Notes under the pieces: generated by a model
What the model was told of the DNA's origin: nothing
The model's database searches: none
Seen by the model: the letters and a program-made list of their open reading frames with translations, nothing else
Assembly: GCA_965242725.1 (NCBI GenBank)
Contig: CBDESZ010000006.1
Coordinates: forward strand, 32,001 to 96,000
Length of the DNA: 64,000 nt
From: Alkalispirochaeta sp.
Lineage (GTDB): Bacteria > Spirochaetota > Spirochaetia > DSM-27196 > Alkalispirochaetaceae
Reading direction: 5' to 3'
In this document: piece by piece, positions 1-64,000 of the stretch
How positions within the stretch are numbered: position 1 is the first letter of the stretch
Layout: each line of letters starts with the position of its first letter
Program-made: the position numbers and the translations under genes

Positions 1-5
1 TGCCT

Positions 6-752
6 ATGGAAGCCGTCGACGATACGTGGGACAGAGAGGCGACCGACGAGTTGACGGACGAGTTCTGGAGCGCGACCATCGATCGTGCCAAAGACCAGCT
101 CGCACACGGCGCGCTATGGAAAGAGCTGCTGGAACGGCACTTTCGAGACGCCTTGCGTGAGACACCGCTGGCGGGAAAGTCCGGCGAAATCCTCGAGGCG
201 GTCTGGGAACGATACTACGAACTCGAGCCCGACCTTCCCGTCGCAGACACCGTTGGCGCCACCTTTACCACTCACCTCGCTCTGGCGACCTTGGCCGTGT
301 TCGAGGTCCTTAGCGCCCATGGTCTCGACAAAAAACGCGCCTACGAAATCATTTATGACGCGGGTTGGCGTCTCTACACGAAGATGGGCGAGCCGCCGCT
401 GCTGATCGCCGGCGCCTATACGCGAGACCCGGCCAAGCGCCTGCGTATCGCCACCGATCTCTTTCGCTCCTTTCCGTTCGGCGAGCCCGGATATTTGTGG
501 CAGGACGTCGAGGGGCCGTCACATGTCGTCGGCTTCGACTGTATGAGGTGTCCGGTCGCCGAGTTCTTCGCGCGTCACGACGAGTCGGAGTTGTGCGTGA
601 ACACGTGGTGTAATTTGGACTTTCCGCTGGCTGAAAAGTGGGGCGGCCGGCTTGAGCGGTCCGGCACCATTGCGTCGGGAGCCGAGCGGTGTGACTTTCG
701 GTGGCACGCCGATGTCGACGATCAGAGTGGCTTTGGCAAGAAGCAACGATGA
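6..752 (+). CDS. L-2-amino-thiazoline-4-carboxylic acid hydrolase-like (ATC_hydrolase family) protein; may start upstream of the window
   Basis: C-terminal Cys pattern FDCMRCP...ELC...CNLD...RSGTIASGAERCDFRW is typical of the family. Confidence 0.75.
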   Translation: MEAVDDTWDREATDELTDEFWSATIDRAKDQLAHGALWKELLERHFRDALRETPLAGKSGEILEAVWERYYELEPDLPVADTVGATFTTHLALATLAVFEVLSAHGLDKKRAYEIIYDAGWRLYTKMGEPPLLIAGAYTRDPAKRLRIATDLFRSFPFGEPGYLWQDVEGPSHVVGFDCMRCPVAEFFARHDESELCVNTWCNLDFPLAEKWGGRLERSGTIASGAERCDFRWHADVDDQSGFGKKQR

Positions 753-947
753 CACCGGAAGACGTCCCGTGCGGAGACTCCGATTGCGTTAAACGGGTTC
801 ACATGTTCCGGGGACGTTTCGGGACGCCGCGGATCGGTGTACGCCGCGAGAGCCTTCGAAATCTCCAGATATACAACGTGCTTAAAGTCGTTCTTAGTTC
901 CTGTTGTATTCCAATAATCATCGGAATATAGGAGGAGCGTGGATTCA

Positions 948-1268
948 TTAATTCGCGACCTTGATCTTCTCTCTGAGGAGTCTCTTACTCGGCCACCCCT
1001 TGCCGTTGTTTTCCTTGTACACCCGGCACGCCATCACGCCGTCTCCCCGGTAGTCTTCCAGATCCCGGCCGTTGACCCAGATTGTCGGAGACCCGGCGAA
1101 GCGAAGCTCTTTGGCCCGATCCAAATCCTCCACGGCAAGTAGCCGTACCGAGGCGTCTTTTTTTTCCTCTACAAGGACGTCGAGGATGTCGTTCCACGCC
1201 TGCCTGTACGACGGGCACCCGTCGAAGTAAAGCAGGTCGATCGTCAGTCCTGTTGCGTTTGTACTCAT
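948..1268 (-). CDS. Small thioredoxin-fold protein (DUF2703/DF-family-like), often found near mer operons
   Basis: YFDGCPS, FAGSPTIWVNGRD and ACRVY motifs; start overlaps the merR stop. Confidence 0.7.
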   Translation of the reverse strand: MSTNATGLTIDLLYFDGCPSYRQAWNDILDVLVEEKKDASVRLLAVEDLDRAKELRFAGSPTIWVNGRDLEDYRGDGVMACRVYKENNGKGWPSKRLLREKIKVAN

Positions 1269-1705
1269 GATTCAGTCTCCTTTCTTGTCTTGTCGGTATC
1301 CGTGCGTTCCAGCGAATCAAGGATCGGACACGGGTCGGTGGCGGCTCGGCTGCGGCAGCTGTCGATGAGTGCCGTCAACACATCTTCTATCCTGTGGAGG
1401 GCGGCGATCCGTTCCTGAACATTCTCTAACTTCCGCCGGGCGTGAGCTCGGACTTCGTCGCACGCAATCGCCGACGGCGTGTCTACCCTAAGGGCGAGGA
1501 GCTCGGCGATCTCCTTCAACGAGAAGCCGAGGCGCTTGGCGTGGGCGATGAAGAGCAATCGCTGCACGGTTTCGGGCGGAAACTGCCGATACCCGGATTC
1601 GCTCCGTTCAGGTGCGGGAACGAGCCTCTCCCGCTCGTAGTAGCGGACCGTCTCAACGCCGACTCCGGCCCGTCGTGCTACCTCTCCGATGGTGAGTGTG
1701 GCCAT
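1265..1705 (-). CDS. MerR-family metal-responsive regulator
   Basis: TIGEVARRAGVGVETVRYYER HTH; three Cys (ACDEV, SC-x8-CPIL) placed as in Hg/Cd/Zn-sensing MerR proteins. Confidence 0.92.
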   Translation of the reverse strand: MATLTIGEVARRAGVGVETVRYYERERLVPAPERSESGYRQFPPETVQRLLFIAHAKRLGFSLKEIAELLALRVDTPSAIACDEVRAHARRKLENVQERIAALHRIEDVLTALIDSCRSRAATDPCPILDSLERTDTDKTRKETES

Positions 1706-1722
1706 GGTGCTGCCTCCACGCT

Positions 1723-3081
1723 CTACAACATATACGTGATGTCCGACGTTGCGGCCGGATGCACGTAGATGCCGGTCTTCAGCTCCAGCACGGAAATCTC
1801 GTTCCGAATTGCCGTGGCAAAGATGTTGATCGTCTCGCCGGCATGGCCTGCGAGAATGTGCGCCCCTAGAATCGTTCCGCTTGTTTTGTCGATGATCACC
1901 TTGTAGGCCCCGTATGACTCGTTTGTCCTGCGAAGGGTGTACCAGTCGCTCATATCGCCCGATTTAACCTCGACATCGTAGCCCGCGTCCCGTGCTTCTT
2001 CTTCCAATAAACCTGCCCGTGCCAGGGAGGGAATGGTGAAGGCTACGCTGGGGGTTCCCCGGTAATTGGGCTGTTTTCGATTGTCCTTGAGGATATTGCC
2101 CACGGCAACCATCCCCTCGTGCACCGCCACGGGGGTGAGCTTTGGCCCGGCGGTGTTCGCGGCGTCGCCCGCAGCGTAGACGGCCGGGTTGGAAACACTC
2201 TGAAGGAACTCGTTCACCTCGATACCCCGGGTCGGATCGAAGGAGACTTCCCCCACCTCCAGGTCCAGATCGTCCAGCTCCGGCACACGACCGGCCCCGT
2301 GGACGACAAGGCCCGTCTCGATCTCCGCACCGTCGGTCGTGGAAACGGTGTACGGCGATTCGCCGTCACCACGCCGGTTTACCGCCCCAACCTCCGTGTT
2401 GAGCCGGATATCGACACCCAGTTCGCGGGAGACCTCGGTCAGACGGTCCGCCAGGTCCGGATCAAAACCCTTGAGGATATGAGCGCCTCTCTGGAGGACG
2501 GTAACCTCCGCTCCGGCTCGGGCGGCTATGTGGGCGAACTCCATGGAGACAAAACCACCGCCGACAAAGACAATCCGTTTCGGAAGCTCGGGGAGGTCGA
2601 GGAAGTCGGTGCTGGTGATCACGTGTTCGGCACCCGGGAAACCGAGCGTCCGGGGTCGTTGTCCGACGGCGATGACGATATGCTCCGCGTCTACTTGCCG
2701 GTCGTTCACCATTACTGTGTGGCGACCGATGAACCGCGCAGCGCCATGCAGCGTCTCAACACCCAACTTGGACATCGACTGTTCCAGGGACCCGGGGGTG
2801 TCCTCGATTATCGACGCTTTATGTTTCATGAGGGCGGGCCAGTCAACGGTGAGCTCTCCCTCCACACCCGAGCCGGACATGCGGCGACTCGAATCGATCA
2901 ATTCGGCTGCTCCGACAAGCACCTTCTTGGGGTCACACCCACGCAACGCGCACGTCCCGCCATAGGGCCTCGAATCCGCCACGGCAACCCGCTTGCCCGA
3001 CCGCGCCGCCTTGTGCGCCACCGAGACGCCGGCCATGCCGACACCGATTACCAACACATCGTAGCTATTGTTCGATTCCAT
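1723..3081 (-). CDS. Class I pyridine nucleotide-disulfide oxidoreductase (glutathione reductase-like, not MerA)
   Basis: GxGxxG motif, GGTCALRGCDPKK redox disulfide, HP near the C-terminus; no C-terminal Cys-Cys pair. Confidence 0.9.
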   Translation of the reverse strand: MESNNSYDVLVIGVGMAGVSVAHKAARSGKRVAVADSRPYGGTCALRGCDPKKVLVGAAELIDSSRRMSGSGVEGELTVDWPALMKHKASIIEDTPGSLEQSMSKLGVETLHGAARFIGRHTVMVNDRQVDAEHIVIAVGQRPRTLGFPGAEHVITSTDFLDLPELPKRIVFVGGGFVSMEFAHIAARAGAEVTVLQRGAHILKGFDPDLADRLTEVSRELGVDIRLNTEVGAVNRRGDGESPYTVSTTDGAEIETGLVVHGAGRVPELDDLDLEVGEVSFDPTRGIEVNEFLQSVSNPAVYAAGDAANTAGPKLTPVAVHEGMVAVGNILKDNRKQPNYRGTPSVAFTIPSLARAGLLEEEARDAGYDVEVKSGDMSDWYTLRRTNESYGAYKVIIDKTSGTILGAHILAGHAGETINIFATAIRNEISVLELKTGIYVHPAATSDITYML

Positions 3082-3268
3082 TCCAGTCCTCCGTTATTGT
3101 TGCCAATTCATGCCGCGTGAAGAAGCGGACCGCGGTGATGACCGTACCGATGATGCCAACCTTCAGTAGTCGGTTTGTTCGCGGAGCGCAGGCGGTTTGG
3201 CATGATTCGTCCGCAGTTGCTACGCCCTTACCGAGGCTCTCGGGTCTCAGTCGGTTGATCCACTTCAT
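3065..3268 (-). pseudogene. merF: Truncated merF-like mercury transporter relic
   Basis: LLKVGIIGTVITAVRFFTR resembles MerF helix 1 (LLRVSIIGTTLVALCCFTP); the CC pair is mutated and the second helix is missing. Confidence 0.6.
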
Positions 3269-3274
3269 CTCCAA

Positions 3275-3306
3275 AGTTTAAACCCTGCACCCCACTACAG
3301 GGTCAA
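3275..3306 (-). promoter_or_regulatory. MerR-type elongated promoter/operator
   Basis: Minus strand TTGACC-20nt-TAAACT with dyad ACCCTGTA..TGCAGGGT across the spacer. Confidence 0.8.
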
Positions 3307-3425
3307 GGGACACCTGCGAAGGTTTAGAGCTTTCACGTCTCCTGTCATATGGGAGGCGGAGACGGCACACTTCAGTCACTTGACGGTAATAATTGTACTA
3401 ACGATCTTGAAACTATAGGAGTAGC

Positions 3426-3989
3426 ATGATGAAGAAACGGTACACACACTACGCATACGCCATCGCCTTGGCTGTCGCGGCGGCGGTTCTGTTGGCCGGC
3501 TGCGGGGCCGGGCAGGAAGAGGGAAGCGCCGAAACTCCGGCCTCATCGGCGGACGCCGCCCAAGCGGACGTGGTAACCACGGCGTCCATCGTCGATACCC
3601 CGGACGGATTCCTCGACGCCGCCGGACCGGACGGTACGTGGATCATCGCGACCCTCAACGATCTGACTATCGATCAAGAAGTTGTCGTAGCAGGTGATTT
3701 TACTCGGAACGATGAGCTGTATCGGAAACTTGCCCTCTACGCCCAGGACGAAAACCGAACCGTTACCGATCGTTACACGGTGAGCGCTCCGGGATTGGTG
3801 GTGCGCAGTCCCAACACTCGGATTCAGGGCGGAACGTTTCGCGGCAACTTGTACGTGGAGGCCGAGAAGTTTCATCTTGTGGATGCAACCGTGGATGGAG
3901 ATGTGACCTTTGCAAATGCCGCACTTCAGGAGTCCTTTTCCCTGGACGATACGTCAGAGGTTACCGGCTCCGTCGGAGTAGATGAATGA
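3426..3989 (+). CDS. Lipoprotein of unknown function
   Basis: AGGAG RBS, signal peptide with LAGC lipobox, beta-rich C-terminus. Confidence 0.75.
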   Translation: MMKKRYTHYAYAIALAVAAAVLLAGCGAGQEEGSAETPASSADAAQADVVTTASIVDTPDGFLDAAGPDGTWIIATLNDLTIDQEVVVAGDFTRNDELYRKLALYAQDENRTVTDRYTVSAPGLVVRSPNTRIQGGTFRGNLYVEAEKFHLVDATVDGDVTFANAALQESFSLDDTSEVTGSVGVDE

Positions 3990-4094
3990 CAGCGAGGCCA
4001 CACTAAACGATAAGGGCGAGGAGTTTTAGGACTGCTACCTCATCGAAGACACGGCAGCGGGTGGCGTGGCGACTCTCGAAGCCATGATTGGAAC

Positions 4095-4162
4095 TTGCTC
4101 AATACTGAACATGACGGTATAGTACTAAATGTACAGGTAGTACGAGTTGGTTAAGTCGTACA
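4095..4162 (+). promoter_or_regulatory. Toxin-antitoxin operon promoter with GTAC-core palindromes
   Basis: TTGCTC-17-TATAGT; AGTACT, TGTACA, AGTACG and CGTACA at 4121, 4130, 4139 and 4157 resemble YefM-type operator cores. Confidence 0.55.
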
Positions 4163-4180
4163 TATCAAAAGGGGGAAGAT

Positions 4181-4441
4181 ATGCTCTATCTATCGGTTTC
4201 AGAGACCCGAATTCCTCCGAAGGTCTTCAACACCGTTGTCTATAAAGGTGATTGGGCAAAAATCAGCAAGCGCGGTGGAGAAGCGGTATATCTCGTCTCG
4301 GAAGACGATATACGGCTCCTCGAAGAAATTGAGGATAGGCGACTTGCGGAGCTAGGTGAAGAGGCTCTCGAGAAGCATCGGAGCGCGGGCGGGGAGACCG
4401 TTTCTTGGGAAGCGCTCAAAGGCGAGGCAGTAACGCCGTAG
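4181..4441 (+). CDS. Type II antitoxin (Phd/YefM-like)
   Basis: 86 aa; ISKRGGEAVYLVSEDD..LLEEIED and terminal VSWEALK; directly upstream of a RelE-like gene. Confidence 0.75.
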   Translation: MLYLSVSETRIPPKVFNTVVYKGDWAKISKRGGEAVYLVSEDDIRLLEEIEDRRLAELGEEALEKHRSAGGETVSWEALKGEAVTP

Positions 4442-4705
4442 ATGTACTCCGTCGAGTTCACAAAAGAAGCCGCGAAGCATTTTCTCCTACTCTCCGGCAA
4501 GATACGGCGCCAAGTTTCAGACAAGATAACTCTCTTGGAATCGGATCCATTCCCGAGCGGTTCGAAGCAGCTACAGGCGAAGGAACGTCTGTTCCGACTT
4601 AGATCGGGAGCCTATCGAATCATCTATCAGGTAGATGGGAGACGGTTGCTTATCCTGGTTCTCAAGATCGGAAACCGAAAGGAGATCTACCGAAAGAAGG
4701 AGTAG
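4442..4705 (+). CDS. relE: RelE/ParE-family toxin
   Basis: MYSVEFT...FRLRSGAYRIIYQV...VLKIGNRKEIY. Confidence 0.88.
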   Translation: MYSVEFTKEAAKHFLLLSGKIRRQVSDKITLLESDPFPSGSKQLQAKERLFRLRSGAYRIIYQVDGRRLLILVLKIGNRKEIYRKKE

Positions 4706-4778
4706 CGCCGGCGCGAGCGGCGGTCGGACGCAAGCGTAGATGCGGACGCAGACGCGGCTCCTTGGTACAATTAGCCCG

Positions 4779-6467
4779 ATGAAGCAGTTCCGCCTCTCCA
4801 ACTTTGAAGCCCGTTTTGACCGCGTGATTCTGGATCGTGGCCGCCAGTATCTAATGGATCGGCGCGTTACCAATATCCAGGAGGGGTCCCCCGGTGAGTT
4901 TACCGCTGCGGTAGAAGGAAGCGAGCGGTACCTCGTTAGAGTTTTCCTGGCAACAGGCTCGATGGAACCGGCGGATCAGCTTGTGACCGACATCTCCTGC
5001 AGCTGTCCTTACGATGCCGGACCGTACTGCAAACATGAGGCCGCCCTCCTTTTCGTCCTGCGTGAGCGCCTGCCGGTAACTCCAAATGAGACAGATAGAG
5101 CCTCGCGGCTGGCGGCCATATTCGCCAGGCTCACCCGGAAGGAGCTGGAAGAGATCATCCTCTCCCATGCGGGGAGTGATCAGATCTTCGCACTTGGGCT
5201 TCTTACCGAGTATGACGCGGATCTCCGCTTATCTATCCGGAGTGAGCTCAAGCGATTCACCGACCGCTGGGGGCTGATAGAATACCGCGACGCCTTTACC
5301 GCCGCGGGGGTCTTTGACCGTCTCTTTGACCAAATCGACTCCCACCTGACCCGGAGGGCGTTCCGCCCGGCGTTTGACGTTACCACCGCCATCATCGAGG
5401 AAGCGGCGACGGCAATAACCTATACCGACGACAGTGCCGGGGTAATGGGTGGGGTCGTTCGCCGCGGTATAGAAGCGTTGCGGTCCATCGTGGAAGCGGA
5501 AATCGACGATGACCTTCGACATGACATCGTCAACTATGTGGAGAGGACCGTTGATTCCGACCAGTTTCCCGATGTGGCCGACTGGGGACTCGAGCTTTGG
5601 CGTCTATCGACGGCGGCCGTCCGATCGGAAGAGGAGTATCAACACTTTCTGAATGCGCTACAGGAGGCGCTGCCCCCTGAAAAGCCGGAGTCCGGTTTCG
5701 CCCGGGATTATATGCGTGAAGAGCTTCTGGTGCTGATGACCCAGCTGATGGAGCGCTTCGGCGACCAAGAGCAGGCCGAATCGATACGCCAGGAGAACCG
5801 ATACCTTGCCGAATTCCGGGAGGCTCTTCTTTCTCGCGCCTGGAGAGAGGAGGACTTCGCAACGGTAATACGATTGGCGGAGGAGGGGATTGCCCGGGAC
5901 ACCCACCTTCCCGGGCTGCTAAAGCAGTGGCGCGTCTGGGCGCTCGAGGCGTACCGGACCGCCAACCGAATCGAAGAGGCGCAGCGAACCGCCCGTGACC
6001 TGGTTCTGGACGGCGACGCTGAGTTCCTTACATCCTACCGTGACCTGGTGCCGTCAGAGGGTTGGCCGGCGGCGAGGGAGGCGCTGATCGAAGAGATCGA
6101 AACGACCCGGGGGTATATACCGCGCGTTCTACCGGAACTACTGGTGCTGGAAGAACTCTGGCTGCGGTTGATGGAGCTCCTTGAGCAAAACCCCTATCTC
6201 GTCACCGAGTACGGGGATCGCCTCTATCCCCGCTTTCCCGGTCGAGTTCGGACCGTCTGGTCCTCCCATATCATGCGGCAAGCACGTTCAACCGGTGATC
6301 GTCGCGGTTACCGGCGTATTGCGGAGTCTATTCAGCACTACGCCGGCGTCGTAGGTGACCTCGCGGCGACGGAGGTCCGCGACGCGATCCTGCTGGAGTT
6401 TCCCCGCCGGCCGGCGATGCGGGATGAGCTACTGAAAGCCGCTACTCCCAGGCGTCCGGACCAGTAG
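4779..6467 (+). CDS. SWIM zinc-finger protein with helical-repeat C-terminus
   Basis: RGRQY, AVEGSERYLV and CSCPYDAGPYCKH SWIM motif; C-terminal PRRPAMRDEL. Confidence 0.85.
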   Translation: MKQFRLSNFEARFDRVILDRGRQYLMDRRVTNIQEGSPGEFTAAVEGSERYLVRVFLATGSMEPADQLVTDISCSCPYDAGPYCKHEAALLFVLRERLPVTPNETDRASRLAAIFARLTRKELEEIILSHAGSDQIFALGLLTEYDADLRLSIRSELKRFTDRWGLIEYRDAFTAAGVFDRLFDQIDSHLTRRAFRPAFDVTTAIIEEAATAITYTDDSAGVMGGVVRRGIEALRSIVEAEIDDDLRHDIVNYVERTVDSDQFPDVADWGLELWRLSTAAVRSEEEYQHFLNALQEALPPEKPESGFARDYMREELLVLMTQLMERFGDQEQAESIRQENRYLAEFREALLSRAWREEDFATVIRLAEEGIARDTHLPGLLKQWRVWALEAYRTANRIEEAQRTARDLVLDGDAEFLTSYRDLVPSEGWPAAREALIEEIETTRGYIPRVLPELLVLEELWLRLMELLEQNPYLVTEYGDRLYPRFPGRVRTVWSSHIMRQARSTGDRRGYRRIAESIQHYAGVVGDLAATEVRDAILLEFPRRPAMRDELLKAATPRRPDQ

Positions 6468-6490
6468 TACGGCTTCAATTTTCTTCCTCG

Positions 6491-7551
6491 TTACGGTTCC
6501 TCACCAAGCAACCATTCCCGGAGATTCTCATGCCGTATTCCGCCACGGGCGACCCGTTGATACTCGTCGAGGCTGAGGACAACCTTCGGATGGTTGTCGG
6601 GAATGCGCTCGAGGGCAGAGAACTCGCGCTCCTGCGTTTCGGCGCTTTCAACCGTCAAACAGACCTGGATATACATTCGCTGTTCCTGCCGTTCGGCAAT
6701 GAAATCGATCTCGCGGTCGTCAAGTTTGCCGATAGAAACGCGATAGCCGCGATGGAGAAGCTCCAGGAATACAGTGTTCTCAATGACGCCGCAGACATCG
6801 CTGTCCCGATATCCGGGGAACCCGTGACGAAGCCCGATGTCACCGGCGTAGTACTTTTCGTAGAGTTCCAGGTGGCGCAGATCTTTGATGTCATAGCGCA
6901 ACACCCGACGAATGAGAAACGCCTGTTCCAGGCAGGCAAGGTAGTGCAAGACCTTGTCAACACTCGCGGTGATTCTCTGATTCTTTAGGAAGTCGGCGAT
7001 CCTCTTGGCGGTGGTGATATTCCCGGGAGCCCACCGTAGCGCAGATAGCGGCGAAACTCTTCAGGGCTGTCACCGATTCCAGCCCCGCGAAATGCGAGAA
7101 ACTCCCCGTATGTCAGGGGTAGTATTGCAAACTCAACGTAACGGCCGGAGATAAGCGTTGCGAGCTCCGAGGAGAGCAGCTCGGCGTTGGATCCGGTAAT
7201 GGTGATATCTGCGCGGCCGTCCGCAAGCAGAGAGTTCACCGCCCGTTCCCAGTTAGAGATTTCCTGAACTTCGTCAATAAAGAGATACGGCTTTGCAGGG
7301 CTATCCTCTATCCGGCCCAGCACGTACTGGTAGAGCTCCTTCGCATCGCGAATGAAATCCGAGTCCATCGACTCCTTGTTGATGCAAATAATTCGGGAAT
7401 CCGGGACGCCTTGATCCCGCAGGTGCCCTGCGAGCAGGCGAACCAGGCTACTCTTCCCGACGCGACGCATGCCGGTAAGGACTTTGATCAGCGGCTTGTC
7501 AACGAATGGTACAATTCGGTCGAGATATGCCGGTCTACGGATATCAGACAC
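6491..7551 (-). pseudogene. AAA_14/DUF4143 ATP-binding protein, split into two frames
   Basis: Walker A GMRRVGKS and Walker B FIDEVQ in 6985-7551; C-terminal EIDFIA..YIQV in another frame; the middle appears shortened. Confidence 0.8.
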
Positions 7552-7932
7552 GGGGTGCTCCTTAAAAGTTTCGAATACGTACCAAACTTTTACAGAATCG
7601 CCTACAAGATTCGTCTATAAAAGATAGTTTATCTGAACAGGGTAAGATGTGCCGTTCTTCAAAACGCCCGACATCGATTTCTTGCCCGGGGTGTCGCCAA
7701 GAGCGCGACGTACGTTTGATGTGCTCGCCGTCGTTTCTGGTGGATGCGACGGGCGTGGCATCGCAAATCCGACCGATGTTCGAGGCTCGGCGTAGACCGG
7801 TTCCGCTCTGTGCCCGGCAGTGGACGCTGTACGAACTACCGGGAGACCGGCTGGGTTTCCTTACCGTCGGTCTTTCACTGTTTGTGATAGCCGCCCGACG
7901 GTCTGACCTATCTAAAAGAGTGCGGTTCGTCC

Positions 7933-7964
7933 TTGACCTTCAACCCGGCTTCAAGCTGTACCCT
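7933..7964 (+). promoter_or_regulatory. MerR-type elongated promoter of the P1B ATPase
   Basis: TTGACC-20nt-TACCCT with an imperfect CTTCAA..TTCAAG dyad; ATG lies 6 nt after the -10. Confidence 0.6.
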
Positions 7965-7970
7965 CCGCGT

Positions 7971-10322
7971 ATGAACCGTACCAAACCACTTGAAAAAACC
8001 CAGTACGACCTGCGGATACTGTTGCCGGACGTGCCTGACGAACGGGACGCCTGTGTTGGTCGCCTCACGAGGGAGCTCGAGTTCCATACGGGCATAGAGC
8101 AGGCCCACCTCGTTACCGCGGATACCTCCGCTGAGCTCTACATTCACTACGATCCGGATATCATTGCCCTGCCGGCTGTGGAGCGAATTGTCAAACGCGC
8201 CGGCGGAGAGCTCACCAAGCGGTACCGGCATGTCCGCTGGCCGGTCTCCGGGCTCGACTGCTCGGACTGCGCCTTCAGCCTCGAGCACATCTTGAAACGA
8301 GAAACCGGCGTGGAGGCGGTCTCTGTCAATCCGGCGTCCGAAAAGATCGCGATCGAGTACGATACCGAGGCGACCGACGAAAAGCATCTGCGAAAACGAA
8401 TCTCGCAGATCGGCTACAGTGTGGAGACGGAGGCCGAGCCGACCTGGCTTAAGGAACACTGGGAGCTCCTCCTGGCGATTCTCTCCGGAGTCTTTCTCGC
8501 CACGGGCTTCTTCGGGGAACTCTTGATAGATATGCCCGGTGCGGTGGCTCTTAGCCTCTATGGCGCCGCCTATCTCGCCGGAGGTTTCAATACCGCGCGC
8601 CACGGCATAGCCGCGGCCCTCAAGCTCCGATTCGACATAGACTTCCTCATGGTTGTCGCCGCCATGGGAGCGGCCACCCTTGGGGAGTTTGCGGAGGGCG
8701 CCCTGCTTCTCTTTCTGTTCAGTCTCGGGCACGCGCTGGAACACCTCGCGATGGATCGTGCCAGGCGGCAGATATCCTCCCTCGGGGAGCTTGCACCAAA
8801 GACGGCGAGGGTCGTGGTGGAGGAGGCGGAACGGGATATCCCGGCAGACGAGCTCGAAAAAGGAATGATCGTCGTCGTCAGGGCCGGCGAGCGCCTGCCC
8901 GTCGACGGAGAGATCGAGGAGGGAAGTACCTCGATTGACCAATCGTCGGTGACGGGCGAAAGCGTACCCGTGGAAAAGGGCCCCGGGGAGTCGGTCTTCG
9001 CCGGCACCGTGAACGGCAATAAAACGATTCGCGTTCGGGTAACCAAGCTTGCGAAAGACTCCACCCTTTCTCGAGTGATCGAGATGGTTGAGGAAGCGGA
9101 GTCCCAGCAATCACCTTCACAACGATTCGCGGAACGGTTTACGCGGGTTTTCGTTCCTGCCGTCCTGGCGATCGTCCTACTCACCATAGCGGTGCCGCCG
9201 CTGCTCGGGTGGTTGTCCTTTTCAGACGCCTTCCTCCGGGCGATGACAATTCTCGTTGCCGCATCCCCATGCGCTCTGGCAATCGCAACGCCGGCGGCAA
9301 TCCTATCCGGGGTGGCGCGGGCCGCACGGTCAGGGATCCTGCTGAAAGGAGGAATGCACCTCGAAAACCTGGGAACCCTTTCGGCTGTGGCCTTCGACAA
9401 GACAGGCACCATCACCGCCGGGGAGTTCGAGGTAACCGATCTATCGGCGTACGCCGAGACCGACGAGGAAGAGCTCCTCTCTACGGCAGCCGCCGTCGAG
9501 GCGGGAAGTAACCACCCCCTTGCCGCGGCGGTTCAACGTTTTGTGGAGACGCGAGGGACCACCGTCGGGAAGGCGGAGGGGGTCGAAGCGGTCGGCGGAA
9601 AAGGAGTTACCGGGAGCGTTGACGGAAAACAGGTTCGAGTCGGAAACCGTAAGCTCTTTGAGGAAGGCTCTATTCCCCGGGCGATCGAGGAGTCGGTCCA
9701 GGCGTACCAGTCGGAAGGCAAAACCTGCATGATCGTCCAGAGGGAGGACGCGTTCCTCGGCGTACTTGCACTTCAGGATCGGCCACGAAAAGGGGCGGAG
9801 AGGGTAGTAGAGCAACTGAGGAAACTTGGAATCAGCCGGACTATCCTTATTACCGGGGACAACCGCGATGTGGCGAAGTCTATCTCCGAAGAGGTCGGGA
9901 TTGACGAGTATCGCGCTGAACTCATGCCCGAGGATAAGGTGACAGTCATTAAAGAGCTAGAAAAGGAGTACGGCTCGGTTGCGATGGTTGGGGACGGTGT
10001 CAACGACGCCCCTGCCTTGGCAACGGCAACGGTGGGCATCGCGATGGGCGCCGGAGGAACGGATGTAGCGCTTGAAACCGCGGACGTTGCTCTCATGGCG
10101 GACGATATCGGGAAGATGCGTTTCGCCGTTGAATTGAGCCGGCGGGCCCGGAGAACTATCGTCCAAAACCTCGCTATCTCCCTTGGGGTAATGGCCGTCT
10201 TAGTCGCCACGGCGATAACGGGGGTAGCCACGATCGGCATTGCAATCGTCGCGCACGAAGGCAGTACGCTTCTTGTGGTGGCAAACGCCCTTCGGCTCCT
10301 CGGCGTCCGCGAAAGTCGATGA
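7971..10322 (+). CDS. Heavy-metal P1B-type ATPase (SPC/HEGST, P1B-4-like; Zn/Cd/Co) with HMA domain
   Basis: GLDCSDC, TGES, SPC, DKTGT, HP, GDGVND and HEGST motifs; start placed at ATG 7971 rather than 7647. Confidence 0.93.
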   Translation: MNRTKPLEKTQYDLRILLPDVPDERDACVGRLTRELEFHTGIEQAHLVTADTSAELYIHYDPDIIALPAVERIVKRAGGELTKRYRHVRWPVSGLDCSDCAFSLEHILKRETGVEAVSVNPASEKIAIEYDTEATDEKHLRKRISQIGYSVETEAEPTWLKEHWELLLAILSGVFLATGFFGELLIDMPGAVALSLYGAAYLAGGFNTARHGIAAALKLRFDIDFLMVVAAMGAATLGEFAEGALLLFLFSLGHALEHLAMDRARRQISSLGELAPKTARVVVEEAERDIPADELEKGMIVVVRAGERLPVDGEIEEGSTSIDQSSVTGESVPVEKGPGESVFAGTVNGNKTIRVRVTKLAKDSTLSRVIEMVEEAESQQSPSQRFAERFTRVFVPAVLAIVLLTIAVPPLLGWLSFSDAFLRAMTILVAASPCALAIATPAAILSGVARAARSGILLKGGMHLENLGTLSAVAFDKTGTITAGEFEVTDLSAYAETDEEELLSTAAAVEAGSNHPLAAAVQRFVETRGTTVGKAEGVEAVGGKGVTGSVDGKQVRVGNRKLFEEGSIPRAIEESVQAYQSEGKTCMIVQREDAFLGVLALQDRPRKGAERVVEQLRKLGISRTILITGDNRDVAKSISEEVGIDEYRAELMPEDKVTVIKELEKEYGSVAMVGDGVNDAPALATATVGIAMGAGGTDVALETADVALMADDIGKMRFAVELSRRARRTIVQNLAISLGVMAVLVATAITGVATIGIAIVAHEGSTLLVVANALRLLGVRESR

Positions 10323-10922
10323 GTCGCCCAAAGGATGTCCTACTTCTTGGAGCCTATGGGCTCGCCGGGGAAGCTATCTTGAGAGCCCTCGTTGGTACAG
10401 GTGTCTCCGTTACCGCGGCGGGACGCAACGAGCACAAACTCCTGGCCGCGATACAGGGAGTTAAGGAACGGGTCCCCGGAGCCGATGTTCAATCCGCCGT
10501 CTTTGACCCTCAGGATGCGAACGCTCTCAGAAGCGAACTGTCTGAGACGCGGGTGGTGATTAACGCCGTCGGTCCCTACCTTGACCACGGGGAGGCAATA
10601 GCCAAAAAGGCCATCGAGACGACAACCCATTACATCGACATAGCATCGAAGCAGGTGCACTACCGCAAAGTGAAGGAGCTCTCCGCCGACGCTGCGAGTG
10701 CAGGTGCGGGGTGGTGGGCAGCAGCAAACGGCTCGGTTCTACGCGTCTGATACGGCGCGCGCAACCGCGGTACTACCGGCCATCGTTGCACAACGGCTGA
10801 TTGCCCCGGGAGGCGGTGACACAGGGCTCACAGGGGTTTGTTCCGCACTTGAGTACTTTTCGAAGGAAAATGTGGAGCACGCCCTGAGAGTTGCGGGAGT
10901 CGAACTGAAGGAGATTGGATGA
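10319..10922 (+). pseudogene. Saccharopine dehydrogenase-like oxidoreductase, internally deleted/frameshifted
   Basis: GAYGLAG Rossmann motif, VINAVGPY and HYIDI in 10319-10750; C-terminal-like remnant (TARATA...GVCS) in another frame. Confidence 0.65.
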
Positions 10923-11040
10923 AGCGAAAGCGTGCACGAGTGGAACGAAAGTCCTCAGTCGGGTATCTTAGTACCAGCTAATCAGAGCCGTAAGGTGGGA
11001 TGCGCTGCCGCACGGCGGCTTTGATCCGCTGAGGAGCACG

Positions 11041-11829
11041 ATGCAGATAGGTGAACTAGCCAAACGGGCCAACGTGCCGCGGTCGACCTTACGATACTAC
11101 GAGCGAGAAGGAGTTCTGGTTCCCGAGGCCCGGACTTCGTCAGGGTATCGGATATACGGCGAGAGAGCGGTGTATCAGGCGAAGCTCATTCGCCACTCGC
11201 AGAATCTTGGCCTTCAACTCGCCGAAATCCGTGAAATACTGGCCGGGGACGCCCCAAACGGCGAGACACTCAGAAGAATAGCAGAGCACCGATACATCGA
11301 ACTCGAGAAGGAGAGCGCCCGACTCGCGGTCCAGCGGCACGAGTTGCGGTCAATACTAATCGATTTGGAGCGATCCGGCGACAAATCTCCGGACCAAGTC
11401 TTAGCACGCCTCTCATCTCACGTTTGCCACGACGAAAACGGCCGCACACACCTCGGCGACGGTTTTCGCGGGTTGGCGGCGCGACTCAACTGTGCACTGG
11501 CGAAGGAGGAGGCCGCACCGTTCCTTGATGTCTTAAAACAGGGGCACTACCACGTCTGGAAGTATCGTGTGGGTTACCGGATTCTTGCTGTTCACCCTTC
11601 CGTGGCGGCATCAAATGCGCTTGAGGCACTCGTCAGGCTCGAATCGGATTGTGACGCTCATCCGGAACCGCAGCTTGCCCCCCACCGAGAAGGAACTCTT
11701 CTCACGGTCACCGGTGATGCTTCGTTTCTGTACGCGACCCTCTTCGTTCATCTCGACGAGGTAAACGAGCTCGCCCCTGAGCCGAAAAGACCGACGATAG
11801 AGATCGTCAACTACGACTGCGATTCATAG
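11041..11829 (+). CDS. MerR-family regulator with extended Cys/His-containing C-terminal domain
   Basis: MQIGELAKRANVPRSTLRYYER HTH; HVCH, LNC and ESDCDAH; GAGGAG RBS. Confidence 0.85.
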   Translation: MQIGELAKRANVPRSTLRYYEREGVLVPEARTSSGYRIYGERAVYQAKLIRHSQNLGLQLAEIREILAGDAPNGETLRRIAEHRYIELEKESARLAVQRHELRSILIDLERSGDKSPDQVLARLSSHVCHDENGRTHLGDGFRGLAARLNCALAKEEAAPFLDVLKQGHYHVWKYRVGYRILAVHPSVAASNALEALVRLESDCDAHPEPQLAPHREGTLLTVTGDASFLYATLFVHLDEVNELAPEPKRPTIEIVNYDCDS

Positions 11830-11830
11830 T

Positions 11831-12337
11831 TCATGTCGTCTTCGGCGCCGTTAGTTCTACATGGAATAGCTCGGTCAACTCGCGGTCAAAGGCAACCTCG
11901 CTATAGCCGATCAGAAACGAAGGCACCGGCCAGGTAGTCAAACACTGAATAGGCCTTCCCTCCGCCACACCGAGCGACAGGAGCTTGCGAACGCCCGCTT
12001 CGTCGCGGGTGTCGATGTGTATGATGCTACCCGCATCGCCGGGCTTGAGTTCCGAGCCTTTCCGGCGATTCGCGGATTCCTCGTTGGTGGTTACGACCTC
12101 ACTTTTCATCGATCTCCTCCCATTTTCCCTTAATGTCCGCCGGCGTTGGGCACCCGCCGCACCGAGTCGCTCTACGGCCCTCCGCACTAGGCGCAGGGGA
12201 GCGGGCTCCGGGGGCAAAAGGTAACCGCAGCGAGGACAACACTGCTTTCCGCAATAGCTGGTTAACGGACAGGAGACGCAACTGCGCTCCAGCTCCGCCG
12301 CATCCGTGCTGTATCCACAAAATGGGCATTGCGTCAT
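11831..12337 (-). CDS. feoA: FeoA with N-terminal Cys-rich domain
   Basis: ELKPGD..I...RKLLSLGV..G FeoA core; CPFC, CVSCPLTSYC and CCPRC; ATGA overlap with the feoB stop. Confidence 0.8.
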   Translation of the reverse strand: MTQCPFCGYSTDAAELERSCVSCPLTSYCGKQCCPRCGYLLPPEPAPLRLVRRAVERLGAAGAQRRRTLRENGRRSMKSEVVTTNEESANRRKGSELKPGDAGSIIHIDTRDEAGVRKLLSLGVAEGRPIQCLTTWPVPSFLIGYSEVAFDRELTELFHVELTAPKTT

Positions 12338-13782
12338 GCCCATAGCCTCAGCGCCGTCAACAGTTGGTTCAGCAGAAACCCAACGAGAAATGCAAAGGGG
12401 AAAATGATGGACCCCATCGCCACGGCCGTCTTCCAGCCGCGTTCCCGAATGGTTATCGCGAACTGTGCTACGCACGGCACAAACAGGGTAAGGGTAGCCG
12501 CAGCGACTACGAGCTGCCGAGGCGAGAGAAGCCCCGAGCGCTGAAGATCGAAAAGGCCGGCCGCACCGTAATCCCTCCGGAAGAAACCGAACAAGAACGC
12601 CCGCGCCGTTTCATCGGGCAAGCCAATGGCGTTGACCAGCGGACGGATCGCTTCGAGAACGAGGCCAAACAGGCCGGTTAGGTTGCCGAGCCAGATGAAA
12701 ATACTTGCCAGAACAAACAACGGAAAGACTTCCTTGAAGTACCAGTGGACCCGGGTGTAGCTTTTTTGAAGAACGTTCGATAGCTTGGGAACCCGGAGGG
12801 GGGGAAGCTCCATATAGAAGTTCGGACGACGTCCAGGCAGTATCTGCGCGGTCAAGAATCCGACCAGCAAGAACACGCCCATGAGAAAGATCCCCCATAC
12901 CGCAAGGGCGCCGGGAACCGGGGAGAGTAAGCCGATTATTACGCCGAGCTGGGCGGAACACGGAATCGCGAGCGCCAGGAGGAAGTTCGCGATCAGGCGT
13001 TCCCGCTTGGTTTCGAGTGTCCTCGTAACCACGGTTGCCATAGTATCGCATCCGAAACCCAGAGTCATAGGAATCACCGCCCGTCCGTTCAGTCCGATCC
13101 GTTTGAACACCCGGTCCAAGAGCATGGCAAGTCGGGGTAGATAGCCCGAGTCTTCGATCACTGAGAATAAGAGAGAAAAGGTCGCGACGATTGGGAGGAT
13201 AAGCGCGACCGCGTATCGAACTCCAAGGGTGATGACTCCGTACTCATGGGCCAGGAGATCCTGGGCCCAGACCCACGGCAAGAAGCGTTCAACCACGTTG
13301 TTTACCCAGGGATTGATGTAGCCTTCGAACAACTCGACTTCGAGAAGGTCCACAAGGATCTGCGCGCCAAAAACGCCTACAAACTGGTAGAGACCGAAAT
13401 AGACGACAAGTACCAGTATCGGGACACCGGCGACGGGGTGTGTCGTCAATGTCGCCAGCGTTTCGCGAAGCGGTTTCCGTCCCACCTTCGCCTTGCGGAG
13501 TAATGCCTCGTCCGCGATCTTGAAACACGACTCCTGTCGATTCACGGTGATAACGTATGAGAGCGGACGATCGTACCGGGCAGCGGTCTTATCGATACGA
13601 CGATGGATTGCCGGAAAGCGCTCGCCCTCGATTCTACGAACTTCCTCGGTAATCCCAGGATCTCCCTCAAGCAACATCGTTGCAACGGCGCGTCGTGGAA
13701 TGTCGTAGCTCCCGGCAAGTTTCTCTGATATCTGGGAAATTGCCTCTTCAATGGGCTCGTCGAGTTTAGTTGAGAAGGCCAT
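12334..13782 (-). CDS. feoB: FeoB membrane/gate domain (C-terminal half)
   Basis: EDSGYLPRLA, GFGC, IPCSAQ, MELPP and FVPC motifs; own AGAGGA RBS. Confidence 0.9.
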   Translation of the reverse strand: MAFSTKLDEPIEEAISQISEKLAGSYDIPRRAVATMLLEGDPGITEEVRRIEGERFPAIHRRIDKTAARYDRPLSYVITVNRQESCFKIADEALLRKAKVGRKPLRETLATLTTHPVAGVPILVLVVYFGLYQFVGVFGAQILVDLLEVELFEGYINPWVNNVVERFLPWVWAQDLLAHEYGVITLGVRYAVALILPIVATFSLLFSVIEDSGYLPRLAMLLDRVFKRIGLNGRAVIPMTLGFGCDTMATVVTRTLETKRERLIANFLLALAIPCSAQLGVIIGLLSPVPGALAVWGIFLMGVFLLVGFLTAQILPGRRPNFYMELPPLRVPKLSNVLQKSYTRVHWYFKEVFPLFVLASIFIWLGNLTGLFGLVLEAIRPLVNAIGLPDETARAFLFGFFRRDYGAAGLFDLQRSGLLSPRQLVVAAATLTLFVPCVAQFAITIRERGWKTAVAMGSIIFPFAFLVGFLLNQLLTALRLWA

Positions 13783-14332
13783 GGGCACGTTCCTCTATTC
13801 TCGTGACAAGTGCGGCAATCCCGTCGCCTCGTATGGCGGTTAACGGAATTACCGGCAGCCGGATCCGATCGGCAAGCCGTTCGGTGTCTATGACAAGACC
13901 AGCCCGAGCCAGCTCATCCATCATGTTTATTGCGACAATGACGTCGAAGCCCGTCTCGACCAGTTGGGCAGTGAGGGGAAGTGATCGAGCGAGGGCTTTG
14001 GCTTCAATAACGTGGACGACAATATCGGGTCTTTCCTGAAATAGGAGGCGCCTGGTCACCCCCTCCTCCTCGGTGATGCAAGAAAAGGTATACATACCGG
14101 GAGTGTCGATTACCTCCATAGGAATCCCCGTTCCGGTGTCAAAGCGACCCCGGAATACCTCCACGGTTGTACCGGGATAGTTTGAAACCGTTGTCGTTCC
14201 GCCGATTAACCTGTTGAACACCACGCTCTTGCCTACGTTCGGATTGCCTACCAATGCAATCTGGTAAGCGGCGTTACCTATTGACGCACCCCTCGCGGCA
14301 GCGTGGCACGAACCCGTCGTTGTCCGTTTCAT
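13766..14332 (-). CDS. feoB: FeoB GTPase domain as a separate ORF
   Basis: GNPNVGKS, NYPGTTVE, DTPG and NMMD motifs; AGGAG RBS. Confidence 0.9.
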   Translation of the reverse strand: MKRTTTGSCHAAARGASIGNAAYQIALVGNPNVGKSVVFNRLIGGTTTVSNYPGTTVEVFRGRFDTGTGIPMEVIDTPGMYTFSCITEEEGVTRRLLFQERPDIVVHVIEAKALARSLPLTAQLVETGFDVIVAINMMDELARAGLVIDTERLADRIRLPVIPLTAIRGDGIAALVTRIEERAHGLLN

Positions 14333-14381
14333 ATGCACTCCTAAAGCGGGGAAATGATTAGTTCTGTCTTTTGTATGGAGA

Positions 14382-14434
14382 AGCATACAGTCGCGGTTAA
14401 GTTTGGTCAATTGAGTTTTGTTAGGGACAGCTAA
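14382..14434 (-). promoter_or_regulatory. feo promoter with possible DtxR-family operator
   Basis: Minus strand TTGACC-17-TATGCT; TTAG-N6-CTAA palindrome at 14421-14434. Confidence 0.5.
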
Positions 14435-14565
14435 TTTTTTCTGGCTCTTTCGATTTCCCGCTCTGAAGTTACGAGCGTGTTCGCGTGCGGTTGGTGCTTA
14501 CCGACGGGGCCGAAGCCGTCCACCAGTTCGGCTTATGGAACCACCATCGACGTAGCAAACCACCC

Positions 14566-14622
14566 TTGACGGTTATCGCCGTGCCTGTCATACTAATCAT
14601 ATCAGTACTTGGTGATGTGATT
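14566..14622 (+). promoter_or_regulatory. Promoter with ArsR/SmtB-type operator
   Basis: TTGACG-17-CATACT followed by dyad AATCATATCA-N8-TGATGTGATT at 14595-14622. Confidence 0.7.
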
Positions 14623-14708
14623 ACCAAAGAGAAACTTACAAGCCAGTATTGCCCTATTCTTATCTTAATATGTGAAGCGAACAGCGCTTCAACAGGAGAA
14701 TTCCAGAC

Positions 14709-15179
14709 ATGAACAAAAGAGTTATCATCGTATTGGTTTTATTCGCCGTGGCGGGGCACCTCGCCTTCGCCGGCGGCGCGGGAGAGACACCCGTCGGCAC
14801 TCTGCCCTCAGGCGGTCGACAGGCGTACTCTGGAGAGGCTATTACCCTGTCCGGAACACTGGACCTCCAGCCGGGAAATGCGTTTGCCGTTCTGCAAACC
14901 GGCTCGGAGGCGTGGGGGCTGATGCTTCCCCGAATGTATGGCTACGACATCCCGGTGAAAAGCGGGGACGACCTTACGGTAACCGGCTTTGAAGTGCCCG
15001 GCCCGCGATGGAGCGCCGGCGGCCGCGGGCGCTACCTGATGGTGGAGAGCGCCGTGATTTCCGGACGGGAATATGTGCTGCCCGGCGAGTACGAGCGCTA
15101 CGACATGATGGGCTGGGGCGGTGACCGCTGGGGCCACGGCCGCAGAGGCGGCTACGCATACCAGCGCGGATGTTGGTAA
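14709..15179 (+). CDS. Exported hypothetical protein (possible OB-fold, Gly/Met-rich tail)
   Basis: AGGAG RBS, signal peptide ending AFA-GGAGE, beta-rich core. Confidence 0.65.
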   Translation: MNKRVIIVLVLFAVAGHLAFAGGAGETPVGTLPSGGRQAYSGEAITLSGTLDLQPGNAFAVLQTGSEAWGLMLPRMYGYDIPVKSGDDLTVTGFEVPGPRWSAGGRGRYLMVESAVISGREYVLPGEYERYDMMGWGGDRWGHGRRGGYAYQRGCW

Positions 15180-15191
15180 GGAGCTGCCCTA

Positions 15192-15611
15192 ATGCTGACC
15201 AAGCAGGTAAATGGTTTAGCGACAAAGGCCAATTTCTTCCGTGGCCTCGGTGACGCCAGCCGGCTTGCCATTCTGGAGACGCTGCGAGACCGGCCACGGA
15301 CGGTCGGCGATATCGTCAGCGAAACCGGCTTGTCCCAGTCAAACGTCTCCAACCACCTGGGCTGCCTCAGAGAATGCGGCCTGGTAACGGCGGAGCGAAA
15401 CGGATGGTACGTTACCTACAGCTTGAGCGATGATCGGGTAGCCGAATTATTATCGACCGCCGAGGCGCTCCTTTCCGATGTAGCGAGGGGTGTTTACGAA
15501 TGTACCCGGTACAACGCTCCGCAGCAGGCCGGGAAGAAGGACCAGTATACGGCGGCGCGGTTTACCGGCGTAATCGGTGACGGAGCTTCAAAAGCGAAGG
15601 AGAACAGATGA
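15192..15611 (+). CDS. ArsR/SmtB-family repressor (CmtR-like)
   Basis: FRGLGDASRLAIL; SNHLGCLRECGLV plus a C-terminal Cys. Confidence 0.88.
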   Translation: MLTKQVNGLATKANFFRGLGDASRLAILETLRDRPRTVGDIVSETGLSQSNVSNHLGCLRECGLVTAERNGWYVTYSLSDDRVAELLSTAEALLSDVARGVYECTRYNAPQQAGKKDQYTAARFTGVIGDGASKAKENR

Positions 15612-15649
15612 ATCCCCAAAAGGAAGGAGAACGGATGAATCCCCAAAAG
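15596..15649 (+). repeat. 27-bp tandem duplication covering the RBS and start codon
   Basis: GAAGGAGAAC(A/G)GATGAATCCCCAAAAG twice, 1 mismatch. Confidence 0.9.
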
Positions 15650-17761
15650 ACGGAAGTGCGCGTCGGCAATCTGGACTGCGAGCACGATGCGGCAACTATT
15701 GAACGAGGCTTAAAAGATTTTACCGGTATGGTTGATCTCAAGGTATATCCCAAATCTGCCAAAGTCGCGCTGACCTATGACCCGGACCAGACCAGCGTGG
15801 ATGCACTGAAACAAAAATTGGAGACCCTGGGTTTCCCGCCGCAAGAAGGCGCCGGAGCGGCCGGGCCGGTCACGCCCTGGCGCAATCCGAAAGTATTGAC
15901 TTCGGTGGGGTCCGGGGTCCTGCTTCTGGTCGGCTGGCTGATCGGCCTGGCCGGTGCACCGGCGGCCATCGCTACCGCGATTTTTGTCGCTGCGATTCTG
16001 ATCGGCGGATACTACTTCGGTCGTGAAGCCCTTGAAGAACTGATCTTTGAGCGCCGGATTGGTATTGAACTGCTGATGAGTATTGCAGCCATAATCGCCT
16101 CTGCAATGGGTGCTCTATTGGAAGGGGCGATGCTCGTTTTTCTCTACTCCATCAGTGAAGCTGCTGAAGGTTATACGGAAGAGAAGACACGTGGTGCGAT
16201 TAAAGCTCTTATGGAACTGACGCCGAAGGTAGCGTTGGTTCGACGGGATGGCCGCGAGCAGGAAATCCCGATCGAAGAACTGGTTGTCGGAGACGTGTTT
16301 ATCGTCAAACCGGGTCAATCACTAGCTACCGACGGGGAGGTACTGGACGGTGACTCCAGCGTCAACCAGGCGCCGGTAACCGGAGAGAGCGTCCCCGTGG
16401 AGAAACATCTCGGAGACCCGGTTTTCGCCGGCAGCATCAACGGTGAGGGCGCCCTGGAAGTCCGCGCTACCAAGACATCCGCGGACAATACCATCGCTCG
16501 CATTATCACCATGGTAGAAGAGGCGCAGGAGAAAAAAGGCAAGAGCCAGCGCTTCATTGAGCGTTTCGGAGCACGCTACAGCCCGATCGTTCTGCTCATC
16601 GGCATCCTGGTGGCCGTTGTCCCGCCGTTACTCCTTAGCGCAGATTGGGTAACCTGGATTACGAGGGCAACGGTGTTCATTGTGGCAGCGGCGCCCTGCG
16701 CCCTGGTCATATCCATCCCGATTACACTGGTGGCTTCGTTGGGCACGGGCGCACGCAATGGCGTCCTGATTAAAGGTGGCGTATATGTCGAAGAACTGGC
16801 GAAAGTGAAAGTTCTCGCATTGGACAAGACCGGCACGCTGACGCGCGGTGAGCCGGAAGTAACCGATGTTGTTCTTTTCGACGAGAACGGAGACCACCCG
16901 GCAAAGTCTCAGCAGGACTTTCTGGCAATGGCGGCCGGCATTGAACGACGCAGCGGCCATCCTCTTGCGCAGGCTATTGTACGGCATGCGGGGGCGCAGG
17001 GCGTGCGGCCGGCCGAGCTATCCGACTTTCGCTCGTTGACCGGGGCCGGCGCTTCTGCGCGACTGGATGGGAACACGGTTTACATCGGCAGTCCGGACCT
17101 GTTCGACTCGAAGTTGGGAATCTCCATGGACAACGCCCGGGAGGAGATCACTCATCTGCAGAATGAAGGGAAAACGGTGGTGGTGCTCGGTGATGAACAA
17201 GCCCCCTGGGGGCTGATTGCCGTCCGTGACAACATCCGTCCCAATGCCCGGAAAGCCATTGACGCGGTGCACGCCGTCGGAGTCAACAACGTGGTCATGC
17301 TGACCGGTGACAACGAACGTACCGCTCGCGCGATTGCTCGGGAACTGGGGATCGACGATGTGTTTGCCGACCTGAAACCGGACGACAAGGCCGCTAAGGT
17401 ACGCGAGTTGACTTCCCGTTATGGACACGTGGCGATGGTTGGGGACGGGGTAAACGATGCCCCTGCCCTCGCCGAAGCTACCGTGGGCGTTGCGATGGGC
17501 GCGGCCGGAACGGACGTGGCGCTTGAGACCGCTGATGTTGCGCTAATGGCCGACAATCTGGAGCAATTGGCCTATGCGCTGCGCCTGGCGAAGCGCAACC
17601 AGTCGGTCGTGAAACAGAACCTGTTTCTTTCAGCAGTTGTGATCGGCGCACTGGTAATCGGGGCGCTCGGCGGCTGGTTCACACTGCCAATCGCCGTATT
17701 GGGCCACGAGATTAGCGAGTTTGTGGTCATCGGCAGCGGCCTGCGTATGCTGCGATCGTAA
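15608..17761 (+). CDS. Heavy-metal P1B-type ATPase (CadA/ZntA-like)
   Basis: Degenerate HMA NLDCEHD, TGES, APC, DKTGT, HP, GDGVND and HEISE. Confidence 0.92.
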   Translation: MNPQKEGERMNPQKTEVRVGNLDCEHDAATIERGLKDFTGMVDLKVYPKSAKVALTYDPDQTSVDALKQKLETLGFPPQEGAGAAGPVTPWRNPKVLTSVGSGVLLLVGWLIGLAGAPAAIATAIFVAAILIGGYYFGREALEELIFERRIGIELLMSIAAIIASAMGALLEGAMLVFLYSISEAAEGYTEEKTRGAIKALMELTPKVALVRRDGREQEIPIEELVVGDVFIVKPGQSLATDGEVLDGDSSVNQAPVTGESVPVEKHLGDPVFAGSINGEGALEVRATKTSADNTIARIITMVEEAQEKKGKSQRFIERFGARYSPIVLLIGILVAVVPPLLLSADWVTWITRATVFIVAAAPCALVISIPITLVASLGTGARNGVLIKGGVYVEELAKVKVLALDKTGTLTRGEPEVTDVVLFDENGDHPAKSQQDFLAMAAGIERRSGHPLAQAIVRHAGAQGVRPAELSDFRSLTGAGASARLDGNTVYIGSPDLFDSKLGISMDNAREEITHLQNEGKTVVVLGDEQAPWGLIAVRDNIRPNARKAIDAVHAVGVNNVVMLTGDNERTARAIARELGIDDVFADLKPDDKAAKVRELTSRYGHVAMVGDGVNDAPALAEATVGVAMGAAGTDVALETADVALMADNLEQLAYALRLAKRNQSVVKQNLFLSAVVIGALVIGALGGWFTLPIAVLGHEISEFVVIGSGLRMLRS

Positions 17762-17835
17762 ATCCGCAACGCCTTCAGACGGGCACAACAGGACGTATTG
17801 CGAAAGGGATTGTACCTGCCGACGCAACACGTCCT

Positions 17836-17889
17836 GTCACGGAATCTTCATATCTCCGACAGGGAAACGTCATCTTCTGCAGTTACCGT
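17836..17889 (+). promoter_or_regulatory. OmpR-type 11-bp direct-repeat promoter
   Basis: GTCAC/TTCAT/GACAG/GTCAT at 17836/17847/17858/17869, then 10 nt, then TACCGT. Confidence 0.55.
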
Positions 17890-17948
17890 TATATATGTGC
17901 GAATGCATGGAGCACAATAGACGCACTAAAACTGAAAGGAGAAAAAAG

Positions 17949-19112
17949 ATGAAACATTTTCGTGGAACCCTGACGATGGCCGCGTCGCTGATCATCGGCG
18001 TTGCGGTGGGTAGTACGGTCTTTGCAGATGACGCCCAAAGAGGGACAAGAGGAACCGCGTGGGTAGCCGCCGGTATGGAGGACAGCCTCACCGCCGTAGA
18101 TGTCGCCACAGGGGAGGTGGTTGCTTCGCTTCCGGTAGGAGTGAATCCCCACATACTGAGCGTCAGCCCGGACGGTCGGACTCTGTACGTGATTAATGCG
18201 GGCGAGCACGACCGTGAGCCCCACTCCGAGTCCGATGTGGCCGGCCCCGGAGAAAGCATGGCAACGGGTGGCCCGGCCATGGGAAGCACCGCTGCCGGGC
18301 ACATGGAACGTGAACGTGACAAGGAGTTGGCGGGCAACAGTCTCTGGGCCGTCGACGGCGCCACGGGACGCATTATCGCTCGAGTACCCGTGGGATTGGG
18401 TCCTACTCATCCGCTTGCCTCTCCCGATGGCCGGTTCGTCTACGTGACGAACACGGATGAGAATACCGTCAGCGTCATCGATACACGCACGTGGACGGTC
18501 GTTGCTACCGTCGGAGGGCTTCCTGAGCCTCACGACGCGGCGATCACCCCGGACGGGCGCCTGCTCTACGTCGCCACATCCGAATCCAGCACTCTGTCGA
18601 TCGTGGATACGGTGCGGCGTAGCGTCGTGGCAAGCTTCGGTGTAGGCACCAAGCCGCGTGGAGTAGCGGTCGGAGGCGCCGAAGGCGAGACCGCCTATGT
18701 CACCAACAAGGCGGATGGAACAATGACGATACTGGACGTCCCGTCCGGAACCGTCCGTGGCACGTTTGAAGTGGGCCGTGGTGCTCATGCGCTTCGGGTT
18801 GCACCGGACGGACGCACGATCTATATCGCCCTGAGCCAGGAGAACGCCGTAGCGGTTTTCGATACCGAAACCACGACGGTTGTGCGCAAGATACCGGTTG
18901 GAACCACACCGGAACAGATTGACCTCAGTGCCGACGGCACCCTCTTGTTCGCCGCCAATAACGGAGACGCAACGATGACGATTATCCGCACCTCCGATCA
19001 AAAGCGCGTCACGACCGTGCCCGTAGGCGCCGGCGCATACGGTGTGCAAATGGTAACGATCGGTTTGAAGGCGACGGATAGCGATCATTCTACTTCGCGC
19101 ATGGGTCGATAG
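17949..19112 (+). CDS. Exported YVTN/YncE beta-propeller protein with His/Met-rich insert
   Basis: Signal peptide; repeated PH..SPDGR..YV blades including YVTN. Confidence 0.88.
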   Translation: MKHFRGTLTMAASLIIGVAVGSTVFADDAQRGTRGTAWVAAGMEDSLTAVDVATGEVVASLPVGVNPHILSVSPDGRTLYVINAGEHDREPHSESDVAGPGESMATGGPAMGSTAAGHMERERDKELAGNSLWAVDGATGRIIARVPVGLGPTHPLASPDGRFVYVTNTDENTVSVIDTRTWTVVATVGGLPEPHDAAITPDGRLLYVATSESSTLSIVDTVRRSVVASFGVGTKPRGVAVGGAEGETAYVTNKADGTMTILDVPSGTVRGTFEVGRGAHALRVAPDGRTIYIALSQENAVAVFDTETTTVVRKIPVGTTPEQIDLSADGTLLFAANNGDATMTIIRTSDQKRVTTVPVGAGAYGVQMVTIGLKATDSDHSTSRMGR

Positions 19113-19124
19113 ACAAAACAACGA

Positions 19125-20774
19125 TTAGCCGCGGTCTCTTCTGATTGCGAGCCATATGACCCTCAGAATTGCACCTGCAGCGGCAAGAATGCCGAGCCAG
19201 TCGCCCAGTGCACGGTAGAGCGTCCACATTTCCGGGTAGAGCGGAACCGTCACGCTCCGGGCAGTTGCCGAGAACATCGGCAGACTCTGCGTGGCCACTC
19301 CACGGGCGTCAACCACCGTGGAAAGACCGCTGTTGGTGCTGCGAACCAGGGTGGTGCGCAGCTCAATGGTCCGCAAACGGGCGGCCGCAAAATGTTGTGT
19401 CTGGGCTGATTCCTGCCTGCTCCAGGAGTCGTTGGTAAGGTTAATGAGCAGCCGGGCGCCGCTACGGGCCATTCGGCGGGGAACCCAGCCGAAGGCGTCT
19501 TCAAAACAGATGGGAGTTCCGATAGGTATTCGTCTTCCGTCGGCGAGCGGTAACGGTAGCGGATTGCTTTGAGCTCCCGGGACCCATGTTCCCTGCAGAC
19601 CGACGACTTCGCGGAAGAAACGGCGCACCCAGGTGAGGTGCCAGAGGGGGATTCGCTCGGCAAAGGGAACCAACTGCTGCTTCGCGTAGCTGCCGAGAAG
19701 TACTCCCTCGGGAGATATCACCAGCGCGCTGTTGGCCGCGTCCCTCCCGTCGGCGCCTGCGGGCATCGGCGCCCCGGTGATAAGCGGGACGTTCATGCGA
19801 TCGAGAAACGCGACAAACGGCATGACTGCCGGAGTTTGGGAGTAGTAGTTCGACGCGCCCGTATATGGACGCCGGAGTGCGGTCTCGCTCCAAACTACGG
19901 CGTCGACGGAATCCGCTGAATCCAGGTCGCGTAATCGGCTCAGGGTCAGCTCCTGCGCCTGCATCAGGGCGTCGGGGAAGCCGCCCGGGCGCCAACTGTC
20001 GATGTTTTGCTGTACGAGCAGCAGATCGAGGTTCTCCACCGGTTGCAGAGTTGAGACTCTCCACGTTCCGAAAGCGCCGGCTGAAACCACCAGCAGAACC
20101 GCCGCCAACAGGTGTCGGGGTGCCAAAAGAGTGGTGCGATGTGTCAGGCTCCGCCGGAAGCTGCCGGTGCCGGGCGTCGCCGACCGTGTTTCTCGGGTGT
20201 AGAATAGCTCGGCGACGGAACTATTGATGTAAGCAGCCAGAAAACTAAGCGCCCAGACCCCTCCCATCTCCGCTATCTGGGCAACGCTGTTCAAGGTGGC
20301 CAGAGGATACGCCACGAGGCCCCAGGGGTAGCCGAGGAATCCGACGGACTTCAGGTACTCATACCCTGTCCATGCCACGGCTATCCAGAGCGGACGCATC
20401 GCCGTGCCGCGGTGCGCCCGCTCTACCGTCAACGGCGCCAGCGTATCTACTGCGGAGCGCCCCCGGTGGGCAATGAAATGCAGGTAACCGAAGAGCAGAT
20501 AGTTGTAACCGGCGTAAGCGATCACCACACCCCCGATTGTCCATACTGAGAACTCTCCAAAGAAAGCAAGCCAGTAGTTACCGAGCAGCGTACTCACCGT
20601 TCCGAAGAGAAGACCGTACCGGGAGGCGCTCCTTCGCGACGCCGTTCGATAGACGACAAGCAACACCGGTACAAGGGCCAGGAGCCCCGGGAGAATCGCC
20701 CCCGTCGGAAAAAGCTCGTTCGGCAGGGACAAAGGAAGGAGCAGGGATGAGGCAAGCGTGAGTGTCAGGTTCAT
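19125..20774 (-). CDS. lnt: Apolipoprotein N-acyltransferase
   Basis: GFLGYPW, WSETA, KQQLVPFAE, PICFED, TNDSW and QH (E-K-C triad). Confidence 0.92.
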   Translation of the reverse strand: MNLTLTLASSLLLPLSLPNELFPTGAILPGLLALVPVLLVVYRTASRRSASRYGLLFGTVSTLLGNYWLAFFGEFSVWTIGGVVIAYAGYNYLLFGYLHFIAHRGRSAVDTLAPLTVERAHRGTAMRPLWIAVAWTGYEYLKSVGFLGYPWGLVAYPLATLNSVAQIAEMGGVWALSFLAAYINSSVAELFYTRETRSATPGTGSFRRSLTHRTTLLAPRHLLAAVLLVVSAGAFGTWRVSTLQPVENLDLLLVQQNIDSWRPGGFPDALMQAQELTLSRLRDLDSADSVDAVVWSETALRRPYTGASNYYSQTPAVMPFVAFLDRMNVPLITGAPMPAGADGRDAANSALVISPEGVLLGSYAKQQLVPFAERIPLWHLTWVRRFFREVVGLQGTWVPGAQSNPLPLPLADGRRIPIGTPICFEDAFGWVPRRMARSGARLLINLTNDSWSRQESAQTQHFAAARLRTIELRTTLVRSTNSGLSTVVDARGVATQSLPMFSATARSVTVPLYPEMWTLYRALGDWLGILAAAGAILRVIWLAIRRDRG

Positions 20775-20783
20775 CAAATACCT

Positions 20784-22850
20784 CTACCGTCTGCTCCGGC
20801 GAAGGATGATAATCCTGACTGCGACGAGCAGCAGCAGAGCGACACCGGCCAGACGCGGAAACCAGTCCCCATAACGAGTGTAAGGGGTGAGATTCCCTTG
20901 TCTGGAAACCGGCACATCGGTTATCAGATACTCTTCACTGTACTGCGGTCTCCGGGCCACAACGCGTCCGTACGGATCAACGTATGCAGTCACTCCCGAC
21001 GCCGAGGCGCGAAGGAGAGGGCGGCGGTTTTCCACCGAACGGAAGAGACTTGCGACGAAGTGCTGCTGCGCCTGCACTTCCGTGAGGGACCAGTAGTCGT
21101 TGGTTATGTTGAGGATGACCTCCGCTCCGTTCAGGACGAACCGGCGTACCTCATCCGGAAAGACGTCTTCGAAGCAGATAGGCGTCGAAAAGGTAAACAA
21201 CGGGTGTGCAAAGACGGTTCGCTCGTCTCCCGGTTCCCAGAAGGAAACATCGAACTCTTCGAGCGCCTTGTAGACAAAAGGCAGCTCTTCCTCGTACGGA
21301 AAGTACTCGGTAAATGGAACGAGCTTCATTTTGTGGTAGGTCGCCAGCCTCTCTCCTTCGTCGGAAAAGAGTACCGCCGCATTGTAGCTCAACCGTTCAA
21401 CTTCTCGCCCATCTTCATCCAATACGATTTGGTAGTCGTCGTTCCCCGTAAGGAGCCAGGTGCCGATACTTCCTTGGTAGTCGCGAAACTCCCGGACCAA
21501 CCGCGCCAGACGGTACCGCTCCGGATCTTCCCGGCCCCAACGGCGAATATTCGGAACGAATGCAGTTTCGGACCAGATAACGATGTCCGGATTCTCTTTC
21601 AGCGCCCTATCGGTCAGCTCCCGAAGGGTCTGAAAGGTGCGCTCGTACTCATGTTTTCGCGGATCGCTGTTCTGCTGAATCAGTGCAACCCGAGGTGTCT
21701 CATCAGCTTCAGGGTAGCGGTTTTCCAGCAGGAGTACCGACCAGCCGTACAGATGGGTTGCCGCAACAACAGCGGCCACGGCGATCAGAATGTGGCGAAT
21801 CGGTGCGGAAAGAACGACCCAACTGTATGATTTCGCCCCGCCGGTTGGCGTGCTCCAGACGCCGTTTCGACGGTCAAACACGCCCAGAAGCTCCGCCAAG
21901 CCGGCGGAGACAAGGACGACCACAAAGGATACACCCCAAACACCGGTGAACTCCGAGATCTGGATCAGCGGCAGATTGGCGTACTGGCTGTGCCCGACGA
22001 GCACCCATGGGTATCCAAGAAAGCCGGTGCTGCGAAAAAGCTCGAAGACCGTCCAGGCGGCGGCGGTAAGGAAGACTCGAGCTGCCGGTGAACTCCGGCG
22101 GAAAAGGAGTACCGCGCCCCCGAAAGGTACCATGAAAACGGTGTAGAAGCCGAAATAAATGAGCACGACCGCCATGAGTGAGACGAGACTGAAGGTTCCA
22201 AGCCAGTAGTTCGACAGCAGCGTTGCCAAAACGCCGTAGGTGATACCGTAAAAGAGAATCCGGCGGTATCCGCCTCTCCAGAGAACATAAATAAGGGGCG
22301 TGAGTGCGACCCAACCGAGGACGCCGATCCCCGAGAGACTTACGCCTGAAGGGAATGAAAGTGCCGTCAGCCCCACCGAAAGCAAGGTGAGCAGCAGTTC
22401 GTAGCGGCGCCGCCGCACGGCAAAAGAGAGGTGGAGCAGCAGAAGGACGGTGACCAACGGTAGATACCTGACCGCAACGATTCGTCGCTCCGTGGTTGTA
22501 TCAACGGCAAGTTGAAGATTTCCGCCGCTTTCCATGAACCGCTGCACGTAGTCCATGTTTGCGTTGGCGGCAAAGATGTAATTGAACAGGAAGAGCAGGA
22601 GCCCCAGCGCGAGGACCAGCTCCGTGGTAAAGGAGAGACGACCGACGCCGGCCGTGCCGTACGGAGGCGCGCCGAGGCCGAGTCGAGCTCCCAGGAGCAG
22701 CGTAGCGAAAATGAGCAGAAACAGGGGAAGAGATCTCAGATCAAAGACCGGCACGGCATACGGGCCGTAGAGTGCCATGCCTGTTTCCACCATCGCTATC
22801 AGCAGCAGGGAAAAGCCTGCTATCCGGCTTCTATTATGATGTAGTTTCAC
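20784..22850 (-). CDS. lnt: Apolipoprotein N-acyltransferase with N-terminal membrane extension
   Basis: WSETA, KMKLVPFTE, PICFED and TNDYW; GTG start after GGAGGG. Confidence 0.92.
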   Translation of the reverse strand: MKLHHNRSRIAGFSLLLIAMVETGMALYGPYAVPVFDLRSLPLFLLIFATLLLGARLGLGAPPYGTAGVGRLSFTTELVLALGLLLFLFNYIFAANANMDYVQRFMESGGNLQLAVDTTTERRIVAVRYLPLVTVLLLLHLSFAVRRRRYELLLTLLSVGLTALSFPSGVSLSGIGVLGWVALTPLIYVLWRGGYRRILFYGITYGVLATLLSNYWLGTFSLVSLMAVVLIYFGFYTVFMVPFGGAVLLFRRSSPAARVFLTAAAWTVFELFRSTGFLGYPWVLVGHSQYANLPLIQISEFTGVWGVSFVVVLVSAGLAELLGVFDRRNGVWSTPTGGAKSYSWVVLSAPIRHILIAVAAVVAATHLYGWSVLLLENRYPEADETPRVALIQQNSDPRKHEYERTFQTLRELTDRALKENPDIVIWSETAFVPNIRRWGREDPERYRLARLVREFRDYQGSIGTWLLTGNDDYQIVLDEDGREVERLSYNAAVLFSDEGERLATYHKMKLVPFTEYFPYEEELPFVYKALEEFDVSFWEPGDERTVFAHPLFTFSTPICFEDVFPDEVRRFVLNGAEVILNITNDYWSLTEVQAQQHFVASLFRSVENRRPLLRASASGVTAYVDPYGRVVARRPQYSEEYLITDVPVSRQGNLTPYTRYGDWFPRLAGVALLLLVAVRIIILRRSRR

Positions 22851-23053
22851 CCGTTTTCCCTCCAATGGTCGAAGCTCGCAGGGTACCACGTATACCTATC
22901 GGTGTAGAAGAGGGTTTTGAGTCATCCCCGATTCGTCGTGAATATCGTAATGTCCGCGTCGCATTGAGCACCGTAAGGAGGGACCCCTACATCCGCTATG
23001 ACCGCCTCCCACATCCCGCTTAATACAATTCCGTGACAAATCATATTTCATTA

Positions 23054-23082
23054 TTGTATACCCTCCCGGGGTAAAGTATTGT
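23054..23082 (+). promoter_or_regulatory. Promoter with CsoR-type box
   Basis: TTGTAT-17-TATTGT with ATACC-CTCCCGG-GGTAA in the spacer; lies between divergent lnt and YVTN genes. Confidence 0.7.
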
Positions 23083-23088
23083 TTCGCT

Positions 23089-24624
23089 ATGAACAATCAC
23101 AAACGATTTATCGGAGTCGGGAAACCGCTCCTTGTGTTATTAGTGCTGTCGCTGTCGGCGGTATCGAGTTTTGCTTCGGGAAGGGGAGAATCAAGAACCA
23201 CCGTAGCGGTTGCCTATCTTCCCAATGCCAAAGATGGGACAATCAGCTCCATCGATCTCGCGACGGGGAACGTAACGGGAACGGTCGAGGTCGGCACCAT
23301 CGCGGCCCACGGTATCGCTGCAACCCCGGACGGACGAATCGTGTACGCCGGTGACGCGGAGCGTAACGAGCTGGTGATCATCGACGGAGCGGCGATGGAA
23401 ATCGTGTACAGGGTTCCCGTCGACCACGAGGTGCATGGTATCGACATATCTCCGGATGGGCGGACCGTGTGGGTTGGTGGTTCGGCGGGAAATGACCCAC
23501 TCCGCGGAACGGTGACGGCCGTGGACACCGCAAGCGCGTCAATCATACGCGTTGTAAGTCCGGGTCTCGGCAGTGCCTCTCATTTCAGCTTGACTCCCGA
23601 TGGGTCTGAACTGTGGATAGCTTCCACTTCAACCAACCTGGTCTGGGTTGTCGAGGCCGAGACGGGGAGCCTTAGCGGCGTGATACCGGTATCTTCGGGA
23701 GCCGGCTCCGGCGTCGAAAGTCGAGGTGACGGTTGGGGCTCGTTTCTCGAAGAGCAGGGTTTGATCGGCCTCAACGAGGTTGCCGTTTCCCCCGACGGCA
23801 AGTGGGCGTGGGCAATAGGCCCCGCAAGCAGTCGGCTCTACAAGATTGATGTGTCCCGCAAGCGGGTCGAGAGTTCCGTTCCGGTTGGTAGTCGTGGCCA
23901 CGGCGTAACCGTCAGTCCCTCGGGGGACGAGGTGTGGATCGCCGACTGGAGCGGACAGGTGATTATAGTAGACGCCGGAAGCTCGGAAATTCTCGACACG
24001 ATACAACTTCCGAGTCGCGGTATTGAAGGCGAACGGGGTGCGAACCACATCGCCTTTGGCCCACGGGGCGAGAAAGTCTATGTCACTACCAACGACGGGG
24101 TCGCGATTATCTCGTCGGCGAACCGTTCGGTGCTGAATACCGTTGCTACCGGTGCGGAGCCCCACGAAATATCCCTTGAAGACTGGATCGCCGAGGATGC
24201 GTGGGTGGATAGCGAGGGTATCCTCAACAGTCTGCGATCCACCCGGGCGACGGCGGACCAAGCCGCTGGAACCGTCGACGAACAGGAGAGCCTCACCAGG
24301 GTTAACCAGGAGCGGGCGGTGACGATAGCGATCACCCCGATACCGACTGAAGGGGGCGCGACCGGAGCGGCTTTTTCAGTCTCCATGAATACCCACTCCG
24401 TCAATCTGGACTTCGATTTGGCGGAGCGCGCGGTTCTTCGTGACGCCGGCGGCAGGGAGTATCGCCCTTCCGGCTGGGAGGCACCCGCCGGAGGGCACCA
24501 TGTTAACGGCACCCTCCGATTTGACGATGTGGATGACGAGGCGCTCCGGGAGGGGACCTCTTACCAGATCGTGATTACCGGCGTGGCCGGTGCACCGGAG
24601 CGAGTCTTTCGGTGGGATGAATAG
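23089..24624 (+). CDS. Exported YVTN beta-propeller plus His-containing C-terminal domain
   Basis: Signal peptide, HG.A.SPDG blades, C-terminal MNTHSVNLD..GGHH. Confidence 0.82.
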   Translation: MNNHKRFIGVGKPLLVLLVLSLSAVSSFASGRGESRTTVAVAYLPNAKDGTISSIDLATGNVTGTVEVGTIAAHGIAATPDGRIVYAGDAERNELVIIDGAAMEIVYRVPVDHEVHGIDISPDGRTVWVGGSAGNDPLRGTVTAVDTASASIIRVVSPGLGSASHFSLTPDGSELWIASTSTNLVWVVEAETGSLSGVIPVSSGAGSGVESRGDGWGSFLEEQGLIGLNEVAVSPDGKWAWAIGPASSRLYKIDVSRKRVESSVPVGSRGHGVTVSPSGDEVWIADWSGQVIIVDAGSSEILDTIQLPSRGIEGERGANHIAFGPRGEKVYVTTNDGVAIISSANRSVLNTVATGAEPHEISLEDWIAEDAWVDSEGILNSLRSTRATADQAAGTVDEQESLTRVNQERAVTIAITPIPTEGGATGAAFSVSMNTHSVNLDFDLAERAVLRDAGGREYRPSGWEAPAGGHHVNGTLRFDDVDDEALREGTSYQIVITGVAGAPERVFRWDE

Positions 24625-24631
24625 CTCCCCA

Positions 24632-25885
24632 TTAAAAAGCGGTGGAAAGAGCCGCCGTTAGAGCGTGGTCGAATCTTCCCGAGAGTCCCGGGGGGTCGCC
24701 GACGGGAACATGGGCCGCTACTCTGAAGTCCGTGGCGGGACCGATGCCGAGTGTAACCGACGGCAGGAGGAGACCTGCTCCGTAGACGACGTCGACAAGG
24801 GCGGCGAGCTCGACGGAATTGTCCAGACCTGCCGTGTAGGTCAGCCGGGGCAAGAGGAGATGTGAGGAGTCGGGGGACCTCCCCGGCTCCTCACTGTACG
24901 GGTTCGCGAGCCCTCCGGAGCCGAGATAGAGGTACTGGAGTTGTGCGTAAAGTCCGCCGGGAAAGGTGTAGTCCACGCCCGTTATCGTCTCGAAGCGCGG
25001 CTCGTCCGAAGAGAAGACGGTTGTAACGGTGAGCGGATCGCGATCGGCAAACTCCTTCGACTCGGGGAGAACATATGCGGCTTCGCCCCAGGCGCCGAGG
25101 GAGAAGAGCTGACCGGCGGCGGCGAGCGCGAGACGGTGGGACCTGCGGTAGGAGCCGACAACCGTGGTCGATCCGGCGATGGGCACTCCCGTTCCGGCGT
25201 CCAACTGCGTCTTTGCCGCAAGAGCCGGCAGGTCTTCAAAGCCGTAGAAGTAGGTAGCCTTTAGATCCCACCCCGCCACATAGGTGCCGATTTTCCCGCC
25301 GGACGGAGGGTCTTCGATACCCTCCACGTCGGCGGCGCCGGTCAAGTCGGGCGCTATCGACGATACGTCGATCGGCAGGACATCCAACACAACAACGGCG
25401 GTCAGATCCACGACGGAGCCAAGGTAGTAGGTGGCGCTCACCGCGGGGACGGGCTCCCAATGTATCTCCTCATCGACCAGGCTTTCGGGCACTATCGGAT
25501 TCACCGGACTCGAGGGATTGAATCCATCGGCGGTACCCCAGTTGATAATCTGGTTTCCGACGAAGAGGTCTACCGACGGCGTGTAGAAGGACGTATACGC
25601 TTCACCGAGCGTAAGGGAGCCCCGGTCATCTACATAGTCGTAGGTACCGATGGTTTCCACCTTGAGATGGCCCCTGTCGGCGAGGTCGGTATCAATCGAT
25701 AACAGCACCTCAGTCTCAAGGACGGAGATAGTCTCCTCCTCGACGGAGTATCCGGACCTCTGGCTTAGCTCGCCGGTTATCGGTTGTTCCTGCGCATATC
25801 CCGCGGGCGGTAGCGACGCCGCGATGAGGATGAGGAGCGCCCGATAGTTGGAGCGAAGCGTACTTGTTTGGGACTTTGAACACAT
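24632..25885 (-). CDS. Putative outer-membrane beta-barrel (DUF1302-like)
   Basis: LGEAY, VGNQIINWGTADGFNP, terminal Phe; in operon with LolA-like and MMPL genes. Confidence 0.7.
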   Translation of the reverse strand: MCSKSQTSTLRSNYRALLILIAASLPPAGYAQEQPITGELSQRSGYSVEEETISVLETEVLLSIDTDLADRGHLKVETIGTYDYVDDRGSLTLGEAYTSFYTPSVDLFVGNQIINWGTADGFNPSSPVNPIVPESLVDEEIHWEPVPAVSATYYLGSVVDLTAVVVLDVLPIDVSSIAPDLTGAADVEGIEDPPSGGKIGTYVAGWDLKATYFYGFEDLPALAAKTQLDAGTGVPIAGSTTVVGSYRRSHRLALAAAGQLFSLGAWGEAAYVLPESKEFADRDPLTVTTVFSSDEPRFETITGVDYTFPGGLYAQLQYLYLGSGGLANPYSEEPGRSPDSSHLLLPRLTYTAGLDNSVELAALVDVVYGAGLLLPSVTLGIGPATDFRVAAHVPVGDPPGLSGRFDHALTAALSTAF

Positions 25886-25900
25886 TTGATCCGACCCTCC

Positions 25901-26644
25901 TTACCTGAACCGTCTCAAACTTCGAACGGAAAAGAGCGCACCGTCCAGGGACGCGTCGTGCTCTATGCTCTCTATTTCCATCACCGTGCGACGGCCGGAG
26001 CCCGGCAGTTCCACGACCGTTTTTGCTGCGTACCAGTATCCCTGGTGGCGACCGACATCCTCTACCGTGAGTCGCTTGACGACGGACCCGTCCTGAAGAA
26101 GTTCCGTTCGTACCGGCAAGTAGCTCTCGCCGTCGACGACCATCCTCGCGCCGTCGTAGGTGGAGTTTTCCTTCTTTGACCGAAGCTCCAGGGCATAGTC
26201 CGGACCCGTCCTGCTCCAGCTCACCACCTCATAGGTGTCGGAGTAGTCTATCTCCGCTATATCTTCGTACGTTAGGCCGGTTCCCATGAACTCCTCATTC
26301 TTCACGTGGGAGGCGATCCTCCGCTCTCGCCGAAAGGCCGGAAGGTAGAGGTAAATGAGGTCGTCGTCACGATCCTGGACGTCGATGAGAAGGGCGACTC
26401 CCCGGATGTCCGCCGGAGAGAGAAAGCGCATGAGAAATTGATCGCTTCCTCGCTGGTACATCCTGACGGAACGAGTCTCACTCGCGCCCCGGCCGTCGCT
26501 GATCGTCATCGAGAGGACCGCTTCCATGTCGGTGTCCGGATTGGCCGCCGCCTCGGCATTGGCGAGGATATCCTCGCCGGTCTGGGCGAAGGCACCTGTC
26601 CCGGCCAGCAGGAATAGTAGCGATGCCACAAGTAGCTTCTTCAT
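25901..26644 (-). CDS. Outer-membrane lipoprotein-sorting (LolA-like) protein
   Basis: RFLSPADIRGVALL, YLYLPAFRRERRI, FMGTGLTYED and FSVRSL. Confidence 0.85.
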   Translation of the reverse strand: MKKLLVASLLFLLAGTGAFAQTGEDILANAEAAANPDTDMEAVLSMTISDGRGASETRSVRMYQRGSDQFLMRFLSPADIRGVALLIDVQDRDDDLIYLYLPAFRRERRIASHVKNEEFMGTGLTYEDIAEIDYSDTYEVVSWSRTGPDYALELRSKKENSTYDGARMVVDGESYLPVRTELLQDGSVVKRLTVEDVGRHQGYWYAAKTVVELPGSGRRTVMEIESIEHDASLDGALFSVRSLRRFR

Positions 26645-29441
26645 ACTAATGCTCCTTTCTTTGATAGGTGTCCTAGTGAACGGCTGTCCCGCCCGCCACC
26701 AATGGCAAGAAGTAGGGCGGGCAGCAGAATAAGGGTGTAGGCAGCGCTCGCGAGGAGCGATAGTCCGAGAAGACCACCGAATATCCGTATATGCTGTCCT
26801 GCCGCGAAGTTGAGTATTTCGAATCCGATACCGACGGAAACCGCATTAATGACGATGGCGACGCCGGTGGTTCGGAGAGTAATTCGGAGTGCCTCCTCGC
26901 TCCCACCGGTTCGTGCCAATTCGCGACGGAACTTGGTTACCAGGTGGATGGCGTAGTCTATGCCCAGCCCGATGACCGCGCTTGCGATGAGGGCGGTAAA
27001 CGAGTCGAGACCGATACCTGCGAAACCGAGGATCGCAAAATTGGTGAGTACCGTAAGAAGCGTGGGTGCCAGGGCGACAAATCCGAGCTTAAGTGATTTG
27101 AATACCAGAACCAAGACCAGGAGAATGACTCCAAGGGTGATCGCGACGCTCTGGATCTGTGTCGGCAGAAGGCGATTCTCCATTTCGGTGAGTACCGGAA
27201 CCATGCCTGTCAATGCGGCCTCCAAGGGTACTTCGCGAATCAGTCCGGCTTTGAGAAGCGACTCGTTCTGCGTGAAGTCGTTTACGGAGATCGGGGCAAA
27301 CTCGCTGGTAGCTTCGTGAACGATACCTCCGACGCGTTTTTCAATAGAAGCTTGCGACGGCTTCTCCAGGACCGGCCGTTGAAGTTGCGACAGGAGCGCA
27401 TCATCTTTGGCTTGTCGGACGGCACGTTCCGCCTCAAAAAGGAGAGAATCGGCGAGCCACAGACGATCCATCTCCGTTGTTTCCGGAAGGAAAGGGGCCA
27501 ATTCGGCGGCGAGATCATCGGGATTCGGCGGTGACCCAGATGGGGCTTCAACGATCACCTCGGCCACCGCCGTCGCGATGAGTCGCGCCGTTTCCTCCCG
27601 TGAAATCGTTATTTCCGACCGATCACTCCTAAGATACGATGAGACGGCCGACTCGATGACCGGACGTTGCGTGTCTGGGCCCGATCGAACGACGGCCGTC
27701 TTGAGTCGCCGACCAAGCTCTAGTCGCTCATTTTCTTCGAGCCCGAGGTACCGGGAGAGGCGCTCGGCGGCAACGTTTGCCTGGAGCCGTGAAACGACGA
27801 GCCTGCCTTGCGGGTTCAGCAGCCTCTTGTCTATAACAAACAACCGTGACGGAAGCTCGCTTAGGTAACGCCCCATTGACACCGTGGAGGCGCTCATATC
27901 GGCGGTAGCCATTGACGTGACCCGACCCTGGATGAGCGCTTCCTGATCCCCGGGGCCGACGAACTGATCCATGCTCTCCTCGCCGTCGATTAACAGCCAT
28001 AGACCGGCTGCGTACCCGCAAACTCCTGGATATTCTGTATCGTTTGTAATAGTGCAGGGTCCTTGACATCTCCTTTAACGGAAACCTGCAGAGGCAGGGA
28101 GCCGCCGAATCGATCGCGAAGCATCATCTCCGCCGCATACGGTTTGCTGTTCTTGGCGAGGCAGAGACTCCAATCGACGTTGGCCGTTATAAGCGGTATG
28201 CCCGCTACCGCAATGGTCGTCAGAGCCCCGAAGGCAATGAGAATCTCTTTCTTCTTTTGGTGAATATAGCCCGAGAGGCGGTCCATCAGTCGCTCGGCGG
28301 GTGAGTCATCCCAGTTATCAACGCCGTTACCGGTTTTACGGCTGAGAAGCGCCGCCAGCGGGGGAAGGAAAAAGATGGTGACGACCAATGCCAGAAAGAT
28401 CGCAAGGGTAACGGCAAGTCCGAAGGTCTTGATGATCCTGAAGTCGGAAACAACGAGGGAAGCGAAGCCGACCATCGTGGTTACAGAGGTCAGGAGTATC
28501 GGAACGCCCAATTCCACGACGCTCTCTCTCATGGCTTCAGTTGGACGGCGCCCTCCCCGGCGTTCCTCGGAATACTTCTTCATAAGGTGAATGCCGTCGG
28601 CACTTCCCATCGCGATGAGAATAACCGGCATGATGGCGGTCAGGATGTCCAGGGGTACGTCGAGGAGTGAAAGAATACCCACCGCCCACACGGCACTTAC
28701 CGCGACGACCAGCAAAGGAAAGATCACGCCGCTGAGCGATCGAAAGGCGAAGTAGAGAACTACAATAAGGAAGAGAAGAATGAGGGGGACGAGGAGCGAC
28801 AAATTTGAAATAATACCTTGAGACATGGAATACATCACAAAGGGCATGCCGCCGAAGTAGAACCCCTCAGTACTACCATTTGCGGCCGTCGTTTGCGAGA
28901 TAACACGTTCCGCCAGTGCCATATGGTCGGCGGAAGGCTCAAAGGTAAGCAAAAGGAGCGCCGACTCGCCCGCGTCGTCCAGAAGGATACCCCGGTAGAG
29001 CTCCTTGGCGGTTACATAGCTCTGCAGGTCGTCGAGATCCGGGCGGCCCTCGGGAATCTCCGTTCCCACGAGATCCTCGATGCTGATACCGTAGGGAGTT
29101 TCCTTGACGTCGGCGGCGTTGGCGATGCTCAGGACGCTCGCCACCCCGTCAATATCGCCGTATCGTGCCGTGAGCTCCGAGAGAATCGTCAGGTTTTCGC
29201 GGCTAAAGAGAGGCCGCCCGTCGGAAGGATCAAAGATTACCATCGCCAGGTAATTCGATTCGAAAACCTCACCGGCCCGGTAAAACTCCTGAACAACCTC
29301 GCTATCGTCGGAGAGGTAGGTCACGAAATCCGTATTGATCTGGATCTTCCACGCTTTAAAACCGAGAAACCCGGTTAGTGCGGTTATCAACAAAACCACG
29401 GCGATTCGGTGTCGCAGAATCCAGGTAACCAGTGCGCGCAT
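26641..29441 (-). pseudogene. MMPL/RND-family transporter split by an internal deletion and frameshift near 28000
   Basis: Two ORFs with GSADGIH and GLGIDYAIH TM motifs; the downstream frame stays open upstream of its Met (LWLLIDGEESMDQF). Confidence 0.8.
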
Positions 29442-29459
29442 TCGACAACTCCTAATGGT

Positions 29460-29489
29460 ATCAATACCATACCAGGGTAGGGTATTGAT
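29460..29489. promoter_or_regulatory. CsoR-type operator upstream of the MMPL operon
   Basis: ATCAATACC-ATACCAGGGTAG-GGTATTGAT dyad. Confidence 0.75.
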
Positions 29490-29585
29490 AGTATACCACC
29501 AGCTTCACGAGCCGTCAACTTCACGACGCTCTATCTCTTTCCCTGCTTCTCTTGGATTTCGAGGTACAACTATGGGGAGGAGCGC

Positions 29586-29622
29586 AAAACAAAAAGAGGG
29601 CCGCTTCGCGCGGCGGCCCTCT
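29586..29622 (-). terminator. Rho-independent terminator
   Basis: AGAGGGCCGC/GCGGCCCTCT stem followed by a T-run on the minus strand. Confidence 0.8.
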
Positions 29623-29652
29623 ACCCTGATTACCTCAATCGGATAAGTCTAT

Positions 29653-30711
29653 CTACTGTTGGAGATCGAACTCCATGATTCCGTGGTTTTCGGAGAGGTA
29701 GCTTCGCACTTCCTCCTCGGTGGGGTCTATGAATATTGGTGAGTCGACCAAAAACTCCCGGTCGCTCTCCATGGACATTTCTCCGGATAGCATCATTTCA
29801 AGAACCTCGTAGGACTTCTCCGCTACCCCTCTTACATTTAGAGCGACCTGTGCCTGCCAGAACTCCTCTTCCATGAGATTGCGCAAAGCGGCTTCGCTTC
29901 CCCCCACCGCGACGATCGCGGGCGGTTCACCAACTACGATGCCGCCGTTTCGAATCACCTGTGCGGCTGCGAAACCTCGCTGATCGCTCGTGGCGTAGAT
30001 GATGTTGATCTCCGGGGAGTTGAGCAATGCCGATTCCGTGACCCGAAGGGCGCTTGCCACGGTTCCGAGGTCTTCCTGGTTGGCCACGACTTCGAACTCG
30101 GGGACGCGAGAACGAAAGCCTTCCAAGAAGCCGCGTTCCCGATTGGCGTCGCGTTGGACGGTCTCGTTATTGAGTACGAGTATCCGCGGCATGGTGTCCG
30201 GGGCAACGTCGGAGAATCGCTCAGCCACCCGTTGTCCGAGGGCGCGGCAGGTTTCGTATTCGGAGAAACCGACAAAGGGCGCTCGAATCCCCGGCGCCGG
30301 TCGAATGCCGTGGATGGCGATGGGGACCCCCGCCTCCTGTGCCATGCGTACCGCCTGGCCGGCGGCGTACGGGTCATGCTGAAAGACGAGGATAGCGTCG
30401 ACGCCGAGATCCAACAGGCGCCGCGTTGCAAACTCAAGGTCGTTGGCCGTGACGCCGGCCTCTACCTGGATTAGTTTGAAGTCCTTCTCTCGCGATAGAC
30501 GTCGCCACTGCTCGCGAAAAGCGGACCCAAAGCTCATGTACTCCACTCCGTTGTAGGCGAAGGTCGGCTCGAAGGTAATGTGAACGATTCCCAGGGTTCT
30601 GGAACCCTCTCCGGTAATCTCCTCGGAACTACCCGCGGCCGCCGCGGTCCCGGCGAGCAGAAGAATGCTCGCTACTACGATCGAAACGGTTATCAAGCCT
30701 TTACGCATCAT
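29653..30711 (-). CDS. Periplasmic sugar-binding-type protein (RbsB-like fold), orphan
   Basis: Signal peptide, GVDAIL, AQEAGVP, RERGF and INIIYATSD; paralog of 46251-47303. Confidence 0.75.
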   Translation of the reverse strand: MMRKGLITVSIVVASILLLAGTAAAAGSSEEITGEGSRTLGIVHITFEPTFAYNGVEYMSFGSAFREQWRRLSREKDFKLIQVEAGVTANDLEFATRRLLDLGVDAILVFQHDPYAAGQAVRMAQEAGVPIAIHGIRPAPGIRAPFVGFSEYETCRALGQRVAERFSDVAPDTMPRILVLNNETVQRDANRERGFLEGFRSRVPEFEVVANQEDLGTVASALRVTESALLNSPEINIIYATSDQRGFAAAQVIRNGGIVVGEPPAIVAVGGSEAALRNLMEEEFWQAQVALNVRGVAEKSYEVLEMMLSGEMSMESDREFLVDSPIFIDPTEEEVRSYLSENHGIMEFDLQQ

Positions 30712-30832
30712 TTCATTCCTTGATTTCGTGCTATTGCATCTAAGAAACTACGGTTCTTGGACATCCCTCGACAAGCGGCGCCGCCGTTCCCGGCTGGTCG
30801 CGGGCCCTCAAGAGGGGACGGCGCCGAAGCGG

Positions 30833-31795
30833 CTACCTATTTGGGGTTCTTTGCCGGGCTCTTACGACGACCAGAAAGATCACACCCCCCAGCGCCATAA
30901 GGACGCTTAAGATCTGGCCCATGGTGAAATTGAAAGGCGAAAGCAGCAGCCATGGCGGATTGTTCTCGGTGCCAAGCTGAAGCACGAAGTCAAGGCCGGG
31001 ATCCGGGGTGCGGAAGTACTCCGCGATAAACCGGGCGACGGAGTAGCCGATGAGATACGCGCCGATGAGAAATCCGTCGAAGGGCTTTCTTTTGCGAAAG
31101 ACGAACCAGAGAATGAACCAAAGGAGGACGCCTTCAAGAAACGCCTCGTAGAGTTGCGACGGGTGGCGAGGAAGATTGACAAGCTCCTGGCCGGTCACAT
31201 CGATGCCGACCGTTGCGGCGGTCTCCCGGACCGCCGGGACGCTCGTGGGAAGCCGGCGTGCGTGCGGAAAGAGCACGCCCCAGGGAAGCGTGGTTACGCG
31301 TCCATAGAGCTCCATGTTTAGGAAATTGCCGATTCTGCCGAAGGTGTAGCCCAGGGGTATGGCTGCCGATAGGAGGTCTCCGGTAGCGAGGATTGGTAGC
31401 CTCTTTCTCTTGCTGTAGAGCAAGAAGGCGATAATGCCTCCGATGAGCCCGCCGTGGTAGCTCATCCCGGCCAGTCCGGTGAAGTTCATCTCCTCGTCAA
31501 AGGGCCAGAATATGAGCCACGGTTTGGAAATGTAGGTCCCGCTGGTGTCGTAGACGGTTGCCGCTACGATTCTGGCGCCGATAATGATGCCGAGTATTAT
31601 CCAGAAGAAGAGGTCGGCAATATCCTCTCGCCCGACGCGGGCAAGCACTCCGGACCGCTGCTGCTTCAGCTGGACCACGGTCAAAACGTAGGCGAGGCCG
31701 AAGGCGACGAGGTACATTAGCCCGTACCACCGAATCGGGAGGCCGGGTATTATCGTAGGGGAAATCCATTCAGGATAGCGTAGGTAGAGGTTCAT
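30833..31795 (-). CDS. lgt: Prolipoprotein diacylglyceryl transferase
   Basis: IRWYGLMY, GMSYHGG, GRIGNFLNMELYGR, RHPSQLYE and RFIAEYFR. Confidence 0.96.
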   Translation of the reverse strand: MNLYLRYPEWISPTIIPGLPIRWYGLMYLVAFGLAYVLTVVQLKQQRSGVLARVGREDIADLFFWIILGIIIGARIVAATVYDTSGTYISKPWLIFWPFDEEMNFTGLAGMSYHGGLIGGIIAFLLYSKRKRLPILATGDLLSAAIPLGYTFGRIGNFLNMELYGRVTTLPWGVLFPHARRLPTSVPAVRETAATVGIDVTGQELVNLPRHPSQLYEAFLEGVLLWFILWFVFRKRKPFDGFLIGAYLIGYSVARFIAEYFRTPDPGLDFVLQLGTENNPPWLLLSPFNFTMGQILSVLMALGGVIFLVVVRARQRTPNR

Positions 31796-32526
31796 CGAGA
31801 CTCCTTGTGATGGTCGTGGACAAAGAGAAATAGGAGATGAAAGTGGTTCAGGAGGACGTTAAGCAGTTCGTCGTCGCCCCCGTTCCTCTCGGAGGTGACC
31901 GCCGCAAGAACGCAGACGATCCCGCCCTCCTGATAGCCGCTACGGATTATCAGCGGCGCCGAGTCGCCCGACTGGGGCGACTGCTTGCTCAAAGCAAGCT
32001 TGTTTGAAATCGGCGGGGCGGCGGAACCTCCCTCCCGTGTCCAGACGTACTCCGTTACCGTGCGCATGGTATCCACGGATATTACACGGAGACGGGACGC
32101 CGCCGCCCCCGCCACCCCCGAGGCTATGGCCCCGTGGAGATCGGAGAGGACGCCGTGGGACTCATTGGTCGAACGCGACCTTGCTAAAGCCGCCGAATGC
32201 TCCTTTATAAGCTCGAGACAAACGTTCGCTTGCCCGATGTACCGGAAGGATCTGGTAAGGCGATGTTGAAGCGTCTGCTTTTCCAGTTTCTCCCTCACGA
32301 TTTGGCGGTTGAGAATCGTGATGAGGGCTCCGGCAACGAGTAGGTCGATCGCGATGAGTAGAGACTGTGTCTGTGCGACCGATAGGCTGAGAATATGGCC
32401 GTCCACAAGGTGTGGGACCAAAAGCGCCACGGCCAAAGCGCCGATCAGGGTTACTATTATGGCCGGCTTTGCCGCGGTGCGAATCCACTCCGCTCGTTTC
32501 GTGTTCGGTCCGAGCGTTACGCTCAT
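31792..32526 (-). CDS. Hypothetical membrane protein (2 TM plus soluble domain)
   Basis: Two hydrophobic helices; translationally coupled to lgt. Confidence 0.6.
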   Translation of the reverse strand: MSVTLGPNTKRAEWIRTAAKPAIIVTLIGALAVALLVPHLVDGHILSLSVAQTQSLLIAIDLLVAGALITILNRQIVREKLEKQTLQHRLTRSFRYIGQANVCLELIKEHSAALARSRSTNESHGVLSDLHGAIASGVAGAAASRLRVISVDTMRTVTEYVWTREGGSAAPPISNKLALSKQSPQSGDSAPLIIRSGYQEGGIVCVLAAVTSERNGGDDELLNVLLNHFHLLFLFVHDHHKESR

Positions 32527-32550
32527 TGTAAGCTGCTCCCGTCTGCATTC

Positions 32551-32859
32551 CTACTTCCGCTTTTTCGCATCGACGTTGTCAGGAGTCGCGTCTCTCGCAT
32601 GGGCATCCTGCGCATCGTTGCCCGTGGCACGGTGTCTGTGCATCCCCAGTAACATCGGCACATGGAGCGCTACGAAGAGAATGTAGAGCACGTTTCTACC
32701 TTGGTCCGGCACTGAAATTCCAACTTTCGGAAGCAGGTAGACCGCAGTTAGCATGATGGCGCCAAACACCATCATGCCGGTATGCGAGGTAATCGCAGCT
32801 ACACCTCGGCTCCAAAGACTCTCTTCTCGGGTTTCTGCGTGGCGGTCCGGTGCCGTCAT
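32551..32859 (-). CDS. Small membrane protein (DUF2933-like, copper-cluster associated)
   Basis: 2 TM followed by [12 protein letters not shown]; overlaps the copA stop. Confidence 0.55.
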
Positions 32860-35207
32860 GCCGCAGCTCCTTCGGTTTTCGCTCCTGCGGTGGAAAGATC
32901 TTCCGAGGGTGCGGTGAACTTGACCTTTGCTCTTCGTAGGAGATTGGCGTTCGTAACCACGTTGATCGAGCTGAACGCCATTGCCGCTTCCGCGATAACC
33001 GGGTGTAGCAGTCCGAGCACCGCCACAGGAATAGCCACGGTGTTATAGAAGTACGCCCAGAAGAGATTTTGCTTGATCTTCCTAAAGGTCGCCTTGGAAA
33101 GCCGAATCGCGGTAACCACCCCGGAAAGCTCGCCGCTCACAAGGGTAACGTCGGACGCCTCAATTGCAATGTCCGTTCCCGTGCCGATCGCGATTCCTAC
33201 GTTGGACTGTGTAAGGGCGGGGGCATCGTTGATACCGTCCCCGACCATCGCGACGCTGCCGACCTTCTCCTGCAACCGCTTGATCTCGTCCACTTTGCCA
33301 TCCGGGAGCACCTCCGCGAGTACCCGGGAAATCCCAACCTTTCGGGCGATTGCCGAGACGGTTTTCTCGTTGTCTCCGGAAATCACCGCCGTCTCGATAC
33401 CCATCCGCTCAAGCTCGTGAATCGCCGCGACCGAATCCGGCTTCAATGTGTCCGCTACCGCCACGGTTCCGAGAATGGTCCCGCCATAGGCTACAAGCAT
33501 TGCGGTCTTTGCCTCGTCCTCCAGACGATTCATTGTGTCCGCGGCGGACTCGATAACGACTCCGGCTTCTCCCATAAGCTTCCTGCTACCGACAAGGATT
33601 TCTTTCCCCTCGACGACCGCACGAACTCCCTTGCCTCGCACCGCCTTGAACTCCTGGGGCTGGGCAATCTCAATTCCCTCCTCTTTGGCGAGCTTGACGA
33701 ACGCCTGCCCCAGCGGATGCTCGGAGCCGGACTCCGCGGAGGCGACCAGACGCAAGAGTTCTCGTCGATCGATTTCGGTAAAGGCGATAAGGTCGGTAAC
33801 CTCGGGCTTTCCCTTGGTGATGGTTCCGGTCTTGTCGAATACGACGGTGTGAATGTCCTTGAGTCCCTGAATTGCCTCGCCCCGACGAATCAGGATTCCA
33901 TTTTCGGCGCCGATACCGCTACCGACCATGAGAGCGGTCGGAGTAGCGAGGCCGAGGGCGCAGGGGCACGCGATCACCAACACCGCCACGGCGGCAAAGA
34001 TGGCCAGGGTGACCGTTCCGACGCTCGGATCTACCCAGGGCAGAAATGTAGATGCCCACTCGGTAATCGGCAACAGAGTTTCGGGGAAGACCATCCATAC
34101 GAGAACCGTAAACGCCGCCACAGCCAGTACGACAGGTACGAAGTAGGAGGTTACGCGGTCCGCAAATTCTTGGATCGGAACCTTTGACCCCTGGCACTCC
34201 TGTACCATTCGTATAACTTGAGAAAGAAAGGTATCCTTGCCTACCTTTGTCGCCCGAACCTTCAGTAGCCCTTCCTGGTTCACCGTGGCGCCGATCACCT
34301 CGTCTCCATTCCCCTTGTTCACCGGCATCGATTCACCAGTAGCCATGGACTCGTCTAAAGAGCTCTCGCCTTCGACTATTATCCCGTCGGTTGGAATCTT
34401 TTCTCCGGGGCGCACTACCATCACATGGTCTATTTGGACCTGTTCAATCGGAATCTCCCGTTCCTCGCCATCTTCGATTACGCGAGCCGTCTTAGCGCCA
34501 AGTTCCAAGAGCCGCTTAATGGCCTGAGACGCTCTTCCGCGGGCTGCGGTCTCCACGTATCGCCCGGTTAGATGAAACGCCATTATCATGGCGGCGACTC
34601 CCGCATAGTTGGCCACGGGGAGGAAGAAGGCGGCGGGGCCTGTCGCCAGGGAGACGACCGTACCCATCGCAATAAGTACGTCCATATTCGCGCTGCCGTG
34701 TGAGACCGCCTTAAATGCCGAACGCAGGGTGCTCCAGCCGACGCCGAACATCACCGGTAGGGCTAAGGCGATCATTCCAAGATCGAAAATCGCCTGGGTC
34801 GGCCAGACGATGCCTGCGAACATTTCAAAGGACATCCATACGATGATGGGCAGGGTGAACGCCCAGGCGGTCACCATTTTGCGACGGGCTGCCGACATCC
34901 GCTTCTCGTCCTCGTCGACTTTCCCGTCTTCACCGGTCGCATCCGGCTTTTCGCCGACCGCATAGCCGACGGCTTCCACCGCCGCCTTGAATTGCGATAC
35001 CCCAACGACCGACGGATCATAATGAAGCGTGGCCTGTTCGGCAGCAAAGTTGACCCCCGCCGAGCTTACGCCGGGAACCTTACCTAACGCTTTTTCAATT
35101 GTCTGTGCGCAGGATGCACAACTCATCCCTTCCAAAGGAAGGACCGCCGTTTCCAGACGAACGCTCTGAGTATCGGTACTATCTATGCGTGCTTTGGTAG
35201 CTTCCAT
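32856..35207 (-). CDS. copA: Cu(I)-exporting P1B-1 ATPase
   Basis: GMSCASC HMA, CPC, DKTGT, HP, YN and MAFSS. Confidence 0.96.
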
Positions 35208-35230
35208 AGAGAACTCCTTCTTAATCGAGT

Positions 35231-35247
35231 ATACCCTACCAGGGTAT
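35231..35247. promoter_or_regulatory. CsoR-type operator upstream of copA
   Basis: ATACC-CTACCAG-GGTAT. Confidence 0.8.
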
Positions 35248-35386
35248 TGTATAGCGTCGGATTAGTTGGCGGGAGTGTCAACCCCTTTTTGTTTTTTATG
35301 TCAACTTTATGTTTGAGGACGATAGTGGCCCGCGTTCTTTTTGCTCCGAGGAATGCATGGAGATCTATCGGTGCACATGATTAATC

Positions 35387-35440
35387 GTCACCTACTCGTA
35401 ATACAACCGTCACTCTGCGGTCACCTTGAGCTGCTACATT
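35387..35440 (+). promoter_or_regulatory. OmpR-type 11-bp direct-repeat promoter
   Basis: GTCAC/GTAAT/GTCAC/GTCAC at 35387/35398/35409/35420, then 10 nt, then TACATT. Confidence 0.7.
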
Positions 35441-36041
35441 CTCAATCGTTGACGGCGAGACCGGAAGGCCGCCGCGACAAATACTAAATCTGGAGGACGA
35501 TTTATGAATAATCGGACGCTTTTAGTCGCCGTATTGCTGACGGCAGTTGTATTTGGAGCCTTCGCACAAGTCGACGGGCACAATCGGAGTGTCGAAGACG
35601 TGGAGGCGGAAATTCGGACCACCCTGGGCTTGAGTAGCGAGGAGAGAATCAATCCGGACGCGGTTCCCGAGGAACTGCTCATCGTCCTCGGTGACGCGGT
35701 AATGGGAGCCTATGTAGGTGACCCTGAGCGGCACGAATGGATGGACGAGATGATGGGAGGCGAAGGTTCGAGCTCTCTGGATGCCGCACATCGGTGGATG
35801 GCGTATCGGTATTTAACCGGCGGATATGCCACGGCGGGAGGAATGGGATACGGCATGATGGGCGGTGGAATGATGGGTACCGCCGGCATGATGGGCGGCG
35901 GTTGGGGCCTCATGGGCAACCCCGACATGATGTACGAGGGGATTCCGTACGGTTCACCGGAAGAGGTGCTCAAACGCCGCTATGCGGCCGGGGAGATTTC
36001 GCGTCGGGAATTCCGGCGAATGCTTCGCGAGATCGAATAGA
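35421..36041 (+). repeat. About 620-bp direct repeat, copy 1
   Basis: Near-identical to 44903-45523 (offset 9482). Confidence 0.95.
35504..36040 (+). CDS. Exported His/Met/Gly-rich SHOCT-domain protein, copy 1
   Basis: Signal peptide, HEWMDEMMGGEGS, GMMG repeats, LKRRYAAGEISRREF. Confidence 0.85.
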   Translation: MNNRTLLVAVLLTAVVFGAFAQVDGHNRSVEDVEAEIRTTLGLSSEERINPDAVPEELLIVLGDAVMGAYVGDPERHEWMDEMMGGEGSSSLDAAHRWMAYRYLTGGYATAGGMGYGMMGGGMMGTAGMMGGGWGLMGNPDMMYEGIPYGSPEEVLKRRYAAGEISRREFRRMLREIE

Positions 36042-36065
36042 TCGCGATTTGTTATCGTGATGGTG

Positions 36066-36095
36066 GGCGAAGCAGGTTTTACATCCTGCTTCGCC
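36066..36095. terminator. Hairpin between convergent genes
   Basis: GGCGAAGCAGG-N8-CCTGCTTCGCC perfect 11-bp stem. Confidence 0.65.
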
Positions 36096-36127
36096 TCGTC
36101 TAACAATACCTAATAATATGGGACACG

Positions 36128-36478
36128 TTATCTGCCGGTAAACTCGCGAAACTCGTACACTATGACGCCGTTGTCGCTTACCTCAATTCCCACGCGTGTG
36201 CCATCCACGAGGCGTTCCAACGACTGTTCGGCAATCTGCGCGCTAACTCCGATTTCTACTATTAGATCCGACACGGTAATTCTGCCACCGAGACGGCGGG
36301 CAATCCGATATACCTCCGCCTCCCGCGGTAGATCTTCCGGGTACATGCCCCTTCCACGTCGAGTCGCCCGACGTCTGAGCCTTGGCTCTAACTCGTCACG
36401 TAACCCGATTACAATCAACGGTAGCACAAAGAGAAAGAGCCACAAGCCACCACCCATTCCATGCATAATACTCGACAC
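36128..36478 (-). CDS. Hypothetical single-TM protein with HTH-like C-terminus
   Basis: GAGG RBS, one TM helix, GGRITVSDL..VYEF; CsoR-like box at 36499-36515. Confidence 0.6.
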   Translation of the reverse strand: MSSIMHGMGGGLWLFLFVLPLIVIGLRDELEPRLRRRATRRGRGMYPEDLPREAEVYRIARRLGGRITVSDLIVEIGVSAQIAEQSLERLVDGTRVGIEVSDNGVIVYEFREFTGR

Positions 36479-36600
36479 CTCAATACAACGCTTATACTAT
36501 GCCCCGGAAGGGTATAGCAAGAGGTTGGATGAAAAGCACACACGCTGAAGACGAGAGACCCGCCGATTTTCCGGGAAATAATACACACTTGGCTTTGCAT

Positions 36601-36628
36601 TATATACCATACAGGAGTATGGTATATA
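36601..36628. promoter_or_regulatory. Perfect palindrome (CsoR-type) upstream of pflB
   Basis: TATATACCATAC-AGGA-GTATGGTATATA. Confidence 0.75.
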
Positions 36629-36671
36629 AATATATTGAAGTACATAGACAGCAGGTACACAGGAGGTTTTT

Positions 36672-38945
36672 ATGAGTACTGTTGATATACATACCGACGA
36701 CGCAAATGGACGGGAAAAGCGGGATCCGTGGCGCGGATTCAGTTTCGGAAGATGGAGACGGGAAATAGACATTCGTGGGTTCATTCAGGAGAACTATTCC
36801 CCTTACGACGGAGATGAGTCTTTTCTATCCGAACCCACATCGGATACTCAAATACTTTGGGAGCAGGTACAGGAGCTTCTCTCGCAGGAACGAGAACGAG
36901 GTGGGACACTCGACGTTGATGTACACACGGTATCATCGATTACAGCTCATGCTCCGGGATATATCGACCGGGAACGAGAGAAGGTCGTAGGGTTACAAAC
37001 CGACGCGCCGCTTCGACGAGCCATAATGCCGTTCGGGGGAATACGGGTTGTAGAAAAAGCCGCCGAATCATACGGTTACCAGCTCCCCGTAAGGATTACA
37101 GCCATCTTCACCGACTATCGAAAGACACACAACGACGGTGTCTTCGATGCCTACACCCCTCAAATGAAGGAAGCCCGACGTTCGGGTATCATTACCGGCT
37201 TGCCGGACGCCTACGGTCGGGGTCGAATTATCGGTGACTATCGAAGAGTAGCCCTTTACGGCGTGGACCGACTTATCGCCGAAAAGCGGCATGAACTATC
37301 GATGACCGAGTCGAGGATGACTGAAACGACGATTCGGCTCCGCGAGGAACTTTCAGAGCAGATCGAGGCTCTGGAGGAACTCACGGAAATGGGGATCAGT
37401 TACGGCTTCGATTTAAGCCGGCCGGCAGCAGACGCCTTTGAGGCGGTTCAATGGACCTATTTCGCCTATCTTGCGGCCATTAAAGAACAAGACGGCGCGG
37501 CCATGAGTCTGGGGCGAGTCTCGACCTTCCTGGACACCTATTTCCAGCGAGACATCGCCGAGGGAAAGCTCGAAGAGGCGGGTGCTCAGGAACTCATCGA
37601 CCAATTGGTGATGAAGTTGCGCCTCGTCCGGTTCTTACGCACTCCTGAGTATAATGAGCTCTTCTCGGGTGACCCGACATGGGTGACCGAGGCGATCGGC
37701 GGGGTCGGAGAGGACGGTCGCCCCATGGTGACCCGCAGCAGTTTTCGGTTCTTGCACACCCTGACCAACCTGGGGCCGGCTCCGGAACCTAACCTAACGG
37801 TTCTCTGGTCCCAACGACTTCCCAAAGCGTTTAAAGAGTACTGTGCGAGAGTCTCGATTATGACAAGCGCTATTCAGTACGAGAACGACGACCTTATGCG
37901 GCCCTACTGGGGAGACGATTACGGAATCGCCTGCTGCGTGTCGGCAATGAGAATCGGCAAGCAGATGCAGTTCTTTGGTGCGCGGTGCAATTTGGCGAAG
38001 GCGCTCTTGTACGCCATTAACGGGGGACGTGACGAGATCACCGGTAAACAGGTTGGTCCACCGCTGGCCGCTATCGACGACGACGTTCTGGAATACCAAT
38101 TAGTGATGGAACGGTACGATTACATTCTGGATTGGGTGGCAGGCTTGTACGCGGATACGCTCAACGTCATACATTACATGCACGATCGTTATGCATATGA
38201 GAAAGTGCAAATGGCGCTCCACGACCGCGACGTATTACGCACTATGGCGTACGGCATAGCCGGACTATCGGTCGCGACCGATGCGCTCTCGGCCATTCGT
38301 TTTGCCACGGTGAAACCGATTCGCGATGACAGGGGACTGGCTACGGATTTTGTCATCGAAGGTACATTTCCGACCTTTGGGAATGACGACGACCGAGTTG
38401 ATGATATCGCGGTAGATCTTGTACAACGGTTTATGAAGAAGCTATCGAGTAAGGAATGCTATCGGCACGCACTTCCAACACAATCGATCCTCACCATCAC
38501 CTCCAATGTCGTTTACGGAAAAAAAACTGGGGCAACACCGGATGGACGGAAAAAGGGAGATCCCTTTGCGCCTGGTGCCAATCCGATGCACGGCCGGGAC
38601 ACCCGAGGGGCCTTAGCTTCCATTACCTCCGTGGCCAAGCTGCCTTACGAGTATGCCCAGGACGGAATATCCTACACATTCTCGGTGGAGCCTCATACTC
38701 TTGGATTTGACACGACCGCACAGGTAATGAACTTGGTGGCGGTGTTGGACGGGTACTTCGAGCGGAAGGGACACCATATCAATGTTAACGTACTGCAACG
38801 GGAGACGCTGATTGATGCTATGGACCACCCGGAAAAGTATCCGCAGCTTACAATTCGTGTATCAGGATACGCCGTCAATTTTATTAAGCTTACGAAAGAA
38901 CAGCAACTGGACGTCATACACAGGACATTCCATGAGCGTGTTTAG
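36672..38945 (+). CDS. pflB: Pyruvate formate-lyase
   Basis: IACCVS active site and RVSGY glycyl-radical loop. Confidence 0.97.
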
Positions 38946-39774
38946 ACCGATACCTGCCACGAGAGACGGTACGTCATCGCCGGTGGGGTCCCGGCGGGAG
39001 AGGAATAGCCGAGACGGCACTGTCAGAGGCGGGGAGCTTACCGGAAACCTCCATTCCGTTGAAACCTTCGGTACGCTGGATGGCCCGGGAATTCGTTTTG
39101 TCATGTTTTTTCAGGGGTGTCATTTGCGCTGTCTTTACTGTCAGAATCGCGACACTTGGGAAGTGGGCGACGGCCGGTCGGTAACCATTGACCAGATGAT
39201 GGAGGAAATCCGGGCGGTCCGCAGCTTCCTCGATCGTTCCGGGGGTGGTATTACCGCCTCCGGCGGAGATCCTATCCTGCAGGCGCGGTTTGTCGGAGCG
39301 CTCTTTGAGGCCGCGAAGAGGGAGGGAATTAATACAGCCCTCGACACGTCGGGTCTTACGGTAATAACCCCAGCCGTCGAGCGATTGATTGAGGTGACGG
39401 ATCTGATATTGCTCGATATTAAGCATGTCGACGACAAGAGGCATCGAGAACTGACGGGCCGGCCGAACCGGCTGGTCCTGGAGTTTGCGCGGTGGCTCGA
39501 TAAACTTGGGAAGCGGACATGGATACGACACGTCGTGGTGCCGGGTTTTACGACCGACGCCACCTCGGCGCAGATGACGGGGGAGTTTCTCTCCAACCTC
39601 TCGAATCTGGAGCGTGTCGAGCTACTTCGATACCACGAAATGGGTAAGCACAAATGGATATCCCTCGGAAAACGATATCCGTTGGAAGGTACCCCGGTTC
39701 CAAGTCGAGCACAACTGGAGTATGTCCAGGCGATATTCGCGCGCTATGGCGTGGCGGCGGCGATTTCCGGATAG
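38932..39774 (+). CDS. pflA: Pyruvate formate-lyase activating enzyme (radical SAM)
   Basis: [15 protein letters not shown] and SGGDP; overlaps the pflB end. Confidence 0.93.
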
Positions 39775-39782
39775 CGGCGGCG

Positions 39783-40685
39783 CTACGCCGGGAAGACTCC
39801 GGTGGACACGTAGCGGTCTCCGCGGTCGCAGATAATCGTGACCAAGACCGCGTCTTGCACCCCTTCCGCGTCCAAATCCCGAGCTACGTCCAGCGCCACG
39901 GCAACGTTTCCCCCGGAGGAGATTCCGGCGAAAATACCCTCTTCCCTCGCCAGTGCGTGCATCGTCTCTACGGCCCGCTCGCGCGACACTTCGCGGCGAT
40001 CATCGATACGGGATTCGTCGTAGATCGCCGGTAGATATGCCTCAGGCCACGCTCGAATCCCCGGGATTCCGCCGTGGCCGTCGGGTAGGGCTCCCACGAT
40101 CCGTACCGCCGGGTTCCGCTCCTTGAGATACCGCGATACCCCCATCAGGGTTCCGGTTGTACCGGTGGAGGCAACAAAATGGGTAACCCGGCCGTCGGTG
40201 TCCTTCCACACCTCGGGCCCGGTGGTCCGGTAGTGGGCCTCTGGATTGTCCGGGTTGGAGAACTGATCTAGAATCACGCCCTTTCCGGCGGCTTCCAATT
40301 CTCGTGCCAGGTCGATCGCCCCCTCCATGCTCTTGTCCTTTGGTGTCAGTACCACCGTAGCGCCGTAGGCCTTCATGAGTGCTCTTCGTTCCGCGCTCAT
40401 GTGTTCCGGCATGATCAACACCATCCGATAGCCTTTGATCGCCGCCACCATCGCCAGTGCAATGCCGGTGTTGCCACTGGTCGGTTCAATGAGGGTATCA
40501 CCCGGGCGGATTCGGCCTTGTTCCTCGGCCGCCACGACCATTTGGTAAGCCGGTCGGTCTTTGACCGAACCGGCGGGATTGTCACCCTCCATCTTACACA
40601 GTATCAGATTGGGACCGGTATATATGCGCTGCAGCCGTACCAGCGGTGTATTGCCGATGCACTCTTCGATCGTTTGTACGTTCAT
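39783..40685 (-). CDS. cysM: Cysteine synthase B
   Basis: IGNTPLV, EGDNPAGSVKDR, PTSGNTG, GTTGT and ICDRGDRY. Confidence 0.92.
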   Translation of the reverse strand: MNVQTIEECIGNTPLVRLQRIYTGPNLILCKMEGDNPAGSVKDRPAYQMVVAAEEQGRIRPGDTLIEPTSGNTGIALAMVAAIKGYRMVLIMPEHMSAERRALMKAYGATVVLTPKDKSMEGAIDLARELEAAGKGVILDQFSNPDNPEAHYRTTGPEVWKDTDGRVTHFVASTGTTGTLMGVSRYLKERNPAVRIVGALPDGHGGIPGIRAWPEAYLPAIYDESRIDDRREVSRERAVETMHALAREEGIFAGISSGGNVAVALDVARDLDAEGVQDAVLVTIICDRGDRYVSTGVFPA

Positions 40686-40742
40686 GCTCCAACTATAAGT
40701 TGAGTAGCTTGATTTGTGAACAGGACATTGGTAGGACACCGC

Positions 40743-41393
40743 ATGAAGATGACGGTGGAATTGCGGCGGTATAACGACGCGTCGTACTTCGTCGCTACCG
40801 ACGGCGATGGGAACGGTGTGTCAATCGACGGGTCTCCGGCCGTCGGGGGCCAGGGCCGCGTTTTAGGCGGCGCCATCCTCGGTCCACGGGAGATTATTGC
40901 CGACCTGCGCTTCTTCGCGCGTCAGACCGGTCCCGCGCTGTCGTCGTTCTATGCGTGGGTTCTCTCCAAGAGCCTGAAGACACTATCGATGCGATTGTAC
41001 CGACATTGTGAGAATGCCCACGCCGTGGCACGCTATCTCAGAAGTCACCACGCGGTGGAGCGCACGCGCTTTCCCTTCCTCGAGAGTCACCCGCAGTATG
41101 AGCTCGCCCGGCGACAGATGCGACACGGCGGCGGCCTTGTCACGATCGATATCGTCGGTGGGGAGGCGGCGGCGATGCGCTTCATCAACCGCTTGAAGGT
41201 GATCAGTCGCTCCGCGAACCTCGGAGATTCCCGATCGATCGCCACTCATCCCCGCACAACAACCCACTCAAAACTCGAGGAGGAGCAGCGACGGGTGCTG
41301 GGTATTCTTCCGGGTACGGTACGGCTTGCGATCGGGCTGGAGAACGGCGAGGACATCATCGCCGATATCGACCATGCCTTGGGGGAGGACTGA
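40743..41393 (+). pseudogene. Chimera of an OsmC-like N-terminus and the C-terminal half of a Cys/Met PLP enzyme (MetZ-like)
   Basis: IDGSPAVGGQG joined to RVLGG..SLKTLSMR..NLGDSRSIATHP..VRLAIGLE; the PLP-lysine region is absent. Confidence 0.75.
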
Positions 41394-41397
41394 GACA

Positions 41398-41808
41398 ATG
41401 TTCACCCTCTCCGCAAAGGCGATCTACGGTCTCACTGCGGTCGTGGAATTGGCACATCAATACCGCTCCGGGCCGGTGCAAATCCGGGACATCGCCTCCC
41501 GCCACGAGATCCCCCGACACTACCTTGAACAGATCCTAAATACCCTCAAGCGCAGTGAGTTGGTACGGAGCCATCGAGGCGCCCACGGTGGTTACGAACT
41601 CACGGCCCACCCCGACTCCATTAGCCTGCGGGCGGTGCTCACGGAATTGGAAGGACCACTCGCAGTGGCCCATGTAGGACCGGCCGCTTCGCTCCAACCG
41701 TTGTGGGACGATCTGGCGGCGCACATAGACGGCTTTCTCGCGCAGTCGCTGGATGATGTGATGCGGCGCCGGATCACCGGGCAGGTCGACCAAGATTTCA
41801 TCATTTGA
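41398..41808 (+). CDS. Rrf2-family regulator (Cys-less, CymR-like)
   Basis: YLEQIL..LKR..LVRSHRGAHGGYEL. Confidence 0.88.
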   Translation: MFTLSAKAIYGLTAVVELAHQYRSGPVQIRDIASRHEIPRHYLEQILNTLKRSELVRSHRGAHGGYELTAHPDSISLRAVLTELEGPLAVAHVGPAASLQPLWDDLAAHIDGFLAQSLDDVMRRRITGQVDQDFII

Positions 41809-41909
41809 CATCGGGCGCAAGGTTGACATGTGGCCGGCGCCAAGCTAAAGGGCTCCGAGTGTGAAAAAAGTTCGTGAGACGGTGAAACTATCCGGGCAAA
41901 CACGTTGCG

Positions 41910-42683
41910 CTACATCGTCAGACCCAACAAAGTCAGTAATTCGGTTCTCGTCTTCGTGTAGTCGGCGCTACTGCGGTCTCGCGGCCTGGACATCGCAATC
42001 GATAGGTCCGCCTTGAGGTGTGCGGGACGGGATGAGAGGACCATAACGCGGTCGGCCAGTGACAGCGCCTCGTCGACATCGTGGGTGACCATCACGATGG
42101 TCCGTCCCGACCCTTTCCATATTCGGAGAAGCTCTTCGTGCATCTGCATCCGGGTCATTGCATCCAGGGACCCGTAAGGCTCGTCCATGAGAAGGATTGC
42201 CGGCTGCATGACGAGTGCGCGCGCGATGGCCGTACGTTGTCGCATTCCCCCTGATAGTTGATGGGGATAGTACTCCTCAAATCCGCAGAGCCCCACTTGC
42301 TCGAGGACCTCACGGACGAGGCGGTGTGCCTCGTCCGTGTCCGCGTGGCGGTACTCGAGCCCCAAGGAAATGTTTCGGCGAACGGTACGCCACGGAAGAA
42401 GTCCGTCCTGCTGGAACACCATCGTTCGCTCGTGCGGGCCGAGATGGTCTGCGTCTCTGCCGCGCACCAGTAAGCGCCCCCCGCTGGGCTGTGAAAGGCC
42501 GGCCAGCAGGGACAGAAGCGTGCTCTTGCCACATCCGGACGGACCGAGAACGGCGACAAACTCGCCATCGGGAACGCGGAAAGACAGTGGACCAAGAACC
42601 ACGAGTGACCCGTACATCTTGGTTACCCCGTCCACCTGAAGTGCGTCGACAACCACTCGCTCTGCGGAATTAATCATTTCCAA
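41910..42683 (-). CDS. ABC ATPase (nitrate/sulfonate/taurine family)
   Basis: GPSGCGKS, LSGGMRQR, MDEP and VTHD. Confidence 0.92.
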   Translation of the reverse strand: MEMINSAERVVVDALQVDGVTKMYGSLVVLGPLSFRVPDGEFVAVLGPSGCGKSTLLSLLAGLSQPSGGRLLVRGRDADHLGPHERTMVFQQDGLLPWRTVRRNISLGLEYRHADTDEAHRLVREVLEQVGLCGFEEYYPHQLSGGMRQRTAIARALVMQPAILLMDEPYGSLDAMTRMQMHEELLRIWKGSGRTIVMVTHDVDEALSLADRVMVLSSRPAHLKADLSIAMSRPRDRSSADYTKTRTELLTLLGLTM

Positions 42684-43398
42684 CGTACCTCCATCGCAGC
42701 AGCCGGTGTTTTATCCACTCGAGTACAATTCGGTCGATGATAGCCGCAATAACACCGATAACTACGATGTGCGCGAGAGCGCCCGCCATATCGGCGATTT
42801 CCGCGGCAAAGGTGATAGACCATCCCAGACCAACGCCTACGCCCGCGACCATTTCCGAAGCCACAAGGGCGCGCCACGCGTTACCAAAGGCAATCTGCGT
42901 TCCGGTCACGGCGGCGGGAAACACCTCGGGAAGGTAAACTGTACGCAGAGTCTGTCGGCGTGAAGCCCCCAGAATCCGCGCAACTTTCAAATGGAGAGCG
43001 TCCACGTGTTCCGCGGCACTCATGACGCTTTGGATGAGGGGATAGAAGCTCGCCAGCGCGACGACAATGATGATAGGGGCATCGCCGAACCCTGTGAGTA
43101 TTACCAGAAGCGGTACCCAGGTTATCGGCGGTATCGATTGCAGTACTGAGACCAGGGCGCGTAGATAGCTACGAAGCGAGTTGGAGAGTCCGGAGGCAAG
43201 GCCCAGGCTTGTGCCCAAAATTATGGCAACGGCAAACCCGACGCCGATACGATAGAAACTCACCATGAGGGCCTCTGCAAACTCCCGCGTTCCGAGCACC
43301 GTGGCAAGCCGACGAGCGACCTCCGCCACTCCCGGAAGCAGGAACGAAGGAAAGAACGCAGCGGCCGTCTGCCACGTGACGAGAATCGTACCTGCCAC
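42670..43398 (-). CDS. ABC permease (SsuC/TauC-like); start uncertain
   Basis: IPPITWVPL, ARILGAS loop and AWRALVASEM. Confidence 0.88.
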   Translation of the reverse strand: MAGTILVTWQTAAAFFPSFLLPGVAEVARRLATVLGTREFAEALMVSFYRIGVGFAVAIILGTSLGLASGLSNSLRSYLRALVSVLQSIPPITWVPLLVILTGFGDAPIIIVVALASFYPLIQSVMSAAEHVDALHLKVARILGASRRQTLRTVYLPEVFPAAVTGTQIAFGNAWRALVASEMVAGVGVGLGWSITFAAEIADMAGALAHIVVIGVIAAIIDRIVLEWIKHRLLRWRYVGND

Positions 43399-43427
43399 CG
43401 CAAGGTACGCGACGACTATCCGTCGCG

Positions 43428-44411
43428 CTATCGGATTGCCTGCTGCCAGGACATATCGAGGAGCTGTTCAAGATCGACGCGCTGTGCGAGCAAACCTTCA
43501 TCGTGCATCATCTCTTCGACCTCCTTAATACGCTCCAAATCCTCCGAGGTTAGACGCCAGCTGAAGGTGTTTGCTTCGATCGCCTCCGCGACAACACGAC
43601 GTGCCGGAACCGGCCCCGACGGTGTCTCCAACGTTTCTTCGGCCATGAAATAGTGTGTGATCATGCCGGCCGCTTGGTTGGGATCCCCTTCCAGAAGCGC
43701 GATCGCTTCCTTTTGAGCTTCCAGCACGGATTCGATAGTGCTGCGATTCTCCTGCCAGGTTTCGGCGGAGGTGATTACCACCATGCAGGGGAACGGCCAG
43801 TAATCTCCAACTTCGGCAATCTCTCGCACGGGGGCCGTATACCTGGCAATCCGGGCGTAGGGTTCAAAAAGGAACGCCGCGTCAACGCCACCGCTCACGA
43901 GGGCCTGCACTGCGACGGCGGGCGATACGTGGCGCATGTTGAGGTCTCTTTTGGACAAACCGGAATCCGCAAGTAAGACGTTGCTCAGCACAATATCGGC
44001 CGTGGAGCCCTGTTTCTGCGAGGCGAGCTCTCGACCATGCAACTCCGACACGTCGGTTATTCCGGTATCACGTCTCGCAAGCAGGGAGTGGTACCCTCGT
44101 TGCGCGCCTCCGACAATGCGCAAGCTCGCACCGCGGGATGCCCAGGTAAGGGCGTTGGTAAAACCAAGAACGCCGACATCGATTCTGCCTCCCACAATGG
44201 CCTTGACCATGTCGGTGCCGCTTGCGAATTGAGTCAGCCGGGGCTCCAGGCCTCGGTCGCCGTAAAAGCCGCCCTCGTACGCCACGAGAACTGAGGCATC
44301 ATCCATGACATTTACATAACCGATTCGAACAGGCTCTCCGAAAAGCACCCCGCCGGTGACTGTCAGGAACAAAATCCCGAGGACAACCCCGATACTCCTT
44401 TTCCCAACCAT
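43428..44411 (-). CDS. ABC substrate-binding protein (SsuA/NrtA-like)
   Basis: Signal peptide, VRIGY, GSTAD and VDAAFLFEP. Confidence 0.85.
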   Translation of the reverse strand: MVGKRSIGVVLGILFLTVTGGVLFGEPVRIGYVNVMDDASVLVAYEGGFYGDRGLEPRLTQFASGTDMVKAIVGGRIDVGVLGFTNALTWASRGASLRIVGGAQRGYHSLLARRDTGITDVSELHGRELASQKQGSTADIVLSNVLLADSGLSKRDLNMRHVSPAVAVQALVSGGVDAAFLFEPYARIARYTAPVREIAEVGDYWPFPCMVVITSAETWQENRSTIESVLEAQKEAIALLEGDPNQAAGMITHYFMAEETLETPSGPVPARRVVAEAIEANTFSWRLTSEDLERIKEVEEMMHDEGLLAQRVDLEQLLDMSWQQAIR

Positions 44412-44868
44412 AGTACGCTCCTTAATTCGGTGAATGCATTGAGCATCACTGACTTGGTTTTGGATAGATACTATACTTTGTAACATTAGTTAGTCAACTT
44501 TAAGACCCTGCATTCGTGTCTTCTACAATGCTGCGGGCTTGCAACTCGAGATCACTTTTCCACGAAGGTGCCTCAGCTCCCGAGTAAGTGAGGGGAAGCG
44601 CAAGGAGTTCCAGTCTATCGCCTGCGCGGTTAGGGAACCGGCTCCGGTTACCAGGGAGCTTCTCGTTTCAGATGTCCTTGAGGGGGGGTGCGGGAACATC
44701 GTTTTCTCACGCCGCCCGGTATTGCATCTCTTGAGAAGATGACGGGAACTCGAGGTGTGGTAGATCCTGAGGAAGGACGCCTCATACGTGGCGTGACCGA
44801 GGACGTCCCTATCGAATCGCCGGTTTCGGTATATGTGAACCTCTTCGAAGCGATGTGCCGCCGCGATT

Positions 44869-44922
44869 GTCATCTGTTCGTAATAAGCCTGTCATTCTAC
44901 GTTCACCTTGAGCTGCTACATT
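44869..44922 (+). promoter_or_regulatory. OmpR-type 11-bp direct-repeat promoter
   Basis: GTCAT/GTAAT/GTCAT/TTCAC at 44869/44880/44891/44902, then 10 nt, then TACATT. Confidence 0.7.
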
Positions 44923-45523
44923 CTCAATCGTTGACGGCGAGACCTGAAGACCGCCGCGATAAATACCAAATTTGGAGGACGATTTATGAATAATCGGACA
45001 CTTTTAGTCGCCGTATTGCTGACGGCAGTTGTATTTGGAGCCTTCGCACAAGTCGACGGGCACAATCGGAGTGTCGAAGACGTGGAGGCGGAAATTCGGA
45101 CCACCCTGGGCTTGAGTAGCGAGGAGAGAATCAATCCGGACGCGGTTCCCGAGGAACTGCTCATCGTCCTCGGTGACGCGGTAATGGGAGCCTATGTAGG
45201 TGACCCTGAGCGGCACGAATGGATGGACGAGATGATGGGAGGCGAAGGTTCGAGCTCTCTGGATGCCGCACATCGGTGGATGGCGTATCGGTATTTAACC
45301 GGCGGATATGCCACGGCGGGAGGAATGGGATACGGCATGATGGGCGGTGGAATGATGGGTACCGCCGGCATGATGGGCGGCGGTTGGGGCCTCATGGGCA
45401 ACCCCGACATGATGTACGAGGGGATTCCGTACGGTTCACCGGAAGAGGTGCTCAAACGCCGCTATGCGGCCGGGGAGATTTCGCGTCGGGAATTCCGGCG
45501 AATGCTTCGCGAGATCGAATAGA
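44903..45523 (+). repeat. About 620-bp direct repeat, copy 2
   Basis: Near-identical to 35421-36041. Confidence 0.95.
44986..45522 (+). CDS. Exported His/Met/Gly-rich SHOCT-domain protein, copy 2
   Basis: Protein identical to 35504-36040. Confidence 0.85.
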   Translation: MNNRTLLVAVLLTAVVFGAFAQVDGHNRSVEDVEAEIRTTLGLSSEERINPDAVPEELLIVLGDAVMGAYVGDPERHEWMDEMMGGEGSSSLDAAHRWMAYRYLTGGYATAGGMGYGMMGGGMMGTAGMMGGGWGLMGNPDMMYEGIPYGSPEEVLKRRYAAGEISRREFRRMLREIE

Positions 45524-45592
45524 ATTCAGCACGGACGGGGCCTGCGGGATGGCTTTATTGCCACCCCCGCGGGTCGCGACAGAGGAGGTAGT

Positions 45593-46258
45593 ATGGGTGA
45601 ACAAAGCGATATCGTACGGAAACGATATAATAGAATTGCTCCGCTCTACGATCTTATGGAAAGACCGATGGAGAGTCATGGCACCCAATGGAGAGACGAG
45701 CTTCTCCAAGAAGCTCACGGGCGGGTGCTGGAAGTCGGCGTGGGCACGGGGAAGAACCTGGCGAGCTATCCCAAAGGGGTTCACGTAACCGGGATCGATT
45801 TCAGCTCCGGTATGATTGCACGGGCTCGCGAGCGAGTGCGGGAGCTTGGGCTTACAAATGTCACACTTATCGAGATGGATGCTGAGCAAATGGAGTTTTC
45901 GGACGACAGTTTTGACACGGTCGTAACGACCTGTGTCTTTTGCTCGGTGCCGGTTCCGATCAAAGGATTGGAGGAGATCCATCGCGTCTGCAGGCCGGAA
46001 GGAAAGGTGCTCATGCTCGAGCACGTTCGGAGTAAGGGTGCAATTCTCGGTCCAATAATGGATTTTCTGAACCCGCTCCCATTGCATCTCTACGGTGCCA
46101 ATATCAACCGACGGACCGTCGAAAATCTTCGCCTGGCCGGATTCAAGGACATTGAGGTCACCGACCTTTGGAAAGACATCATGAAACGGATCGTCGCTCG
46201 CCCGTACAAGACATCGGATAAATCGTTTGACTTTATATGGGAGGTTACAAATGCGTAA
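45593..46258 (+). CDS. Class I SAM-dependent methyltransferase
   Basis: VLEVGVGTG, GIDFS and CVFCSVP; GAGGAGG RBS. Confidence 0.88.
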   Translation: MGEQSDIVRKRYNRIAPLYDLMERPMESHGTQWRDELLQEAHGRVLEVGVGTGKNLASYPKGVHVTGIDFSSGMIARARERVRELGLTNVTLIEMDAEQMEFSDDSFDTVVTTCVFCSVPVPIKGLEEIHRVCRPEGKVLMLEHVRSKGAILGPIMDFLNPLPLHLYGANINRRTVENLRLAGFKDIEVTDLWKDIMKRIVARPYKTSDKSFDFIWEVTNA

Positions 46259-47303
46259 AATATTTTCAATAACGGTATCCATCTCGTTAGTGCTATTAAT
46301 AGGTGTCGGCAGTTTGTTCGCGGCGGGCCGCGCGGAAGAGAGTGCACCGGCAGGAACTCCGACGATCGGCGTCGTCCACATCACCTTTGGCCCGTCTTAT
46401 TGGTTTAGCGGGGTGGAGTATGCGAGCTTCGGCGCAGCCTATCGGGAGCAGTGGCGCCGCCTCTCGGAGGAGGAGAATTTCAAACTCATCCAAGTGGAGG
46501 CAGGCGTCACGGCATACGATCTCGAATTCGCAACCCGGCGTCTCATCGACCTCGGGGTCGATGCGATTCTGCTCTTTCAACACGATCCGTATGCTGCGGG
46601 TCAGGCGGTACAGCTTGCCCAGGAGGCCGGTATTCCCGTCGCCATACACGGCATCAGGCCGGCATCGGGAATCAAGGCTCCTTATGTGGGTTTCTCGGAG
46701 TACGAAACGTGCAGGCTCCTGGGTCAAATCGCGGCGGAACGGTTTACCGAGCAAACGCCGGGTGTGATTCCCCGCGTTCTGGTGCTGAACAATAGGACGG
46801 TGGAACGTGATGTCAATCGAGAGCGGGGGTTCCTCGACGGTTTCCGGTCCCGCGTCCCGGACGTTGAAATAATCCAAGCCCCGGAAGATAGCGGTACTCT
46901 GGAAAGCGCCCTGCGAGTAGCCGAGGTAGCGTTCTTCAACAATCCGGAAATCAACATGGTCTATGCCACTAGCGACGAGCGTGCCTTCGGCGTGATGCAG
47001 GCGTTGAATAACGCGAATATCGCTCCGGCGGAGGTCGGCATAGTCGCCGTCGGCGGCGGCGAACGCGCCATGAAAAACGTCCTTCAACAACATAATTGGT
47101 GGGCACAAGTCGGTCTCAATGTTCGCGGCGTCGCCGAAAAATCGTACGAAGTACTGTCGATGATGATGGCAGGCGACATTCCTTTTGGGAGCGAGCGGGA
47201 GATTCTGGTGGACTCGCCGATTTTTGTTGATCCGTCGGTCGCGGAGGTGCGGGCCTATCTTCAAAACAATCACGGAATCGAAGCTCCTGACCTGACAAAG
47301 TAA
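46251..47303 (+). CDS. Periplasmic sugar-binding-type protein, orphan
   Basis: Paralog of 29653-30711 (shared FKLIQVEAGVTA..LEFATRRL and RGVAEKSYEVL). Confidence 0.75.
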   Translation: MRKIFSITVSISLVLLIGVGSLFAAGRAEESAPAGTPTIGVVHITFGPSYWFSGVEYASFGAAYREQWRRLSEEENFKLIQVEAGVTAYDLEFATRRLIDLGVDAILLFQHDPYAAGQAVQLAQEAGIPVAIHGIRPASGIKAPYVGFSEYETCRLLGQIAAERFTEQTPGVIPRVLVLNNRTVERDVNRERGFLDGFRSRVPDVEIIQAPEDSGTLESALRVAEVAFFNNPEINMVYATSDERAFGVMQALNNANIAPAEVGIVAVGGGERAMKNVLQQHNWWAQVGLNVRGVAEKSYEVLSMMMAGDIPFGSEREILVDSPIFVDPSVAEVRAYLQNNHGIEAPDLTK

Positions 47304-47310
47304 CACAATC

Positions 47311-49221
47311 TCACGGTGACGCGGATTGATACGCCAGCATACATTCCTCCGAGCAGAAGTAGTGCGTACGATCGGAGCTCTCGAGAACAAAGGGATTGCC
47401 CGTTTGATGCACTACCATACCGCAGACCGGGTCCATTGCTCCGTCGGAAATTCCGGTCGTCCGCACTTCGATATCCGAAACGGTTGGGACGCTCGTCCCG
47501 GTATTCCTGAGTATCTCGCTGACTTCTGCGGCGGTACTCACCGATACGCAGCGATTCGCGATTGTCCGAAACCGGTCCTCGGAGCCTTCCGGTACCGCGC
47601 GCCGTACCGCGTCCACCGCATGGACATCTACGCTGAGATCTGAAAAACCGAGGCCGAAAAGCAGCGGGACCATGTCGGGATCCGAGGCGATCTCTCCACA
47701 GAGCGTCACCGGAACGGACGCGGCCTTCGCAGACTCGACGATGTGTGCCAGAGCCCGCAACGCGGTGGGGTGGTAAGGTCGGTAGAGGTGGCCCACATTC
47801 CCGTTTGTACGGTCTACGGCAAAGTGGTACTGCAGCAGATCGTTGGTGCCGACGCTGACAAAATCGACCTTGTCATAAATCTCCTGCAGTGTCCAAAGAA
47901 TGGAAGGGACCTCCAACAATACACCCTGCTTGAAATCACGCCGATACGGCGTCCCTTCAGCGTCGAGCTGTGCCCGTGCCTCGCCTACTAGGGAGAGTAC
48001 CGCGTCGAGATCGTCGACGGTTTCTATCATCGGAAAAAGCAGTCGGAGCTCCCCGCATTCAAGACCCGCCCGAAGGATGGCCTTCGTTTGCGTAATCAAT
48101 ATCTCCGGATGATAGGCGTAAATGCGATGCGCCCGAAGACCGAGGAAGGGGTTTTCCTGAGGACCGAGGGAAAAGAAGGAGAGACTCTTATCTCCGCCGA
48201 CATCGAAGGTCCGGATTGTGACCGGAGAGGCGGGCCACTCCCGGCAGAGTGTGCGGTATTCCCGGTACTGCTGCTCTTCCGTCGGAAAGCCTTCCGCTCG
48301 GGTCAGGAGGAACTCGCTCCTGTAGAGGCCTATCCCGGCGATGCGCCCATCTTTGTCCGTCGACGATGCGTGGGTATCCACTACATTTAGGTAGACCGAG
48401 AGAGGCGAGGCCACGCTTCCACCTATGTCCGTTTTCTCCACTTCAATCCACTCTTCGATTTCCGGGTCCTTTAGCCCCAGTATGAGCCGCCCATTCGTGG
48501 TGTCTACGACAACCCGACTGCCGGCTACCTCCCTGAGGGACTCAACCCCGGCAACTCTGAGTACCGGTATGCCGAAGGCCTTCGCCATGATCGCGGCGTG
48601 GGAGAGGGGGGTTCCCGTTGCCGCAATAATCGCTTTCACCCCCGCGTCCTTTGCCTCGAGAACCTCAGTCACCAGAAGCTCCTGGGTAACGAACACCGGG
48701 GCCTCCACATCGCAGACCGTCGAAAGTACGTCCTCCCGCTTTTGCCCGTCTAACCCTTCACGAAGCCGGCGGTGCAGATCCTCGATGTCGGAGGCTTTCT
48801 CCCTGGTTATCTCGTGACCGGAGCGTTGTAACCGGGTCTTGACCGATCCGAAAACTTCCGCAACCGCGCTCTCCGCCGTCGCGTCTTCTTCTTCGATCCT
48901 CTTTCTGACCTGCTCCCGAAGTCCCTCATCTTTAAGAAGAAGGATGTGAGTCCGGAGGATATCGGCCTCGGAACCAAACCCTTCCGCTCGAAGTATCTCC
49001 TCGGTAGATGCAATCTCCGCCTCCAGTAACGACATTTGCCTCTCTACGCGAGCGAACTCCGAAGCGTACGGCGCCTGAGCCGCGATCCGCCCGTTGTCGG
49101 GCGCCTGATGCGGTCGTGGTACGTCTCGAAAACAGATCGTGCCGGAAACCACCGGCGCCGTTGAAATCGGTATTCCCGCAAGGAACCTTACCCTGCCTTT
49201 GTCGTCTTCAGTCATCGTCAT
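47311..49221 (-). CDS. PTS Enzyme I-like PEP phosphotransferase fused to a C-terminal YHS/TRASH domain
   Basis: SHAAIMAK phospho-His, GIGLYRSEF, RTFDVGGDK, ENPFLGLR, SVGTNDL and LCGE; C-terminal DPVCGM..HYFCSEEC. Confidence 0.9.
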   Translation of the reverse strand: MTMTEDDKGRVRFLAGIPISTAPVVSGTICFRDVPRPHQAPDNGRIAAQAPYASEFARVERQMSLLEAEIASTEEILRAEGFGSEADILRTHILLLKDEGLREQVRKRIEEEDATAESAVAEVFGSVKTRLQRSGHEITREKASDIEDLHRRLREGLDGQKREDVLSTVCDVEAPVFVTQELLVTEVLEAKDAGVKAIIAATGTPLSHAAIMAKAFGIPVLRVAGVESLREVAGSRVVVDTTNGRLILGLKDPEIEEWIEVEKTDIGGSVASPLSVYLNVVDTHASSTDKDGRIAGIGLYRSEFLLTRAEGFPTEEQQYREYRTLCREWPASPVTIRTFDVGGDKSLSFFSLGPQENPFLGLRAHRIYAYHPEILITQTKAILRAGLECGELRLLFPMIETVDDLDAVLSLVGEARAQLDAEGTPYRRDFKQGVLLEVPSILWTLQEIYDKVDFVSVGTNDLLQYHFAVDRTNGNVGHLYRPYHPTALRALAHIVESAKAASVPVTLCGEIASDPDMVPLLFGLGFSDLSVDVHAVDAVRRAVPEGSEDRFRTIANRCVSVSTAAEVSEILRNTGTSVPTVSDIEVRTTGISDGAMDPVCGMVVHQTGNPFVLESSDRTHYFCSEECMLAYQSASP

Positions 49222-49238
49222 TACCCCTTTCTCGAAAC

Positions 49239-49364
49239 AGAGTATCAGTGACAGGTGACCGCAAGGTGACGAGTTTATTACAAATGTATGACAGCGCAGA
49301 GTTATATAGCGTCATCAAATTGCAATACGGTCGTTATATCTGCGTAATGCCGCTCTTTTATACT
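49239..49364. promoter_or_regulatory. Back-to-back pair of OmpR-type 11-bp repeat promoters
   Basis: Minus: GTCAT/GTAAT/GTCAC/GTCAC (49292-49255), 10 nt, TACTCT. Plus: GTCAT/GCAAT/GTTAT/GTAAT (49311-49348), 10 nt, TATACT. Confidence 0.72.
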
Positions 49365-49421
49365 CCGCATAAATGTAGGCTGTTTGGAGCCGCAATAGCA
49401 CTCAATGGAGGAAATTGCTAT

Positions 49422-50063
49422 ATGAATATGGACACCATGAACCAGTACGGGAAATTCCGCGCGACGTCGCACCGTGCCGCGCTCTTCGCGCTTATTCTGA
49501 CGACCATGATCGGAGCGCCGACGGTCTTCTCCCTCCCCTTCGGTCATATGGGATTGGCCAATCACCGTTCCACGGGATACATAGGACCCTCGATCGGTAT
49601 GTCGCCGGTTGAATCCGGCCCGGCCACCTGGGTCGGTCTCCGAGGGGGGTGGGAGTTTGATCACGCCGTCGCCGTGGGTGTAACGGGTAATTGGCTTCTA
49701 AGCAACATCGAGGAAGAGACCGGAAACAGCGCCAACCTCGGTTACGGAGGAATAGAGTTTCGGACGTTTCTATTGTCCCAGGCCCCGGTCTCCCTCGCCT
49801 TCGATTTAACAATCGGGGCCGGTTCCGTGGGAAGCGGCGTTCATTTCATGGGGGGAGGTCACCACGATTCCGACGAGGAGTCCGACGGCTTTTTCGTGGT
49901 CGAGCCGGAGCTGCAGTTGGTGTTTCGGGCGAATCGTTTCGTTCGCCTCGAATTGGGAGCCGGATACTTTATCACCAGCGGCGTCGACGTACCGGGAATT
50001 AACGATGGGGACTTGAGTGGGCCAAAGGCGACGCTATCCATGAGCTTTGGAGACTGGCTATAG
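49422..50063 (+). CDS. Small outer-membrane beta-barrel protein with His/Met loop
   Basis: GGAGG RBS, signal peptide, amphipathic strands, HFMGGGHHD and FFVVEPEL. Confidence 0.65.
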   Translation: MNMDTMNQYGKFRATSHRAALFALILTTMIGAPTVFSLPFGHMGLANHRSTGYIGPSIGMSPVESGPATWVGLRGGWEFDHAVAVGVTGNWLLSNIEEETGNSANLGYGGIEFRTFLLSQAPVSLAFDLTIGAGSVGSGVHFMGGGHHDSDEESDGFFVVEPELQLVFRANRFVRLELGAGYFITSGVDVPGINDGDLSGPKATLSMSFGDWL

Positions 50064-50134
50064 GAGCCCTCTCAGGACACGTGATACTCACCGCTGTTAG
50101 GTATAAATTCGTTCTACCGTGAGGCATTCTTCAC

Positions 50135-50159
50135 ATACCATAGAGTGGTAGGGTATAAT
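50135..50159 (+). promoter_or_regulatory. CsoR-type operator overlapping TATAAT upstream of gap-ldh
   Basis: ATACCATAGAGTGGTAGGGTATAAT, close match to the 29464 site. Confidence 0.7.
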
Positions 50160-50279
50160 CGGCGATGCGCTTTGGTTGATTCGGGCGCCGTATGCGACGG
50201 CCTGTGGCCGGCGGGACGCGTGACCGATTTTAGAATTGGAAGTCTGTTCATTAAAAGCTAATTTTAGAAGGAGGACCGT

Positions 50280-51344
50280 ATGAGCGAGAAAAAAACGAAA
50301 GTAGCGGTAAACGGCTACGGCGTGATAGGCAAACGAGTCGCCGACGCGGTGGTGGCACAACCGGATATGGAGCTTGTCGGGGTCGCGGACGTCGTCAACG
50401 ATTACAGGATGAAGACGGCGGCGATTCGCGGGCTGCCCATTTACGCTGCGCTCCCGGAGAAAGCCGCCGGCATGCGCGAGGCGGGTCTCAGCATTGCAGG
50501 CGATCTGGACGACTTATTGGCGCAAAGTACGGTCATCGTCGACTGTACGCCCAAAGGTATCGGAGCCAAAAACCTTGAACGATATACGAAGGCGGGGGTC
50601 AAGTCGATCTTTCAGGGAGGCGAAAGCCACACGCTCACCGGTCATTCATTTGTCGCACAGGCGAACTATGAGAGCGCTATCGGTCGCGACTCCACACGAG
50701 TCGTTTCGTGCAACACGACCAGCACCGTGCGCACACTGGTGGCACTTCGTTCAGCCGGGCTTCTGAAGAAGGCGAGAGGCGTATTGATTCGGAGAGCAAC
50801 CGATCCGTGGGAATCCGACCACAGCGGGATCATGAATACCGTCGTTCCGGAGCCCCATATTCCCAGCCATCAGGGCCCCGACGCACAAACGGTTATTCCG
50901 GATCTTGAAGTGGTAACGATCGCCGCCAAGGCGTCACACACGCAGACCCACAATCACTATTGGATCGTGGAACTCTCGCGCACCGTCGAGAAAGAAGAAA
51001 TACTCGATGCGTTTCGTGCCGCTCCTCGTATTGCGTTTATCCGCATGAGTGACGGTATTGTCGCGTTAAACAGCACCATTGAGCTGATGAAGGACCTTGG
51101 CCGGCCCCGCGGCGACATGTGGGAGGTAGCGCTGTGGGCAGACGTCCTGACGGTAAACGGAAACGAAGCGTACTACACCTACCAAGTGTACAACGAAGCG
51201 ATCGTTGTGCCGGAGAACGTGGACGCAATTCGAGCGCTGAGCGGTGTCGTGTCGGATGCGCATGAGTCCATCCGAATAACCGACACGGCACTCGGCATGC
51301 GACGGGAGTTTCTGATTCAGGACGCCCCGGGAGATAAGAAATGA
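50280..51344 (+). CDS. gap: Type II (archaeal-type) glyceraldehyde-3-phosphate dehydrogenase
   Basis: VAVNGYGVIGKRVADAV..QPDMELVGVAD, FQGGE, RVVSCNTT, RRATDP and VVPENVDAIRA. Confidence 0.9.
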   Translation: MSEKKTKVAVNGYGVIGKRVADAVVAQPDMELVGVADVVNDYRMKTAAIRGLPIYAALPEKAAGMREAGLSIAGDLDDLLAQSTVIVDCTPKGIGAKNLERYTKAGVKSIFQGGESHTLTGHSFVAQANYESAIGRDSTRVVSCNTTSTVRTLVALRSAGLLKKARGVLIRRATDPWESDHSGIMNTVVPEPHIPSHQGPDAQTVIPDLEVVTIAAKASHTQTHNHYWIVELSRTVEKEEILDAFRAAPRIAFIRMSDGIVALNSTIELMKDLGRPRGDMWEVALWADVLTVNGNEAYYTYQVYNEAIVVPENVDAIRALSGVVSDAHESIRITDTALGMRREFLIQDAPGDKK

Positions 51345-52339
51345 ACCGTGTGTCGACGAATCCCCGGATCGACGGAGAGTCCGACCTGTCACATTCCATA
51401 CACGCCGGAAAAGTTGCGGTGGTTGGAGCCGGCGGTGTCGGCGCGAGCTTTTCCTTTGCACTCCTGCTGAGCGGACTTGCGTCGGAGATCGTTCTCATCG
51501 ATGCCAACCAATCCAAGGCCGAGGGAGAAGCATTAGATCTGAATCATGCGGTCCCGCACACGCATCCGACGCGGGTGTGGGCAGGAGATTACGGCGATTG
51601 TGCGGGGGCCGCGGTGACCATCGTAGCGGCCGGGGCTGCGCAGCAGTCCGATCAAAGCCGTCTGGAACTCGCGGAGAAAAATTCGGACATCTTCCGCCGG
51701 ATTGTGCCGAATATCGTACGCAACAATCCGACGGGAATCATTCTCGTCGCGACCAATCCGGTCGACGTACTGACCCGTCTCACATGGGAACTTTCGGGTA
51801 TGCCGGAGGAAAAGGTCCTGGGCTCCGGGACAATCCTCGACACGGCGAGATTCCGGCATCTTCTCAGTCTGCACTTTGGGGTAGATCCGCACAGCGTGCA
51901 TGCCTACATCGTCGGTGAACACGGGGACACCGAGGTGCCGCTCTGGTCGCTCGCGAACATCGCCGGCATGCGGTTTCCCGAGTTTTGCGCGGTCAATAAC
52001 ATGAAGTGCGACAATGACGAAATGGAGAAGATATTTCGGAGAACCCGGGACGCGGCGTACGAAATCATCCGGAAGAAAGGTGCAACCTATTACGCGATCG
52101 GAGCCGGCCTCGTGCGGATCGTGACGGCGATTCTGAGGAATCAGCGCACCGTGCTCTCAGTAAGTACCCGTATCACCGATTACTATGGGATAAACGGTAC
52201 CTTCCTGAGTATGCCGTGTGTCGTCGGTGGCGCCGGAGTCGAACGGTATCTTCGTTTAAATCTGAGCGACGACGAGGCTACGGCATTACAACATTCGGCG
52301 GCCGTAGTGGACAAATCGATGGAATCGATACGGCAATGA
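51341..52339 (+). CDS. ldh: L-lactate dehydrogenase
   Basis: GAGGVG, NPVD, GSGTILDTARFR, VGEHGD and KGATYYAIG. Confidence 0.93.
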   Translation: MNRVSTNPRIDGESDLSHSIHAGKVAVVGAGGVGASFSFALLLSGLASEIVLIDANQSKAEGEALDLNHAVPHTHPTRVWAGDYGDCAGAAVTIVAAGAAQQSDQSRLELAEKNSDIFRRIVPNIVRNNPTGIILVATNPVDVLTRLTWELSGMPEEKVLGSGTILDTARFRHLLSLHFGVDPHSVHAYIVGEHGDTEVPLWSLANIAGMRFPEFCAVNNMKCDNDEMEKIFRRTRDAAYEIIRKKGATYYAIGAGLVRIVTAILRNQRTVLSVSTRITDYYGINGTFLSMPCVVGGAGVERYLRLNLSDDEATALQHSAAVVDKSMESIRQ

Positions 52340-52366
52340 TACCCCTTACGTCACGGTTGGTCGCAA

Positions 52367-52849
52367 CTACCTCTTTGCCAGTAGCATTAACGGCCAGGGT
52401 AGGACGAGTAGCTGAACAAAAGGTGAAACTCCAATACCGAGGAGCGGTACCATCGGCATGAGCGAGGAGTATACCCAACGACCGGTCGCGAGAGCGTGGA
52501 ACTCGATAGCGGCGGCGATAACCGCACCGACAATTGCCAAGATCGCCACATTTCCGGCGGTGAGCGGACGAAACCAGTCCAGTGAGCGATAGAATAGATA
52601 CCCCGTCGCCCAGATGGCGACAATGATCAGCCCGTCTCCTAAGCTCGCTCTCAAACAGATTAACCAGCTCGAAAGCTCACTGAAGGGCATATTCTCGTAG
52701 AGCGGCATTTGCGCCATCTCCCAAACATAGTTGACGACCACGGAAATGAAGAACAGTCGCAGAAGGAAACGGCCCGTCGGACTTTTCAAAACAGCTCCGC
52801 CTCCCATTACCGCATCTCCGAGGCGCTTACGCTGCTTGTTCGATACCAT
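52367..52849 (-). CDS. Hypothetical 4-TM membrane protein
   Basis: WEMAQMPLY, SLGDG, WVYS..MP and hydrophobic helices. Confidence 0.65.
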   Translation of the reverse strand: MVSNKQRKRLGDAVMGGGAVLKSPTGRFLLRLFFISVVVNYVWEMAQMPLYENMPFSELSSWLICLRASLGDGLIIVAIWATGYLFYRSLDWFRPLTAGNVAILAIVGAVIAAAIEFHALATGRWVYSSLMPMVPLLGIGVSPFVQLLVLPWPLMLLAKR

Positions 52850-53439
52850 ATCGGGGTAATTGCATCGAAGGTGCCCTCACCATGGATCACTTCCATATTT
52901 GTTGCTTTTCCCCACTGATCAATTATAAACACCGATTTCCTCTATGAATGAGCGTCCGGTACGATGTTACCCATACGAGGTATCGTATGTACAGTGTATC
53001 GAGGGCGAACCGGACACAGCCATGACGGCGGCGTCCGATAAGACTGTTTCGGGCGGTTATTGAATGAGTGGATGTAGAGGACTCAGGAACAACCACCCGC
53101 TGCCGCGTTGATGTCCCCACGGGCAACCGATGAGATCGTCCTTCCCGGCGAGATATCGCGGGGTACGGCAAAGCTTCAGTCCGTTCAGAATATTACCAAA
53201 GTTGTCGAGCGGAACATGGGTAAAGGGAAAGTGTTTGACTCTGCCCGCCAGGGCATACGTAACCCGACCGATCCCAGGGGTATACGAGAATTCCTACAGT
53301 CCGGAGGTACTGGTAAGCGGTCCGCACATTCGTGATCCGGAGCGGGCGAAATGCCGGTACCAACGCGACCATCTCCGGATCGTTCGGTACCGGTAGCCTT
53401 TTTTGTGGTGTCGAATGGGTATTCGTACTCCGTTTCCTT

Positions 53440-53718
53440 CTACCGACGATATGTACCGAGCATACTCATGATCTCTTTTTGCTTTTCCGTTTGCTCGGTG
53501 AGATTCTCGCTTCGAATCGCATCGGCGACACAGGTGTCAAGATGATTCTGGAGAACGATGTTCTCGACGTTGCGTATCGCCGCGACTACGGCCGAAGTCT
53601 GGTTCAGTATGTCTAAGCAGTATCGATCTGTTTCAACCATTTTACTGACCCCGCCGAGCTGGCCCCGAATCCTGCTTAAGCGATCGCGTATACTCTTTTT
53701 TTGTTTATCGTCAAGCAT
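53440..53718 (-). CDS. csoR: CsoR-family copper-sensing repressor
   Basis: RLSRIRGQ, YCLDILNQ and NHLDTCV (C-H-C ligands). Confidence 0.9.
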   Translation of the reverse strand: MLDDKQKKSIRDRLSRIRGQLGGVSKMVETDRYCLDILNQTSAVVAAIRNVENIVLQNHLDTCVADAIRSENLTEQTEKQKEIMSMLGTYRR

Positions 53719-53751
53719 GCCGTACCTCTGATTGTCGGTTCATATGTTTTT

Positions 53752-53841
53752 ATACCCCGGTAGGGTATATACTATCAACCCTCACTCGTCGACACAAGTG
53801 TCTCATCCGAGTTTATGACTTGACATACCCCCACGGGGTAT
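53752..53841. promoter_or_regulatory. Two CsoR boxes between divergent csoR and copB
   Basis: ATACC-CCGGTAG-GGTAT (53752) and ATACC-CCCACGG-GGTAT (53825, overlapping TTGACA). Confidence 0.85.
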
Positions 53842-53956
53842 ATTATATTGATATTAGCGTATGAATCTTTTTTAATCGAAGGGCGATACGGCTGATTAAT
53901 CCGGGCTCCTGATGAGTCCGGAAGAGGTACACAGCGCCCTTCGAAAGGAGCCACGT

Positions 53957-55987
53957 ATGAGTAAGCAGGTTGACCACAATCACCACAATCACCACGGTGA
54001 TCAACACCATGACCACAATGAACATCACAGGATGATGATCCGTGATTTCCGAACGCGGTTTTACGTGACCCTGGTGTTCACCATTCCGGTCCTCGCGTTA
54101 TCGGAACTCATTCAGCAGTTCCTCGGCTTTTCGTTCACCTTTGCCGGAGCGGATTATGTCGTCTTTGGCCTGGCCACGATCATATTTGTATATGGCGGCT
54201 GGCCCTTCCTTAGCGGTCTGGTCGGTGAACTTAAGCAGAAAGCACCGGGCATGATGACCCTCATCGCTCTCGCCATAACGGTAGCGTATGTCTACAGCGC
54301 GGCGGTAACGTTTGGTCTTGAAGGGACACCTTTTTATTGGGAATTGGCAACCTTAATCGCGATTATGCTTGCGGGTCACTGGATTGAAATGGCCTCAGTA
54401 TTAAGTGCGTCGTCCGCCCTTGAGAAGCTTGCCCAACTCATGCCGAACGAAGCGCACAAAAAGTCCGGAGACGATGTTAAAGACGTCCCGCTCTCGGAGA
54501 TCAAGAAGGGTGATATTCTGGTCATCAAGCCGGGAGAAAAAATACCCTCTGACGGCGTGATCACTCGCGGGTCGAGCTATATAGATGAGTCTATGCTGAC
54601 CGGTGAGTCTCGCCCGGTGCACAAGGAGTCAGGCGATCAGCTTATCGGCGGCTCTATAAACGGCGACGGATCGATGGAACTCAGGGTGGAAAGTTCGGGC
54701 GAAGATTCCTACCTTTCAAAAGTCATCAATATGGTCAGGGAGGCGCAGGCAGCCAAGTCGAAGACGCAAGCACTTTCGGATCGTGCGGCGCTCTGGCTGA
54801 CGATTGTCGCAATAACGGTGGGATTATCGACCCTCGTGGCGTGGTTGCTTGCCGGGCAGGGGTTGCAGTTTTCCATTGCCCGGATGGCGACGGTAATGAT
54901 CATTACGTGTCCCCACGCTTTAGGGCTGGCGATACCATTGGTGGTAGCACAGTCCACCGCCAAGTCCGCTCAGAACGGCCTGCTGATTCGCAACCGTACC
55001 GCCTTTGAGAATGCCCGGAAGATAAGCGCGGTCCTCTTTGATAAAACGGGAACGCTTACCAAGGGAACCTTCGAGGTTAACTCCGTGAATGTCCATAGCG
55101 GTCCGTACACAGAAAAGGAAATTCTCTCATTTGCGGCAGCCTTGGAGGGGCAGTCGGAACACCCCATCGGTAAGGGAATTGTGACAAAAGCGAAGAGCGA
55201 CGGAATCACCATCCAATCTGCCGATGATTTCGAGGCGATTAAGGGTAAGGGCGTCACCGGTACCGTCGGGAGTAAGCGCATTCAGGTAGTGAGCCCGGGA
55301 TATTTGGAAGAACAGGGGCTCGACAGGCCGCAGGGAGCGGAGCGCAAGGGCGGGGTCACCCGCGTCTTCGTCCTCGTTGACGGCGAAGTTGCAGGATCCG
55401 TGGCTCTTTCCGACACCATTCGACCCGAGTCCTACCGGGCGATTCAAGCGCTGAAAAAACGGGGAATCGAATGCTGGATGCTCACCGGAGATAACCGGGA
55501 GACTGCCGAAGCCGTTGCGGAGGAACTCGGAATGGACGGGTTCTTTGCGGAGGTCCTCCCCGATCAGAAGCAGGAAAAGGTGAAGGAGTTGCAGGACAAA
55601 GGAGCGTATGTTGCTATGACCGGTGATGGGGTCAATGATTCGCCGGCCCTCGCCCAGGCACAGATCGGCATTGCCGTCGGGTCCGGAACGGACGTTGCCG
55701 CTGCGACGGCCGATATTATACTGGTCAACTCCAACCCACTTGATATTACCGCGTTAATTCTCTTTGGTCGGGCTACCTACCGGAAAATGGTGCAGAACCT
55801 GATCTGGGCAACGGGTTACAACGTGGTGGCCATCCCCCTGGCGGCAGGCGTTTTATACAGTAGCACCGGTATGGTGCTTTCACCGGAGGTTGGTGCCATT
55901 CTGATGTCCCTTTCCACCGTGATTGTTGCCGTAAACGCGCGACTCTTGCGCGTCAAGAAAGAGGAATTGGAAGAGGCGACGGCTTGA
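53957..55987 (+). CDS. copB: Copper-exporting P1B-3 ATPase
   Basis: His-rich N-terminus, CPH, DKTGT, GYN and MSLST. Confidence 0.95.
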   Translation: MSKQVDHNHHNHHGDQHHDHNEHHRMMIRDFRTRFYVTLVFTIPVLALSELIQQFLGFSFTFAGADYVVFGLATIIFVYGGWPFLSGLVGELKQKAPGMMTLIALAITVAYVYSAAVTFGLEGTPFYWELATLIAIMLAGHWIEMASVLSASSALEKLAQLMPNEAHKKSGDDVKDVPLSEIKKGDILVIKPGEKIPSDGVITRGSSYIDESMLTGESRPVHKESGDQLIGGSINGDGSMELRVESSGEDSYLSKVINMVREAQAAKSKTQALSDRAALWLTIVAITVGLSTLVAWLLAGQGLQFSIARMATVMIITCPHALGLAIPLVVAQSTAKSAQNGLLIRNRTAFENARKISAVLFDKTGTLTKGTFEVNSVNVHSGPYTEKEILSFAAALEGQSEHPIGKGIVTKAKSDGITIQSADDFEAIKGKGVTGTVGSKRIQVVSPGYLEEQGLDRPQGAERKGGVTRVFVLVDGEVAGSVALSDTIRPESYRAIQALKKRGIECWMLTGDNRETAEAVAEELGMDGFFAEVLPDQKQEKVKELQDKGAYVAMTGDGVNDSPALAQAQIGIAVGSGTDVAAATADIILVNSNPLDITALILFGRATYRKMVQNLIWATGYNVVAIPLAAGVLYSSTGMVLSPEVGAILMSLSTVIVAVNARLLRVKKEELEEATA

Positions 55988-56008
55988 TTGTCCCGGTTTT
56001 TAGTAACT

Positions 56009-56062
56009 GTAACATGATCGCAACATAGCGGTCGCCGGAATGTAACATTGAATGGATATGAT
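56009..56062 (+). promoter_or_regulatory. OmpR-type 11-bp repeat promoter heading the two-component operon
   Basis: GTAAC/GCAAC/GTCGC/GTAAC at 56009/56020/56031/56042, then 10 nt, then TATGAT. Confidence 0.7.
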
Positions 56063-56083
56063 TTGTACTACCAGGAGGAAACG

Positions 56084-56266
56084 ATGGGACTTTTACTGAT
56101 TATTGTGTTATTCGCCGTGGGATACTTTATGTACAAGAACGGATTGATCCCGGCGTCTCTCGATGGCGCCGATCGAAAGGCGCCGATCGATATTATCAAC
56201 GAGCGCTACGCCCGGGGTGAAATCGACCGGGAAGAATACGAGCGACTCAGACGAGATCTGAATTAA
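56084..56266 (+). CDS. Small TM-SHOCT protein
   Basis: AGGAGG RBS; INERYARGEIDREEY. Confidence 0.8.
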   Translation: MGLLLIIVLFAVGYFMYKNGLIPASLDGADRKAPIDIINERYARGEIDREEYERLRRDLN

Positions 56267-56288
56267 GTTTGACTTGGAGGAACAATAC

Positions 56289-56555
56289 ATGATGCACAAC
56301 AACTGGGGCTGGGGAACCGGCATGGGATTTGGATACGGAGGCGGTATCGTCTCCATCCTGCTGATAGCGGTAATTCTCATCGGAGGATTCTTCTTCATAC
56401 GGTGGATTATCCGTCGAACCGATGGAGACGGGCTTTCCCCCGGCGGATCAGGCCGACGTGACCCGGCGGAGATACTTAAGGAACGGTACGCGAAAGGTGA
56501 AATTTCCAGGGAAGAGTACCGAAGCATGTTGTCGGACATAAGAGGTGGAGAGTAA
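56289..56555 (+). CDS. Small TM-SHOCT protein
   Basis: MMH..GMG N-terminus, TM helix, LKERYAKGEISREEY. Confidence 0.82.
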   Translation: MMHNNWGWGTGMGFGYGGGIVSILLIAVILIGGFFFIRWIIRRTDGDGLSPGGSGRRDPAEILKERYAKGEISREEYRSMLSDIRGGE

Positions 56556-57250
56556 TGATTTATAGTCGAAAATCGTTCTTGTTTGCGGTGGCACTGGCTT
56601 TTTTTGTAGCGGGAATTGCCACTGCTCAGGAGGATGCACACGGACGCGACGTCGAGGAAATTCTCCAACAGATCATACAGGTTCAGGGAGTAGAACGGGT
56701 CGGCCAAATTGACGCCAATGCGGTCGACCGGGATCTCCTTGAAGAGCTCGGAGACGGCGTCATGGGCCTCATGATTGCGGACGACGAGCGGCACGAATGG
56801 ATGGATCGAATGATGGGAGGCGAAGGCTCCGCTGAGCTTGCCTCCACGCACGCCTGGCTTGGATATAACTACCTTCAAAATGACGGTAATCTCGCCTCCT
56901 TCGGCCCCGGAATGATGGGGTTCGGAATGATGGGCCCCGGTATGATGGGTGGCTGGAACTGGGGCGCGGACCGTAACGGACCCTGGTCGGAAACCTGGGG
57001 TGATCGGGGAAGCTGGTACGGCGGAACGCCGTTTAGTCGGCAGGCCGGTACCTACCTCTGGATTATCGGACTTCTCGTTTTGGTACTGATAGTCGCTATC
57101 ATTGTAGCGCTCGTGCGGACCAGGACGCCCCGACACGGCTCGCAATCGGGCAAATCAGGTGAGAGCGCCGTCGCCATCCTGCAGGCTCGCTATGCCAGGG
57201 GCGAGCTTTCTCAAGAAGAGTATCGTCAAATTAAAAAGGAGCTGCGGTGA
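56555..57250 (+). CDS. Exported His/Met-rich protein with TM and SHOCT domain
   Basis: HEWMDRMMGGEGS and GMMG repeats; paralog of 35504. Confidence 0.82.
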   Translation: MIYSRKSFLFAVALAFFVAGIATAQEDAHGRDVEEILQQIIQVQGVERVGQIDANAVDRDLLEELGDGVMGLMIADDERHEWMDRMMGGEGSAELASTHAWLGYNYLQNDGNLASFGPGMMGFGMMGPGMMGGWNWGADRNGPWSETWGDRGSWYGGTPFSRQAGTYLWIIGLLVLVLIVAIIVALVRTRTPRHGSQSGKSGESAVAILQARYARGELSQEEYRQIKKELR

Positions 57251-57271
57251 ATTCGATTAGCAGGGTAGCTT

Positions 57272-57967
57272 ATGGCCGGTGAGCGCATTCTCATCGTTGA
57301 CGATGAGGCCGGCATACAGAAGACACTAAAGGCGTATCTGGAAAATGAAGGATACGCCACGGAGTCAGTAACCGAAGGCGATTGGGTGCTCCCGAGGGTA
57401 CAGATATTTAAGCCTGACGTTGTTATTCTTGATATTATGCTCCCAGGAATTGATGGAATAGAAGTATTAAGACGACTCCGGCAGGACTCCTCCGTATTGG
57501 TGCTCATGCTCAGCGCCAAGGGCGAGGAGTCCGACCGTCTCGTGGGACTCAAAATGGGGGCAGATGACTACGTCGTAAAACCATTTAGTCCCCGGGAGGT
57601 TGTAACTCGGGTCGGCGTTCTCCTTCGGCGCGGTCGGGGAGCGGACGGCGACCCGGGCGACGTTATTAGATTTTCCCGAATCACCGTCGACCCGGGCAGC
57701 AGACAAGCGTGGAAAGATGCGACAATACTGAGCCTGACTCCGATAGAGTTTGACTTGCTCCTCACCCTTTCCCGCAACAGCGGGCGAGTCCTCAGTCGAG
57801 ATCAGTTGATCGACCACGCCTGGGGTGACGACTACTACATCGATGAGCGTGTCGTTGATGTGCACGTTCGCAGACTCCGCAGGAAGATCGAAGACGATCC
57901 CCGAGAAGCCCGAATTATTGCCACCGCGCGAGGTGCCGGCTATCGCCTGGATTCCAATCACGCATGA
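57272..57967 (+). CDS. OmpR-family response regulator (CopR-like)
   Basis: IVDDE, LDIMLP, GADDYVVKPF and VDVHVRRLRRK. Confidence 0.95.
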   Translation: MAGERILIVDDEAGIQKTLKAYLENEGYATESVTEGDWVLPRVQIFKPDVVILDIMLPGIDGIEVLRRLRQDSSVLVLMLSAKGEESDRLVGLKMGADDYVVKPFSPREVVTRVGVLLRRGRGADGDPGDVIRFSRITVDPGSRQAWKDATILSLTPIEFDLLLTLSRNSGRVLSRDQLIDHAWGDDYYIDERVVDVHVRRLRRKIEDDPREARIIATARGAGYRLDSNHA

Positions 57968-59085
57968 AGCTGGAAACATTCTTAAAACCGAAACTTGGAC
58001 GTAAGCTCTTTCTTTCCCATTTGATTGTTGTACTCGTGGGAAGCGTGGTCCTGGCGGCCGTCGCCTACCTGCACGCACCTCGCGCGCTGACACATCACAT
58101 GGCGGAAATGGACGCAGCAATGGGGCGGATGCACGGCATGGGAGTGGATCTCAGGCAGAGTTTTCTTGCTGCGGTGGGCGAGGTGCTCTTCGTCGCGGGA
58201 CTCGTCGCCGTCGGGGCGGCGGTAGTGGTGAGCAGTTTCGTGGCATGGCGAATTATCGGGCCAGTTCGTTCTTTGACGGTTGCCAGTAGACGTATCGCCG
58301 ACGGCGATTACTCCCACCGAGTCGAGGCCGTCTGGAAGGATGAGTTGGGAGAGCTGGCCGCGTCGTTCAATCGCATGGCTGCCGCACTCGATGAAACCGA
58401 AAGGAGACGTGCGGAACTTATTGGCAATGTAGCCCACGAACTTCGCACGCCGCTCACAACGATTCGGAGCATGATGGAAGGGCTCATTGATGGTGTGTTG
58501 CCGGCGGATACCGAAACCTTTCTCGACGTACAGCGCGAGGCATCACGGCTCGGCCGTCTCACCTCAGAATTGAGCGAGCTCTCTCGTGCCGAAGCGGGGG
58601 AGATTTCATTGGAAACCAAGCTGACGGATCCGAAAGTACTGCTCCGAATAGCCGTTAATCGCCTTCGTCCGCAATTCCAGGACAAAGGTATTGCGCTGAC
58701 GGTCGGGTTTCCACAACGAAACCTGCCGTGGGTCGATGTAGATGACGAAAAGATACTCCAGGTTCTGCTCAATTTAATCGGAAATGCACTCCAATATACC
58801 GACCCGGAGGGTAGCGTCCAGGTACAGTGCCAAGCGGAGGGAGATTTGGTTCGGTTTTCCGTTTCTGATGATGGAATCGGCATTCCGCCCGAGGATCTCC
58901 CTCGGGTGTTTGAGCGATTCTATCGGGTGGATAAGTCGCGAGCACGCTCCCGCGGTGGGAGCGGAATCGGTCTCACTATTGCCGCTCATTTGGTGAAGGC
59001 TCATGGTGGAACAATCGCGGTCAAAAGTAATGGGATTGGTCAAGGAAGTGTTTTTTCTTTCGTCATCCCACGACCGAAAGATTAA
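57964..59085 (+). CDS. HAMP sensor histidine kinase (CopS-like)
   Basis: 2 TM flanking HHMAEMDAAMGRMHGM; AHELRTP, NLIGNA, DDGIG and GSGIGL. Confidence 0.93.
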   Translation: MKLETFLKPKLGRKLFLSHLIVVLVGSVVLAAVAYLHAPRALTHHMAEMDAAMGRMHGMGVDLRQSFLAAVGEVLFVAGLVAVGAAVVVSSFVAWRIIGPVRSLTVASRRIADGDYSHRVEAVWKDELGELAASFNRMAAALDETERRRAELIGNVAHELRTPLTTIRSMMEGLIDGVLPADTETFLDVQREASRLGRLTSELSELSRAEAGEISLETKLTDPKVLLRIAVNRLRPQFQDKGIALTVGFPQRNLPWVDVDDEKILQVLLNLIGNALQYTDPEGSVQVQCQAEGDLVRFSVSDDGIGIPPEDLPRVFERFYRVDKSRARSRGGSGIGLTIAAHLVKAHGGTIAVKSNGIGQGSVFSFVIPRPKD

Positions 59086-59179
59086 ACAATTTATCCGTCT
59101 GACACATGGCAGAACGTATTCGTGTTGATGGGTATGAACGAGTGCGGAGTGACGCTCCGCACCCGGATGTTTGCCGCTC

Positions 59180-59389
59180 TTATCTGACCGCTCCAACCGT
59201 ATAACCCGCCTCGGAAACTGATTGAGCGTACGTCTCCAAGGGAATCTCAGCTTGAACATTTACGGAAGCGACTCCCGACTGCAAATCAACCGTTACGGTG
59301 GAGACGCCGTCGATTTTTTCAAGCGCTTGCCGAACACTCATCGCACAGTGATCGCAACTCATATCCTTAATGTAAACTTGTTGTGTCAT
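59180..59389 (-). CDS. copZ: CopZ-like HMA metallochaperone
   Basis: 69 aa, MSCDHC and EAGY; CsoR-type box TTACC-CCTGTAG-GGTAT at 59411-59427. Confidence 0.9.
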   Translation of the reverse strand: MTQQVYIKDMSCDHCAMSVRQALEKIDGVSTVTVDLQSGVASVNVQAEIPLETYAQSVSEAGYTVGAVR

Positions 59390-59527
59390 ATCGACCTCCT
59401 GAAAAATACATTACCCCTGTAGGGTATATAGAATTATACATCGTCGATATTTGTGGGTCAAGTGCTCCCCAGAATATTTTCATGGCGTAACAAACGCTCA
59501 CCGCCGTTCCCGATTTGGTTGTTCCGC

Positions 59528-60142
59528 TTAAGGATAGGCCGTAATACGTTTTATGATGTCCTTCCAGAGATTTGTCACTTCGATATCGCGAAATCCCGCC
59601 CGGCGAAGATTATCCACGGTTCGGCGGTTGATGTTTGCCCCATAAAGATGGAGTGGAAGAGGGTTTAGAACGTCCATAAGAGGACCGAGTATCGGGCCTT
59701 CACTGCGAACGTGCTCGAGCATGAGCACCTTACCGTCCGGTTTGCATACACGGTGAATCTCTTTGAGACCGGCTACGGGAAGTGGTACCGAGCAAAACAC
59801 GCATGTCGAGACAACCGTATCGAACGTATTGTCGTCAAAATCGAGGTGCTGTGCATCCATTTCCAGGAGCGTTACGTTAGATAGGCCATGCTGCGCTTTT
59901 CGGTCGGCTGCACGTGCAATCATCGCCCGGCTGAAATCGATCGCCGTGACCGAGACGTCCTTCGGGTAGTAGGGAAGGTTTTTACCCGTACCGACTCCCA
60001 CTTCAAGAACTGCACCTTTCGCGAAACTCAACAATTCTTCGCGCCACGACGACGCCATCCGCTCCATCGGGTTTTCTAATAGATCATATACGGGAGCGAT
60101 TCGGTCGTACCGTTGTTGGATTTTGTTAATTTGTTTTGTCAT
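59528..60142 (-). CDS. Class I SAM-dependent methyltransferase (paralog of 45593)
   Basis: VLEVGVGTGKNL, CVFCSVP and LNPLPLHLYGANINRRTV shared with the paralog. Confidence 0.88.
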   Translation of the reverse strand: MTKQINKIQQRYDRIAPVYDLLENPMERMASSWREELLSFAKGAVLEVGVGTGKNLPYYPKDVSVTAIDFSRAMIARAADRKAQHGLSNVTLLEMDAQHLDFDDNTFDTVVSTCVFCSVPLPVAGLKEIHRVCKPDGKVLMLEHVRSEGPILGPLMDVLNPLPLHLYGANINRRTVDNLRRAGFRDIEVTNLWKDIIKRITAYP

Positions 60143-60207
60143 ATCATGTACCTTAGTCAAAGTTTCTTTTCACGCGCCTGCTTCCCGAACATCTTAAATA
60201 TAACGCT

Positions 60208-60250
60208 ATGGTATGTATGAGAATTGACGGCGATATTACAGTTTGATGAA
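60208..60250 (-). promoter_or_regulatory. OmpR-type 11-bp repeat promoter (3 units)
   Basis: Minus strand TTCAT/GTAAT/GTCAA, then 10 nt, then TACCAT. Confidence 0.6.
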
Positions 60251-60348
60251 TTGTTTTCTCCGGACGAAATACAGTTGCCTCGTTTTGCTGTTGCCATTCG
60301 ATGCCTTTGTTGGTTACGTTAGGATGTCGTAGACTACGGGGGTATGGT

Positions 60349-60627
60349 ATGATGAAAGAAGAACAGAGGGAAAAAGTACGGAACAGGTTACGCCGGATTG
60401 AAGGACAGATTGCCGGGATTGGTCGTATGATTGATGATGACCGATACTGTGTCGACATTCTCAACCAAACGTCGGCCGTCATCGCGGCGATCAGGAACGT
60501 TGAGAATATCGTAATGGAGAACCACTTGAACACATGTGTCGTCGATGCGATTCGGAGCGGAGATCCTGAGGAACAACGCCTGAAGACGACCGAAATTATG
60601 GATGTGCTTGGCAAGTATCGGAAGTGA
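60349..60627 (+). CDS. csoR: Second CsoR-family repressor
   Basis: RLRRIEGQ, YCVDILNQ and NHLNTCV; CTACGGGGGTATGGTAT overlaps the start. Confidence 0.9.
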   Translation: MMKEEQREKVRNRLRRIEGQIAGIGRMIDDDRYCVDILNQTSAVIAAIRNVENIVMENHLNTCVVDAIRSGDPEEQRLKTTEIMDVLGKYRK

Positions 60628-60657
60628 AGATATTCGCGGGGGCGCGAAACAGATAGA

Positions 60658-61302
60658 TTATCTACCGTCGCGGAATTTCACATAGAGGCGGCGCAGGGCA
60701 AAAATCGCGACTGAAACGCCAATTCCCATCAGTGACAAACGTATCCAATCGTTTCGGGCAAGTGCACTGCCCATGGAGAGAATGACAAAGGCAAAGGGTG
60801 TCATACCGATAAGGCTGGCGAGAGCGTAAGTGCGGAAGGAGACCGCTTTGGTCAAACCAAGCACGTAACTTGGTATCTCCACGGGAAATATCATCCGTAT
60901 AATGACGATCGCCAGAAAACCCGTGTCCCGGGGTATCCTGTTCTCCCATTCCTGCAGTCTCTCCGGGGAAACCAGTTTTACCAGAACCGGTCTGCCAAGA
61001 TACCGAGCGATGAGAAAAGCGATGACGGCACCGATCCACCAGCCAAGGATGCTCAGGATACCTCCTATGGTAATACCCCATGCCGCTGCCGCTATGGGTA
61101 TCAGTGGCATGGAAGAAAGGGGAAGGACCACGATCGCCGCGGCCGTCACGGCTACATAGATCATCGCCGTACCTACGGGGTAGTCGATGGCGTACTGGGC
61201 GATGACGGAAACCAACAGCGGAAAATATTGAAACGAAAACAACAGACCCGAGGCGATAAGCAGGGCGACAAGTACTCGTACAAGCAGAACCGGGAGTCTC
61301 AT
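60658..61302 (-). CDS. DedA/TVP38 (VTT domain) membrane protein
   Basis: GAVIAFLIARYLGR, IIRMIFP and SYVLGL; GGAGGA RBS. Confidence 0.85.
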   Translation of the reverse strand: MRLPVLLVRVLVALLIASGLLFSFQYFPLLVSVIAQYAIDYPVGTAMIYVAVTAAAIVVLPLSSMPLIPIAAAAWGITIGGILSILGWWIGAVIAFLIARYLGRPVLVKLVSPERLQEWENRIPRDTGFLAIVIIRMIFPVEIPSYVLGLTKAVSFRTYALASLIGMTPFAFVILSMGSALARNDWIRLSLMGIGVSVAIFALRRLYVKFRDGR

Positions 61303-61802
61303 TTCTTCCTCCGGAAGACTCCCCAAAAAACCAATGCAAGTACCGCAACAAATATGAGCAAATGGTATACCCGTACATGGATTGGTCGGTGAAGGATATG
61401 TCGGTCCGGGGAAAACCAGGGAGACCACCGGTCGGTAGTTATACCCGGGGCCATTATGGTGTTGTTCCATTGCGGAATGGTACCGTCCATTTCAAGGTAG
61501 TGGCGGGCAAAACGTATATGGACGGCCATGTTTCGCGGTGAGCCGCGGCCGCCCATTATGTCGTTTAACCACTTGTGCCAGTCCGGGTCATCTACAATGG
61601 CACCCATGATTTGGAAACCGAGTTCTTCCATATCCGCCGGGGATACCAGGTCGGGGTCTATGTCACCCGGTCTGCGTACCCCCTGTTCTTCCATGATGCG
61701 GGCGGTGATTTCCATAACCGATTGTTCATCGGGAAAAAGGGAAAGTGCCGGGAGTACAAACAGGAGCAGAACGAAGACGGTTAATCGAGAACGACTGTGC
61801 AT
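61299..61802 (-). CDS. Divergent paralog of the His/Met-rich exported protein (no SHOCT)
   Basis: IDPDLVS..MEELG..IMG..WHKWLNDIMGGRGS..H. Confidence 0.7.
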   Translation of the reverse strand: MHSRSRLTVFVLLLFVLPALSLFPDEQSVMEITARIMEEQGVRRPGDIDPDLVSPADMEELGFQIMGAIVDDPDWHKWLNDIMGGRGSPRNMAVHIRFARHYLEMDGTIPQWNNTIMAPGITTDRWSPWFSPDRHILHRPIHVRVYHLLIFVAVLALVFWGVFRRKK

Positions 61803-61808
61803 CTGTAA

Positions 61809-62609
61809 TCAGTATATCAGCGACCTTGAGCCGCAGGTGTCGAACCTACGATTTTTCGGACTTTGTTTGTATAATGTAGAAGAAATGAACAAGCAAAAAG
61901 GAATTTGGAAGCATCTATAGGTAGCAGCTGGTATCTGAAATAGTTCAAATTTATCATTATTAAAACTATCTGACTTTTCAACACCAAGAATATCAATAAA
62001 TGATTCATCATTTTTTTCACTAGGCAAATAGACTGATATCAGAGGAGAATCAGTCACCTCTCCCCATCTACCATTTGTCAAATTCCAAAGCTCTTGGTAT
62101 TCATCTGTACATACGTATTCTTTCCAGAATTTAGGGCCTTCTTTAAAAAAGTTTTCATGTGTAAAGTTTTTACTCTTCCCTACCAATTCAAAAGACGGTT
62201 TTTCGACTATTTTATAATCCATATCATTTCCTCCTTTGATTTCGATATGAAAAGAAACACGATTATATGCCGATAATTTAACCTCAGAGCTGCGCACTTC
62301 TCGTGGATTAATACCATGCATATTCCGGAATGCTCTAGTAAACGCATTTGGTGATTCATAACCATATTTCAGAGCGATATCAATGACTTTTTCATTCCCA
62401 GCAGCGAGATCAGAGGCTGCTAAATTCAATCTTCGTCGTCTGATATATTCAGCAGGCGTAATCCCAATGATTGCATAAAACATTCGCTGAAAATGAAATG
62501 ATGAACAATTGGCTATCTTTGCTACTTCTGAAATCAGTAGTTCATATTTAATATTATCTTCAATATAATTGATTGCCATATTCATTCTTTCAGACCATTC
62601 CATTATCAT
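61809..62609 (-). pseudogene. AraC-family regulator with GyrI-like domain, 3'-truncated, AT-rich
   Basis: YIRRRRL..AA and YGYESPNAFTRAF; recognisable sequence stops after IPAATY (about 61915). Confidence 0.8.
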
Positions 62610-62856
62610 GCTTCCTTGTTATGCATAGTAATAAATTTTAATTCTATGATCTCACCTTTTTATGCGATGCGATGTGTGTTTATACATTTCCAAACTGGCA
62701 CGGATGCCAGTTTGCCTATATATAATCCCTTCTCCCAAAAAAGGGCGGGGTAATTGCATCTAACGTCCTGCGAATAGCCGAAGTTACCAAGGCATTCACC
62801 TGTCAACAATGTCCTTAGCTTTCTGTAAACCATCTCCATGATCAGTACCTGTGTCC

Positions 62857-62955
62857 ACATAACGATGAGTTGAGTTGTTTGGCGTTAATCGGCGCGGTTG
62901 TTGCAGAAGCAAGAACCGTGACGATAGCCAAATCAACTCGAACGTGGTGTTATGT
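62857..62955 (-). other. Integron attC recombination site
   Basis: Minus strand ACATAAC-5nt-GTT[C]GAGTTG[A]TTTGGC...GCCAAACAACTCAAC-5nt-GTTATGT, with two extrahelical bases. Confidence 0.8.
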
Positions 62956-62967
62956 GACTCAGGTTTT

Positions 62968-64000
62968 TGAGGTGGACCCCTTCGTCAAGACCACTCAACG
63001 AGGGTCTTAAGCTACTCCATTGCCCCGCTCAGGCTGCAGCCTGAGCGCCGCGCCGGTTGTATGCCATATTCGGCGTCTTCCCATCCACGGATGAGTGAGG
63101 GCGCCGTCCGTTGTACATCGTGATGTACTCATCGATTCGTTGCCGGGCTTCTGCCGGTGATTGGTAGTCGTTGAGGTACACCTCGTCGTACTTGATCGTC
63201 CGCCAGAACCGCTCGATGATTACATTGTCGAGAGCGCGGCCCTTGCCATCCATACTGATCTTCACGCCCGCATCTTTAAGGGGCTGCAGAAACGCCGGAG
63301 AGGTGAACTGTACTCCCTGATCGGAGTTGAAGATCTCCGGCGGCCCATACCGTCTGAGAGCCTGCTCGAGCACTTCAATCGCGGACGATTTGTCGAGAGT
63401 CAGGCTTACGTCCCAGCTCAACACCTTCCGGGAGAACCAGTCAATGATCGCCGTCAGGTACACGAACCCGTCTTCCAGCCGAATATAGGTCGTATCGATC
63501 GACCACACCTGGTTGGGACGCTCAATCGACAACCCTCTCAAGAGGTACGGGTATACCTCGTGTTCCGGCGGCAGGCGACGGTGATAGGTGTGCGGAAACA
63601 CCACACGCAGCATCATGAGCCGCATCAGACGCTGTACGCGCTTCCGGTTGACCGTCCAACCCTCCAGACGCAGGGCGTCACGGATCATTCGGCTGCCCCA
63701 CGTGATATGCGCGGTGTGGAGCTCATCGATCCGTTTCATAAGCTGATCGGTGTCCCGATCGACCTTCTGCGGTTGGTAGTACAGCGTTGATCGGTTCAGG
63801 CCCAACAGCATGCACTGCTCACGGACTGACAGTCTTTCGTGATCCGGCTCGATCATTTCCCGAAGTTCGGCAGCTGATCGACTCCCAGTTTTTTTTTCAG
63901 GAAATCGATCTGTACTTGCTGGTGACCGACCTTCCGGTATAGCTCATCTCGTTCGGCCTCAGTGGCCTGTTGCTCGTCATCATGCTTGCCGGCAAAGATG
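62968..64000 (-). mobile_element. IS3-family insertion sequence (continues beyond the window)
   Basis: Right end ...GGGGTCCACCTCA; orfA tail DFLKKKL ends at 63853; A9 slippery run at 63889-63897; orfB in the -1 frame. Confidence 0.92.
63029..63856 (-). CDS. IS3 OrfB DDE transposase
   Basis: WSIDTTYI, IIDWFSR, NSDQGVQF, DNVIIERFWRTIKY and YNGRRPHS. Confidence 0.95.
   Translation of the reverse strand: MIEPDHERLSVREQCMLLGLNRSTLYYQPQKVDRDTDQLMKRIDELHTAHITWGSRMIRDALRLEGWTVNRKRVQRLMRLMMLRVVFPHTYHRRLPPEHEVYPYLLRGLSIERPNQVWSIDTTYIRLEDGFVYLTAIIDWFSRKVLSWDVSLTLDKSSAIEVLEQALRRYGPPEIFNSDQGVQFTSPAFLQPLKDAGVKISMDGKGRALDNVIIERFWRTIKYDEVYLNDYQSPAEARQRIDEYITMYNGRRPHSSVDGKTPNMAYNRRGAQAAA

Follow-up and report, generated by a model that had tools for sequence, protein, structure and literature searches.

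The question raised by this locus is which regulator reads a series of repeat arrays placed before its genes, and to what signal it responds. The window (the whole 64,000-nt stretch of Alkalispirochaeta DNA analysed here) contains seven such arrays, on the strands and at the coordinates given by an earlier note. In all seven, a [GT]T[AC]A[CT] pentamer occurs four times with an 11-bp period, and a TAnnnT -10 box lies exactly 10 nt past the fourth. No -35 element was found at any of them (0-3 of 6 positions, against 11/12 at the CsoR-box promoters). The arrays are likely to be activator sites of a copper-sensing two-component system of the Corynebacterium CopRS type, shared by paralogues; a regulator of this family very probably binds them, and the context gives good reason to regard copper as the signal. 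Regulation of this kind is textbook OmpR/PhoB; what is new is the motif, a SHOCT-linked His/Met domain without a fold match, and a PtsI-YHS fusion in copper-related loci.

The array at 17836..17889 (+; repeats at 17836, 17847, 17858 and 17869; -10 TACCGT, 17884-17889) precedes a predicted target, a secreted YVTN beta-propeller of 387 aa (17949..19112, +; TIGR02276). No orthologue of this promoter was found in the 16 loci tested, and the array scores 30.4 with a matrix from other genomes. The arrays at 35387..35440 (+; -10 TACATT, 35435-35440) and 44869..44922 (+; -10 TACATT, 44917-44922; conserved in genome G413) are held in a duplicated 658-bp unit with 97.4% identity, so that six independent sites are represented. 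They precede identical copies of a 178-aa protein (35504..36040 and 44986..45522, both +) composed of a signal peptide, a His/Met helical domain, a Gly/Met linker and a SHOCT domain (PF09851). The second copy is followed, after a 70-nt gap with a GC hairpin, by a class I SAM methyltransferase gene (45593..46258, +) and an overlapping (8 nt) gene for a periplasmic binding protein (46251..47303, +; PF13407). Neither has its own array, and their membership in the regulon, proposed earlier along with that of the array-headed genes, is predicted to depend on read-through past the hairpin.

Two divergent arrays separate the genes for a PtsI (enzyme I)-YHS fusion (EI-YHS) of 636 aa, a predicted target (47311..49221, -; TIGR01417), and an outer-membrane beta-barrel-like protein of 213 aa (49422..50063, +), which had no Pfam match and matched OM barrel clusters of the atlas at 0.97-0.98. 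The minus-strand array (49239..49292; repeats 49255-49292; -10 TACTCT, 49239-49244) differs from its G413 counterpart at 0/23 core and 8/31 spacer positions; its plus-strand partner (49311..49364; -10 TATACT, 49359-49364) is also conserved in G413. A CopB-type Cu ATPase gene behind a CsoR-like box (53912..55987, +; TIGR01511) stops 21 nt short of the array at 56009..56062 (+; -10 TATGAT, 56057-56062; conserved in G409). This array heads an operon of three SHOCT genes (56084..57250, +, at 56084-56266, 56289-56555 and 56555-57250, the third also encoding a His/Met domain), an OmpR-family response regulator (57272..57967, +; recognition helix ERVVDVHVRRLR) and a two-TM histidine kinase (57964..59085, +), with successive gaps of 22, -1, 21 and -4 nt across 56084..59085. 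Another class I SAM methyltransferase of 204 aa, a predicted target (59528..60142, -), has its own array (60197..60250, -; repeats 60213-60250; -10 TATATT, 60197-60202), and beyond it lies the gene for a CsoR/RicR-type repressor of a separate cytoplasmic copper regulon (60301..60627, +; PF02583; NF052430 is its best match, below cut-off). The identities previously assigned to the propeller, SHOCT proteins, methyltransferases, binding protein, PtsI (with a weak YHS match), OmpR regulator, HAMP/HisKA/HATPase kinase and barrel were all upheld.

Transcription starts are predicted 6-8 nt past the -10 boxes, at 17895-7, 35446-8, 44928-30, 49231-3, 49370-2, 56068-70 and 60189-91. A single RNA-library contig covers 54001-59411, from the CopB gene through the two-component operon; another, with a depth of 3 that carries no evidential weight, starts at 56073, close to where transcription is predicted to begin. 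Contigs from four runs leave 47557-50159 (EI-YHS and barrel) without cover, which is uninformative either way.

The arrays are real and not due to chance. The pattern has eight matches in the window, including a second register of the 60250 array, whereas 100 rounds of dinucleotide shuffling in 500-nt blocks averaged 0.19 matches and never gave more than 2; the 8 matches occur at period 11 and gap 10, and 24 other period/gap combinations gave 0-2 each. Both tests are post hoc, because the pattern was derived from these very sites. When each site was held out, just 3-17 of the genome's 8.69 million positions scored equally high. Out of sample, in other-genome loci chosen by kinase and with sites picked on array score alone, TAnnnT was found at gap 10 in 10/11 sites and at gaps 6-9 or 11-15 in 0/11 (background rate 0.6%). 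In six orthologous promoter pairs the core had changed at 11/138 positions and the spacer at 60/186.

The two-component pair is most likely of the Corynebacterium CopRS type. Like C. glutamicum CopRS (cg3285/cg3284), it combines an OmpR regulator with a two-TM kinase whose loop, about 30 aa long, contains His/Met and is followed by HAMP, HisKA and HATPase domains; it also shares predicted autoregulation, copB in the locus and a CsoR alongside, as given in the available text of PMC3140484 and PMC3353115. The phosphorylated His is at residue 158, against 153 in CopS. The His/Met-rich loop noted earlier is present in this copy, which is richer in these residues than its paralogues, but the loop core conserved across homologues is only H45 (118/120) and M49 (104/120), with E73 in 116/120; the CopS loop contains HDHMLM. 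A near-identical CopRS copy is carried by plasmid pLEW279b, and identity to it is 36.6% for the kinase and 42% for the regulator. In a quick-search kinase tree, made without bootstrap and with CopS on a long branch, the family and the pLEW279b CopS share a clade of 49/92 rows (SH-aLRT 97), and the BaeS-like kinases of this genome fall outside. BLAST against CopS gave a thin margin (160-181 bits for the three family kinases, 159 for a BaeS-like kinase), and BLAST against CopR did not separate the family regulators from those of the BaeS-like systems (136-139 bits). Membership in the CusRS/CzcRS heavy-metal subfamily was rejected, as TIGR01386 and TIGR01387 scored far below cut-off (163 vs 292.6 and 171 vs 279.2).

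At the sequence level, an 11-bp-period direct repeat near the regulator's own genes is a further likeness, and the C. glutamicum CopR site described in the available text of PMC3140484 is such a repeat, TGAAGATTTnnTGAAGATTT, with TTCA half-sites on the reverse strand. Its half-site consensus is AAATCTTCA; TTCA[CT] turns up in some of the spirochaete repeats, but their own consensus is GTAAT/GTCAC, and half-sites vary within the clade. Whereas C. glutamicum has one two-repeat site genome-wide, the spirochaete has three paralogue pairs and at least nine four-repeat GTAAT/GTCAC sites, all of them with a -10 at a distance of 10 nt; its predicted targets also differ (His/Met-SHOCT, EI-YHS, methyltransferases, barrel and propeller). 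No multicopper oxidase gene was found in the window or paralogue loci, and one Cu-oxidase_2 gene lies elsewhere in the genome. The proteobacterial CusRS, PcoRS, CopRS and CzcRS systems share the copper-type two-component logic and have GTAAT half-sites in palindromic boxes. The periplasmic part of their sensors is much longer, according to the available text of PMC3140484. Uncharacterised homologues from Chloroflexota-like bacteria, Deinococcus, Meiothermus and Rhodococcus belong to the same kinase clade and have CueP, DUF305, SHOCT, DUF302 and Cu ATPases as neighbours; a literature search for Thermus and Deinococcus characterisations found nothing relevant. Several metagenome loci show the same array geometry just 3' of the kinase. 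Half-sites in this group are TTTAC/TTCAT instead of GTAAT/GTCAC, and the recognition helices differ. Of the 80 mostly distant kinases that a metagenome scan yielded, none had a strong GTAAT/GTCAC array next to it; TTTAC/TTCAT arrays adjoin several of the closest.

Gene content points to copper. The loci contain copB, cueP and csoR, a CopB signature was found in 10/16 stretches tested around family loci, and an array precedes SHOCT-DUF302-copB in G513, G635 and G687. Targets swap between arrays and CsoR-like boxes: EI-YHS is preceded by such a box in G735 and G747, in neither of which the family kinase was found, and a 23089-type propeller has a CsoR-like box upstream in this genome and an array in G481. 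These swaps, together with a CopB, CueP and CsoR-like context across families, make it rather unlikely that the same regulators and sites respond instead to another soft metal (Ag, Hg, Cd/Zn), methionine oxidation or envelope stress. Such a signal would fit the island's MerR regulators, which are accompanied by a pyridine nucleotide-disulphide oxidoreductase, its two other heavy-metal P-type ATPases, and the position of the 17836 array after one heavy-metal ATPase gene, behind an ArsR-family gene; His/Met ligands also bind Ag(I). The available text of PMC3353115 bears on both sides, since direct copper sensing by CopS had not been demonstrated at that time, but the C. glutamicum mutant was sensitive to copper and not to Ni, Mn, Zn, Ag, Co, Pb or Cd.

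The system is not confined to the island. The island pair is one of three OmpR/kinase paralogue pairs in the genome; the two extra regulators are 65.5% and 64.2% identical to the 57272 regulator, all three have the recognition helix ERVVDVH[IV]RRLR, and an array of the same type directly follows each of the two other kinases (C6:12379, upstream of a cueP gene, and C16:316433). These two were among the top sites of the genome scan. With a matrix from 17 other-genome sites, which were first found with a matrix built on this window and include orthologues, they and the seven window sites ranked first, scoring 30.2-49.7, and the next best position scored 24.3. The extracytoplasmic-copper regulon of the earlier note is retained as a set of OmpR-type sites with copper as the most likely, inferred signal, and dropped as a property of the island alone. 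Likewise, the 57272 system belongs to the family whose own operon is array-headed, but its regulator is not uniquely implicated because the paralogues are each trailed by the same array, and because G413 keeps arrays before the SHOCT, EI-YHS and barrel orthologues while the only kinase found there is of the paralogue type. Control of all seven sites by the 57272 regulator, with separate regulons for its paralogues, would fit its position in the island, its array-headed operon and its kinase loop; given the identical helices and the shared consensus of the paralogue arrays, this is improbable, and the three paralogues probably share one regulon.

Across 99 genomes of the order, the array pattern was found in 8/8 kinase-positive and 3/91 kinase-negative genomes, counts in which related genomes are kin rather than independent, and a reversed-pattern control gave 1 match. 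Six of eight genomes unseen when the pattern was fixed were positive (G409, G463, G481, G513, G590 and G635); G687 has a site with a 1-nt deletion, and G772 showed no array pattern. At class level the pattern also matched 16/393 kinase-negative genomes, many with TTAAC arrays before pstS-like, arsC-like or htrA-like genes; G402 has a GTAAT array, and the family regulator was not found there. Among 400 genomes taken from across the phylum, none matched the N-terminal part of the kinase, and the family is therefore patchy.

That another OmpR regulator of this genome reads the arrays (CzcR/CusR-like C25:83036, or BaeR-like C16:253433 or C25:252813) is very improbable. GTAAT half-sites are common among metal-sensing OmpR proteins, and GTAAT arrays adjoin other OmpR systems in G449 and G494, but from genome to genome the array goes with the CopRS-type kinase, and no strong array was found near those three loci, where the best total was 15.5 (a TTCAT variant at C25:254214).

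Four 11-bp repeats, 10 nt and a -10 form a layout that is general among OmpR/PhoB proteins; 10 nt is also the distance from Pho box to -10 given in the PhoB literature, and the spirochaete Pho boxes, including those of pstS-like promoters, have the same layout. The arrays resemble the E. coli Pho box in their tandem 11-bp repeats and GTCA (GTCAT) core, as described in the available text of PMC4447250 and PMC4415409, and PhoB is among the regulator's best NCBIfam matches, below cut-off. Reading of the arrays by PhoB is nevertheless extremely improbable and was rejected: the pstS and phoB promoters of this genome carry a CTAAC/CTCAT repeat (array score 7.8 at pstS vs 19-29), the helix of its PhoB-like protein, ERAVDVQILGLR, is not the same, no phosphate gene is annotated among the seven targets, and the pattern is absent from 75 of the 81 order genomes with PhoB orthologues. 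Chance, or copying of one promoter, is ruled out by the out-of-sample sites and the core-versus-spacer conservation, along with the shuffles and a self-comparison in which 35387/44869 was the only array pair with similar flanks.

For the CopRS-type system, we infer binding, activation and the copper signal from the motif, geometry, conservation, co-occurrence and phylogeny, which are established. Copper outside the inner membrane, for instance exported by the adjoining CopA/CopB ATPases, would be bound by the short kinase loop at H45/M49, probably bridging the kinase dimer. The phosphorylated regulator would sit head-to-tail on the four repeats, probably as two dimers with a GTAAT-[GT]TCAC pair as the core of its site, occupying the -35 region and recruiting sigma70 polymerase to a -10-only promoter. 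Its targets would be its own operon, the exported His/Met-SHOCT proteins, propeller, barrel, methyltransferases and EI-YHS, joined at the paralogue loci by small HMA-like proteins, CueP and DUF302; this regulon would work alongside the cytoplasmic CsoR one.

For free-living spirochaetes, the analysis predicts the binding site and the regulon of a CopS-type sensor, a system of which our literature search found no description. As to how CopS kinases with a short loop sense copper, it narrows the question to H45 and M49. Two protein types that are widespread but unstudied also gain probable copper roles; literature searches joining the YHS domain, phosphoenolpyruvate-protein phosphotransferase and copper found nothing, and one on SHOCT and copper nothing relevant. 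The exported His/Met-SHOCT proteins are probable Cu(I) binders, with conserved M67, H77, M80, M83, M84 and H96. Pfam detected SHOCT only, with nothing for the N-terminal domain, including CopM/DUF305 and Csp; fold searches gave no match (best VIA Z 3.9; Foldseek E >= 2.7) and atlas matches were <= 0.84, while the exported helical domain has 554 clusters at E <= 1e-10. The EI-YHS protein qualifies by sequence as a PTS enzyme I (TIGR01417 357.5, cut-off 341.7), with a YHS match below cut-off (E 0.0016); the phospho-His motif was found in 91/114 homologues and the CGE motif in 100/114, and the fusion lies in copper-related loci in 6/6 cases. Tentatively, the regulon may mark two undescribed copper-response parts: a PtsI-YHS kept under copper control (array or CsoR) across spirochaete lineages, whose Cys/Met YHS may, under copper stress, act as a gate on PEP-dependent phosphotransfer or protect it, and an exported helical His/Met domain that may be an oxygen-independent Cu(I) trap replacing multicopper oxidase.

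The 45593 and 59528 methyltransferases are 69.6% identical, and in G413, G408, G409, G463 and G590 a methyltransferase gene comes after a SHOCT gene headed by an array; in G590 a terminator-like hairpin lies between that SHOCT gene and the methyltransferase and EI-YHS genes. Homologues of the 46251 binding protein were found near EI-YHS in G413, G735 and G747.

The seven promoter arrays proposed in the earlier note, at positions 17836, 35387, 44869, 49292, 49311, 56009 and 60250, were recovered from the window sequence, each with four [GT]T[AC]A[CT] pentamers at an 11-bp period, a 10-nt gap and a TAnnnT -10 box. The window contains 8 matches to this pattern (the seven sites and 1 alternative register), versus 0.19 per block-shuffled window (maximum of 2 in 100), and period 11 with gap 10 was the sole combination yielding the matches; both tests are post hoc, the pattern having been taken from the same sites. 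In leave-one-out scoring, the score of the held-out site was equalled by 3-17 of the 8.69 million genome positions. The independent sites are six, since 35387 and 44869 are parts of a single duplicated 658-bp unit. A -35 element is absent at all seven arrays (0-3 of 6 consensus matches), and three CsoR-box promoters located between 44.5 and 61 kb match 11 of the 12 sigma70 consensus positions. At loci picked by kinase, the -10 box lies exactly 10 nt after the array in 10 of the 11 array-scored sites, and across six orthologous promoter pairs the core positions changed in 11 of 138 cases and the spacer positions in 60 of 186. The 17836 array scored 30.4 with the matrix from other genomes, and orthologue support for it was not found in the 16 loci tested. 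Together the arrays define a genuine, conserved regulon spread over several promoters, predicted from sequence to belong to a CopRS-type system.

A scan of the window's own genome (G000, with contigs C#; the other G numbers are other spirochaete genomes) with a position-specific matrix ranked the seven window sites and two paralogue sites at the top (30.2-49.7; next 24.3), so that the predicted regulon reaches beyond the window; the matrix was built from 17 other-genome sites, which had themselves been located with a matrix or pattern taken from the window's genome and include some orthologues. About 14 OmpR-type proteins (15 matches) are encoded in the genome, including two close paralogues of the window regulator 57272 (65.5% and 64.2% identical). 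The paralogue kinases are 61-62% identical to the window kinase 57964, and both pairs adjoin a copB-type ATPase. The best two non-training sites, the 44869 duplicate aside, are C6:12379 and C16:316433, each directly 3' of a paralogue kinase, and partial arrays are located 5' of two DUF302 genes and of the C16 copB. The helix ER[VI][VI]DVH[IV]RRLR is present in every family regulator seen, and the window kinase is 100% identical to one in a public Spirochaeta record.

The earlier note assigned the arrays to the island's own pair. The system family stands, but G413 (96% complete) keeps arrays 5' of its orthologues of the SHOCT, EI-YHS (enzyme I-YHS fusion) and outer-membrane barrel genes, with only one family kinase and regulator found, of the paralogue type, which argues that the window pair is probably not required for array control. 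The three paralogues probably share the predicted array sites. Downstream of C6:12379 are a small HMA-like gene, a His/Met-SHOCT gene, NusG_II, CueP and an rnf cluster (C6:12379-20000, locus L002; rnfCDGEAB with an RseC-like gene), and the same order follows a paralogue array in G413 (locus L027). The lone array of G402 is 5' of an RseC-like gene. A second Rnf complex may belong to the array regulon.

Given as counts and not probabilities, because related genomes are not independent, the kinase family was found in 8 of 99 genomes of the order (7 plus a partial kinase in G408) and the array pattern in 11, all 8 kinase genomes among them; the reversed-pattern control gave one match. The three kinase-negative genomes with the pattern have one single-mismatch match each; two of these adjoin other OmpR systems, and no family regulator was found in G402. 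In the class sample (401 genomes, likewise as counts) 8 genomes have the kinase and 22 have the pattern, including 6 of the 8 kinase genomes; the G687 site is one base short, and the pattern was not found in G772 despite its kinase. Many of the 16 kinase-negative matches (15 inspected, besides G449) are TTAAC arrays 5' of pstS-like, ugpB-like, arsC-like or htrA-like genes, indicating that the predicted array geometry is generic for OmpR/PhoB proteins and that specificity is in the half-site sequence.

PhoB was ruled out as the array reader, its orthologue being present in 81 of 99 genomes, 75 of them without the pattern, and a Pho-box identity was ruled out by the pstS and phoB promoters of this genome, which bear CTAAC/CTCAT repeats. 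This Pho box (C16:89360, C9:25562) has an 11-bp period, and a TTAAC form was found 5' of pstS-like genes in other spirochaetes. Other 11-bp arrays in the genome include a TTCAT array with the window geometry heading a BaeR-like system operon (C25:254214, minus strand), and, without a matching TAnnnT, a GTAAT-rich array 5' of an ABC ATPase gene (C3:120691, plus strand) and an overlapping divergent GTAAT-rich pair (C27:108583-108609).

According to PMC3140484 and PMC3353115, the CopS kinase of C. glutamicum is built with two helices and a loop of 31 aa that contains three His and two Met, and CopR has a single binding site, TGAAGATTTnnTGAAGATTT, and is an activator of copB, copO and its own operon. 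The CopRS copy on pLEW279b shares 36.6% identity with the window pair in the kinase and 42% in the regulator. A quick tree of 92 kinases places the pLEW279b CopS and the window kinase in one clade (SH-aLRT 97), apart from the genome's BaeS-like kinases; the BLAST margin of family kinases over BaeS-like kinases as CopS matches is thin. The His/Met-rich loop of the earlier note is present in the window kinase, although among 120 homologues its extra His and Met are particular to that copy; the conserved loop residues are H45 (118), M49 (104) and E73 (116). The regulatory mechanism is ordinary; what the system contributes is the motif, the two-residue (H45/M49) sensor hypothesis and the uncharacterised targets. 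No description of this array regulon was found among the papers that the literature searches listed.

The CopB signature was found in 10 of the 16 stretches tested around family loci; of the six without it, five are contigs of 3-10 kb and one is the kinase stretch of G413, where CueP is present in its place. Arrays are located 5' of SHOCT-DUF302-copB in G513, G635 and G687. For the EI-YHS protein (47311..49221, minus strand), 114 homologues were found at 1e-100, and most of them combine the enzyme I motifs with a DPVCxM...FCSxxC tail; the protein was found in 6 of the 401 class genomes, in a copper-related locus in every case. An array precedes its gene in G000 and G413, and a CsoR-like box takes that place in G735 and G747, a regulator swap; the gene adjoins the family system and copB in G590, and in G802 it is next to a copA-like ATPase and a gene with the His/Met domain. 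A swap was also found for the 23089-type propeller, with a CsoR-like box in the window and an array in G481. The CsoR boxes were assigned by match to a consensus. Copper is probably the signal, as supported by gene context, and the predicted regulon probably responds to it. A terminator-like hairpin in G590 separates the array-headed SHOCT gene from the methyltransferase-EI-YHS pair, so array control of that pair is unsure there. At C6:23306-23581 a partial array has a DUF302 gene on one side and a frameshifted barrel-gene copy on the other, mirroring an intact divergent pair in G413.

The most constant predicted target is an exported protein in which a Gly/Met linker joins a helical domain to SHOCT. 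Its His/Met domain, taken as residues 22-105 in the 35504 protein, has M67, H77, M80, M83, M84 and H96 conserved in 129-142 of 144-147 distant homologues, and 554 clusters match the domain at 1e-10. Its structure model has a mean pLDDT of 79 (>90 within the domain), and fold searches with the domain gave no match. A divergent member of the His/Met domain family, without SHOCT or array, is encoded at 61299-61802, with a copy near the C16 paralogue locus. The methyltransferase (45593) and binding protein (46251), also claimed as members, have no array of their own. In five other genomes the methyltransferase lies 3' of a SHOCT gene headed by an array, and homologues of the binding protein are near EI-YHS in three.

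The CsoR-boxed copB ends 21 nt 5' of the 56009 array, with no terminator-like site listed in this interval, and read-through from copB may also transcribe the regulator-kinase operon. One RNA-library contig covers copB and the array operon, a span that is not proof of a single transcript. Compared with the window, the RNA-library contigs show about 140 differences (54223-55083; those listed fall in copB), suggesting a strain whose copB allele is recombined. CsoR-like boxes (TACC-n-GGTA) were found at 23059, 29465-29484, 35232, 36605, 50136, 52968, 53753, 53826 and 59412; they precede copA, copB, the second propeller and an MMPL/LolA-like cluster, and also pyruvate formate-lyase and an archaeal-type (type II) GAPDH-LDH operon. 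Judging from these boxes, copper control seems to extend to spare fermentative enzymes.

Two apolipoprotein N-acyltransferases and one Lgt are encoded in the island (19125-22889, 30833-31795), and lnt or lgt is also near family loci in G413, G433 and G772; these could possibly serve as a reserve for copper-sensitive lipoprotein maturation. Two ORFs each make up the MMPL transporter and FeoB, by frameshift or true split (26641-29441, 12334-14410, 39654-41393), and the cysteine-metabolism genes in these stretches appear fragmentary. An IS3-type element at the island boundary (62523-64000) is 100% identical to a copy at C6:116307.

Follow-up and report, generated by a model that had tools for sequence, protein, structure and literature searches.

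The PTS reads carbon and nitrogen status, and in EI-Ntr, a variant of its Enzyme I (EI), a GAF domain senses a ligand. Copper hits central carbon metabolism, and the way in which cells reroute it is poorly understood. Copper has been described to inhibit GAPDH in S. aureus (PMC6350627), EI carries PEP-pyruvate flux in E. coli (PMC5290146), and deletion of ptsHI left copper tolerance unchanged in Enterococcus faecium (PMC11234649). In EI, a swivel of the His domain brings the histidine to PEP (PMC5537066), and T168 hydrogen-bonds the resting histidine, whose flip is not rate-limiting (PMC8295985). Among YHS domains, the C-terminal one of the Mycobacterium phlei class IIIc adenylyl cyclase mediates activation by Cu at 1-10 micromolar, and other metals do not activate; the YHS of toluene-4-hydroxylase binds no metal, and the related L24e TRASH domain holds Cd structurally (PMC4626032). 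A PTS version reading a toxic metal was not found described in the literature searched. The combination of YHS domain, phosphotransferase and enzyme I returned nothing there, and no report of an EI-YHS fusion was found in a search of the main texts of open-access journals; the databases name such proteins automatically only.

The gene studied here, EI-YHS, lies in a window of 64,000 nt (the whole stretch of DNA analysed), and an earlier note had described its product as an EI with a C-terminal YHS/TRASH domain. Its parts are the following:

47311..49221, minus strand: EI-YHS gene, 636 aa from 49221 (open reading frame, Pfam, TIGR01417)
48799..49152, minus strand: EIN alpha subdomain (HPr-binding), residues 24-141; I88, H92, D98, R/K142 and D145 conserved
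48490..48696, minus strand: phospho-His domain, residues 176-244; H208 (codon 48600-48598) corresponds to E. coli H189, and V187 replaces T168
48403..48489, minus strand: shortened EIN-EIC linker, residues 245-273; about 13 residues and T-x-D-G absent compared with ordinary EI
47503..48402, minus strand: PEP-binding barrel (EIC), residues 274-573; R301, R337, R363, E437, N460, D461, R471 and C508 (codon 47700-47698)
47437..47502, minus strand: flexible tether, residues 574-595; pLDDT <50 at 582-592
47314..47436, minus strand: YHS/TRASH-type module, residues 596-636; ligand set D597, C600, C623, C627

A likelier start is the second ATG at 49215, with AGGGG 8 nt upstream, giving 634 aa, which is also the length of the database copy. 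Pfam recognises PEP-utilisers_N (24-141), the mobile domain (176-244), PEP-utilizers_C (274-543) and YHS (596-629). The protein scores 357.5 bits with the EI family model TIGR01417, above the cut-off of 341.7, and does not pass the strict enteric PtsI model (272.8 against a cut-off of 824). A Radical_SAM match was set aside as noise, as it was below cut-off, without a stretch, and present in 1 of 67 family members.

In the alignment with E. coli EI, H208, R301, R337 and R363 correspond to H189, R296, R332 and R358, and E437, N460, D461, R471 and C508 to E431, N454, D455, R465 and C502. These catalytic residues are kept at 99-100% among 136 tail-bearing proteins. In the comparison with G413, the barrel codons show 46 synonymous and 30 replacement changes, and the tail 5 and 4, respectively. 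Judged from these alignments, EI-YHS is apparently a working enzyme, with its catalytic set intact and purifying selection acting on it. The AlphaFold model (pLDDT 86.8, pTM 0.78) shows an EI body, a tether that is loose at 582-592, and a folded tail, and it matches solved EIs with a Foldseek E of 1e-38, such as those of E. coli (2HWG) and S. carnosus (2HRO); a search of the ESM Atlas returned generic EI clusters only. The layout is EIN alpha subdomain, His domain and PEP barrel, without a nucleotide-binding domain.

The tail of EI-YHS alone gives a weak match to the Pfam YHS model (PF04945; E 0.0016, 18.8 bits against a cut-off of 30.3), and the same model is matched at E<=0.01 by 61 of the 67 family members, the best at 1e-11. 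Residues D597, P598, C600, F622, C623 and C627 are invariant in 67/67 aligned members, and the tail fits the D/C-x2-C ... C-x3-C ligand pattern of YHS/TRASH, which makes it a candidate metal-binding module. The motifs that the earlier note had read in the sequence were all present as quoted, both those of the EI body (SHAAIMAK with H208, LCGE with C508) and those of the tail (DPVCGM and HYFCSEEC). In the full model the tail consists of hairpins and a helix (pLDDT 73-96), the isolated single-sequence model of the tail being poor (55), and a solved structural relative, sought by sequence, was not found. The predicted complex of EI body, Zn and tail reached 0.44, against 0.00 for the best control, with contacts agreeing at >=97% and a partner pLDDT >=81; the docking mark is reached by 116/157 solved and 2/215 mismatched pairs, and at <=0.60 by 18/157 and both mismatches. 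This prediction weakly suggests that the tail may dock on the EI body. The tether between them has about 22 residues and is partly disordered, versus 8-11 in the YHS adenylyl cyclase. YHS modules in the loci of the family are also fused to lactate dehydrogenase (LDH), glycogen phosphorylase, a TrxR-like protein and ATPases.

As far as the alignments tell, the tail is accompanied by alterations of the enzyme itself, namely a rebuilt swivel linker and clade-specific residues. Counted from the phospho-His, the first Arg that binds PEP follows after 90-98 residues in 129/129 measured tail-bearers (the count left out 9 of 138), 101-114 in 101/101 ordinary EIs and 103-107 in 7/7 measured EIs of a tail-less sister group. 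Thus, a deletion of about 13 residues in the linker joining the phospho-His and PEP domains accompanies the tail in all 129 measured members, and it sits in the segment that allows the His domain to swivel. The motif T-x-D-G, where the barrel starts, occurs in 0/129 tail-bearers versus 78/101 ordinary EIs. Further clade-specific residues are W277, H371 and W443. A C-x6-C in the last helix is present in 111/138 clade members versus 3/117 ordinary EIs (half of it is present in the EI-YHS of the window), and the mean number of barrel cysteines is 6.1 in the clade versus 5.4 in ordinary EI. The position of E. coli T168 holds V in 90% of the clade; because T occupies it in only 59% of the ordinary set, the canonical T168 is, by this alignment, not a strict family mark of EI. 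Also the positions facing HPr differ, from Y in 68% of ordinary EIs to L/V/I in the clade, and we take these positions to be in contact with HPr.

EI-YHS is not an isolated case, which had been raised as a possibility that would tell against the reading of the earlier note: the YHS pattern occurs in 120/121 proteins (the query and its 120 best hits, one of which is the window's own protein), the sole miss being off by one residue, and these form a conserved clade. In a tree of 93 EI parts from which the tail had been removed (P0129, in which the motif was not found, and loci with EI pieces <420 residues were left out), the tail-bearers form one clade with support 1.0, and the host's own EIs and GAF-EIs fall outside it. 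One nested member, P0138, has no tail and has lost it. A search of the representatives of 1.84 billion 50%-clusters gave 25 with >=670 bits, below which come fragments and the sister group, and ordinary EI reaches <=493. The family is small and rare in every group searched: carriers were 2/401 genomes of the phylum of the window, 2/16 other species of the genus and 1/301 genomes in the phylum of a Desulfobacterales record, and around three known carriers (151, 69 and 68 genomes) EI-YHS was found in the seed genome alone. One congener shares the island at 99.3-99.7% over 33 kb. Such a distribution is typical of mobile cargo. The relatives at 87% and 49% are labelled Alkalispirochaeta and Marispirochaeta, respectively, which makes a spirochaete the probable host. 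Cultured carriers are P0004, labelled Marispirochaeta aestuarii, and P0058, labelled Deferrisoma camini.

The tail-less sister EIs share the RAHR motif with the clade (sister support 1.0, joint clade 0.996) and were found in 7/167 genomes of one phylum. Five of their seven loci contain metal genes (multicopper oxidase, P1B-ATPase, mer genes, YHS), a sixth holds the ICMT and Rieske genes of the cassette, and MMPL is directly behind EI in 5/7, as it is in one lineage of the clade. Since these EIs without a tail also sit on copper islands, recruitment of EI to such islands is independent of the tail. The simplest order of events read from the tree would be recruitment first and the tail second, a tree that is also compatible with loss of the tail. 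A split ancestor with EI and a separate YHS gene, suggested by a read-through match in L166, was rejected, as there was no YHS ORF behind EI.

In order to compare gene neighbourhoods, 48 clade loci (43 metagenome loci recovered with a clade-specific DNA pattern and 5 genome loci) were set against 75 ordinary EI loci (L006-L080), which are skewed to Paenibacillus and longer on average; in the genome locus search, 4/80 loci were clade members and L005 was a member of the sister group. The metal markers were P1B-ATPase, CsoR, CusA/B, multicopper oxidase, HMA, MerT, CDF and further YHS, and they were drawn from the clade loci themselves, with self-matches left out. Metal-resistance genes were present in 26/48 clade loci versus 5/75 ordinary EI loci, and in 21/31 versus 5/69 when only loci >=8 kb were counted; four of the five control metal loci were RND matches of unspecified substrate. 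Grouped at 65% identity (L097, frame-shifted, was left out), 15/22 groups had a metal marker, and 15/19 of those with >=8 kb, one marker-positive group counting through CDF at only 1/10 loci. An HPr gene was found in 0/48 clade loci versus 42/75 ordinary EI loci, and in none of 11 further loci. The earlier note had seen a lack of linkage to copper loci as fatal to its reading; the enrichment of metal genes, together with a promoter array common to copper modules (see below), speaks against such a lack. Its interpretation, a metal-gated phosphotransferase or a copper-protected spare EI, is supported in part, by a conserved clade enriched near metal genes. One subclade of 10 loci is almost devoid of them: it adjoins a PRC-barrel gene, has a metal gene at 1/10 loci (CDF) and keeps all four ligands. 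L004, L104 and L108 are also without metal genes. There was no neighbour common to all loci, the most frequent being stand-alone YHS genes (<=15/49 sources) and ICMT/PEMT (<=13/49). A dedicated partner gene was also discarded, the candidates PII-like, MMPL, PRC-barrel and P1B-ATPase occurring in 5, 3, 6 and 11 of the 49 sources; the Pfam scan covered 240/282 neighbour cluster representatives, hence some neighbours are unnamed.

The island in the window carries, besides the EI-YHS gene, the following elements:

32856..35207, minus strand: copper P1B-ATPase (CopA type, N-terminal HMA)
35306..35371, plus strand: possible remnant of the C-terminal half of a YHS (FCSEEC), weak (profile E 0.012 among 12 frames)
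35387..35424, plus strand: copy of the promoter array (20/20) before a 178-aa SHOCT gene
44572..44849, plus strand: decayed, frame-shifted piece of a second clade EI, residues ~149-282 (tblastn E 3e-5; best protein matches EI-YHS)
49255..49292, minus strand: four-unit 11-bp direct-repeat array before EI-YHS (20/20), then a -10-like TACTCT at 49244-49239
49311..49348, plus strand: divergent array (18/20), with TATACT at 49359, before the gene 49425-50063
50280..52339, plus strand: type II GAPDH and L-lactate dehydrogenase, extra copies on the island
53440..55987, both strands: CsoR-type repressor (53440-53718, minus) and a copper P1B-ATPase whose N-terminus is His-rich (53957-55987, plus), with CsoR-like boxes at 53753 and 53826
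57272..59085, plus strand: OmpR-family regulator and BaeS-like kinase, the sensor stretch of the latter rich in His/Met

The island also holds extra Lnt, Lgt, cysteine synthase and PFL system, and its GAPDH, Lnt, Lgt, cysteine synthase and LDH have other copies in the genome. The gene 49425-50063 has no Pfam or NCBIfam match, and its product resembles an exported beta-strand protein that has a His-rich loop.

The 11-bp repeat array that had been pointed out before EI-YHS is indeed there, as four units scoring 20/20. At 49292..49255 (minus strand) it is GTCAT-N6-GTAAT-N6-GTCAC-N6-GTCAC, with TACTCT 15 nt from where the last unit begins, and further copies are found at 44869 (19/20), 56009 (18/20) and 17836 (17/20). 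A two-unit test (two GTCAC, one mismatch) gave no excess, with 4 found versus 4.1 expected. The four-unit array has 5 sites >=19/20 in the 4.34 Mb genome, counting the 49292..49255 and 35387 sites from which the pattern was drawn and which are thus circular, versus 0 in each of 10 block shuffles and <=1 at other periods; two lie outside the window, each immediately following an OmpR/kinase pair of another copper-ATPase module. At 8/26 sites scoring >=17, all 8 in copper modules, the last unit is followed at 15 nt by a TAnnnT box, which was not part of the search pattern and has a background of 0.006 per position. In G413, the 20 pentamer bases of the array are unchanged and 7/24 spacer bases are changed. 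The array (score >=18) was not found before clade members beyond the close relatives of the window, nor was a repeat array found before GAPDH-LDH; a general repeat finder missed the array of EI-YHS, and a sigma-70 scan found no promoter for EI-YHS. Direct repeats at an 11-bp period in the -35 place, at a fixed distance to the -10, constitute a layout that we take to be that of an OmpR/PhoB-type promoter. Paralogues of the regulator/kinase pair (65% and 63%) adjoin the other two array-bearing copper modules of the genome, and the pair at 57272 likely reads the arrays, presumably with copper as its signal. In one metatranscriptome, short contigs covered island parts at low depth (15/30 bins), too little to show transcription.

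In agreement with the earlier note, which saw no HPr or EII gene in the window, the window has no HPr gene and the contig of EI-YHS no EIIA/EIIC match; the HPr genes of the genome are on other contigs. HPr was found elsewhere in 6/6 carrier genomes tested. In the host genome (92% complete), the PTS comprises two ordinary EIs, a GAF-EI, EI-YHS, three HPr and HprK, in addition to nine EIIA-type domains and one galactitol/ascorbate-type permease. Because this PTS, with four EI, three HPr, HprK, nine EIIA-type domains and one permease, is largely regulatory, the output of EI-YHS is more likely signalling than sugar uptake.

We favour an explanation to which we give an even chance, namely that EI-YHS is a copper-induced and copper-modulated accessory EI acting on the HPr of the host. 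The enzyme would travel as cargo of copper/heavy-metal islands and be tied to copper at two levels. At the level of transcription, the OmpR-type pair of the island would switch EI-YHS on from the array promoter, together with SHOCT and other cassette genes; here the array and the co-location are what we observed, and the regulator and the copper signal are presumed. At the level of activity, EI-YHS, with the residues required in place, would autophosphorylate on H208 from PEP and hand the phosphoryl group on to an HPr that the host encodes at another locus. The docked YHS tail would bind Cu via D597/C600/C623/C627 and shift the swivelling His domain between its open and closed positions, most likely activating the enzyme, as in the M. 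phlei cyclase. In this way, copper would act on the phosphorylation state of HPr/EIIA and on the flux from PEP to pyruvate.

It should be mentioned that several observations speak against this explanation: sister EIs are kept without a tail, P0138 lost its tail, the PRC-barrel subclade exists, and the tether is long and partly disordered. In addition, the array was not found beyond close relatives, the hydroxylase YHS is metal-free (PMC4626032), and loss of ptsHI had no effect on copper tolerance in E. faecium (PMC11234649).

An alternative that we consider somewhat unlikely is a copper-tolerant spare EI, copper-induced and always active, whose YHS tail is a tethered copper sink shielding C508. 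This would agree with the second copies on the island of enzymes that have thiols exposed or Fe-S centres (GAPDH, Lnt, Lgt, cysteine synthase, PFL system), with tail-less sister EIs being kept on copper islands without a sensor tail, and with YHS on LDH, glycogen phosphorylase, TrxR-like protein and ATPases, a generic tag that fits a shield. The host, moreover, already has two ordinary EIs and the GAF-EI, and inhibition of S. aureus GAPDH by copper (PMC6350627) and a second lgt with lit2 on a copper element (PMC8689077) have been described. However, EI as a copper target was not found in the literature searched, the barrel of the clade has more cysteines, not fewer (6.1 versus 5.4; C-x6-C in 111/138 versus 3/117), and the only tested YHS case gates rather than shields (PMC4626032). 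Because a passive sink needs no deletion, the spare enzyme leaves the linker change (129/129) unexplained, and neither does it need the docking that the model weakly suggests.

The tail could instead be a structural (Zn) or partner-binding module that took the place of part of the lost linker and connects EI with other YHS or metal-binding proteins of the cassette, copper acting on transcription only. The ligands do not vary, not even in the subclade that lacks copper neighbours, the docked model is folded with Zn, and L24e TRASH binds Cd structurally and the toluene hydroxylase YHS binds nothing (PMC4626032); but the first-ligand Asp and three Cys match the Cu-specific cyclase sensor, which Zn did not activate (PMC4626032), and the stand-alone YHS genes and YHS-ATPases in clade loci point to copper handling, so that we regard this as quite improbable. 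About as improbable, in our opinion, is an acceptor other than HPr, with EI-YHS working as a PEP-to-pyruvate valve or phosphorylating a cassette protein (PII-like, MMPL, P1B-ATPase or response regulator). HPr is never near (0/48 loci and none in 11 further), the HPr-facing positions are changed (Y 68% to L/V/I), PII-like genes occur in 5/48 loci, MMPL is directly behind EI in 5/7 sister loci and one clade lineage, and E. coli EI is described to carry PEP-pyruvate flux (PMC5290146). Against such an acceptor, the HPr-binding subdomain is whole and conserved, HPr exists in 6/6 carrier genomes tested, and no neighbour is common to all loci.

Returning to the copper-modulated accessory EI, it may let copper directly alter carbon use and sensing. 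A broader proposal, which we put forward as speculative and unlikely as it stands, is that in many uncultured anaerobes the copper islands encode a switch by which copper controls, at the level of proteins, the flow of carbon and energy. On a rise of copper in the cytosol, the YHS tags of EI, lactate dehydrogenase, glycogen phosphorylase and a TrxR-like flavoprotein would turn on the degradation of glycogen, the use of PEP and fermentation, providing ATP to pumps, and EI-YHS would make the PTS itself a metal-sensing phosphorelay gated by the rebuilt swivel linker. The clade allows a clean test, with a soluble enzyme, a standard assay, a removable 40-residue tail and a natural tail-less sister as control. 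If true, EI-YHS would raise to two the number of YHS domains whose function has been tested, and would inform on the YHS tags of the other island enzymes.

Compared with known systems, EI-YHS has the same three-domain layout, fold and catalytic residues as ordinary EI (E. coli 2HWG, S. carnosus 2HRO). It differs in its C-terminal YHS, a linker about 13 residues shorter, the lack of T-x-D-G, Val for T168 and RAHR for RAIR, and in being accessory, horizontally moved, under an array promoter and never beside ptsH. PEP synthase and pyruvate phosphate dikinase are set apart by the ATP-grasp domain, which EI-YHS does not have, only its barrel matching, far below the cut-offs; multiphosphoryl transfer proteins differ as well, with no fused HPr or EIIA in EI-YHS (the family search covered 349-1113 residues). 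Like lgt2/lit2 on copper elements, it is a housekeeping-type enzyme duplicated on, and, by our explanation, induced with, a mobile copper element; those enzymes act on lipoproteins and are without a sensor tail, (PMC8689077), and an EI on such elements was not found described in the literature searched. EI-Ntr (PtsP) is also an EI with a small fused sensor domain, in a PTS with few or no permeases (PMC2937029), whereas EI-YHS has no GAF in the Pfam scan, fails the PtsP model (306 bits versus a cut-off of 583), and carries a sensor that would be C-terminal and thiol-rich. The YHS cyclase of M. phlei likewise joins a catalytic domain to one C-terminal YHS with D, C, C, C, but it is another enzyme, with a tether of 8-11 residues against about 22 and an output of cAMP instead of phospho-His (PMC4626032). 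The EI-YHS clade is a variant of PTS Enzyme I with a design like that of EI-Ntr and a putative sensor like that of the YHS cyclase.

Judged by sequence identity, the transfer of the copper island that carries EI-YHS, the Enzyme I with a C-terminal YHS tail, is recent, because a contig from another species of the genus (G403:C1) matches window 28354-61353 at 99.3-99.7% over 33 kb. On contig C6, IS-like transposase genes, as read from the ORFs, lie on the flanks of the island region. The cargo genes and the further modules bearing the same array (the four-unit 11-bp direct-repeat promoter element) are as follows:

Window 19125-22889, 30833-31795, 36672-39774, 39783-44486 and 50280-52339: island cargo genes
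G000:C6:10538-20000 and C16:312476-320162 (L150, L159): two more copper-ATPase/OmpR modules with the same array

The island cargo includes Lgt and two Lnt-like genes, a cysteine synthase with an Rrf2-like regulator and an ABC importer, an archaeal-type GAPDH II with LDH, and PFL with its activase, for which no other PFL match was found in the genome. Genes of class I aldolase, DUF302-like and exonuclease III-like type occur in the L150/L159 modules, one of which also has a full Rnf-like operon (some of these names were read from sequence).

Within the window, a 658-bp duplication (35384-36041 and 44866-45523) contains, in both copies, the array promoter with its 178-aa SHOCT gene. In front of both copies lies a decayed EI-YHS-like piece, which suggests that a second EI-YHS copy was once present and has since been lost. 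The window MMPL gene (26641-29441) is probably frame-shifted, since it is split into two ORFs of 483 and 443 aa, whereas its relatives form one ORF of 970-980 aa.

MMPL genes also accompany most of the sister group, the tail-less EIs with the RAHR motif. These island EIs, which the tree places as sister to EI-YHS, were found in 7 of the 167 genomes searched in the phylum of G462:

L184-L188, L160 and L005: sister-group loci

Their neighbours are multicopper oxidase, P1B-ATPase, mer, YHS and ICMT genes. In five of the seven loci MMPL adjoins or overlaps the EI, followed by LolA-like and outer-membrane genes on contigs that extend far enough.

In the PRC-barrel subclade of EI-YHS (L083, L095, L111, L114, L116, L121), copper genes are absent nearby, and directly after EI-YHS come genes for a multi-PRC-barrel protein that is exported and for an AI-2E transporter. 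Metal genes are likewise absent near the EI-YHS variant of L104:6497-9852 and L108, in which the final Cys is unmatched; L108 (P0125) has His in its place, and in L104 an enolase gene precedes the variant.

Other enzymes carry YHS as well. The EI-YHS neighbours include YHS-glycogen phosphorylase and YHS-TrxR-like fusions (L003:4103-5923; L085:527-1567), and the TrxR-like cluster was found in six loci. At L186:28-1101, an L-lactate dehydrogenase with an N-terminal YHS fusion shares 43% identity with the tail-less LDH of the window (51341-52339).
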